Source: a virus (taxonomy: Duplodnaviria; Caudoviricetes). From it: DNA of 35,196 nucleotides. Each line of letters starts with the position of its first letter. Positions within the stretch are counted from its first letter, which is position 1. This document shows, piece by piece, positions 1-35,196 of the stretch. The notes under the pieces are model-generated. The model made no database searches. It worked only from the letters and a program-made list of their open reading frames with translations, and was not told the DNA's origin. The stretch is taken from the IMG/VR virus record IMGVR_UViG_3300025875_000071, positions 1 through 35,196 of that record; one strand, written 5' to 3'. The position numbers and the translations under genes were made by a program.

Positions 1-127
1 GAAGGAGTGCCAATCGTGGCGCGTACCAATCTCGACGTCTGGATTCCCGAAGAGAAGGGTTCCGACGTCCTGCTCGCCGTCCAGAACACGAGCGCGGCGG
101 AGGCGCTGTGCCGTCGCGAGCCGATGG
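1..127. repeat. Exact terminal direct repeat with 35070-35196 (circular assembly overlap)
   Basis: gaaggagtgccaatc...gagccgatgg is identical at both ends. The 127-nt length matches a common assembler k-mer, and the repeat falls across the capsid RBS and gene start. Confidence 0.95.
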
Positions 128-933
128 GCAGCGACACGAAGTCGATCCCGCGTGACGGCGGCGTCGACGTGGCGGTGACCCCGAAGGGCACCGCGTACAC
201 GGAGAACGACAACACGGACGACGAGGTCACGCTGCGCGCCCGGAAGTTCACCGGTCTGCTGCGCATCGCCGACGAGGACATCGAGGACATCCCGCGCGAC
301 ATCGTCGCGCAGAAGCAGCTCGCGTGGGCGTCCACCTACGCGCGCCGTCTCGACTTCTCCGTGTTCTCGAACACCGCCGCCGAAGACGGTCTCGCCGTCC
401 CGTTCACGAGCATGTACCGCGCGCTCGCCGACGACGACGCGACGGTCGGCTACACCGGCGGCGACAACCTGATGCAGACCGCCGGTGACCTGTCGTACGA
501 CGACCTGTCCGACGTGCTCGGCATCGTCGAGAACGACGACTACTTCGACCAGCTCGCCGTCGCCGCGCACCCGTCCTTCAAGGGCCGGTTCCGTGGGCTG
601 AAGGACAACGACGGTCGGCCCATCCTGATGGAAGGGAACGGCACCACGCCCGACACGCTGTTCGGCTACGACGTGCGGTGGTCCGCCGGTCTGAAGACGG
701 GCACCGACGTGCGGGTCGGCCCGGCGGGCGCGGGCAACCCGCTGCTCGCCGTGTTCAACCGTGGCTTCGCGATCCTGGGCATCCGGTCCGGGCCGGAGTT
801 CGCCGTCGTGAACGGCTTCACCGGCGCGTCGGCGCTCACCGACGAGGCGCTGATCAAGGCGCGTTCGCGGCGCGGGTTCGTGCTCGCGCACCCGAAGGCC
901 GCCGCGATGATCGAGATCACCGCCGCCGCCTGA
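16..933 (+). CDS. Major capsid protein (HK97 fold)
   Basis: GAAGGAG RBS at 1-7 and GTG at 16. About 305 aa with typical capsid motifs (IPEE, VTLRARKFTGLLRIADE, GLKDNDGRPI, TLFGYDV, ARSRRGFVLAHPKAAA). Follows the scaffold gene on the circle. Confidence 0.93.
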   Translation: MARTNLDVWIPEEKGSDVLLAVQNTSAAEALCRREPMGSDTKSIPRDGGVDVAVTPKGTAYTENDNTDDEVTLRARKFTGLLRIADEDIEDIPRDIVAQKQLAWASTYARRLDFSVFSNTAAEDGLAVPFTSMYRALADDDATVGYTGGDNLMQTAGDLSYDDLSDVLGIVENDDYFDQLAVAAHPSFKGRFRGLKDNDGRPILMEGNGTTPDTLFGYDVRWSAGLKTGTDVRVGPAGAGNPLLAVFNRGFAILGIRSGPEFAVVNGFTGASALTDEALIKARSRRGFVLAHPKAAAMIEITAAA

Positions 934-939
934 TCCGAC

Positions 940-969
940 GCGGGGCGGTAGCTTCGGCTGCCGCCCCGC
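940..969 (+). terminator. GC-rich stem-loop after the capsid gene (putative terminator or mRNA stabiliser)
   Basis: gcggggcggtagc-TTCG-gctgccgccccgc: 13-bp stem with a cUUCGg tetraloop, 6 nt after the stop. No strong U-tract. Confidence 0.7.
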
Positions 970-1003
970 CTCGCCCGTTCCACACTTCGAGAGGATCAGG
1001 ACA

Positions 1004-1498
1004 GTGAGCGAACCGAACGACGGCGACAGCGCCGTGAAGGAGACGAGCGAGGTCGAGCTGCGCACCGTGCCGAACGTGCGCGAGCACGCGAGCGCGGCGG
1101 AGTTCGTGAAGGACTACCTCGCCTTCGTCGACGACGCCGACGAGGACGTGCCGCAGGAGCTGATCGAGCGGCAGTACACCGACATCAGGCAGACCGCGAT
1201 GCAGCGCGGGATGCGCCCGACCGGCGACCCGTCGCTCGTCGAGCAGGTGAAGGTCGACAAGCGGAACGTGCGTCTCGTCTACTCGCTGCCGGTCGTCGTC
1301 GCCACGCCGCGCCCGGAGCAGCCGGAGACGGTCGAGAAGGCAGCGGTCGCGGGCGAGCAGTCGGCGACCGGCGAGCCGGTGAAGAAGACGGGCGACGCGG
1401 CGCGCACCGCCGACGGGAAGGACGTCGACACGTCCGCCCCGAAGACGCCCGCGACCGGTTCCCCGATGCCGAAGAACGCGAAGAAGGGTGACGTCTGA
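1004..1498 (+). CDS. Hypothetical protein, probably head-associated
   Basis: GAGAGGA RBS, phage-like codon usage, stop overlaps the next ATG (TGATG). Low-complexity C-terminus. Confidence 0.75.
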   Translation: MSEPNDGDSAVKETSEVELRTVPNVREHASAAEFVKDYLAFVDDADEDVPQELIERQYTDIRQTAMQRGMRPTGDPSLVEQVKVDKRNVRLVYSLPVVVATPRPEQPETVEKAAVAGEQSATGEPVKKTGDAARTADGKDVDTSAPKTPATGSPMPKNAKKGDV

Positions 1499-2040
1499 TG
1501 CCGATCGCAGCTTCGGACATCGTCTTCCGTCTCTCGACGACCGCCGGTGCCGCCGGTGACACGACCGCGCAGGCGGACCCGAACGCCTCGCTCGGCAAGT
1601 ACGTGTCGACGACGGCGTGGGCGGCGGGCACGAACACGCTGTTCGACAACATCACCGGCGACGAGAACGCCGCGTCGACGGTCGACTACCGGTGCTTCTT
1701 CGTGCTGAACAACCACGGGTCGCTGACGCTCGAAGCCGCCGTCGTGTACGTCTCGGCGGAGGTCGCGGGCGGTGCCGACATCGCGATCGCGGTCGACAAC
1801 ATCGGCCCGGTCGCGAAGGGGCAGGCGGCTGCGCAGGCCGCGCAGATCGCGTCGCAGACCGCCGCACCGGCGAGCGTCGGCGCGTTCGGTACGCCGACGA
1901 CGAAGGCTGCCGGGCTGGCGCTCGGCAACATCGGTCCCGGTCAGGTCCGCGCCGTGTGGGTCCGCCGCACGGCGAAGAACAGCGCCCCGATCAACGCCGA
2001 CGGCTTCACGGTCTCGGTCGCGGGCGACACCGCCGCCTGA
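1498..2040 (+). CDS. Putative virion structural protein (Ala/Thr/Gly-rich, beta-rich)
   Basis: Translationally coupled start, strong GC3 bias, position in the head/neck operon. Motifs NTLFDNITGDEN, DYRCFFVLNNH, VWVRRT. Confidence 0.75.
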   Translation: MPIAASDIVFRLSTTAGAAGDTTAQADPNASLGKYVSTTAWAAGTNTLFDNITGDENAASTVDYRCFFVLNNHGSLTLEAAVVYVSAEVAGGADIAIAVDNIGPVAKGQAAAQAAQIASQTAAPASVGAFGTPTTKAAGLALGNIGPGQVRAVWVRRTAKNSAPINADGFTVSVAGDTAA

Positions 2041-2053
2041 TCCGTCCGACCCT

Positions 2054-2090
2054 GAACGGGGCGCTGCCCTTCGTGGGTAGCGCCCCGTTC
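2054..2090 (+). terminator. Stem-loop, putative intrinsic terminator
   Basis: gaacggggcgctgccc-ttcgt-gggtagcgccccgttc: 16-bp stem just after the stop at 2040. Confidence 0.75.
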
Positions 2091-2110
2091 TGCATGAGAG
2101 GCTAGGCAGC

Positions 2111-4333
2111 GTGTCGAGCGAACCGGTTTGGAAGGGCACGTACAACAGCGGCGCAGGGTACGGGCAGTCGCGGTTCATCGACGTGCCGACCGATCCGGGC
2201 GACCGGCTCGTTGTGCTCGACGCAACCGGCGCGACGTCGAAGAATGTCTACACGCCGCAGGCGGACGGGCTGTCGTGGTCGTACATCACCGGCGTGTATC
2301 AGGTCGCGTCGCACTGTCAGACTGACATCACGATCTCGTCGCCGTCGCCCGGCGGGACGATCCGCGTCACGGTGCCGACGAACAACGCATCGACGACGGT
2401 CCCGTGGGCGTTCTCGATCTTCCGCTTCGGCGGCGTGTCCGGGTGGGGCGCTGTCGACTCGCGCGTCGACGTGAACGGCATCAACGTGTTGGACATTCAG
2501 CCGCCGAGCGATCCGCCGCGCGCCGCTGTGTGCTTCATCAAGGCCGGATGGAACGGCGTCGACTGGCCCGGTCGATCGGCTGATCAGTCCGCCGGTCCGT
2601 CGTACGAGCAGATGTACACGCGCATCGGCGGGCGGCTGACGGTCTCGACGGGCGTCATCTACCCGTCGACCGTGCGCGGTGCGCGCAACGTCGGGCAGTA
2701 CACGAACGCGGCAGGCGAAGTCGACTCGCAGTCGGCGTTCGTCCTCTTCGGCACGATGACGCCGATCGAGCGGTCGCAGGGCGGCACGACGTACGGCGTC
2801 CGTCAGGTCGGCGGCGTCACCGCTTCGCGCTCGACGACGTACGAAGTCTTCCCGACGACGACGCCGGTCGAGAACAGCCGGGCGACGACGTTCCCTGTCC
2901 GTGCGCTCGTCGACGCCTCGCGCGCCACGACGCACGCCGTCCGCGCCCGCATCATCGACAGCAGCGACGCGACCACGTGGGGCGTCAGGAGCGCGCTCGC
3001 CCCGATCGGGCGCTCGTCTACCTGGGGCGTCTCGCAGGTCGTCAGCGGGCAGCACGGGGCGACCGCGTGGGGCGTCCGCGACGGCGTGTCCGGCGACCGG
3101 TCGACCGCGTGGGCGCTCGCCGTCTCGCTCGTGACGCAGCTCACGTCGACGTGGCCCGTTCGCAGCGGCACCGGGGACGCGCACAGCGAGGCGTACGGCG
3201 TCCGCGTCCCGGTCGGCGAGGCGAGCGTCGCGGCAAGTTACGACGTGAAGTTCGGCATCGAGTCGGCTGTCAGCGACACGTACCGCGTCAGCTTCTACCC
3301 GTCGAACCGCGTCGACGAAGAGTACGCCGTCCGGTCGATCGTGACCGGCGCGCGCTCGACGACCTCGCCCGTCCGTGCCCGCGTCAGCACGAGCCGCGCC
3401 ACGACGTACGGGGTCCGCCGCCGGATCGCGGACGCGCCCGACAGCGAGCTGTACGCGGTGCGCGCGCTCGTCGACGCGAGCACGGGCGACGAGCAGTACG
3501 CCCGCGCGATCGTCGAGTCGAGCGTCGCGACCGACTCGCCCGCCCGCTCGATCGTCACCGCCTCGCACAGCGACGAGTACGGGAACCGCGTCGCGGTCGC
3601 CATGCACAGCGATGCGAGCGACGTCTTCGACGTGGCAGCGCCGGTCAGTTCTTCCGCGTCGGCGGTCTCGCCGGTTCGCTCGATCGTCTCGACAGCGGTC
3701 GCGACTTCTTGGTACGTACGTCAGCGCAGTGTGAACACACGTGCGACATCGTACCCCGTCCGGCGCATCGTCAGCGACAGCGAGTCGACGGCGTTCCGCG
3801 TGGCGCAGGCAGTGGAGATCAGCGCCGAAGAGCTGTACCGCGCTGCGCTCGCGATCGAGCAGGCGCGCGTCACCGACTACGGCGTGCGTCGCCGTATCAT
3901 CGACGCGCCCGACTTCACGACGTGGGACGTCAAGTACGCGATCGGGGACGAGCACAGCGAGCGGTACGGCGTCCGCATCGACACGCACGACAGCGTCGCC
4001 GAGCGGTACGGCGTCCGCGTGCTGACCGGCGAAGCGCGCACCGACGGATGGTACGTGCGCCGCCGGATCATCGACTCGCCGAACCTGACGACGTGGGTCG
4101 CGAAGTCGATCGTGCGCGACTCGCTCGTCGAGCGGTACGGCGTCCGCGTGTTCGCGCCGACCGTCGAGACGTCGGACCGGTGGAACCTGACGCGGCGTCA
4201 GCGCGTTGTGACGGCGACGGCAGACATCGCGCGCCGGACGGTGCGCGTCGCGGTCTCGATGACGCGCGGTGCAGCGACGGCGACGCTCGGTCGTCGATCC
4301 GTACGCGCCGTGATCAACGGTGACGGACAGTGA
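2111..4333 (+). CDS. Large repeat-containing putative fibre/whisker protein (N-terminal globular domain plus about 30 degenerate ~15-aa repeats)
   Basis: GAGAGG RBS, 740 aa. Periodic S/T-x-x-x-x-[YWF]-x-V-R-x-x-[VI] units from about aa 220 to 700. Confidence 0.75.
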   Translation: MSSEPVWKGTYNSGAGYGQSRFIDVPTDPGDRLVVLDATGATSKNVYTPQADGLSWSYITGVYQVASHCQTDITISSPSPGGTIRVTVPTNNASTTVPWAFSIFRFGGVSGWGAVDSRVDVNGINVLDIQPPSDPPRAAVCFIKAGWNGVDWPGRSADQSAGPSYEQMYTRIGGRLTVSTGVIYPSTVRGARNVGQYTNAAGEVDSQSAFVLFGTMTPIERSQGGTTYGVRQVGGVTASRSTTYEVFPTTTPVENSRATTFPVRALVDASRATTHAVRARIIDSSDATTWGVRSALAPIGRSSTWGVSQVVSGQHGATAWGVRDGVSGDRSTAWALAVSLVTQLTSTWPVRSGTGDAHSEAYGVRVPVGEASVAASYDVKFGIESAVSDTYRVSFYPSNRVDEEYAVRSIVTGARSTTSPVRARVSTSRATTYGVRRRIADAPDSELYAVRALVDASTGDEQYARAIVESSVATDSPARSIVTASHSDEYGNRVAVAMHSDASDVFDVAAPVSSSASAVSPVRSIVSTAVATSWYVRQRSVNTRATSYPVRRIVSDSESTAFRVAQAVEISAEELYRAALAIEQARVTDYGVRRRIIDAPDFTTWDVKYAIGDEHSERYGVRIDTHDSVAERYGVRVLTGEARTDGWYVRRRIIDSPNLTTWVAKSIVRDSLVERYGVRVFAPTVETSDRWNLTRRQRVVTATADIARRTVRVAVSMTRGAATATLGRRSVRAVINGDGQ

Positions 4334-4486
4334 CCCGCTGTATGGCGCTGTGCCGGTTCCGGGGTACCTGGGGTATGGGCGAGGTCGAGTTCGTCCGTCC
4401 TGGGGCAGATGGTGGCGAAAGCGCAGGTCAGACGCCTGTCGGCCCGTGCGGTACCCTGTAGATCAGCGACGAGAGGACACACGACG

Positions 4487-5221
4487 ATGCTCGGTCCGTA
4501 TTGGGTCGGCGACACGCCCGCTGAAGGCGTCGACGTCACGATCACGCGCGACGGCGAGGCTGTCGACCTCTCGCTGTACGACAGCGCGCTGATCGAACTC
4601 AACGACCCGGAAGGCGCGCCGGTCGACACGAGCGGGTCGACGGTCACCACGTCGCACGAGGTCGTGTCGTTCGAGTGGCCCGCCGACCGCTCGCTGTTCA
4701 CGCTCGCCGGGCGGTACTCGCTTCAGGTCGTGTTGATCAGCGAGGGCAAGCGCGAGCGCGCGGCGCTGCTGACGTTCGACGTCCGCTCGCCGTCGCTGTC
4801 GATCGGTACGAAGTGGGCGACCCCGCAGGACGTGTTGACGCTGACGGGGAAGGTCGTCGACACCGACGACATCGAGCGCGCGGCGGCGACCATCGACGCC
4901 GTGACCGGCGCTGCCGATCTCGACCCGAAGAAGCTCAACCGCCGGAACGCCCGGATGCTGAAGCTCGCGACGGCGTATCAGGCCGCGTGGCTGCGCGACC
5001 AGTTCGACACGTTCGAGCGGTACGACGTCACGGCGGTGTCGCAGGAAGGCAGCAACGCGAGCGCCCGCGACGAGCTGACGTTCGTCCTCGCCCCGCTCGC
5101 GAAGCTGGCGCTGCGCCGCGCGACGTGGGGCAAGAACCGGACGGTCAGCGTCGGCGGCAAGCCGGGCATGTACGTCGACCCGGTCGTGTCCGACGCGCAC
5201 CCGTGGGGACGGCGCATCTAA
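4487..5221 (+). CDS. Head-to-tail adaptor with an N-terminal BppU-like beta domain
   Basis: GAGAGGA RBS at 4471 and ATG at 4487. The C-half (WATPQDV...AAATID...LKLATAYQAAW...LAPLAKLAL) resembles actinophage adaptors. The N-half (VGDT...DGEAVDLS...FEWP...AGRYSLQV) resembles BppU N-terminal domains. Confidence 0.75.
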   Translation: MLGPYWVGDTPAEGVDVTITRDGEAVDLSLYDSALIELNDPEGAPVDTSGSTVTTSHEVVSFEWPADRSLFTLAGRYSLQVVLISEGKRERAALLTFDVRSPSLSIGTKWATPQDVLTLTGKVVDTDDIERAAATIDAVTGAADLDPKKLNRRNARMLKLATAYQAAWLRDQFDTFERYDVTAVSQEGSNASARDELTFVLAPLAKLALRRATWGKNRTVSVGGKPGMYVDPVVSDAHPWGRRI

Positions 5222-5547
5222 TGTTCATCGCCGACGGGACGTACCGCTTCGAGCGCGGCACACGCGAGAACAGCTTCGGCGACGAGGTCGACACGCCGCG
5301 CCGCGTGGTCGAGCGCGTGCCCGGCGCGCTGTCCGAGCGCAACCGGCTGCGCAGCGACGGCGGCGTGATGAACGTCGTCAGCGTGCTGACCGGACGGTTC
5401 CGCCCCGGCACGGACGTGCAGCCCGGCGACGTGGTCGTGAACGAGCAGACCGGCGACCGGTACACGGTCGACGACGTGCCGATGCAGCCGGGCGCAAGCG
5501 TCATGCACGGTGACCGCATCGCCGAGCTGAAGAGGGTCGCGAAGTGA
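5221..5547 (+). CDS. Head-to-tail stopper (head closure protein)
   Basis: TAATG coupling, 108 aa, motifs RGTRENSFGDEVD and DVQPGDVVVNEQTGDRYTVDDV, synteny. Confidence 0.75.
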   Translation: MFIADGTYRFERGTRENSFGDEVDTPRRVVERVPGALSERNRLRSDGGVMNVVSVLTGRFRPGTDVQPGDVVVNEQTGDRYTVDDVPMQPGASVMHGDRIAELKRVAK

Positions 5548-6005
5548 CGCAGCCGCACCGCCCGACGTCCGAACTCGTCTTCGTCGCATGGCTGAAGGGC
5601 GTTCCCGGTCTGCCGACGGAGCAGATCGGCACGACGCTGCCGACCGACGCGAGCCGGTGGCCCGACGGGTTCCTTCAGGTCGCCGTCGTCGGCGGCTCGA
5701 ACCGCCCCGACCTGCCGGTGCGTCGGCCCGTCATGCGCGTGTCGTGTTGGGTCGCGGGCGGGAAGAAGCCGCGCTTCGGGGAAGCGAACGTGCTCGCCGA
5801 CGCGGTGGTCGCGGGGACGCACGGGGAGGACGGGCACGGGCAGACCGGACGCCGCGTCCACATCGCGACGGGGTCGTACGCGCCCGCGCAGGTGATGTCG
5901 GTATTCCCCGTCGGCATCCCGATGCGCGTCACGGACGACCCGTCCGGGTACGCCCGGTACGACGTCGACATCGAACTGCACTGGACGACGGTCGTCGGCG
6001 TTTGA
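5544..6005 (+). CDS. Tail terminator
   Basis: GTGA overlap, 153 aa, motifs FLQVAVVGG, PVMRVSCW, ARYDVDIEL typical of actinophage tail terminators. Confidence 0.75.
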   Translation: MTQPHRPTSELVFVAWLKGVPGLPTEQIGTTLPTDASRWPDGFLQVAVVGGSNRPDLPVRRPVMRVSCWVAGGKKPRFGEANVLADAVVAGTHGEDGHGQTGRRVHIATGSYAPAQVMSVFPVGIPMRVTDDPSGYARYDVDIELHWTTVVGV

Positions 6006-6040
6006 CCGACGACCGTCGTCCGGTCGTGCGTGAGATCAGT

Positions 6041-6565
6041 TCACAGGCGACCGGCGCAGATCGGGCCGATGCCCGCTGCGATCGACTCTTCGTTCGTCAG
6101 CGTCCGCCCGCACTGACCGCAGACGCCGAGCGCGTGCCCGTACCGGATCGTCGCCGCCTTCGGGTCGACCGCGATCGCGCGCAGGATTGGGTTCGCGGCG
6201 GCACCGCGCACCGGGTGAAAGTCGTCGGACGCCTGCACGCTCACGAAGGTGCGCCCCGCCCATCGGCCTTCGGTCGGCTTGTCCACGCGGTAGAACTTCA
6301 CGGTGCCGTCGATCTCGATCGCGTAGCGCCCGGCGGGGACGTCGGCGGTCGGCGTCTGGACGGTGGTCGTCGTGACGTTCTTCGCGGGCTGACGCTTCAG
6401 CCACTCGATGCCGTCGGACGCGACGCGCTTCGACAGCTCGCCGTTCTCGATCATCCGGCGGAGGCGGGCGGCGTGGTCGTCCCCGATCTCGCGCTCGGCG
6501 AGAAGCGAGTTGATGAACGAGAGCTGACGGTCGGTCGCGGCGATGAACTGCTCGGTCTGTGTCAT
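6041..6565 (-). CDS. DUF6011-like Zn-finger domain protein (moron on the opposite strand)
   Basis: C-terminal CGQCGRTLTNEESIAAGIGPIC motif. ATG at 6565 lies 6 nt downstream of a TATGGT -10 box, suggesting a leaderless start. Confidence 0.8.
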   Translation of the reverse strand: MTQTEQFIAATDRQLSFINSLLAEREIGDDHAARLRRMIENGELSKRVASDGIEWLKRQPAKNVTTTTVQTPTADVPAGRYAIEIDGTVKFYRVDKPTEGRWAGRTFVSVQASDDFHPVRGAAANPILRAIAVDPKAATIRYGHALGVCGQCGRTLTNEESIAAGIGPICAGRL

Positions 6566-6580
6566 GTGACCACCATACAC
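6566..6580 (-). promoter_or_regulatory. 15-bp promoter/operator box GTGTATGGTGGTCAC directly abutting ATG
   Basis: Identical to 19080-19094; TG-extended TAnnnT hexamer. Confidence 0.8.
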
Positions 6581-6612
6581 ACACCGTCGGCGGGCGGGCA
6601 ACGGCGACACGG

Positions 6613-6734
6613 TGGAACTTTGTCCGTTTCGACCCACCCTGCCCCATCCCCGAACGAACATCTCTTACAAGATCAACACTGAAAGAGGATCGTTCCCGAC
6701 GGGCGTAGGGTGGTCCGAAACGGACAAAGTTCCA
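6613..6734. repeat. 122-bp inverted-arm element, copy 1 (ori-like)
   Basis: Perfect 18-bp arms tggaactttgtccgtttc (6613-6630) and gaaacggacaaagttcca (6717-6734), 86-bp spacer with an AT-richer core. Homologous to 25624-25745. Confidence 0.92.
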
Positions 6735-6840
6735 CGGACCCACGGCGGTACGCCGCCCCGCTCCGCCATGCTGTACAGTGATCAACGACGGGTAGACCGT
6801 CCGCAGTCCGCAGTTCCCGCGCCGTAGAAGCGAGGTCAGC

Positions 6841-7116
6841 ATGGCAGGTGGTTTCCGGCGTGACCGTTCCGCCGTCGCGAAGATCACCGCGCTGACCGAA
6901 GACGCACTCGACGAGATCGCAGCCGACGTCGAGACCTACGCGAAGCGCCTCGCCCCGATCGACACGGGCGAGATGCGGTCGAAGATCAGAACGGACAGCT
7001 ACCCCGGCAGGCGCGAGATCGGCGCAGCCGTCGACTACAGCGAGTTCGTCGAGCGCGGTACGTCCCGGCAGGCCGCGCAACCGTTCCTAGCTCCGGCGCT
7101 GTACCGGCACCGGTGA
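6841..7116 (+). CDS. HK97 gp10-like tail completion/neck protein
   Basis: GAGG RBS; motifs AKRLAPIDTGEMRSKI and YSEFVERGTSRQAAQPFLAPAL. Confidence 0.88.
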   Translation: MAGGFRRDRSAVAKITALTEDALDEIAADVETYAKRLAPIDTGEMRSKIRTDSYPGRREIGAAVDYSEFVERGTSRQAAQPFLAPALYRHR

Positions 7117-7139
7117 ACAACACGACGAAGGGAACTGCC

Positions 7140-7400
7140 GTGCCGAAGGTCCGCACCACCATGAACCCGCTCGACGAGATCGACGTGTCGCCGAGCGAGT
7201 ACGCCGACCTGCGCGCGTCCGGGCTGCTGCTCGACACGCGCGCCACGACCGACGACGGTCTGCTGAAGGCCGCGTCCGACGCGAGCGCCGAGCGCCCGCA
7301 CCCGGCGAAGCCGGACGGCGCGGGCGTCGACTACGTCCCGCAGGTCGCCGACCCGGCGACCCGTGACGAGATCACCGACAACGAGAACACGGAGGGCTGA
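7140..7400 (+). CDS. Hypothetical protein preceding major tail
   Basis: GAAGGG RBS and GTG at 7140, coding-like codon usage. Its last codons carry the GGAGG RBS for the major tail gene. Confidence 0.7.
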   Translation: MPKVRTTMNPLDEIDVSPSEYADLRASGLLLDTRATTDDGLLKAASDASAERPHPAKPDGAGVDYVPQVADPATRDEITDNENTEG

Positions 7401-7403
7401 CCT

Positions 7404-7961
7404 GTGGCGGTCACCACCATCAACCTGTTGCAGGGTCCGGCGCTCGCGCGGATCGCGCCCTTCGGCTCGGTCGAGCCGGTGAAGGGTCCGACCGCCGCGA
7501 CGGTCGCGCCCGACCCCGTCTGGACCGACATCGGCGGCACGACCGACGGCGTGACGGTCAACATCTCGCAGGAGTACAGCGAGATGGAGGTCGATCAGCT
7601 CGTCGACACGCCGGAGTCGCGTCTCGTGAAGCGTGGCTTCACGATCGAGACGAACATGGCGGAAGCGACGCTCGCGAACCTGAAGCTGTCGCTGAACGGC
7701 GGGACGCTCGTCGACGGCGAGTTCGAGCCTGCCGACGTCGACAGCGCGTCGCGCCCGGCGTACATGGCGCTGATGCTCGACGGTCCCGGCGAGGGCGGGC
7801 TGCCGCGCCGGTTCATCGGGCGCAAGCTGCTGTCCGTCGAAGGGACGGAGTTCGCGTACGAGAAGGAAGATCAGCAGGTGTTCACGGTGACGCTGCGCGG
7901 GCACTACGTCTCGAAGACGATCCGCCCGTTCCGCATCATCAACGCGATGCCCGCCGCCTGA
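7404..7961 (+). CDS. Major tail protein
   Basis: GGAGG RBS, 185 aa, motifs WTDIGGTTDGVTV, EMEVDQ, ETNMAEATLANL. Lies upstream of the chaperones and tape measure. Confidence 0.88.
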   Translation: MAVTTINLLQGPALARIAPFGSVEPVKGPTAATVAPDPVWTDIGGTTDGVTVNISQEYSEMEVDQLVDTPESRLVKRGFTIETNMAEATLANLKLSLNGGTLVDGEFEPADVDSASRPAYMALMLDGPGEGGLPRRFIGRKLLSVEGTEFAYEKEDQQVFTVTLRGHYVSKTIRPFRIINAMPAA

Positions 7962-7969
7962 TCCTCCCC

Positions 7970-8000
7970 GCTCCGGCTGCGCGCGATGTGCAGCCGGAGC
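7970..8000 (+). terminator. Stem-loop after major tail gene
   Basis: gctccggctgcgc...gtgcagccggagc inverted repeat 8 nt after the stop. Confidence 0.65.
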
Positions 8001-8037
8001 ACCCACAACCCACAACCCGCGAAGGGAACACAGCACA

Positions 8038-8343
8038 GTGAGCATCAGCATCAAGTCGAGCGAGACCCCGGACGTGACCGACGTCGTCGAGCTGTTCGAG
8101 CTGGACGACAAGAAGTACTTCATCCCGGCTGTGCCGCGACTGAACATCAGCCTGAAGTACCTCCGGCTCGCGCGCAAGGAAGGGCAGGCGGCGGCGATCG
8201 CGTACCTGCTCGAAGCACTGCTCGGCGAGGACGGCTTCGAGGCGCTGACCGATTACGACAAGCTCACGAAGGAGCAGTTTCAGGCAGTCGTGAAGGCCGC
8301 GCAGAAGGTGGCGCTCGGCACGCTGGAGCCTTCCAAAAGCTGA
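8038..8343 (+). CDS. Tail assembly chaperone (G)
   Basis: GAAGGG RBS, 101 aa, located between major tail and tape measure; motifs LFELDDKKYFIP and LEALLGEDGFEAL. Confidence 0.85.
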   Translation: MSISIKSSETPDVTDVVELFELDDKKYFIPAVPRLNISLKYLRLARKEGQAAAIAYLLEALLGEDGFEALTDYDKLTKEQFQAVVKAAQKVALGTLEPSKS

Positions 8344-8614
8344 CACCGCGCGGCTGAAAGAAGTCGCATGGATCGTCGATCATCTCGACGATGTCGAGTC
8401 TGACCTGTCAGTGTTCCACCGGATCGACAACATGTACGAGATGCAGCCGGTGAAGTTCTTCCGGTTCGCGCTCCGCCTCCCCGCTTACCGGGGAATCGTG
8501 CGAGCAAGGATCGAGAACGATCAGGCGAAGAAGGCGAAGAAGCACAAGGGACAGCAGGTGCGAACGAGCACCTACAACGACCCGTCAGTCTCGCAGTACT
8601 TCGAGGAAGGCTAA
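8336..8614 (+). CDS. Tail assembly chaperone extension (T), reached by frameshift from 8038
   Basis: The +1 frame is open from 8294 to 8614 and reads KADTARLKEVAWIVDHLDDVESDLSVFHRID...FFRFALRLPAYRG. It has no RBS-linked start of its own. Confidence 0.75.
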   Translation, partial: KADTARLKEVAWIVDHLDDVESDLSVFHRIDNMYEMQPVKFFRFALRLPAYRGIVRARIENDQAKKAKKHKGQQVRTSTYNDPSVSQYFEEG

Positions 8615-8620
8615 CCCGCC

Positions 8621-10831
8621 GTGGCGTTCAGGATCGGTGAAGCGTTCGTCGAAGCGACGGTCGAAGACAACACGTCCGGCGACATCGACGGCATCGGGTC
8701 GAAGCTGACGAAGTGGGCTGCCGGTCTCGGTCTCGGCGCGCTGATCGGTAAGTCGATCAGCGACGGAATGGACATCGAGACCGGCGTCGCGAACATCAGG
8801 AATCAGCTCGGTTTGACCGCCGAAGACGCGAAGACGTACGGCAACATGGCGGGCACCGTCTACCGTGGCAACTTCGGCGACTCACTCGAAGAGGTCAACG
8901 GCGTGATCGGCACCGTCGGCGAAGCGATGGGCGGTCTCGGCGCTGTCAGCAACAGCGAGATCGAGCGCATGACCGGCAACGTCCTGACAATGGCGAAGAC
9001 GTTCGACGTCGACGCGGCGATGTCCGTCGCCGCGCTCGACGCCGCCGTCTCGCAGGGACTGTCGCCGTCGCTCGAAGCCGCGACCGACGTCGCGACCCGC
9101 GTCTTTCAGGAGGGCGGGCCGAAGGCAAACGAGTTCTTGGAGATCATCAACGAGTACGCGCCGAACCTCGCGAACGCCGGTCTCTCGATGGAAGAGTTCG
9201 GCGCGATGTCGGTTCAGTATCTCGACGCGGGCGGGTACTCGATCGACCAGTTCGCCGACTCGATCCGAGAGATGACGATCCGCGTCGCCGACGGTTCCGC
9301 CGCGTCGGCTGGCGCGTTCGACTCGATCGGTCTCAACGCCGAAGAGATGACCGCCAAAATGGCGCAGGGCGGACCCGCTGCGCAGGATGCGTTCTCGCAG
9401 ATCGTCGCCGGGCTGAACGGCATCACGGACCCGGTCGCGCAGAACACGGCGGGTGCGGCGCTGTTCGGCTCGATGTGGGAAGACTCGTCCGGTGCGATCC
9501 TCGCCGGTCTCGCGCCCGTCCCCGGTTCGCTCGGCGAGGTCACCGGCGCGACGCAGACGATGTCGGACGTCGCGGGCGACACTGCCGCGTCGAAGGTCGA
9601 GTCGATGACGCGGTCGCTCGAAGGCATGGTCGCGGGCGCTGCCAACCTGCCCGGTCCGCTCGGCATGGTCGGCGCTGCTGTCGCGTCGATGGGCATCGAC
9701 ACGATCGCGGCGACGGCAGGCTCGGTCGCGATGGTCGCGCAGTTCGCGATTCAGAACGCGAGCGTCGTCGCGAACGGCGCAGCGTGGGTCGGGCGGAACA
9801 TCGCGCTCGCCGCCGGGTCGGTCGTCTCCGGCGCGGCGACCGCTGCGCAGTGGGCGCTGAACGCGGCGATGTCGGCGAACCCGATCGCGCTCGTCGTGAT
9901 CGCAATCGCGGCACTCGTCGCCGGTCTCGTGTGGTTCTTCACGCAGACGGAGATCGGTCGACAGATCATCGAAGCTGTGTGGGGCGCGATCAAGGTCGCG
10001 ATCGGCGCAACGGTCGATTGGATCACGAACACGGCGGTACCGGCAATCGTCGGCGCGTGGAACTGGATCGTCGATCGCGTCACGTGGGCAAAGAACATGA
10101 TCGTCGCTGTGTGGTCCGCGATCACTTCATGGATCGCGAACGCGGTCTCGTCGATCTACAACACGGTGACTTCGTGGATCGGGAACGTCGTCGGGTGGCT
10201 GTCGAACACGTGGAACAACGCGCGCAACATCGCGTCGTCTGTGTGGAATGGCATTGTCGGCGCGATCTCCGGCGCGATCTCGAACGTCGTCAACATCGTG
10301 CGGAACCTCCCCGGTCAGATTCTCGGCGTGTTCTCGAACGCCGGGTCGCTGCTGTGGAATGTCGGCGGTGACCTGATCCGTGGTCTGTGGAATGGCATCA
10401 GCAACGTGACCGGCTGGATTCTCGGCAAGATTCGCGGGTTCGTCGGATCGGTCACGAGCGGCATCAAGTCGTTCTTCGGGATCGGCTCGCCGTCGAAGCT
10501 GTTCGCGGACGAGGTCGGTCACTGGCTGCCCGCCGGTATCGCGGAAGGCATCGACGGCAACCTGTCCGCCGTCACCGACGCTGCCGAAGGAATGGTCGAC
10601 GCGGCGATGCCGTCCATGCCGAGCGGCATCATCGACGGCGACTCGCTGCCCGGCGAGTTCGGCGGTGCCGCCGGTCTCGTCTCGTCCGCCGGTTCGACGC
10701 ACACCGTGTCGATCGGTAACCTGACGCTTCAGGTCGAAGGCAACTTCGACTTCTCGAACCCGGTCGAGTGGAACCGGTTCATCGAAGCTGTGCGCGCCGG
10801 TCTCGTCCGCGTCGAGAGGGAGTACGCCTAA
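8621..10831 (+). CDS. Tape measure protein
   Basis: 736 aa, Ala/Gly-rich, with ANPIALVVIAIAALVAGLVWFFTQTE, periodic Trp repeats and FGIGSPSKLF. Confidence 0.95.
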   Translation: MAFRIGEAFVEATVEDNTSGDIDGIGSKLTKWAAGLGLGALIGKSISDGMDIETGVANIRNQLGLTAEDAKTYGNMAGTVYRGNFGDSLEEVNGVIGTVGEAMGGLGAVSNSEIERMTGNVLTMAKTFDVDAAMSVAALDAAVSQGLSPSLEAATDVATRVFQEGGPKANEFLEIINEYAPNLANAGLSMEEFGAMSVQYLDAGGYSIDQFADSIREMTIRVADGSAASAGAFDSIGLNAEEMTAKMAQGGPAAQDAFSQIVAGLNGITDPVAQNTAGAALFGSMWEDSSGAILAGLAPVPGSLGEVTGATQTMSDVAGDTAASKVESMTRSLEGMVAGAANLPGPLGMVGAAVASMGIDTIAATAGSVAMVAQFAIQNASVVANGAAWVGRNIALAAGSVVSGAATAAQWALNAAMSANPIALVVIAIAALVAGLVWFFTQTEIGRQIIEAVWGAIKVAIGATVDWITNTAVPAIVGAWNWIVDRVTWAKNMIVAVWSAITSWIANAVSSIYNTVTSWIGNVVGWLSNTWNNARNIASSVWNGIVGAISGAISNVVNIVRNLPGQILGVFSNAGSLLWNVGGDLIRGLWNGISNVTGWILGKIRGFVGSVTSGIKSFFGIGSPSKLFADEVGHWLPAGIAEGIDGNLSAVTDAAEGMVDAAMPSMPSGIIDGDSLPGEFGGAAGLVSSAGSTHTVSIGNLTLQVEGNFDFSNPVEWNRFIEAVRAGLVRVEREYA

Positions 10832-11997
10832 TGTCCTGGGGAACTGTGACGATCGGCGGTGTCGCCTTCCGAGAGACGTTCGACATCAGCGAAGACGGCG
10901 CGACGCTGACGCTCGAAGGTCAGGAAGCGACGCCGCCGCTCGAACGCGGCGAGGTTCTTCAGCTTCACGCGAACGTGATCGGTCTCGAAGGCCGCGTCGT
11001 GCCGATCCTGTTCACGGACAAGCCGGAGCGGAACGGCTTCTACCTGATCGACAGCGCGTCGAGCGACCTGTTCGACTGGATCGGTTACGTCGTTACGGCG
11101 ACGTGGCAGATCAAGGCGACGCGCATCGGGGCGGGTGCCGACGTCGAGTTCGAGTCGCGCGTTCCCACGATCGCGCGCTCGACGGAACTCGCCGGGGTCG
11201 CGCCGTCGTACTGGCACGCCGCGCCGGTCGGCGTCTCGTCGTACTACACGGGCAGCAGCGTGCCGAACTACTTCACCCGCGCGTCGGCTGACGGTGCCGT
11301 CCCCGTCTTCACCGGGCTGCCCGTCAACATGCCGCCGCGCTGGACGGTCGCCGCTGCCGACTTCCTGAAGGGCGCGGCGACGCTCCGGCTCGACGGTCGT
11401 GTCGCGCTCGGCGAGCAGACGCCGACCGGCTTCAGCGCGTGGGAGATCGAGAACGGCATCATCAACGTGTCGAAGTCGGACACGCCCGGAGCGATCGACG
11501 TCGAGCGATGGGACGGCGCAGCGTGGGTCAGCCTGAAGACGTACCGGTTCACCGTCAACGGTTCCGCGCTCGCGACGCAGCCGGAGTTCACCGTACTGCG
11601 CAACGACCCGGAAGAGATCACGGTCCGGCTCACCTTCCCCGGCGTGCCGGGGCGGACGCAGGTCGACATCGGGCTGCGACGCGGCGCGCGCTTCGCGACG
11701 CTGTTCGTGTCCCGCCACGCCGCCGCGACGCTCGGCGTCACGCGCACAACCGCTGAAGGTAGCACGGCGGCGACCGGCGGCATCCGGGCGACGGCGGCAG
11801 ACGCGCAGGGTGGTACGTTCGTCCTGGGCAGCTCGAAGACGGTCACGACGACCACGGCGACGGGCAGCATCGCGAAGGCAGCGCAGACGCGGCTCGACGC
11901 CTTCGTCGGGTTCACCGGTGCCGAGAGCGACTTCGCGGCGCTCGTCTCGCAGTACATCGGCACGAACGGCGACAGAACGCGGGTGGTACAGCGGTGA
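10831..11997 (+). CDS. Minor tail protein (distal tail/baseplate hub position)
   Basis: TAATG coupling with the tape measure gene, 388 aa, synteny. Confidence 0.8.
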   Translation: MSWGTVTIGGVAFRETFDISEDGATLTLEGQEATPPLERGEVLQLHANVIGLEGRVVPILFTDKPERNGFYLIDSASSDLFDWIGYVVTATWQIKATRIGAGADVEFESRVPTIARSTELAGVAPSYWHAAPVGVSSYYTGSSVPNYFTRASADGAVPVFTGLPVNMPPRWTVAAADFLKGAATLRLDGRVALGEQTPTGFSAWEIENGIINVSKSDTPGAIDVERWDGAAWVSLKTYRFTVNGSALATQPEFTVLRNDPEEITVRLTFPGVPGRTQVDIGLRRGARFATLFVSRHAAATLGVTRTTAEGSTAATGGIRATAADAQGGTFVLGSSKTVTTTTATGSIAKAAQTRLDAFVGFTGAESDFAALVSQYIGTNGDRTRVVQR

Positions 11998-14900
11998 TTA
12001 AGGATCTTCTCGGCGCGCTCGGATCGTGGGACGTCCGTCTTCGCGAGGGCACGCCCGCCGAGATCGTCGACGCGCTCGACTACTTCGGACACGTCGCCGT
12101 CGTGCGCGGTCCGGTCGACGTGCAGTCGCTCGGCGACGCGATCCTGCCCGCTGCCCGGTACGTCGGCATCCTGCGCGAGCGCGGGCGTGAGGCAGCGCCG
12201 ACGATCGGCGGCGTCGGCATGGCGGCGTGGGCCGGTGACGAAGACGAGAAGGGTCACGTCTTCGAGACGCCCGTCGTCATCACGAACAAGAACTTCGCCG
12301 ACTCGATCGCGGCTGTGCTGCCGCCGTCCGTGCAGGTCGGGTTCATCGGCGCTGTCGCTGGCACGTACACCGGCACGCATCAGTTCGAGACGCCGCGCAC
12401 CGCGCTGAACACGATCACGAGCGCCTTCGGTGCAGAATGGTACGTCGGCGGCGACGGCAAGCTGTACGCCGGGACGACCGCGCAGTTGTACGACGTCACG
12501 CCGAACGCTGTCGTCGTGCGCCGGAACGCGGGCGTCGATCTCGACCTGACCGCGCTCGGCGGTAAGTTCGACGTCGGTACCGACGTGGTCGACTACAGCA
12601 CGCGCGTGCTGCTGCTCGGTCAGACGACGGAGCAGGGCACGTTCGCCACGGGCAGCGCCGACGCGCCCGACGTCCCGTTCTACGACCTGTTCGGGAACAA
12701 GGTCAAGCGCACGCGCATGATCAGCGAGTCGGGCACCACGACCGGCAGTGTCGAAGCGCGCGCCGCGCTGAACCTGAACCGCTTCAACCGCACGCGCAAG
12801 GCGCTGAAGGTGACGGCGGAGAAGTACGAGACCGAAGGCAACTTCAAGGTCGGCGACTTCGCGTACGTGTACGACCCGGAAACGGGCATCTTCGACACGT
12901 CGCGCGAGATCGTGTTCCGTGGCGAGGTTCTGCACCCGGACGTCGTGCGCGTGTCGGGCATCAGCTACCCGATCAGCGAGGGTCACACCGTCGCGTTCCG
13001 GCGCGGCAACGGGCAGTGGATCGACCTCACGCGGTGGGTCGTGTGGGAGACGGGGACGAACGAGGTCACCGTCGGCGACCTGCCGAAGTCGCTCACCGGC
13101 GGCGGCTCGAACCCGGTCCGCGACCGCGCCGACGCCGCGCAGGTCGACCGCGTCTCGCCCGCCATGCCGACCGGCGTCAGCGTCGACACCGTCGTGTCGA
13201 GCAACGACCGGGGCGGCATTACGGCACAGGCGCTCGTGAGCTGGCAGCCGGTCACGTCGAACGAAGACGGCTCGGCGCTGACCGACCTCTCGAACTACAT
13301 CGTCGCGTACAAGCTGACGACCGCGACGCAGTGGTCGTTCGCCTACACCTTCGACCCGACGACGCGCTTCGCCGTCCTCCCCGGTCGGAACTACGACTAC
13401 CGCATCGCGGCGCAGGACATCAACGGCAACACGTCGGATTACTCGCCGACGCTCACGAACCTGTCGCGCGCTGACGACGTGCCGCCGAACGCGCCGAGCG
13501 ACCCCGTCGTGTCGTCGTACCTGGGGCAGCTCCGTATCGCGTGGGACGGCAAGGACGCGAACGGCGCAGCGATGCCCGCCGACTTCAACCGGACCGACGT
13601 CCACGTCGGCACGACGGAAGGCTTCACGCCGAGCGCCGCGACGCTCGTCTCGTCCCTCGTCGCCGCCGGGGTCGCCTACGCGACTGCGCCCTACGCCGCC
13701 GCCCGGTACGTCAAGCTCGTGCCCTACGACAACAGCGGCAACGCGGGGCAGCCGTCGGGTTCCGTCACAGGAGCAACGGCACAGGTCGGCGACGGCGACA
13801 TCGCGTCGATGTCGGTCGGCAAGCTCACCGCCGGGACGATCTTCGCCGACATCGTCAACGCCGGTCGGTTCGCGACGGCGCTCACTGGCGCACGGAGCGA
13901 GTTCAACGCGAGCGGCTTCTACCGCTTCGACGCGAACAACGTCGCACTCTTCGCCGCCGACGCGAACGGCATCCTCGTGACGGGCCGGTACCGGTCCGCG
14001 CTGTCCGGTCGCCGCGTCGAGATGGGCGCGTCGGGTCGGCTCGGTCGGATCGACTTCTTCGCGCCCGACGGCTCGAACGGTTTCGTGCAGGCGTACACCG
14101 AAGGCAACAACAGCACCGAAGCGATTCAGATCGGGATGCAGGTTCCCGGCGACACTAACTCGCTGTGGAACCGGCTCAACTTCAACAAGAGCACAAACGG
14201 CGAGTACTGCACGTTCAAGTCGGGAACACTCGAACTGTCCTTCGACGGTGGCGCGACGCAGAAGGGTTTCGACGGCACGCCCGGTGCCGGTCGCTTCGTC
14301 ATCTATCAGGCAGACGATCGGGGCACCGGCGCTTCTCGTATGCGCCTTCAGATCGACACGAAGGGTCTCGACTACAACGACGAGATCAGTCAGGACACGT
14401 TCAATCTCACGCGCGATTGGATGACGCTCCGGGGCACGCCGCAGGGCACCACGCCCCGTTTCGACTTCCGCCGTTCCGACGGCTACATGATTCACGGCAC
14501 GAGTTACAACGGCGTGTATCAGGAGTACATGCCGAACGGTCACGTGAAGTTCTTCACCGATAACGGGTGGGCGGAGATTCTTCCGCTCGGCGGCGGTTCG
14601 AGCGTCGGGTTCAAGTTCTTCAACCCTGCCGGTTACGGCGGTCTGCTGAAGTTCTTCACGGCGGGCGGCAACGACGCGCAGCGCATCGAAGCGCGGTGGG
14701 CGGGCGACGACGGCTTTTACGCGCTGTGGGCGCAGGCGTTCGTCGTGAACAGCGATGCGGCAGGCAAGGACGACATCGAGACCGTCACGCGCTCGCTGCT
14801 CGCCGACGTGCGCGGTACGCGGGTGACGTCGTACAAGCGCAAGGATCGGAAGATCAAGCGCCGGTACAAGAACGACGGCGTGACGAAGCTCGCCGACGAT

Positions 14901-15083
14901 GTCGTCGACCCCGACGTCGAGATCGGCATCGTCGCGCAGGAAGCGCCCGCGCAGATCATGGCGGGCGCGGCGTCCGATGGGTCGCTCGCCGTCGACGTGT
15001 ATCAGATGTGTGCGACACTGTGGGGCGCAGTGCAGGAACTCGACGCCGAGATCGAGTCGCTGAAGAAGGGGAAGAAGAAGTGA
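11994..15083 (+). CDS. Tail tip / central fibre with FN3-like domains and a C-terminal peptidase S74 intramolecular chaperone
   Basis: 1029 aa. FN3-like segments (PAMPTGVSV...VSWQPV...YDYRIAAQD; PPNAPSDP...IAWDG). C-terminus SDAAGKDDI...IGIVAQE...LWGAVQEL. Confidence 0.85.
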   Translation: MIKDLLGALGSWDVRLREGTPAEIVDALDYFGHVAVVRGPVDVQSLGDAILPAARYVGILRERGREAAPTIGGVGMAAWAGDEDEKGHVFETPVVITNKNFADSIAAVLPPSVQVGFIGAVAGTYTGTHQFETPRTALNTITSAFGAEWYVGGDGKLYAGTTAQLYDVTPNAVVVRRNAGVDLDLTALGGKFDVGTDVVDYSTRVLLLGQTTEQGTFATGSADAPDVPFYDLFGNKVKRTRMISESGTTTGSVEARAALNLNRFNRTRKALKVTAEKYETEGNFKVGDFAYVYDPETGIFDTSREIVFRGEVLHPDVVRVSGISYPISEGHTVAFRRGNGQWIDLTRWVVWETGTNEVTVGDLPKSLTGGGSNPVRDRADAAQVDRVSPAMPTGVSVDTVVSSNDRGGITAQALVSWQPVTSNEDGSALTDLSNYIVAYKLTTATQWSFAYTFDPTTRFAVLPGRNYDYRIAAQDINGNTSDYSPTLTNLSRADDVPPNAPSDPVVSSYLGQLRIAWDGKDANGAAMPADFNRTDVHVGTTEGFTPSAATLVSSLVAAGVAYATAPYAAARYVKLVPYDNSGNAGQPSGSVTGATAQVGDGDIASMSVGKLTAGTIFADIVNAGRFATALTGARSEFNASGFYRFDANNVALFAADANGILVTGRYRSALSGRRVEMGASGRLGRIDFFAPDGSNGFVQAYTEGNNSTEAIQIGMQVPGDTNSLWNRLNFNKSTNGEYCTFKSGTLELSFDGGATQKGFDGTPGAGRFVIYQADDRGTGASRMRLQIDTKGLDYNDEISQDTFNLTRDWMTLRGTPQGTTPRFDFRRSDGYMIHGTSYNGVYQEYMPNGHVKFFTDNGWAEILPLGGGSSVGFKFFNPAGYGGLLKFFTAGGNDAQRIEARWAGDDGFYALWAQAFVVNSDAAGKDDIETVTRSLLADVRGTRVTSYKRKDRKIKRRYKNDGVTKLADDVVDPDVEIGIVAQEAPAQIMAGAASDGSLAVDVYQMCATLWGAVQELDAEIESLKKGKKK

Positions 15084-15304
15084 GTCTTCGTACCGACGGA
15101 ACGTACCGCTGCGACAGGTGCGGCGACGACATCGGCAACGCCGGGGTCGACGTCGCGGCCACGGTGAGTGACCTCGTCCACGACGAGCACAACCACCCGA
15201 TACCGGGTAGGGTGCGGGTTCTGCACCTGTGCCGGAAGAACGGATGCGTGACGCGCGTTCTCACGAAGCGCGCGCTCGCCAACCTGAAGGAGATCGAGCA
15301 GTGA
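15080..15304 (+). CDS. Small Cys-rich hypothetical protein
   Basis: GTGA overlap with the tail gene; motifs CDRC and HLCRKNGC; 74 aa. Confidence 0.7.
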   Translation: MSLRTDGTYRCDRCGDDIGNAGVDVAATVSDLVHDEHNHPIPGRVRVLHLCRKNGCVTRVLTKRALANLKEIEQ

Positions 15305-15534
15305 GCGCACCCATCCCGCCCCGTCAGGTCGACGTCGAGAAGGTCGGCGAGCTGCTGTCGCAGCGGATCGGCGACCTGACGCATCAGAACGCCGTGCAGG
15401 CGGTGATGATGCAGTCGCTCGCCGACGAGAACGCCGCGCTGCGCACCCGGCTGGACGAGCTGACCCCGAAGGACGTCGAGCCGTCCGACGAGGGTCCGGG
15501 CGACAGTGAGGCAGTGACCGGCGACACGGAGTAA
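15301..15534 (+). CDS. Small coiled-coil hypothetical protein
   Basis: AAGGAG RBS, GTGA overlap, heptad-like SLADENAALRTRLDEL. Confidence 0.7.
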   Translation: MSAPIPPRQVDVEKVGELLSQRIGDLTHQNAVQAVMMQSLADENAALRTRLDELTPKDVEPSDEGPGDSEAVTGDTE

Positions 15535-15580
15535 GGTCGTTAGCACGGGGAATGGTCGCCTACGGAATGGGTAATGCACA

Positions 15581-15955
15581 ATGGAAGCCTTTCTTACGGG
15601 CATCTCGCTGAAGGACATCGGAACTGCTACGCTGGTCGTTATCGCAGTTCTGATGTTCTACTTCGGGAAGATCGTTCCCCGTGCGACGGTCGACTCGATC
15701 ATCGCGCAGTACACGGTTCGGCTCGAAGAAGCTCGACAGGATCGCGACTCGCGACTTGCTGAAGCAAGGCAGGAAGTCAACGACTGGAAAGCGGCGCATG
15801 AGACTAGCGAGCACGCCCGCGAACTTCTCGCACATCAGGTTCGCGAGTTGGCAGAACTGGGTCGGACGGTTGACCACGTCATGCGCTCGCTTCAGGCGGC
15901 GACGGGGATCGGTGCCGGAGCGGAGGCCGGAAGAGATGCGCCGTCGCAGCACTGA
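15581..15955 (+). CDS. Membrane protein of lysis cassette (1 TM plus coiled coil)
   Basis: Hydrophobic TATLVVIAVLMFYFG followed by KIVPR and a charged helix; upstream of the endolysin. Confidence 0.75.
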   Translation: MEAFLTGISLKDIGTATLVVIAVLMFYFGKIVPRATVDSIIAQYTVRLEEARQDRDSRLAEARQEVNDWKAAHETSEHARELLAHQVRELAELGRTVDHVMRSLQAATGIGAGAEAGRDAPSQH

Positions 15956-16187
15956 CCGTGACGTGAGTCACATCGTCCCGCCGGTTCCGTCTGTGACGAA
16001 TCCGTCCGGTACAGTGGACCCGGCGGGCGCGAAGCGTGCCCGTGCGGCGGCAAGCGCACACCTTGTCGACGCGATCGAACAGGGCGTCGTGGTGCGATCC
16101 GTCTCGGCGTCCCTTCGAGAGTTGCGCGAGGCAAACCACTTCGCCGAACTGCTCGAAGAGTCGATGCTTAGGAGACACCGCCCGTGA
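15936..16187 (+). CDS. Hypothetical lysis-cassette protein
   Basis: GGAGG RBS at 15922 and ATG at 15936. C-terminal LRELREANHFAE motif of a type I recall near actinophage holins. Confidence 0.65.
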   Translation: MRRRSTDRDVSHIVPPVPSVTNPSGTVDPAGAKRARAAASAHLVDAIEQGVVVRSVSASLRELREANHFAELLEESMLRRHRP

Positions 16188-16531
16188 CGTTTGAGCTTCA
16201 GCCGTTCGAGTGGGTCGACGTGCTGATCTACGCCGCGACCCTGCCCGCCGTCGTGTTCCCCGTCCTGTACGCCTCTCGCTCGAACTGGCGCGCCACGCTG
16301 CCCGGTCGCGCACTCATGCAGTTGTCGATCGCGCTCGCCGTCGTGCTCGTGCTCGTCTCGCTCGCGACGCTGTTCGGCAACTTCTACCCGTACCGCGAAG
16401 CCGTGCGTTTCGCCGCGTACCTCTTCCTTGTCGTCAGTCTGTGGCGACAGGTTATCACGCTGCTGCGCCTTCAGAACGTGCAGCAGGGTGAGATCAGGCG
16501 AGAGCGCGCCCGCGTTCTCGACAACCGCTGA
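16184..16531 (+). CDS. Putative holin (3 TM)
   Basis: AGGAG RBS, GTGA overlap, three hydrophobic segments, basic C-terminus, immediately before the endolysin. Confidence 0.7.
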   Translation: MTFELQPFEWVDVLIYAATLPAVVFPVLYASRSNWRATLPGRALMQLSIALAVVLVLVSLATLFGNFYPYREAVRFAAYLFLVVSLWRQVITLLRLQNVQQGEIRRERARVLDNR

Positions 16532-16542
16532 AGGGAACTGTC

Positions 16543-17451
16543 GTGCCGAACATCATCCCCGGCGCTGACTTCCGACCGATCAACGTCGGTCGCCGGTCCG
16601 CCCGTCGCAAGGGTCGCGCGTTCGTGGCGCACATCGCCGTGTCGAACGCCGCGATCCTGACGCCGCCGTCGCCGAACAACCCGGACGGTCGGTCCGCCGA
16701 CTGGCACGGGTACTTCCCGAAGGCGGGCGGCTTCGTGCAGTTCATCGACGCCGACCTGACGTCGTGGGCGACGCGGGACGGCAACGGCTCGTGCTTCGCC
16801 ACGGAGGCGCAGGGCGGCGTCGGCGACGACGTGAACGGTCCGTACACCGACCCGCAGGTCGAGTCGCACGCGCACGTGCTCGCGTACCTGAACGAGAGCG
16901 AGGGCATCCCGCTCGACCTGATGCCCGACTCGCGCCCGACGTCGCGGGGCATGGGGTACCACCGGCTCGGCGTCGACCCGTGGCGCGTCTCCGGCGGCGA
17001 GCTGTGGTCGTCGGCGCGCGGGAAGGTCTGCCCCGGTCCGACGCGGATCGGGCAGATTCCGATCATCGTCAGCCGGGCGCGCGAGCTGCGCCACGGGTCC
17101 GCCGGTTCGATGCCGGTCGCTCCGCCCGCTGTGACGCCCGCTCCGGCTGCCGTGCCGCGTCCGCCGGTGATGGGGTGGCCCTTCCGCTCGCTCGACTACG
17201 TGGGCGACCTGAACGGGCCGAACGAGTCGCACGGCGGGTACTACGCGAGCGAGCGCCCGTTCATCAAGAACGTGCAGCAGTGGCTGATCTACCGGGGCGC
17301 GACGTCCGTCCACCCGTCCCGGTGGGCGGTCAGCACGTGGGCCGACGGGAAGTTCGAGCGCGAGTCGATCGCCGCCGCCGAGAAGTTCTTCGCCGGGGAC
17401 AAGAACCCGGGGCGCATCTACAGCGACGACTACGCGCAGCTCGTCCGATGA
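16543..17451 (+). CDS. Endolysin (N-acetylmuramoyl-L-alanine amidase-like domain, Pro-rich linker, C-terminal cell-wall binding domain)
   Basis: Amidase-2-like pattern AHIA...WH...VQFID...SWA..GN...E...GYH...KVCPG, then a PPAVTPAPAAVPRPP linker and a GPNESHGGYYASER domain. Confidence 0.85.
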   Translation: MPNIIPGADFRPINVGRRSARRKGRAFVAHIAVSNAAILTPPSPNNPDGRSADWHGYFPKAGGFVQFIDADLTSWATRDGNGSCFATEAQGGVGDDVNGPYTDPQVESHAHVLAYLNESEGIPLDLMPDSRPTSRGMGYHRLGVDPWRVSGGELWSSARGKVCPGPTRIGQIPIIVSRARELRHGSAGSMPVAPPAVTPAPAAVPRPPVMGWPFRSLDYVGDLNGPNESHGGYYASERPFIKNVQQWLIYRGATSVHPSRWAVSTWADGKFERESIAAAEKFFAGDKNPGRIYSDDYAQLVR

Positions 17452-17744
17452 CGGAGCAGCACAACGTCGAGCCGCAGACGGACGGCGTCGGGGACCACGC
17501 CGCCCCGATGCCGCCCGCCTACGTGCAGTTCTTCGCGACCCTCGCGTCACTGCGCAAGGCGGTGGTCGCCTTCATCGTCGGCGGCGGCGGTGCCGCGATC
17601 GCCGATCAGTTCGACACGTTCGACTTCACGTCGTGGACGTGGGCGGACCTGTGGCGCGGTCTGCTCGTCGGTGCCGTGTCCGGTGTCGTCGTGTACTTCA
17701 CGCGCAACCGCCCGACTTCGGGCGGCGTAGAAGTCGGCGGCTGA
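17448..17744 (+). CDS. Putative holin / 2-TM membrane protein
   Basis: ATGA overlap with the endolysin; RKAVVAFIVGG and LLVGAVSGVVVYFTRN hydrophobic segments. Confidence 0.7.
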   Translation: MTEQHNVEPQTDGVGDHAAPMPPAYVQFFATLASLRKAVVAFIVGGGGAAIADQFDTFDFTSWTWADLWRGLLVGAVSGVVVYFTRNRPTSGGVEVGG

Positions 17745-17960
17745 CACTTCGCCCCGCATCACCGCCTGTGGCTTGTGTCCGATGTGCCACGCCGGACACA
17801 GGTCACAGGCGTACGGGCGCATCCCCGGCTTGCCGCTGCGCGTCGCGCGGCTCGCGAAACTCTTCGCTGCTCGCCGGTCAAGGAACGCGCGCTTGCCGGA
17901 GGGGCAGGCGGTGGTCGACGATGACCACTGCCTGCCCCTGTCGAGCCGGTCGGAACTCAC
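17547..17960 (-). CDS. Small Zn-binding hypothetical protein
   Basis: TAGTG coupling to the upstream gene; motif CPSGKRAF...RPYACDLCPAWHIGH. The 3' end overlaps the holin gene in antisense. Confidence 0.65.
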   Translation of the reverse strand: MSSDRLDRGRQWSSSTTACPSGKRAFLDRRAAKSFASRATRSGKPGMRPYACDLCPAWHIGHKPQAVMRGEVSAADFYAARSRAVAREVHDDTGHGTDEQTAPQVRPRPRREVERVELIGDRGTAAADDEGDHRLAQ

Positions 17961-18196
17961 TACCCGCTGAAGAAGACAGCGAAGACGGCGAGCAGGATCA
18001 GCACCCACACGACGACGCCGACGAACGAGCCGACGAGCATCCCGCGCATGAACGCCTGCGACTCCGCCTTCTCGCGCTCCGCCGCCGTCTGCTCGAAGGC
18101 CGCGTCGACCGCGTCACGAACGATGTTCTCGTGCGTCCGCATGACGTCGTCGATCCACGCCTGCGAGTCGAACGGCGTCTCGTCGTCGGCGCTCAC
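17960..18196 (-). CDS. Small membrane protein (C-terminal TM)
   Basis: GTGA overlap with the upstream gene; ends in MLVGSFVGVVVWVLILLAVFAVFFSG. Confidence 0.7.
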   Translation of the reverse strand: MSADDETPFDSQAWIDDVMRTHENIVRDAVDAAFEQTAAEREKAESQAFMRGMLVGSFVGVVVWVLILLAVFAVFFSG

Positions 18197-18555
18197 AGCG
18201 CGCGCTCGAACTTCATGCAGTCGTCGGCGTACTCGTGCTCGATCGGGTCGCTGTCGTCCTCGCGCTCGATCTCGCGCTCGACGATGCAGCACGTGTCGCC
18301 GCTGCCGCCGTGCCCGTTGCGCATGTGCCCGCACTTGCAGACGTCGGTCGGCAGGTTGACGTCGAGCGGGACGACGATCGTCACGACGCGCACGGTACGG
18401 ATCGCCGGGTTGTCGACGCCGAAGGCGTGCTCGCCGTTCAGCGTCGCGTCGTCGGCGCTGTCGTACCACGTGGGGCGCGTGAACCACTCGCCGCTGATGT
18501 TCTCCTGCAACGCGAACTGCGTCGTCTGCGCGATGTCCTGCGTCTGCTCGATCAT
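18193..18555 (-). CDS. Hypothetical protein with Cys/His motif
   Basis: GAGAGG RBS; CKCGH...H...C...C pattern. Confidence 0.75.
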   Translation of the reverse strand: MIEQTQDIAQTTQFALQENISGEWFTRPTWYDSADDATLNGEHAFGVDNPAIRTVRVVTIVVPLDVNLPTDVCKCGHMRNGHGGSGDTCCIVEREIEREDDSDPIEHEYADDCMKFERAL

Positions 18556-18588
18556 GGTCGTGCCTCTCGTGTGAGTGTGTAGAACGGG

Positions 18589-18631
18589 CTGTGCCCCGCT
18601 CCGTGTACAGCATACACGAAGCGGGGCACAG
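18589..18631 (-). promoter_or_regulatory. 19-bp hairpin with the promoter box GTGTATGCTGTACAC at its apex
   Basis: On the minus strand: ctgtgccccgcttcgtgta-tgctg-tacacggagcggggcacag (one G-U pair). The core is identical to 19776-19792. Confidence 0.8.
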
Positions 18632-18648
18632 GTGGTGCGACCGGCAGG

Positions 18649-19038
18649 TCAGACGTCGGCGACGGTCTCGTCGTCGGTGTCCGGGGCGTTGACGTCGATC
18701 TCGGTCTGCTCGGTCTGCTCCGGCAGGTCCTCGTCGTCGAGCCGGAACGCGACCTCCTTCTCGGCGCGCACGACGTCCTTCTCGGCGTCCGCGATCAGCG
18801 TCCGCACCTTGTCGCGGCGGGCGGTCGCCTTCGCGAGCCGCTTCTTCGCCGCGTCGAGCCGCGCCTGCGCGCGCTCGGCGGGCGACCGGCGCACGCGCTC
18901 CGGCTTCTCGGTCTCGGCGACGGCGGTCTCGGTGGTGGTCTGCTCGGTCATCTCGGTGTTCTCCGGGGTCTCGGTGTTCTCGACGGCGGTCTCGTCGGCG
19001 AGGCGGGCGGCGTTGCGTGCGGCGCGCGATGCGGCCAT
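18649..19038 (-). CDS. Hypothetical coiled-coil protein
   Basis: AAGGAG RBS, very strong GC3 bias, acidic ends around a basic helical core. Confidence 0.8.
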   Translation of the reverse strand: MAASRAARNAARLADETAVENTETPENTEMTEQTTTETAVAETEKPERVRRSPAERAQARLDAAKKRLAKATARRDKVRTLIADAEKDVVRAEKEVAFRLDDEDLPEQTEQTEIDVNAPDTDDETVADV

Positions 19039-19079
19039 GTTGTCTGTCTCCTTCGTCGTGCGGCGCGTTCTGCGCCGCT

Positions 19080-19094
19080 GTGACCACCATACAC
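19080..19094 (-). promoter_or_regulatory. 15-bp promoter/operator box GTGTATGGTGGTCAC
   Basis: Identical to 6566-6580; followed by a leader hairpin and the AAGGAG RBS of 18649-19038. Confidence 0.8.
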
Positions 19095-19151
19095 GAACCG
19101 GGCGGTTCGTGCGACTTGCTGTGAAGTTTTCTCGTGCGTGTTCAGGTGGTG

Positions 19152-19200
19152 CCCGGCGGGCGCAGGGTTGAACTTCCCCTTCGCACCCACGCCCGCCGGG
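19152..19200 (-). terminator. Stem-loop downstream of the 19210-19722 gene
   Basis: cccggcgggcg / cgcccgccggg 11-bp inverted repeat 9 nt past the stop codon. Confidence 0.55.
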
Positions 19201-19209
19201 GTCTCGGTG

Positions 19210-19722
19210 TTACTCGCTCGGCTGCGCGAAGGCGTCGCGCGAGGCGAGGTACGCGCGGGCGTACTGCGCGTCCTGCTCGCTGAACTCCGCCAGCACCCAC
19301 AGGCCGCGCGGCTCGGTGCCCTTGCCGCCCTTCTTCAGCCACTCCGCGCGAGCGGCGGTCAGCTCGTCCGCCGTCTCGATCTTCAGCGCCTCGCGCGTGG
19401 CCTTCGTCGGGAGCTTGATCAGCCGTCCGAGCACCATCGGCTTGTTGCCCGGCTTCAGCGCCTTGCGACACGCGCCGACGACGGCGACCTGCGACCAGTA
19501 CATGTCGTCGTACGTCTCGTACGACCCGTCCTCGTCGAAGACGACGGTGTCGGCGGTCGCCCGCTCGGTCGTGGCACCCTGCACCTTGCTGAAGCGGTCC
19601 GGCACCGTCTCGATGACGGACGGGGTCAGCATGATGAGCTGCCCTTCGAGGTCGTCCGCCTTCGGGTACGCACCGCCCCGCGACGCGGCGGCGAAGAGGT
19701 CCATGTTCGGGGTCTCACTCAT
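19210..19722 (-). CDS. Hypothetical protein next to exonuclease (possible ssDNA-binding or recombination partner)
   Basis: GGAGGG RBS and ATG at 19722; beta-rich with DLEGQLIMLTP and MVLGRL motifs. Function inferred from position only. Confidence 0.75.
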   Translation of the reverse strand: MSETPNMDLFAAASRGGAYPKADDLEGQLIMLTPSVIETVPDRFSKVQGATTERATADTVVFDEDGSYETYDDMYWSQVAVVGACRKALKPGNKPMVLGRLIKLPTKATREALKIETADELTAARAEWLKKGGKGTEPRGLWVLAEFSEQDAQYARAYLASRDAFAQPSE

Positions 19723-19765
19723 TGTTCTGCCCTCCGGGCGTTGTCGTTGTTCGTTGTTCCCCGTG

Positions 19766-19802
19766 TGCCGGGGTACGTGTACAGCATACACGTACCCCGG
19801 CA
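19766..19802 (-). promoter_or_regulatory. Perfect 16-bp hairpin with promoter box at its apex
   Basis: tgccggggtacgtgta-cagca-tacacgtaccccggca; the minus strand reads TG-TATGCT. Confidence 0.85.
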
Positions 19803-19811
19803 GTGTGCAAG

Positions 19812-21014
19812 TCAGCCCGCCGTCGTGTCGGCCCAGATCGCGTGCAGGCGCTTGACGGCGTGCTCTTCAGCCCGGACCGTCCACGTCCGGTTGAGCTGCG
19901 CAGCGTGGCGCACAGCCCGCACTTCGGCTTCGGTGGTGCAGGCGTTGATGCGCTCGACGAGGTCGGGCAGGGCGACCGCCGCCGTCTGCGCCGGGTCGAC
20001 CCGCTCGGCGGTGACCTTGATCGGTGCCCCGCCCGCGTCCGGCGCGAGCACGCCTTCGACCTCGTCGACCTCCGCCACGGCGAGCGGCACGGCGAGCTTC
20101 CGCACCTTGCGCCAGTCGCGCACCATCTTGCACAGCGCCGCCGCCTTCCACCCTTCGGTGATGTCGAGCGCGTGCAGGGTCGCCTTCGCCTTGCCGACCG
20201 GCAGGTGAACGACGAAGGCGACGTCGGTACGGATCGCGGGCAGCTCGTCGAGCCGGTCGAGCGGGCGGTTGTAGATGTACTTCGAGTTCGCGTACAGCGC
20301 GAGCTGAATCGCGATCTCGTTCCACCCGTACGACAGGTCGCGCCCCGTCTTCAGGTCGAGCACGACGAGTTCGCCTTCGAGCAGCTTCAGCATCGTGCCG
20401 TCGGGCATCACGACGTCGGTGTCTTCCGTGACGCGCACGATCCGGTCGAACGTGCCCGCGATCTCGAACGTCGTCTCGATGACGATCCGCTCGATGTACT
20501 CCGGCACGATCTCGAAGTGGTTCGCGTCGATCAGCGCGCTGTACGCCTGAAGGTCGCGGTCCCACGGCGGCGGCACGTTCGGTGCCTCGCCCCGGTCGTG
20601 CTGCTCCGTGAAGGCGTGCAGGGCGGTGCCCAGGTTCGCCGCGTTCTTCGCCCCGGCGACCTCCTTCGCGGTCTCGGCGAAGCCGTTCAGCGCGTCGCGG
20701 TCGTCGATGTCGGTCGCGGCGACGGCGGCGTACAGGTCGGGGCGCATCGTCACGCCCTTGATCGCCATACGCTGCGCCCACTGCGACAGCGTGTACGTGT
20801 CGCTGATCGACTTCGCGAAGGTCGTCGCGCGGGTGAACGCCTTCGGCTTCTTCGCGTTCGTCTTCGTGTAGTCGGGCAGCAGGTACCGCCCGTACCGGTC
20901 GCGGGCGACCACGTTGTCGTCGTACTCCGTGCCCGCCGTGGCGACCGCGACACCGGCGCTGAACGCCGTCGTCGGCTGCGAGAACGGGTCGTTCGTGGGG
21001 TCGAGCTGTGTCAT
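19812..21014 (-). CDS. PD-(D/E)xK (RecB/Cas4-like) exonuclease
   Basis: Motifs GTALHAFTE, IAGTFDRI, VLDLKTG, QLALYA; GAGAGG RBS. Confidence 0.88.
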   Translation of the reverse strand: MTQLDPTNDPFSQPTTAFSAGVAVATAGTEYDDNVVARDRYGRYLLPDYTKTNAKKPKAFTRATTFAKSISDTYTLSQWAQRMAIKGVTMRPDLYAAVAATDIDDRDALNGFAETAKEVAGAKNAANLGTALHAFTEQHDRGEAPNVPPPWDRDLQAYSALIDANHFEIVPEYIERIVIETTFEIAGTFDRIVRVTEDTDVVMPDGTMLKLLEGELVVLDLKTGRDLSYGWNEIAIQLALYANSKYIYNRPLDRLDELPAIRTDVAFVVHLPVGKAKATLHALDITEGWKAAALCKMVRDWRKVRKLAVPLAVAEVDEVEGVLAPDAGGAPIKVTAERVDPAQTAAVALPDLVERINACTTEAEVRAVRHAAQLNRTWTVRAEEHAVKRLHAIWADTTAG

Positions 21015-21066
21015 CGTCGTGCCTCTCGTTGTGTGTTCTGTGAGTGTGTCAGGTGCGTGTGACAGT

Positions 21067-21294
21067 TCAGGCGAGCCGCCCGTCGGGCGTGTAGATCAGC
21101 TTCGTGTCGTCGACGGTGACGATCGCCGAGCACTCGATCAGCGCGTGCGCCGCGCTGTCGAGCGCCTTCGGCACCGTCTCTTCCCACTGCCCGCCCGACG
21201 AGCGCGTGACGGTCGCGCCGCCGCTGCGCAGGATGACCATCCCCGACCGCTTCAGGATGCGACCGGTGACGAGTGCCTTCTTCGTGTTTGCCAT
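21067..21294 (-). CDS. Hypothetical protein (leaderless)
   Basis: ATG at 21294 directly follows the box GTGTACGATGGTCAC (21295-21309). Confidence 0.75.
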   Translation of the reverse strand: MANTKKALVTGRILKRSGMVILRSGGATVTRSSGGQWEETVPKALDSAAHALIECSAIVTVDDTKLIYTPDGRLA

Positions 21295-21358
21295 GTGACC
21301 ATCGTACACACATCGGGCGACCTGCGCAGCAGCGACACGCCCGGCGTGTTGAGTTACG

Positions 21359-21538
21359 TCAGTGACGATTCACCGGGCGTACAACCGTGTAGGCAACGCG
21401 GTGCCGTTCGCACGCCCTAGTGACCCGCTCGACGATGCGGTCGAAGCCGAGCAGCCACACGCAGCCGCACGGGTTCGTGTGCGTCGGCTGGTCGAGCTGC
21501 CAGCGCCCCCGCGCGATGTCGAGCGCCGAGACCTTCAC
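21359..21538 (-). CDS. Small hypothetical protein (59 aa, not in ORF track)
   Basis: GTGA overlap with the upstream gene; reads MKVSALDIARGRWQLDQPTHTNPCGCVWLLGFDRIVERVTRACERHRVAYTVVRPVNRH and fills the gap in the operon. Confidence 0.55.
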   Translation of the reverse strand: MKVSALDIARGRWQLDQPTHTNPCGCVWLLGFDRIVERVTRACERHRVAYTVVRPVNRH

Positions 21539-21744
21539 GCCGCGTCAGCCTCTCGCACGTGCCGGTCGGTCGCCTCCGTGATGTCGTTCAGCAACATGCC
21601 CGGCGTGCGAGGCAGCAGCTCGACGTCGCACTCGACGCAGTACAGCGCGAGCGCCCAATCGTGCGAGCCGGTGCCCGTCTTCACCGTCGAGACGTTGAAG
21701 AAGTGATTCATGTTCTGCCCTTCGTTGCGCGAGTGCCGCCCCAT
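21535..21744 (-). CDS. Small CxxC hypothetical protein
   Basis: ATG at 21744 abuts the box GTGTACGATGAACAC. Alternative ATG at 21711 with a GAAGGG RBS. LYCVEC...H motif. Confidence 0.65.
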   Translation of the reverse strand: MGRHSRNEGQNMNHFFNVSTVKTGTGSHDWALALYCVECDVELLPRTPGMLLNDITEATDRHVREADAA

Positions 21745-21775
21745 GTGTTCATCGTACACACGGGGCGGCACCGGG

Positions 21776-23386
21776 TCACTTCGAGACGGCGCGCACGTTC
21801 TTGTCGAGCGCACGCGAGGCGAACGCGATCGACAGCAGGTCGGACAGCGCGCCCTTGCGCATCGCGGTGATCTCTTCCGGCGACGCGAGCTTCATCTTCA
21901 GCGCGAGCGCGACCTGCGCCTCGCTCGGCTTCGTCCGTCGCCACGCGCTCGACTTCGAGCTGACCGACGGGTCGATGTCCGCCGCGATCGACTCGCCGTG
22001 CGCCATTGCGTACTCGAACGTCAGCCCGGTGAGCGCCCACGTGCCGACCTGCCGGTCGAGCTTCGTGCCGACCCTCCACGTGTCGTCGGCGTCCTGCCAC
22101 AACACGACCTGACCGCCGCGCACCGGGATGAACCACACGCCCGCCCGCGTGCGAAGCCACGCGCTGTGAGAGTTCTCGAACAGCTCGACGAGCGCCGACG
22201 ACCGCTTGCCCGCGATCTTCACCTTCTCGCCGCGCTCGCGCGCTTCCTTCTCCAACCGCTCGCGCGCCTGCGCCGTGGTCTCGCCGTCCTTGACCTCCGT
22301 CTCGAAGAGGTCCGTCAGCGACCGGAGCTTGTGCCGCCCGCTGATGCCGACGACGTCGAGCACAAGCGCGTCGTCCTTGCCGGGGAACGGGCGCAGCACA
22401 CGCCCGACCATTTGCGTGTACAGCGCCGCCGACTGTGTCGGGCGCGCGATCACGGCGACTTCGGCGTGCGGTGCGTCGAAGCCTTCGGTCAGCACCATGC
22501 AGTTTGCGAGCACCTGTGTGTCGCCGTTCGCGAACCGCTTGTACATCAACTTCCGGTCTTCGCTCGGCGTCTCGCCCGTGACGACCTCCGTCGGGATGCC
22601 CGCCGCGATCAGGTCTTCGGCGAACGTCTCGGCGCTGGACACCGTCGGCGCGAAGAGGATTCCGCGCTTGCCCTTCGCGTGCTCGTTGTACGCCTCCGCG
22701 ATGACCTCGCCCGCGCCGGACGCTTCGAGCGCGTCGCCGAGCGCGCCTTCGGCGTAGTCGCCACGGCTGCGCGCGATCGTCGCGAGGTCGAAGCCGTCGA
22801 CCGTCACCTGCTGCCCGCGCACGTCGCACAGGTACCCGTGCTCGATGCCGTACATGATGTCCTTCTCGAAGGCGACCGACTGCCACACGTCGCCGAGACC
22901 CTTCCCGTCGTCGCGCGTGAGCGTCGCCGTGAAGCCGACCGTCTTCGTTGCGTCCTCGTCCTTGAACGCGCCGAAGTGCGTCAGAACTTCGATCCACGTC
23001 TTCGCGACCGCGTGGTGACACTCGTCAACGACGATCATCCCGATGCCGTACAGCGCCTCGCGCCGGGCGGGACGCGCGAGCGTCTGCACCGACGCGACGA
23101 TGACGTCGCGGTCGACCTCGTTCCGCTCCGCCTTGACGATGCCGACGGTCAGGTTCGGCGCGACGCTGCGCAGCTTCGCCTTCGCCTGCTCGGCGAGTTC
23201 TTCGCGATGCACGAGCACGAGCACGCGCGTACCCTTCGCCTGCGCTTCCGCGATCAGGTGCGAGAACACGACCGTCTTCCCGAACCCGGTCGGCAGGACG
23301 ACGGCGGTACGATCGACCGCCTGCCACTCGTTGTGCAGGGCGTCGATTGCGTCACGCTGGTAAGGGCGGAGCTTCAGACCGGCCAC
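21776..23386 (-). CDS. Superfamily 2 DExH-box DNA helicase
   Basis: Motifs LRPYQ, PTGFGKT, VDECHH, GFTAT, LTEGFD, QMVGRVLR; GAGAGG RBS and GTG at 23386. Confidence 0.93.
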   Translation of the reverse strand: MAGLKLRPYQRDAIDALHNEWQAVDRTAVVLPTGFGKTVVFSHLIAEAQAKGTRVLVLVHREELAEQAKAKLRSVAPNLTVGIVKAERNEVDRDVIVASVQTLARPARREALYGIGMIVVDECHHAVAKTWIEVLTHFGAFKDEDATKTVGFTATLTRDDGKGLGDVWQSVAFEKDIMYGIEHGYLCDVRGQQVTVDGFDLATIARSRGDYAEGALGDALEASGAGEVIAEAYNEHAKGKRGILFAPTVSSAETFAEDLIAAGIPTEVVTGETPSEDRKLMYKRFANGDTQVLANCMVLTEGFDAPHAEVAVIARPTQSAALYTQMVGRVLRPFPGKDDALVLDVVGISGRHKLRSLTDLFETEVKDGETTAQARERLEKEARERGEKVKIAGKRSSALVELFENSHSAWLRTRAGVWFIPVRGGQVVLWQDADDTWRVGTKLDRQVGTWALTGLTFEYAMAHGESIAADIDPSVSSKSSAWRRTKPSEAQVALALKMKLASPEEITAMRKGALSDLLSIAFASRALDKNVRAVSK

Positions 23387-23428
23387 TTGATCATCCTCTC
23401 GTCGGGGTCCGGCGGACCCGCTGGAACT

Positions 23429-23444
23429 AGTGTACGCTATGCAC
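23429..23444. promoter_or_regulatory. Overlapping divergent -10 boxes between helicase and primase
   Basis: Plus strand GTGTACGCTATGCAC (TACGCT at 23433-23438); minus strand TACACT (23429-23434). Confidence 0.65.
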
Positions 23445-23500
23445 AAGGACACCGCGACACAGCGACACGCACGACCCACACACTGCGGAAGGAACCCGCG

Positions 23501-25891
23501 TTGACCAGCGAAGTTGCACGACGCTTCAACGACGAGCAGGTGATCGCGCTCGCGAAGCGCGCGATCGAACCGGACGTCGCGCACGAGTTCGGCGTCATCT
23601 CGGTGACGCAGCCCGCCGACCTGCCCGCCGGGTCGCCGGAGTACTGGACGCAGGGAAACGGATACCTGCCCGGACTGCTGTTCCCGTACCGGTCCCCGGA
23701 CGGTGAGACCGTCACGTATCAGCTTCGGCCCGACACGCCGGTGCAGTACGACGGCGACACGAAGAAGTACGTCTTCCCGAAGGACGCGCCGTCGATCCTG
23801 AACGCGGCGCGCGTCGGCGACGACGACGCACCGCTGATGATCGTCGAAGGCACGTGTCAGACGATCGCCGCTGCGCAGTACGCGCCGCTCGGCTTCAGCG
23901 TCTACGGCATCGCCGGTGCGCAGTCGTGGATGAAGCGGGGCGTGCCGACGCGCGACCTCGCCGTCGTCGACGGGCGCGACGTCTTCATCGTGCTGGACGC
24001 CGACGCGGCGACGAACCTCGCCGTCTACACGGCAGGCGTTCAGCTCCGTGAAGCGTGCATCGCGCAGGGTGCCGAGAGCGTGCGCTTCGTCCGCATCCCC
24101 GGATCGAAGAACACCGGTCTCGACGACGTGCTCGCCGCCGAGACGCCGGAGCGCCGGGGCAAGTACCTGACGCGGCTCGTCGAGCTGACGCGCAACCGCC
24201 CGAAGGCGGAGAAGCCGGAGCTGCCCGCCGCGTCGAAGCCGAAGCCGAAGAAGGCGGGCGACGACGGCGACGGCTCGCCGTTCTTCGACGGCGAGAAGCT
24301 GAAGGTGCAGACGCTCGCCGAGCACGTCGTCGGCGCGCAGCCCGCTGCGCTCACGCGCGAGGACAAGGTCGCGCTGTACAAGGACGGCGTGTACCGCATC
24401 GACGGGAAGGGTTTCCTGTCGACCGTCACGAACCTGCTCGGCGAGGACTTCAGGTCGTCGCACCTGACGAACGCCGAGATGTTCGCCGTCGGTCGTCTCG
24501 CCGCCGCCGGGAACTACCTCACCGACCGCATCGACGAACCGCTGATGAACTGTCGCAACGGGATGGTCGACCTGCGCACGGGCGAGCTGATCGAGCACGA
24601 CCCGAAGTACCGCTCGTCGGTGCAGTTCCCCGTCGACTACGACCCGAACGCGACGTGCCCGACGTACGAGCAGTGGACGAAGGAACAGATCGGGGATCAG
24701 CTCGACGATCTCGAAGAGTCGGTCGCGGTGATGCTCGACCCGTCGCAGACGCCGACGAAGGCTGTCTTCCTGTTCGGTCCCTCGCGCTCCGGCAAGTCGA
24801 CGTTCCTGCGCGTCCTGATGGACGTCGCGGGCGACGAGAACACGAGCGCCGTCAGCCTGCACGCGCTCGCCGAAGATCGCTTCGCCGCTGCGAACGTGTA
24901 CGGCAAGGCGCTGAACGTGTCCGCCGACCTGAAGGCCGCGCACGTCGACGACATCTCGATGTTCAAGCTGATGACCGGCGAGGACTTGATTCAGGCGAAC
25001 CGGAAGTACGGCTCGCAGTTCGCGTTCACGAACCGGGCGCTGTTCGCCTTCAGCGCGAACGAGCTTCCCACGGTCGGCGAGTCGTCGCGGGCGTACAGCG
25101 AGCGCATCAAGCCGTTCCTGTTCCCGAACAGCTTCGCGGGGCGCGAGAACCCGGCGCTCGAAGTCGCCATTCGTGCCGAGCTGCCCGGCATCCTCGTGCG
25201 GTGGGTCAAGGCGTGGCAGCGCCGGACGGAGCGGGGCGCAGCACTGCCCACGAACAACGCCGTGCGCGAGAAGTTCGAGCAGGCGAGTGACCGCGTCCGC
25301 GCCTTCGTGGCGGAGTGCTGCGAGATCATCCCCGTGCAGACGGGGCAGGGCGGGACGAAGGGCGCGACGGAGTCGACGACGACGGAGCTGTACCGCGCGT
25401 TCTGCGACTGGACGTCTGACGAGGGTCGTACGCCTATGGCGAAGGGCAAGGTGCGCGACCGCCTGCGCAGCGTGCCCGGCGTCGTCGAAGCCACGTCGGC
25501 GGGCAAGTCGCGCGGGTGGAACGTCCGCGTGCGCCCGCGCAGCGAGTGGTCGACCGGGACGGGCGGGGACGGGCCGGACATCGGCAGTTCCGAGACCGGG
25601 CCGGATAGCAACTCACCGGAGGATGGAACTTTGTCCGTTTCAGACCACCCTACGCCCGTCGGGAACGATGTTCTTCCGAACAAGATCAGCGAAGAAGTGT
25701 CCGTCGTGGGAGTGGGTAGGGTAGGCGGAAACGGACAAAGTTCCACGATCGACGACCTGCTGACGACGCTCGCCGCCGAGCCGCCGGTCGACCTGTGCCC
25801 CGACTGCGACCGCCCGCGCGACCTCGTGCCGCCTGCGCTGTTCTGGCGCGCCTGCCGCCACTGCACGCCCGCGACCTTCGACCGGACGTGA
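23501..25891 (+). CDS. DNA primase-helicase (TOPRIM/DUF3854-like, D5-N, SF3 helicase, C-terminal Zn finger)
   Basis: AAGGA RBS and TTG start; motifs IVEG, IVLDAD, GLDD, NCRNGMVDLRTGEL, Walker A GPSRSGKST, KLMTGED, FSANELP, CPDC...CRHC. Confidence 0.9.
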   Translation: MTSEVARRFNDEQVIALAKRAIEPDVAHEFGVISVTQPADLPAGSPEYWTQGNGYLPGLLFPYRSPDGETVTYQLRPDTPVQYDGDTKKYVFPKDAPSILNAARVGDDDAPLMIVEGTCQTIAAAQYAPLGFSVYGIAGAQSWMKRGVPTRDLAVVDGRDVFIVLDADAATNLAVYTAGVQLREACIAQGAESVRFVRIPGSKNTGLDDVLAAETPERRGKYLTRLVELTRNRPKAEKPELPAASKPKPKKAGDDGDGSPFFDGEKLKVQTLAEHVVGAQPAALTREDKVALYKDGVYRIDGKGFLSTVTNLLGEDFRSSHLTNAEMFAVGRLAAAGNYLTDRIDEPLMNCRNGMVDLRTGELIEHDPKYRSSVQFPVDYDPNATCPTYEQWTKEQIGDQLDDLEESVAVMLDPSQTPTKAVFLFGPSRSGKSTFLRVLMDVAGDENTSAVSLHALAEDRFAAANVYGKALNVSADLKAAHVDDISMFKLMTGEDLIQANRKYGSQFAFTNRALFAFSANELPTVGESSRAYSERIKPFLFPNSFAGRENPALEVAIRAELPGILVRWVKAWQRRTERGAALPTNNAVREKFEQASDRVRAFVAECCEIIPVQTGQGGTKGATESTTTELYRAFCDWTSDEGRTPMAKGKVRDRLRSVPGVVEATSAGKSRGWNVRVRPRSEWSTGTGGDGPDIGSSETGPDSNSPEDGTLSVSDHPTPVGNDVLPNKISEEVSVVGVGRVGGNGQSSTIDDLLTTLAAEPPVDLCPDCDRPRDLVPPALFWRACRHCTPATFDRT
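25624..25745. repeat. 122-bp inverted-arm element, copy 2 (ori-like, in frame within primase-helicase)
   Basis: Same perfect 18-bp arms (25624-25641 and 25728-25745) and 86-bp spacer. 25624-25669 matches the reverse complement of 6689-6734 at 45 of 46 nt. Confidence 0.92.
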
Positions 25892-25929
25892 CGGGCCGGA
25901 GGCGGTCGACCCCGCCGACCGTCCGCATG

Positions 25930-25944
25930 GTGTACGATGGTCAC
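25930..25944 (+). promoter_or_regulatory. 15-bp promoter/operator box GTGTACGATGGTCAC abutting ATG
   Basis: Identical to the minus-strand box at 21295-21309. Confidence 0.8.
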
Positions 25945-26136
25945 ATGGACGCACTGAAGAAGCTCGCGCTGCACGTGGCGCTGTTCGTCGCCGTGTGGCT
26001 GCTCGCCGCCGGTCTGTTCGGTCTGCTGATGTGGTGGACCGACTTCACGACGTCGCCGTGGTACATCGACGCGATCGGCGCAGGTCTCGGCGTCGCCGCC
26101 GTCACGCTGTACGAGAGGATGAAGGCAACCCGATGA
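25945..26136 (+). CDS. Small 2-TM membrane protein (leaderless)
   Basis: Two hydrophobic segments; ATGA overlap with the polymerase gene. Confidence 0.7.
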   Translation: MDALKKLALHVALFVAVWLLAAGLFGLLMWWTDFTTSPWYIDAIGAGLGVAAVTLYERMKATR

Positions 26137-28016
26137 ACACGTACATGACGACGGTCGGCGGCGAGGACGTCGCCGTTCACGTCGGCCCGGACTTCGGTCC
26201 GCTGCCCGCGCCCGGCGTGCTCGGTCTCGACGTCGAGTCGCGGTACCTGACGGACCGGTCGCAGTTCGACCCCGACTTCAAGGTGCGGACGGTGCAGTTC
26301 GCGACGGAGACCGAAGCGTTCGTCTTCGACGTGCGCGACGCCTCGCAGCGTCGGCTCGCCGTCTCGATCCTGAACGACGTCCGCTTCTCGTTCTGCTCGC
26401 ACACGAACATGGACGTGCTGTCCGTCTTCGTCGAGTTCGGGATCGACATCGCCGACCGGAACATCGACACGCGGGCGCTCGCGATCATGGCGGACCCCGA
26501 CAAGGACAACGACCGCGACCTGAAGACGCTCGGCACGAACTACGGGATGCCGGAGCTGTCGCAGGACGACGAGTCGCTGTACGGGTGGATGCTCGCGCGG
26601 TGGGTCGCTGACGGTGGGCGCAAGAACGCGGCGCGCGCTGCGATCGAAGAAGCCGGGTGGAACGCGCTCGCCGAGATGCCCGCCGACGAGCTGCCCGACC
26701 GCTTCTTCATCTACGCGGGCAAGGACGCGATCGTTTGCCGTCGCCTGCTGCCGCTGCTGATCCCGGCGACGTGCGCGCCTGCCGAGCTGCTGCGCATCGA
26801 ACAGTGGCTTGCCGCCCGGTGCAACCGCATACAGATGCGGGGACTGCGCGTCGACACGAACGAACTCAACTCGCTGCTCGCGCACGCTCGTGCCGAGACC
26901 GGCGACGCCGAGCGGGCGGCGAAGGAACTCACAGGCGGCATCACGCTGCGGTCGCCGAAGTTGCAGGGATGGTTCGCCGAGCACGGTGTCGAGTGGGCCG
27001 ACTGGCACGGGGCGTTCACGCCCGCCGGTAAGCCGTCGCTCGCGAAGGAGAACGTGAAGCTGATCGGCGACTTCCCGCTCGACGCCGACGGGCGCGCCGT
27101 CTTCGACGCGCTGCTGAAGTTCCGTGCGTCGCTCGACCTGCTGAACAAGTGCGAGGGCATCAGCGCCCGCATCGTCGACGGTCGGATTCACCCGCTGCTG
27201 AACCCGGTCGGCGCGACGACGACGGCGCGTATGTCGTCGAGCGGGCCGAACCTTCAGAACATGAGCAAGAGCGACCGCCGGATGCGCGGCATGTTCCTGC
27301 CCGACGAGGGTCACGAGCTGTGGACGATCGACTTCGATCAGGTCGAGCTTCGCGTCGTCGCCGGTCTCGCTCGCGAAGAGAAGATGATCGAAACGATTCT
27401 CGCCGGTGGTGACCTGCATCAGCTCACCGTCGACGAACTCGCCGAGATGGGCGTCACGATCACGCGGCAGACAGGGAAGATGGCTAACTTCCTGATCGTG
27501 TACGGCGGCGGCGGTAAGGCGCTCGCCGAGCAGGCGGGCATCCCGCTCGAAGTCGCGACGGAGGTCGTGTACGGCATCAGGGAGCGGTATCCCGCGATCA
27601 ACGCGCTGACGCAGTACATGGGTTCGATGCGCGACGAGGTCCGCACGATCTCCGGTCGTCGCCTGCCCGTCACGCGCGTAAAGGGCACCGGCTCGCGTGC
27701 GGGCGACCTGCGCACGTACGCGAACGTGAACTACCTCGTGCAGTCGTCGGCGCGCGAACTGCTCGTCGATGCGTGGCACCGCTTCGAGCACGACTTCGGG
27801 CACGACGGTGTCGTGTGGTGGCCGGTACACGACGAACTCGTGCTTCAGGTTCCGCACGGCAACGCCGAGCAGATCATCAAGGACGCCGAACAGTCGATGA
27901 CGCTCGACTTCATGGGCGTGCCCATCACGGCGAGCGCGGTTAGGCTCGTCGACGAACAGGGCGTCAGCCGGTGGATGCCGGGCGACGTCGCCGAGAAGAT
28001 CGCGAAGGGTGCATGA
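26133..28016 (+). CDS. polA: Family A DNA polymerase with 3'-5' exonuclease domain
   Basis: Exo I GLDVES, exo III YAGKDA, motif A DFDQVELRV, motif B RQTGKMANFLIVYG, motif C VHDEL, and RMSSSGPNLQN. Confidence 0.95.
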   Translation: MNTYMTTVGGEDVAVHVGPDFGPLPAPGVLGLDVESRYLTDRSQFDPDFKVRTVQFATETEAFVFDVRDASQRRLAVSILNDVRFSFCSHTNMDVLSVFVEFGIDIADRNIDTRALAIMADPDKDNDRDLKTLGTNYGMPELSQDDESLYGWMLARWVADGGRKNAARAAIEEAGWNALAEMPADELPDRFFIYAGKDAIVCRRLLPLLIPATCAPAELLRIEQWLAARCNRIQMRGLRVDTNELNSLLAHARAETGDAERAAKELTGGITLRSPKLQGWFAEHGVEWADWHGAFTPAGKPSLAKENVKLIGDFPLDADGRAVFDALLKFRASLDLLNKCEGISARIVDGRIHPLLNPVGATTTARMSSSGPNLQNMSKSDRRMRGMFLPDEGHELWTIDFDQVELRVVAGLAREEKMIETILAGGDLHQLTVDELAEMGVTITRQTGKMANFLIVYGGGGKALAEQAGIPLEVATEVVYGIRERYPAINALTQYMGSMRDEVRTISGRRLPVTRVKGTGSRAGDLRTYANVNYLVQSSARELLVDAWHRFEHDFGHDGVVWWPVHDELVLQVPHGNAEQIIKDAEQSMTLDFMGVPITASAVRLVDEQGVSRWMPGDVAEKIAKGA

Positions 28017-28150
28017 TGCTGAACCCGTTCGGCGAGATCGTCGCCGCCATACTCGAAGGGCGCGTCGTCGTCGAACAGTCGATGCCGTCGCGCAACAGCG
28101 GAACGGTGCGCTACCGCATCAAGGTCGACCCGAAGGAGACGAAGAAGTGA
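28013..28150 (+). CDS. Small hypothetical protein (45 aa, not in ORF track)
   Basis: ATGA overlap with polA and GTGA overlap with the next gene; MMLNPFGEIVAAILEGRVVVEQSMPSRNSGTVRYRIKVDPKETKK. Confidence 0.6.
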   Translation: MMLNPFGEIVAAILEGRVVVEQSMPSRNSGTVRYRIKVDPKETKK

Positions 28151-28320
28151 CGACGAGGACGTTCACGGCGCGGTACCCCGGCGAGTGCGACGACTGCGGT
28201 TTCGCGTTCGACGAGGGCGACACGGTCGGGTACGACGACGACAACAACCTGTCGCACGCGCGCTGTCTCGACGAAGCCGCCGACCGGGCGTCGAAGTCGC
28301 TCGACACCGACCCGTTCTGA
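28147..28320 (+). CDS. Small Zn-binding hypothetical protein
   Basis: AAGGAG RBS; ARYPGECDDCG...HARC motif. Confidence 0.7.
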   Translation: MTTRTFTARYPGECDDCGFAFDEGDTVGYDDDNNLSHARCLDEAADRASKSLDTDPF

Positions 28321-28817
28321 TGGGCGACACGTGGCAGTACGCGAAGGCGGCACCGACGCCGGGGCGCGTGTGCGTCGACTGCACGACCGAAGGCGTGGCG
28401 ACGCAGCGTCCCGCGCCCTTCCCCGGTCCCCGGTGCGCGACTCACGACCGCATCGCCACGAAGGCGGCGAAGAAGCGCACGAAGGCGAAGCGCGTCGAGA
28501 ACACGTACAGCATCACGAGCGAGCAGTACGACGAGCTGTACCGGGCGCAGGGCGGTCGATGCTTCGGCTGCCGTCGCGCGACCGGCGCGTCGAAGCGCCT
28601 CGCCGTCGACCACGATCACGCCTGCTGCCCCGGTCCGAAGTCGTGCGGCAAGTGCGTGCGTGGGTTGCTGTGCGACTACTGCAACCGCACGCTCGGTCAC
28701 TACCGCGACGACCCCGCCGCCTTCGAGCGCATGGCGGGTTACCTGCGACACTGGCCTTCCCGCCGGGCCGGAGTGGTCCCGCCGCCCGATCGCGTGTACA
28801 GTGGTCACCATGACTGA
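28320..28817 (+). CDS. Recombination endonuclease VII-like protein
   Basis: YSITSEQYDELYRAQGGRCFGC...LAVDHDH...VRGLLCDYCNRTLG. Confidence 0.92.
   Translation: MGDTWQYAKAAPTPGRVCVDCTTEGVATQRPAPFPGPRCATHDRIATKAAKKRTKAKRVENTYSITSEQYDELYRAQGGRCFGCRRATGASKRLAVDHDHACCPGPKSCGKCVRGLLCDYCNRTLGHYRDDPAAFERMAGYLRHWPSRRAGVVPPPDRVYSGHHD
28794..28808 (+). promoter_or_regulatory. 15-bp promoter/operator box GTGTACAGTGGTCAC before HTH gene
   Basis: TACAGT -10 box 7 nt before ATG 28810. Confidence 0.75.
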
Positions 28818-29025
28818 CACGCAGCCCGTCGACCTCGTCGGCGTCGCCGAGATCGCCGACGCGCTCGGCGTGCCTCGCACGACAGTGAGCATGTGGGCAG
28901 CCCGGCGCGCCGCGTCCGGCTTCCCGTTGCCGCTGAACGACCTCGCGATGGGTCCGGTGTACAGCCTCACCGCTGTGCGCGAGTGGCACGCCGCCCGATA
29001 CGGGAAGGGAGGTACTTCCCCGTGA
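28810..29025 (+). CDS. Helix-turn-helix DNA-binding protein (AlpA/Xis-like)
   Basis: LVGVAEIADALGVPRTTVSMWAARR...FPLP...GPVY...VREW. Confidence 0.85.
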   Translation: MTDTQPVDLVGVAEIADALGVPRTTVSMWAARRAASGFPLPLNDLAMGPVYSLTAVREWHAARYGKGGTSP

Positions 29026-29111
29026 ACATGGCTGACGCGCTCGTGCAGATCGCTTTCATGGTGTTCTGCGCGTTCATCGTGTGGTGCGTTCTGCGCGCAG
29101 GCGAGAGGTAA
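29022..29111 (+). CDS. Very small single-TM peptide
   Basis: GGAGG RBS, GTGA overlap; LVQIAFMVFCAFIVWCVL. Confidence 0.55.
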   Translation: MNMADALVQIAFMVFCAFIVWCVLRAGER

Positions 29112-29119
29112 GTTCGCAC

Positions 29120-29674
29120 ATGAAGTTCGGGAGGGATGCGGGCATGGGCAGCGAAGTGGTTATCGGCGGGACGAGCAAGCGTCACAGCGGCAAGGGTCGC
29201 GACGACCGGCGTCACCTGGGCGAGATCATCCTGTCGAAGAGGACAGCGGGCGAACCGATGTACCTCATTGCCGCCGAGCTGCGCATCAGCGAGGACACGG
29301 CGCGCAACTACATGAAGCTCGCGCTTGACGCCCGCATCCCTCCCACGGTGGACGAGTACCGCCGCGTGCAGAACGAACAGCTCGACCAGCGCGAGCAGGC
29401 GCTACGGGCACAGGTCAGCGCGTGCGACGCGATTCTGACGATGCCCGACGTGACCGCGTCGATGATGCTGTCGGCGATGTCCGAGCGGCGTCAGACGATC
29501 GCGACGCTGATCCGGCTCGACGAGCGCCGGGCGAAGCTCAACGGCACCGACGCGCCCGTGCGGTCCGACGTCACGGTCACGATGCAGGACGGCGAGGACG
29601 CCGAGCTTCAGGAGATGATCGCCGAGCAGCGCGCGGCGGCTGCCGCTGCCGCTGCCGCGCAGCAGACGTCGTGA
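29120..29674 (+). CDS. Putative terminase small subunit
   Basis: N-terminal HTH (IAAELRISEDTAR) and LDERRAKLNGTDAP; directly upstream of and overlapping TerL. Alternative start at 29144. Confidence 0.75.
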   Translation: MKFGRDAGMGSEVVIGGTSKRHSGKGRDDRRHLGEIILSKRTAGEPMYLIAAELRISEDTARNYMKLALDARIPPTVDEYRRVQNEQLDQREQALRAQVSACDAILTMPDVTASMMLSAMSERRQTIATLIRLDERRAKLNGTDAPVRSDVTVTMQDGEDAELQEMIAEQRAAAAAAAAAQQTS

Positions 29675-31155
29675 CGTTCGAGTACCGCGCCGATCGCTCC
29701 GTCGGATGGAACCGTAAGGCCGCGTCGATCGCCGACCCTATGGCGTTCGCGCGCATCTACCTGTCGCACCATCTCCGGTCGGAAGAGACCGGCGGCGAGA
29801 TGACGTTCAGCGAAGTGCATCATTCGTGGTGCGAGCACGCGAAGTCGTGGATGCTGCCGATCGGCGAGCCGATGCAGTACCGCGACGCTTTCGTCGCGCC
29901 GCGCTCGATGGGCAAGTCGACGTGGTGGTTCCTGATCCTTCCGATGTGGGCGGCTGCCTTCGGGTACGTCAAGTTCGCCGCCGCGTTCGCTGACAGCGCA
30001 ACGCAGGCCGAAGCGCACCTTCAGACGTTCAAGCACGAGCTTGACACGAACGAGAAGCTGCGCGCCGACTTCCCCGAACTCGTGACGCCCGCCCGCCGTC
30101 CGCGCGGTACGCAGGTCGCTGACAACCGCGCGATGCTGTTCACGTCGAGCGGGTTCGTGTTCGCCGCCCGTGGCATCGACTCGTCGTCGCTCGGTATGAA
30201 GGTCGGCGAGCGTCGGCCCGATCTCCTGATCTTCGACGACATCGAGCCGGACGAGTCGTCGTACAGTGCCGACCTCGCGAAGAAGCGGCTCGGCACGCTG
30301 ACGGACGCGATCTTCCCGCTGAACATCAACGCGCGGGTCGTGATCGCGGGCACGGTCACGATGCCCGGCTCGATCGTTCATCAGCTCGTGCGCAGCGTTC
30401 GCGAGACCGGCGCGCCTGAACAGTGGATCGTCGACGAGAAGGTGAAGTGCCACTACTACGACCCAATCGTCACTGACGAAACGACGGGCGAAGAGCGGTC
30501 CGTGTGGCCCGGTCGATGGTCGCTGGACTTCCTGCGCTCGATCCGGCACACGGCGAGCTTCGCGAAGAACTACGCGAACGACCCGCGCGGCATCAACGGG
30601 GCGTATTGGTCCGCCGACGACTACACGTACGGCGACGACGGCGAGGCAGCCGGGCACCGGTGGCTGATCTCGATCGACCCCGCCGTGACGACGAAGAAGT
30701 CGAGCGACTTCACGGGCGTGTCGGTGGTGAGCTGCCGCCGCGACGGCTCGAAGGCTGTCGTCCACTACGCGACCGAAGTCAAGGTGAAGGGCGACGGGCT
30801 GCGCGAACTCGTGTTGCAGTTGCTCGACACGTTCCCCGAAGTCGGCTTGATCCTGATCGAGAGCAATCAGGGCGGCGAAGTGTGGGGCACCGTCCTGCAC
30901 CATCTCCCCGTGAAGATCAAGGCTGTACACAACACGCTGAAGAAGGAGCACCGGGCGTCGCAGGCGCACACGCATTATCAGCGCGGGCGCGTCCTGCACG
31001 CGAAGCGGCTCGACCGGCTCGAAGAGCAGCAGATCGCGTTCCCGAAGGCACCGCACGATGACATGGTCGACAGCGTCGGCACCGCGCTGATCTACTTTCT
31101 TGGTCCCCGGCGTGTCGCGCCGAAGGGTGGTGCGACGTCGTCGTCGTATGTGTAA
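29671..31155 (+). CDS. terL: Terminase large subunit
   Basis: Walker A APRSMGKST, Walker B LLIFDDIE, nuclease motifs ISIDPA, SDFTG, IESNQGG, HDDMVD. Confidence 0.93.
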   Translation: MTFEYRADRSVGWNRKAASIADPMAFARIYLSHHLRSEETGGEMTFSEVHHSWCEHAKSWMLPIGEPMQYRDAFVAPRSMGKSTWWFLILPMWAAAFGYVKFAAAFADSATQAEAHLQTFKHELDTNEKLRADFPELVTPARRPRGTQVADNRAMLFTSSGFVFAARGIDSSSLGMKVGERRPDLLIFDDIEPDESSYSADLAKKRLGTLTDAIFPLNINARVVIAGTVTMPGSIVHQLVRSVRETGAPEQWIVDEKVKCHYYDPIVTDETTGEERSVWPGRWSLDFLRSIRHTASFAKNYANDPRGINGAYWSADDYTYGDDGEAAGHRWLISIDPAVTTKKSSDFTGVSVVSCRRDGSKAVVHYATEVKVKGDGLRELVLQLLDTFPEVGLILIESNQGGEVWGTVLHHLPVKIKAVHNTLKKEHRASQAHTHYQRGRVLHAKRLDRLEEQQIAFPKAPHDDMVDSVGTALIYFLGPRRVAPKGGATSSSYV

Positions 31156-31164
31156 GCTATGCAC
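31150..31164 (+). promoter_or_regulatory. 15-bp promoter/operator box GTGTAAGCTATGCAC overlapping the TerL stop
   Basis: TAAGCT -10 box 7 nt before ATG 31166; 14 of 15 nt identical to the 23430 box. Confidence 0.7.
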
Positions 31165-31165
31165 C

Positions 31166-31459
31166 ATGAACAACGACACGAACGTCATCGACCTGACCGA
31201 CCGCATCGTCACCACGGAGCTGCCCGCGCAGCGCGTCGAGACCGCGATCATCCCCGCGCAGTCCGCGCCGGACGACACGGTTCGCATCCCGACGTACATG
31301 GGTGAGCCGATGCTGCCGCCGGTCCCGTCCCGCCCCGGCGCGCTGCCGCTGCTCGGCTCGCGTCACGCCGTCCCGACCGGCGCGCGTCGCAAGGCCGCGA
31401 TCGCGGCTGCGATGCCCGTCGGCGCGGCGCTCGCCTTCGTCTCGCAGGTGATCGGCTGA
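31166..31459 (+). CDS. Hypothetical protein with C-terminal hydrophobic segment (leaderless)
   Basis: Start defined by the promoter box; TGATG coupling to the next gene. Confidence 0.65.
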   Translation: MNNDTNVIDLTDRIVTTELPAQRVETAIIPAQSAPDDTVRIPTYMGEPMLPPVPSRPGALPLLGSRHAVPTGARRKAAIAAAMPVGAALAFVSQVIG

Positions 31460-31662
31460 TGAAGATCAAGCTGTACGGCGGTCCCGGCGACGGGATGACG
31501 GCGTCGCTCGACATCGACGAGATCGGCGTGTTCGCGTACGAACACGAGCTGCCCGACAGGACGTGCGACACGGTGCTGTACTTCCGGCACCCGACGCACT
31601 GTGGACACGCCGACTGCCCGGTCGCGTTCGTTCACCCGTCCCTTCAGGGCAAGATCGGATGA
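31459..31662 (+). CDS. Small hypothetical protein
   Basis: LYGGPGDG N-terminal motif; AGGTG RBS. Confidence 0.65.
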   Translation: MKIKLYGGPGDGMTASLDIDEIGVFAYEHELPDRTCDTVLYFRHPTHCGHADCPVAFVHPSLQGKIG

Positions 31663-31671
31663 CCTTCCGCT

Positions 31672-31706
31672 GCCGCCCCGTCTGCCTCCCCGGTAGGCGG
31701 GGCGGT
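31672..31706 (+). terminator. Stem-loop before portal promoter
   Basis: gccgccccgtctgcc-tcccc-ggtaggcggggcggt, immediately followed by TATGGT (31711-31716). Confidence 0.65.
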
Positions 31707-31723
31707 GCGGTATGGTACAGGGC

Positions 31724-33265
31724 ATGAGTGATCTCGTCGCCGGTCTGAAGGCGCTCGCCGCTGCCCGCCCCGCGCTCGACGAAGCCGAGCAGATGTACGA
31801 GGGCAGCGCCGACGAGATCATCGCGTCGAAGCGCATCGCGCGTGTGCTCGGCGAGTCGAGCGAGAAGTTCCGCATGAACTACGCGCGCATCGTGTGTACG
31901 TCGCGGCTCGACAAGTTGGAGATCAGCGCGGTGACGTCGCAGAACACGGCGGCTGCCGAGCAGCTTCAGCGGTGGTGGATCGACAAGGAACTTGCCGACG
32001 AGACGCACGACACGCACGAAGCCGCCGTCGAGTTCGGCGACGGGTACGTCATCGTGTGGCCTTCCGAGATCGACGAGAACGACAACATCGCCGACGTCGA
32101 CATCTACTTCAACAGCCCGCAGTCGGTCCGCATCTTCTACAGCGGCGAGAACCCGCGCGAGGCGTCGTACGCGATCAAGGTCTTCCCGATGCGCGTCGAC
32201 GGCGAAACGCGGCTGCGCGTGAACCTGTACTACCCCGACAGCATCGAGCGGTACATCAGCCGGGGCGAGCTGAAGACGGCGATCGAGTACGACGACACGA
32301 TGTTCGAGCCGTTCATCGACGACGCGACGCCCGCGACGGACGACGAGGACGAGTACCCCGGCACGTGGCCCATCCCGAACCCGTGGGGCAAGCTGCCCGT
32401 GTTCCACTTCCGCACGGGACGCCCGTACGGGCGACCGGAGCACCGGGACGCCTACGGTCCGCAGAACGCCGTCAACAAGCTGATCGCAACGCAGATGGGC
32501 AACGTCGACTATCTCGGCTTGCCGCAGCGGTACGCGATCGAAGACAGCTCGACGAACGGCGGCGTGAGCGAGGTCGACGCGGACTTCGCCGACGACGACG
32601 ACATCAACATCGGCCCGGACGCGAACAGCGGCAACGCCGACCCGAAGCTGAAGAGCGAGCCGGGTTCCGTGTGGTGGCTGAAGAACACGAAGGAAGTCGG
32701 GCAGTTCGACGCCGCGTCGGCGGGCGCGTTTCTCGAACCGCAGCGCGAGTTCGTGCAGGGCATGAGCGTGACCACGAAGACGCCGCTGTCGGCGTTCCGC
32801 ATCGGCGGGCAGATTCCTTCGGGTGCCGCCCGCCGTGCCGACGACGCTCCGCTGAACGGGCGCGTCGCTGACCTTCAGCGCCGGTTCGGTACGACGTGGA
32901 AGCAGGTCTACCGCTTCGCGCTCGAACTCGTCGGGATCGAAGCCGACGTCGATGTCACGTGGGCACCGCTCGAAACCTTCGACGACAAGGACACGTGGGA
33001 GGTCGCGACGGCGCAGATCGAAGCGGGCGTGCCGCTGCGCCGTGTGCTCGTCGAGCGCGGGTACACCGAAGAGCAGTGCAACAAGTGGGGCGTGCCCGCG
33101 TACGGCGAGAAGTCGACGGCGCAGCAGGCGACCGACGTCGCCGCGCTCGGCGCTGCGATGCGCGATCTCGGCACCGCGTCGACGCTCGGCGCGATCACGC
33201 CGGAGCAGGTGCAGGCGGTCGTCGAGAGCGTGACGAAGCCTGCCACGCCGCCGACCGATGCCTGA
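31724..33265 (+). CDS. Portal protein (SPP1 gp6-like)
   Basis: About 513 aa; motifs NYARIV, FGDGYVIVW, NPWGKLPVFHF, YGRPEH, PQRY, PSGAARR. Between TerL and MuF; probable leaderless start 7 nt after TATGGT. Confidence 0.9.
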   Translation: MSDLVAGLKALAAARPALDEAEQMYEGSADEIIASKRIARVLGESSEKFRMNYARIVCTSRLDKLEISAVTSQNTAAAEQLQRWWIDKELADETHDTHEAAVEFGDGYVIVWPSEIDENDNIADVDIYFNSPQSVRIFYSGENPREASYAIKVFPMRVDGETRLRVNLYYPDSIERYISRGELKTAIEYDDTMFEPFIDDATPATDDEDEYPGTWPIPNPWGKLPVFHFRTGRPYGRPEHRDAYGPQNAVNKLIATQMGNVDYLGLPQRYAIEDSSTNGGVSEVDADFADDDDINIGPDANSGNADPKLKSEPGSVWWLKNTKEVGQFDAASAGAFLEPQREFVQGMSVTTKTPLSAFRIGGQIPSGAARRADDAPLNGRVADLQRRFGTTWKQVYRFALELVGIEADVDVTWAPLETFDDKDTWEVATAQIEAGVPLRRVLVERGYTEEQCNKWGVPAYGEKSTAQQATDVAALGAAMRDLGTASTLGAITPEQVQAVVESVTKPATPPTDA

Positions 33266-34223
33266 TCTTCTCTCGCTCGTCGACGAGCAGGAAGGCGCGC
33301 TTCTCGCTGCCGAAGACGGCGCAGCGTCGCAGGCGTCCGCGCGGCTGAAGGCACAGCTCGCCGAGATCATCGCGCAGGCGCTCGCCGCGTTCGCTGCGCT
33401 CGGTCCCGACGGCGACGTCGAGCCGCTGCTGCGCCGTGTGCGTGAACAGCTTCTCGCGCTCGGCGTCAACGTCGGCGACGACCTGACCGCCGGGTTCCTG
33501 GCAGCGCAGGCGCTCGGCGTCGACCATGCGAACGTGCAGGCGTTCGACGTCCGTCAGCGCATCGAGCCGGACATCGACTTGCCGGACGATGTGCGGATCG
33601 TGGCGCGCGAGACAGACGCACGCGCGAAGTCGAAGCTCGTCGACGCCGCCGAGAAGCTGTTCGGCATCAGGACGATGCCCGAACTGCTCGCCGGGCTGGC
33701 ACGCGCGAACATGGCGGTGACGTCGATCGAGCGTGCGGCGAAGTGGGGCGTGAACCGTTCCGCCGCGTCGGGCGTCGCCGCTGCCGCGTCCGCCGTCGGT
33801 GCCGAACGTCTGTGGATACCGGAGCGCGACGCCTGCCTGCACTGCACCGCGTACGCCGGTCAGGTCGCGCCGATCGGTCGCCCGTTCGCGGGCGGGCTGA
33901 CGTTCGCCGCGAAGCCGCAGTCGACTGCGCCCGTTCCCGATCCGCCGCTTCACCCGAACTGCCGCTGCCGCATCGCGCTGTACCGGCACGAGTGGTCGCG
34001 CCCCGGTCAGGTCTCGATCCCCGATGCGCTGAAGCGCGAGGCGCGCCGGTCCGTGGCGCGCGGGTGGTCGCTGCCGAGCGAGAGCGCGTCGCAGCGGTTG
34101 TCGGCTGCCGATCGTCTGCTGCGCCGTGGTGCAGGTCTGCCGCCCACGGTCGAAGAGCGCGCTCGCCGCGACGTCGAGAAGGGCGAGTTCCGGCGCGGTC
34201 GCTCCGTGCCGACTGGCAAGTAA
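33258..34223 (+). CDS. MuF-like minor capsid protein
   Basis: W..ERDACLHC...G and PPLHPNCRC motifs; follows portal. Confidence 0.85.
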   Translation: MPDLLSLVDEQEGALLAAEDGAASQASARLKAQLAEIIAQALAAFAALGPDGDVEPLLRRVREQLLALGVNVGDDLTAGFLAAQALGVDHANVQAFDVRQRIEPDIDLPDDVRIVARETDARAKSKLVDAAEKLFGIRTMPELLAGLARANMAVTSIERAAKWGVNRSAASGVAAAASAVGAERLWIPERDACLHCTAYAGQVAPIGRPFAGGLTFAAKPQSTAPVPDPPLHPNCRCRIALYRHEWSRPGQVSIPDALKREARRSVARGWSLPSESASQRLSAADRLLRRGAGLPPTVEERARRDVEKGEFRRGRSVPTGK

Positions 34224-34225
34224 TC

Positions 34226-34240
34226 GTGTAAGGTGTACAC
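34226..34240 (+). promoter_or_regulatory. Promoter/operator box GTGTAAGGTGTACAC upstream of scaffold
   Basis: Perfect dyad tcgtgta-aggtg-tacacga (34224-34242) containing TAAGGT. Confidence 0.75.
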
Positions 34241-34285
34241 GACCGGGCGCGCGAGGCGCACGGCTGACGGAAGGCTGTACTGATC

Positions 34286-34993
34286 ATGGCGAGTTCCACC
34301 CTGATGCGCGAGCTGAACGGCAAGGGCAAGGCGAAGCCGAAGGCGCGCGGCAAGGCGAAGGACGACGACGAGTCGGACGACGACGAGATCGACATCGAGT
34401 CGGACGACGACGCGGACGACGAGGACGACGACGACGACAGCGACGACGACGAGTCGGACGACGAGGACGACGACGACGAGGACGACGCGAAGCTCGGCGA
34501 GAAGGGCATCAAGGCGCTGCGCGCCGAGCGGCGCAAGGTGCGCGAGCTGACGCGACAGCTCGCCGCCGCCACGAAGCCGAAGCCGAAGCGCAAGGCGAAG
34601 GACGACGACGAGGACGACGAGGACGACGACCGCAGCGAGAGCGACGCGAAGATCGCGAAGCGGGAACTCGCGCTGAAGAAGTCGTCCGCGAAGGCCGCGC
34701 TGCTCGCTGCCGGTGCGTCGGCGAAGAACGCCGCGCTGCTCGTCGGACGGATCGACTTCGACGACGTCGACATCGACGACGACGGGGACGTCGACGGTCT
34801 CGACGATCAGATCGACGAGCTGAAGGACGAGTACGAAGAGCTGTTCGGCAAGGGCAAGTCGGACGACGACGAGGACAAGCCGCGTCGCCGCCGGGCGGCT
34901 GGCAGCGGGGACACGGGTCGGCGCGAGCGGCAGGACACGCGCCCGAAGTCGTCCGCCGACAAGCTCGCCGCCCGCCTCACCGGCAAGGGCTGA
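34286..34993 (+). CDS. Capsid scaffolding protein
   Basis: Highly acidic; LGEKGIKALRAER and IDELKDEYEELFG motifs; directly precedes the major capsid gene on the circle. Confidence 0.85.
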   Translation: MASSTLMRELNGKGKAKPKARGKAKDDDESDDDEIDIESDDDADDEDDDDDSDDDESDDEDDDDEDDAKLGEKGIKALRAERRKVRELTRQLAAATKPKPKRKAKDDDEDDEDDDRSESDAKIAKRELALKKSSAKAALLAAGASAKNAALLVGRIDFDDVDIDDDGDVDGLDDQIDELKDEYEELFGKGKSDDDEDKPRRRRAAGSGDTGRRERQDTRPKSSADKLAARLTGKG

Positions 34994-35003
34994 CCGGCTG
35001 GCA

Positions 35004-35049
35004 CCGTCGCGGGCGGGCGTGCTACCTTGTACACGTGCGCCCGCGACGG
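35004..35049 (+). promoter_or_regulatory. Hairpin with variant promoter box at apex, upstream of major capsid
   Basis: ccgtcgcgggcg / cgcccgcgacgg 12-bp arms enclosing GTGCTACCTTGTACAC (TACCTT at 35023-35028). Confidence 0.7.
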
Positions 35050-35069
35050 GCCGACCCTGTCACTGATGC

Positions 35070-35196
35070 GAAGGAGTGCCAATCGTGGCGCGTACCAATC
35101 TCGACGTCTGGATTCCCGAAGAGAAGGGTTCCGACGTCCTGCTCGCCGTCCAGAACACGAGCGCGGCGGAGGCGCTGTGCCGTCGCGAGCCGATGG
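35070..35196. repeat. Duplicate of 1-127 (circular overlap; RBS and 5' end of capsid gene)
   Basis: Exact identity to the window start. Confidence 0.95.

What the first reader, a model, noticed from the sequence alone, without database searches (positions are those of the whole stretch)
6613..25745. Two 122-bp inverted-arm elements on roughly opposite sides of the circle: duplicated origin-like sites
Seen: 6613-6734 and 25624-25745 are both exactly 122 bp. Both have the same perfect 18-bp inverted arms (tggaactttgtccgtttc / gaaacggacaaagttcca) and an 86-bp spacer. One 46-nt side matches at 45 of 46 nt in inverted orientation, while the other side has drifted without changing length. They are about 19.0 kb and 16.1 kb apart on the 35,069-bp circle. 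Copy 2 is read in frame inside the primase-SF3 helicase gene, between the helicase and a C-terminal Zn finger. Copy 1 is intergenic in the tail-connector operon. Known: phage origins often lie within or beside the initiator gene as inverted protein-binding repeats around an AT-richer core. Inference: conserved arms with fixed spacing indicate a protein-bound site for two head-to-head complexes, probably the primase-helicase, so the phage may have two origins or an origin plus a decoy/terminus. Recombination between the inverted homologies could also flip the 19-kb segment.
Basis: partly seen in the sequence, partly recalled or inferred. Interest (0 to 1): 0.85.

Follow-up and report, generated by a model that had tools for sequence, protein, structure and literature searches.

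The report
Duplicated replication origin in actinobacterial phage
The two 122-bp inverted-repeat elements are real and are likely two working copies of the site where this phage's own primase-helicase loads to start DNA replication, and cultured Streptomyces phages with a related enzyme carry three spaced copies, so the idea of several origins in one small phage genome can be tested in the lab.

Summary
Observation confirmed. Four identical 18-nt arms occur only at these two places, and a relative about 85% identical keeps both copies with all arms unchanged. Copy 2 lies in the stretch of the primase-SF3 helicase gene that encodes a disordered linker. A similar 100-181-bp inverted repeat with lineage-specific arms sits there in 29 of 30 assessable related phages (19 strongly). 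The cores are among the easiest DNA to melt. This is the SaPI/P4 type of origin (inferred, not assayed). Extra copies occur in 6 of those 30 relatives. Cluster-BG Streptomyces phages lack the in-gene copy but carry three intergenic copies, one beside the head-tail connector genes as here. Arms change between lineages but stay matched within a genome. Best reading: a second loading site that probably also fires; main rival: an SPP1 oriR-like fork block. Corrections: length is not fixed, the asymmetric cores are direct, the 45/46 match is a recent conversion, and no inversion or skew signal was found. This scan has noted duplicated primase-helicase origins on other DNA many times, including a Streptomyces phage group. 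I found no paper describing these copies.

The parts
6613..6734 (.). Copy 1: intergenic origin-like imperfect palindrome between the DUF6011 gene and the neck gene
6613..6630 (+). Copy 1 left outer arm (18 nt; predicted primase-helicase binding site)
   Evidence: identical in G001
6717..6734 (-). Copy 1 right outer arm
6636..6640 (+). Inner ACCCT motif shared across the family; mirrored at 6707-6711 on the minus strand; candidate priming site (inferred)
6657..6686 (.). Copy 1 core: weakest 30-bp duplex of the whole genome; holds CAAGATCA at 6668-6675
6689..6734 (-). 46-nt block matching 25624-25669 at 45 of 46; probable recent conversion from copy 2
25624..25745 (.). Copy 2: origin-like imperfect palindrome inside the primase-helicase gene, encoding a disordered linker
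25624..25641 (+). Copy 2 left outer arm
25728..25745 (-). Copy 2 right outer arm
25668..25697 (.). Copy 2 core: seventh-weakest 30-bp duplex; CAAGATCA at 25681-25688; inner ACCCT motifs at 25647-25651 (+) and 25718-25722 (-)
23501..25891 (+). Primase-SF3 helicase, 796 aa: DUF3854 (just under cut-off), D5_N, DUF5906; closest solved structure SaPI5 PriRep5
25379..25531 (+). Helix-helix-hairpin module after the helicase; probable winged-helix origin-binding domain (weak support)
   Evidence: separate fold search inconclusive
25796..25864 (+). C-terminal four-cysteine module (probable zinc finger) downstream of copy 2
26133..28016 (+). Family A DNA polymerase
19812..21014 (-). Exonuclease (phrog_466); could serve recombination-dependent restart and copy conversion
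28185..28817 (+). Endonuclease VII-like ORF (longest open frame; true start probably later)
5544..6005 (+). Tail terminator gene
6041..6565 (-). DUF6011 gene beside copy 1; absent from G001 at this site
6841..7116 (+). HK97 gp10-like neck / tail-completion gene

Best explanation
The two elements are conserved inverted repeats around an easily melted core, and they are likely two copies of the replication origin on which the phage's own primase-helicase loads, with the copy among the tail genes probably firing as a second start site. Shown: the anatomy (outer arms, inner ACCCT motif, weak core); the place of copy 2 in the helicase gene's disordered linker across the family; extra copies in three separate parts of the primase tree; arms matched within a genome but different between lineages. 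Inferred by analogy with SaPI Rep and P4 alpha: the C-terminal winged-helix domains bind the outer arms, two hexamers load on either side of the core and melt it. Inferred, weaker: the helicase moves 3'-5' on the leading-strand template, and the primase domain primes at the inner CCCT motif on each strand, giving outward leading strands that the phage PolA extends. Inferred, weakest: spaced copies shorten the distance each fork travels, and recombination at forks or breaks near a copy overwrites half-elements from one copy to another, keeping the arms matched to the protein.
For: Arms identical in all 8 positions across window and G001. In-gene inverted repeat in 29 of 30 assessable non-BG relatives, 19 with score 15 or more, and at the primase 3' end in 5 of 9 scanned loci from bacterial genomes. 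Only sequence hit among solved structures and top fold hit is SaPI5 primase-helicase 7ola/7om0, whose origin is oppositely pointing repeats around an AT-rich core just after the gene (PMC9371898, passages). Core of copy 1 is the weakest duplex of the genome, core of copy 2 the seventh; 38 of 49 elements in relatives fall in the weakest 5% of tiles. CCCT in 24 of 46 inner half-arms against 9.7 expected, its complement in 5 (motif chosen after looking). Cluster-BG clade lacks the in-gene copy yet has three intergenic copies in 4 of 4 named genomes scanned directly and six blast places in 10 of 11 and 2 of 2 further records; if the element is the origin, intergenic copies must be able to serve. 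Largest arc 36-41% of the genome in three-copy phages, 54% here. Halves of different copies match at 64 of 65 (Xkcd426, G028) and 63 of 65 (G032) while a copy's own two halves match at 33-50 of 65.
Against: No binding or replication assay exists. A second copy is dispensable in the family: 10 of 13 complete or circular non-BG relatives show none, including genomes of 71-93 kb, which weakens a fork-distance argument. No strand skew fits any origin model (p 0.73, 0.28, 0.15). The winged-helix call is weak (Pfam Pox_D5 E 0.11 here, 0.014 in one homologue; single-domain model pLDDT 54 and its fold search uninformative). The window's arms lack the tandem 9-nt repeat seen in many relatives. Even spacing rests on few independent lineages and on where intergenic room exists; G024 and G029 split 35/65 and 32/68. 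The melting test is biased: elements are longer than the 100-bp tiles and intergenic DNA tends to be AT-richer.
Confidence: 0.5

Rival explanations
1. SPP1 oriR-like switch: copy 2 is the origin; protein bound at copy 1 stalls incoming forks, and break-and-restart recombination converts circle replication into concatemers for packaging.
For: SPP1 has oriL inside its initiator gene and oriR in an intergenic segment with moron genes among the late genes, proposed as a fork block (PMC6316719, PMC3485210, passages). Copy 1 has the same kind of setting. The window encodes an exonuclease and an endonuclease VII-like protein. Breaks at the site would explain half-element conversion. Copy 1 lies near the point opposite copy 2.
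Against: Copy 1 keeps the full anatomy, including the weakest core of the genome, which a block would not need. BG phages have three equivalent copies and no in-gene one. The oriR block is itself a proposed model in those papers. Not exclusive with the best explanation.
Confidence: 0.2
2. P4 crr-like partner or titration site: copy 1 binds the enzyme and is needed for, or limits, firing at copy 2 but does not initiate.
For: The enzyme is of the P4 alpha / D5 group (PMC4889955 passages). That P4 needs a distant crr site bound by alpha is recalled; one search shows only that crr exists as a separate element. G024 has a lone perfect arm 120 bp before its primase gene, which fits regulatory binding.
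Against: Most complete relatives have one copy only (10 of 13). Copy 1 has the melting core and inner motifs of a full origin.
Confidence: 0.12
3. Transcription control site: the element couples late or divergent promoters to replication, or is an operator for another protein.
For: Copy 1 lies between a leftward promoter-like motif at 6566-6580 and a related rightward one near 6772; BG copy C lies upstream of the primase gene between divergent genes.
Against: The family-wide copy lies inside a coding region. The stand-alone copy has a different neighbour in L154 (scaffold-like gene by resemblance). Intergenic gaps hold promoters anyway.
Confidence: 0.08
4. Extruded hairpin or cruciform recognised by shape, as proposed for the pRN1 origin, or an RNA stem-loop.
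For: Both strands of both copies fold into long stems (DNA -32 to -41 kcal/mol; no shuffle control). pRN1 needs an about 100-nt stem-loop after its primase-SF3 helicase gene (PMC4234260 sections 14 and 18 part 1). Some relatives have near-perfect 39-62-bp arms.
Against: Inner halves match their own partner (14-18 of 28) no better than halves of the other copy (12-19 of 28, leaving out the converted block), so sequence rather than pairing is kept. Outer arms are invariant in sequence. No Rfam match.
Confidence: 0.05
5. Sites for programmed inversion of the 19-kb segment.
For: 46 nt of near-identical inverted homology. One contig of a relative in run X3 gave an opposite-strand joint 6893/25624 with a 35-nt side at 85% likeness.
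Against: That joint is explained by a relative's copy 1 resembling copy 2, and it vanished at 97% likeness. 9 of 9 genome pairs are colinear. No site-specific recombinase among the ORFs scanned (not every ORF). Reading the primase frame into inverted copy 1 meets a stop after 22 codons, so a flip would cut off the zinc finger.
Confidence: 0.03
6. Miniature transposable element (MITE).
For: Short element with terminal inverted repeats; CGG flanks copy 1 on both sides.
Against: The CGG duplication is absent at copy 2 and at G001 copy 1. The element is an old fixed part of the primase gene across the family. No transposase seen.
Confidence: 0.02

Closest known systems
SaPI origin with Rep / PriRep5 self-loading SF3 helicase (PMC9371898; PDB 7OLA, 7OM0)
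   Same: Primase-SF3 helicase with a C-terminal DNA-binding domain; oppositely pointing repeats flanking a weak core at the 3' end of the gene; two-hexamer loading model.
   Different: SaPI origins have 6-12 short iterons in about 300 bp after the gene. Here one 18-nt arm per side in 122 bp lies inside the gene, with a zinc finger beyond, a phage PolA, and an extra distant copy.
Bacillus phage SPP1 oriL / oriR (PMC6316719, PMC3485210)
   Same: Two similar origins about 12-13 kb apart, one inside the initiator gene, one intergenic among late genes beside moron genes; exonuclease and resolvase encoded.
   Different: SPP1 uses direct repeats, a separate initiator gp38, a loader and a DnaB-type helicase, and replicates unidirectionally. 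Here the site is two-fold symmetric, the initiator is an SF3 primase-helicase, and relatives have one, two or three copies.
Satellite phage P4 alpha protein with ori and crr
   Same: Toprim-type primase fused to a D5-group SF3 helicase with winged-helix origin binding (PMC4889955, PMC4234260 passages); two separated cis sites.
   Different: crr is (recalled, not read here) a pair of direct repeats that does not initiate; here both sites have the same palindromic anatomy.
Plasmid pRN1 and phage BIP-1 stem-loop origins (PMC4234260)
   Same: About 100-nt palindromic element at the 3' end of a primase-SF3 helicase gene; works when moved elsewhere.
   Different: pRN1 conserves structure not sequence and has an archaeo-eukaryotic primase; here arm sequence is invariant within a lineage, and there are several copies.

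Membership tests
SaPI/P4-type primase-helicase origin | Cognate D5-group SF3 primase-helicase encoded | tested here: met
   Pfam D5_N and DUF5906; 7ola only sequence hit and top fold hit
SaPI/P4-type primase-helicase origin | C-terminal winged-helix origin-binding domain | tested here: inconclusive
   Fitting topology in the full model; match to 7ola runs to residue 741 of 797; Pox_D5 only E 0.11; single-domain search uninformative
SaPI/P4-type primase-helicase origin | Oppositely oriented repeats flanking an easily melted core | tested here: met
SaPI/P4-type primase-helicase origin | At least two short iterons on each side | tested here: inconclusive
   Many relatives show a tandem 9-nt repeat in each arm; the window's arms do not
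SaPI/P4-type primase-helicase origin | Located at the 3' end of the rep gene | tested here: met
   Copy 2 within the last 270 bp of the gene; 29 of 30 non-BG relatives likewise
SaPI/P4-type primase-helicase origin | Specific binding and cis-dependent replication | not testable with these tools
   needs EMSA and a plasmid assay
SPP1 oriL/oriR pair | Two similar sites, one in the initiator gene, one among late genes | tested here: met
   compared
SPP1 oriL/oriR pair | Direct repeats, gp38-type initiator and DnaB-type helicase | tested here: not met
   Inverted arms and an SF3 primase-helicase instead
SPP1 oriL/oriR pair | Second site stalls forks | not testable with these tools
   needs 2D gels or nascent-strand mapping
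pRN1-type stem-loop origin | Structure conserved with sequence free (compensatory pairing) | tested here: not met
   Arms invariant; inner halves no closer to own partner than to the other copy
MITE | Target-site duplication | tested here: not met
   CGG at window copy 1 only; absent at the other three sites
Invertible segment | Both orientations occur | tested here: inconclusive
   None seen in 9 genome pairs or in contigs at 97% likeness; raw reads not available

The most novel reading that the evidence does not exclude
A family of actinobacterial phages replicates small circular genomes from two or three equivalent, spaced, self-loading helicase origins. Each primes only outward leading strands at a family-wide CCCT motif, the copies are kept matched to the enzyme by half-element conversion, and in cluster BG the intergenic copies have replaced the original in-gene origin.
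Probability: 0.3. Interest if true: 0.75.

Novelty: new variant of a known kind. Interest (0 to 1): 0.5.

Why it matters
Phages are usually drawn with one origin, and for the few known second sites (SPP1 oriR, P4 crr) the role is a proposed model or differs from initiation. This family varies naturally between one, two and three copies with the same enzyme type. The three-copy members include cultured, virulent Streptomyces griseus phages (TP1604, Xkcd426, Geonosis), so deleting copies one at a time could show whether extra sites fire, block or titrate. The gaps that hold the TP1604 copies carry no annotated feature. The site plus the enzyme might also give a compact replicon for actinomycete vectors.

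Tried and rejected
Strand skew at fourfold-degenerate sites under three origin models: no signal; the raw cumulative skew follows gene strand. Rfam: 0 matches. Window element against 50,697 phage records: no match. Plasmid search gave only distant primases, not followed. Single-sequence model of the putative winged-helix domain was poor and its fold search gave nothing above Z 4.1. The careful tree did not finish; only the quick tree was used. Arm type follows primase clade, which kinship alone explains, so it is not counted as co-evolution. No RNA holder listed. The X3 joint 6893/25624 was rejected as inversion evidence. Copy 2 was not among the contig pieces displayed (tables cut), so it rests on G001. 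In-frame fusion of primase to DUF6011 after a flip: blocked by a stop. Metagenome pattern scan gave 10 loci: 2 the window's own, 2 duplicates of G001, 2 family members (L154, L157), 4 without primase or convincing window similarity (L151, L152, L155, L158), set aside. Three distant phages (OscarSo, BAjuniper, phiC31) show no such repeat at the primase gene at score 15 or more. G020 was dropped (record ends inside the gene); loci L044-L046 and L172 were not followed. In one search some halves of G023, Geonosis and Mischief19 were out of register by 1-2 bases; those rows are not used. The P4 primer pppApG idea could not be sourced: one search gives pppApG for E. coli primase only.
Full report
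Setting. The window is a circular 35,069-bp tailed phage genome of about 68% G+C with capsid, portal, terminase, tail, amidase, SF2 helicase, PolA and a primase-SF3 helicase. Its nearest cultured primase relatives are Streptomyces cluster-BG phages at 42-47% identity; 8 of 10 loci from bacterial genomes carry actinobacterial names. An actinobacterial host is inferred.

The observation. Both elements are as described. The four 18-nt arms are identical and unique to five mismatches. Each element is an imperfect palindrome of about 50 bp per side. They are the two strongest inverted repeats of their size in the genome. Contigs from two studies bridge copy 1. Relative G001, 81-87% identical over the flanking blocks, has both copies at the same sites with all arms unchanged; its copy 1 is 124 bp.

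Copy 2 is a family trait. C-termini of the 120 best homologues often show peptide pairs that betray a palindrome in the DNA (output partly cut, read by eye). I fetched all 37 virus records with a close primase. One ends inside the gene and six form the BG-like clade, leaving 30. Of these, 29 show an inverted repeat of 100-181 bp at the primase 3' end: 19 score 15 or more, 3 score 12-14, and 7 are weaker and recognised by eye from clade-type arms; G035 has none there. In the window the element encodes a linker predicted to be disordered, so the constraint is likely on the DNA. The only solved structure found by sequence, and the top fold match, is the SaPI5 primase-helicase. SaPI origins lie just after the rep gene as oppositely pointing repeats around an AT-rich centre, bound by the C-terminal winged-helix domain, with two hexamers proposed (PMC9371898, passages). 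The winged-helix domain here is plausible but only weakly supported.

Anatomy. Read inward, each half has a lineage-specific outer arm (often a tandem 9-nt repeat, not in the window), then a shared inner motif, then a variable core. CCCT occurs in 24 of 46 inner halves from 23 elements, against 9.7 in shuffles and 5 for its complement (chosen after looking, two halves per element, some elements kin). The core of copy 1 is the weakest duplex in the window and that of copy 2 ranks seventh. In relatives 38 of 49 elements are in the weakest 5% of tiles, a test biased in their favour. SaPI Reps move 3'-5' on the leading-strand template. A primer made opposite CCCT on each strand would point outward as a leading strand; this step is my inference.

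Extra copies. Six of the 30 non-BG relatives have a second copy: G001, G010, G011, G017, G018, G024. Among the 13 that are circular or at least 90% complete, 3 have one and 10 do not. In G010, G011, G017 and G018 it lies near a neck gene, confirmed by family scan for G011, as in the window. L154 is a stand-alone copy with the window's arms in another setting. The six BG-like records lack the in-gene repeat. Named BG genomes TP1604, Xkcd426, Mischief19 and Geonosis each have three copies, 4 of 4 scanned. In TP1604 they lie in unannotated gaps before the portal genes, after the head-to-tail connector gene 19, and upstream of the primase. Ten of 11 records hit by the TP1604 element, and 2 of 2 phiSAJS1 records, show six blast places, as three palindromes would. 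Mischief19 has wholly different arms, matched across its three copies. G027 and G029 show two copies and fragment G026 none in full. On the quick tree the multi-copy phages fall in three separate groups with single-copy phages between them.

Copies exchange sequence. Window copy 1's right half matches copy 2's left half at 27 of 28 inner positions; G001 copy 2's left half is identical to the window's, while G001 copy 1's right half matches at 16 of 28. The 45/46 block is therefore a recent overwrite, not a remnant. The asymmetric core reads the same way in both copies. In Xkcd426, G028 and G032, halves of different copies match at 63-64 of 65. Yet 9 of 9 genome pairs are colinear, so exchange does not leave fixed inversions.

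What the extra copy does. Three readings remain. It may fire: it has the full anatomy, BG phages manage without the in-gene copy, and copies are spaced fairly evenly (largest arc 54% here, 36-41% in three-copy phages). It may block forks like SPP1 oriR, which sits among late genes beside moron genes while oriL lies in the initiator gene (PMC6316719, PMC3485210, passages); the window encodes an exonuclease and an endonuclease VII-like protein. Or it may be a partner or titration site like P4 crr (details recalled). Against any essential role, most complete relatives have one copy, and skew gave no signal. I put about 0.8 on both copies being functional sites for the primase-helicase, and 0.5 on both firing.

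Literature. Nine searches were run (listings and abstract openings). The cluster-BG announcement PMC5511901 (whole text) does not mention repeats. PMC11536984 on Geonosis has 0 occurrences of 'repeat' in its main text (passages). PMC4234260 (abstract, section 14, first part of section 18) describes a single stem-loop origin in pRN1 and predicts one in BIP-1. PMC4889955 (passages) places such helicases in the P4 alpha / D5 group. PMC9942202 and PMC2532735 (passages) added little. The library lacks most subscription journals and no supplements were opened, so absence from print is not established.

Earlier notes of this scan. Duplicated primase-helicase origins were noted in many other genomes, including a Streptomyces phage group (e1-6427628); nothing matched this sequence. 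These are unchecked AI notes and are not counted as support. They gave me the SaPI, pRN1 and SPP1 papers, which I then read in part.

Verdict. Real, conserved, and most likely a duplicated SaPI/P4-type origin: a new variant of a known kind. Interest 0.5: the origin type and second sites have precedent, but the one-two-three copy series with cultured members makes the role of extra phage origins directly testable.

Noticed in passing
window 6566-6580 (-), 19080-19094 (-), 21295-21309 (-), 21745-21759 (-), 25930-25944 (+), 28794-28808 (+): A 15-nt motif occurs six times (0.21 expected), mostly just before a start codon; probably a phage promoter or operator for leaderless genes. A related site lies near 6772, 40 bp after copy 1, and is conserved in G001.
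   Followed up: partly
L154:595-719: Stand-alone copy with the window's arms between a leftward acidic, scaffold-like ORF and small rightward ORFs; the extra copy can sit elsewhere within one arm family.
   Followed up: partly
G024: 1451-1570, 19840-19856, 7684, 53746: Lone perfect arm about 120 bp before the primase gene, further lone arms beside the extra copy, and a second, different inverted-repeat family at 7684 and 53746.
   Followed up: no
G010 54229, G011 41044, G017 27294, G018 17975; G010 52565-52790, G011 39377-39600, G034 52383: Two further inverted-repeat families of about 97-200 bp shared in this clade, unrelated to the origin arms.
   Followed up: no
P0030, P0033, P0064 and others: Many homologues are primase-helicase-PolA fusions of about 1300-1380 aa; the palindrome-coded linker lies between helicase and polymerase.
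   Followed up: partly
G035 67592; L176:8452-8580: Provirus lacking the in-gene repeat has a 129-bp inverted repeat about 1.4 kb upstream of the primase match; possibly a relocated origin.
   Followed up: no
G004, G005, G006 and BG element cores: Cores rich in alternating purine-pyrimidine runs rather than A+T; possible alternative way to distort the duplex.
   Followed up: no
window 6041-6661 (-): The open frame of the DUF6011 gene extends back into copy 1 and reads like the primase linker peptide; one stop codon separates it from the arm's frame. Probably a by-product of the palindrome.
   Followed up: yes
window 34286-34993: Scaffold gene with a long Asp/Glu-rich repeat tract.
   Followed up: no
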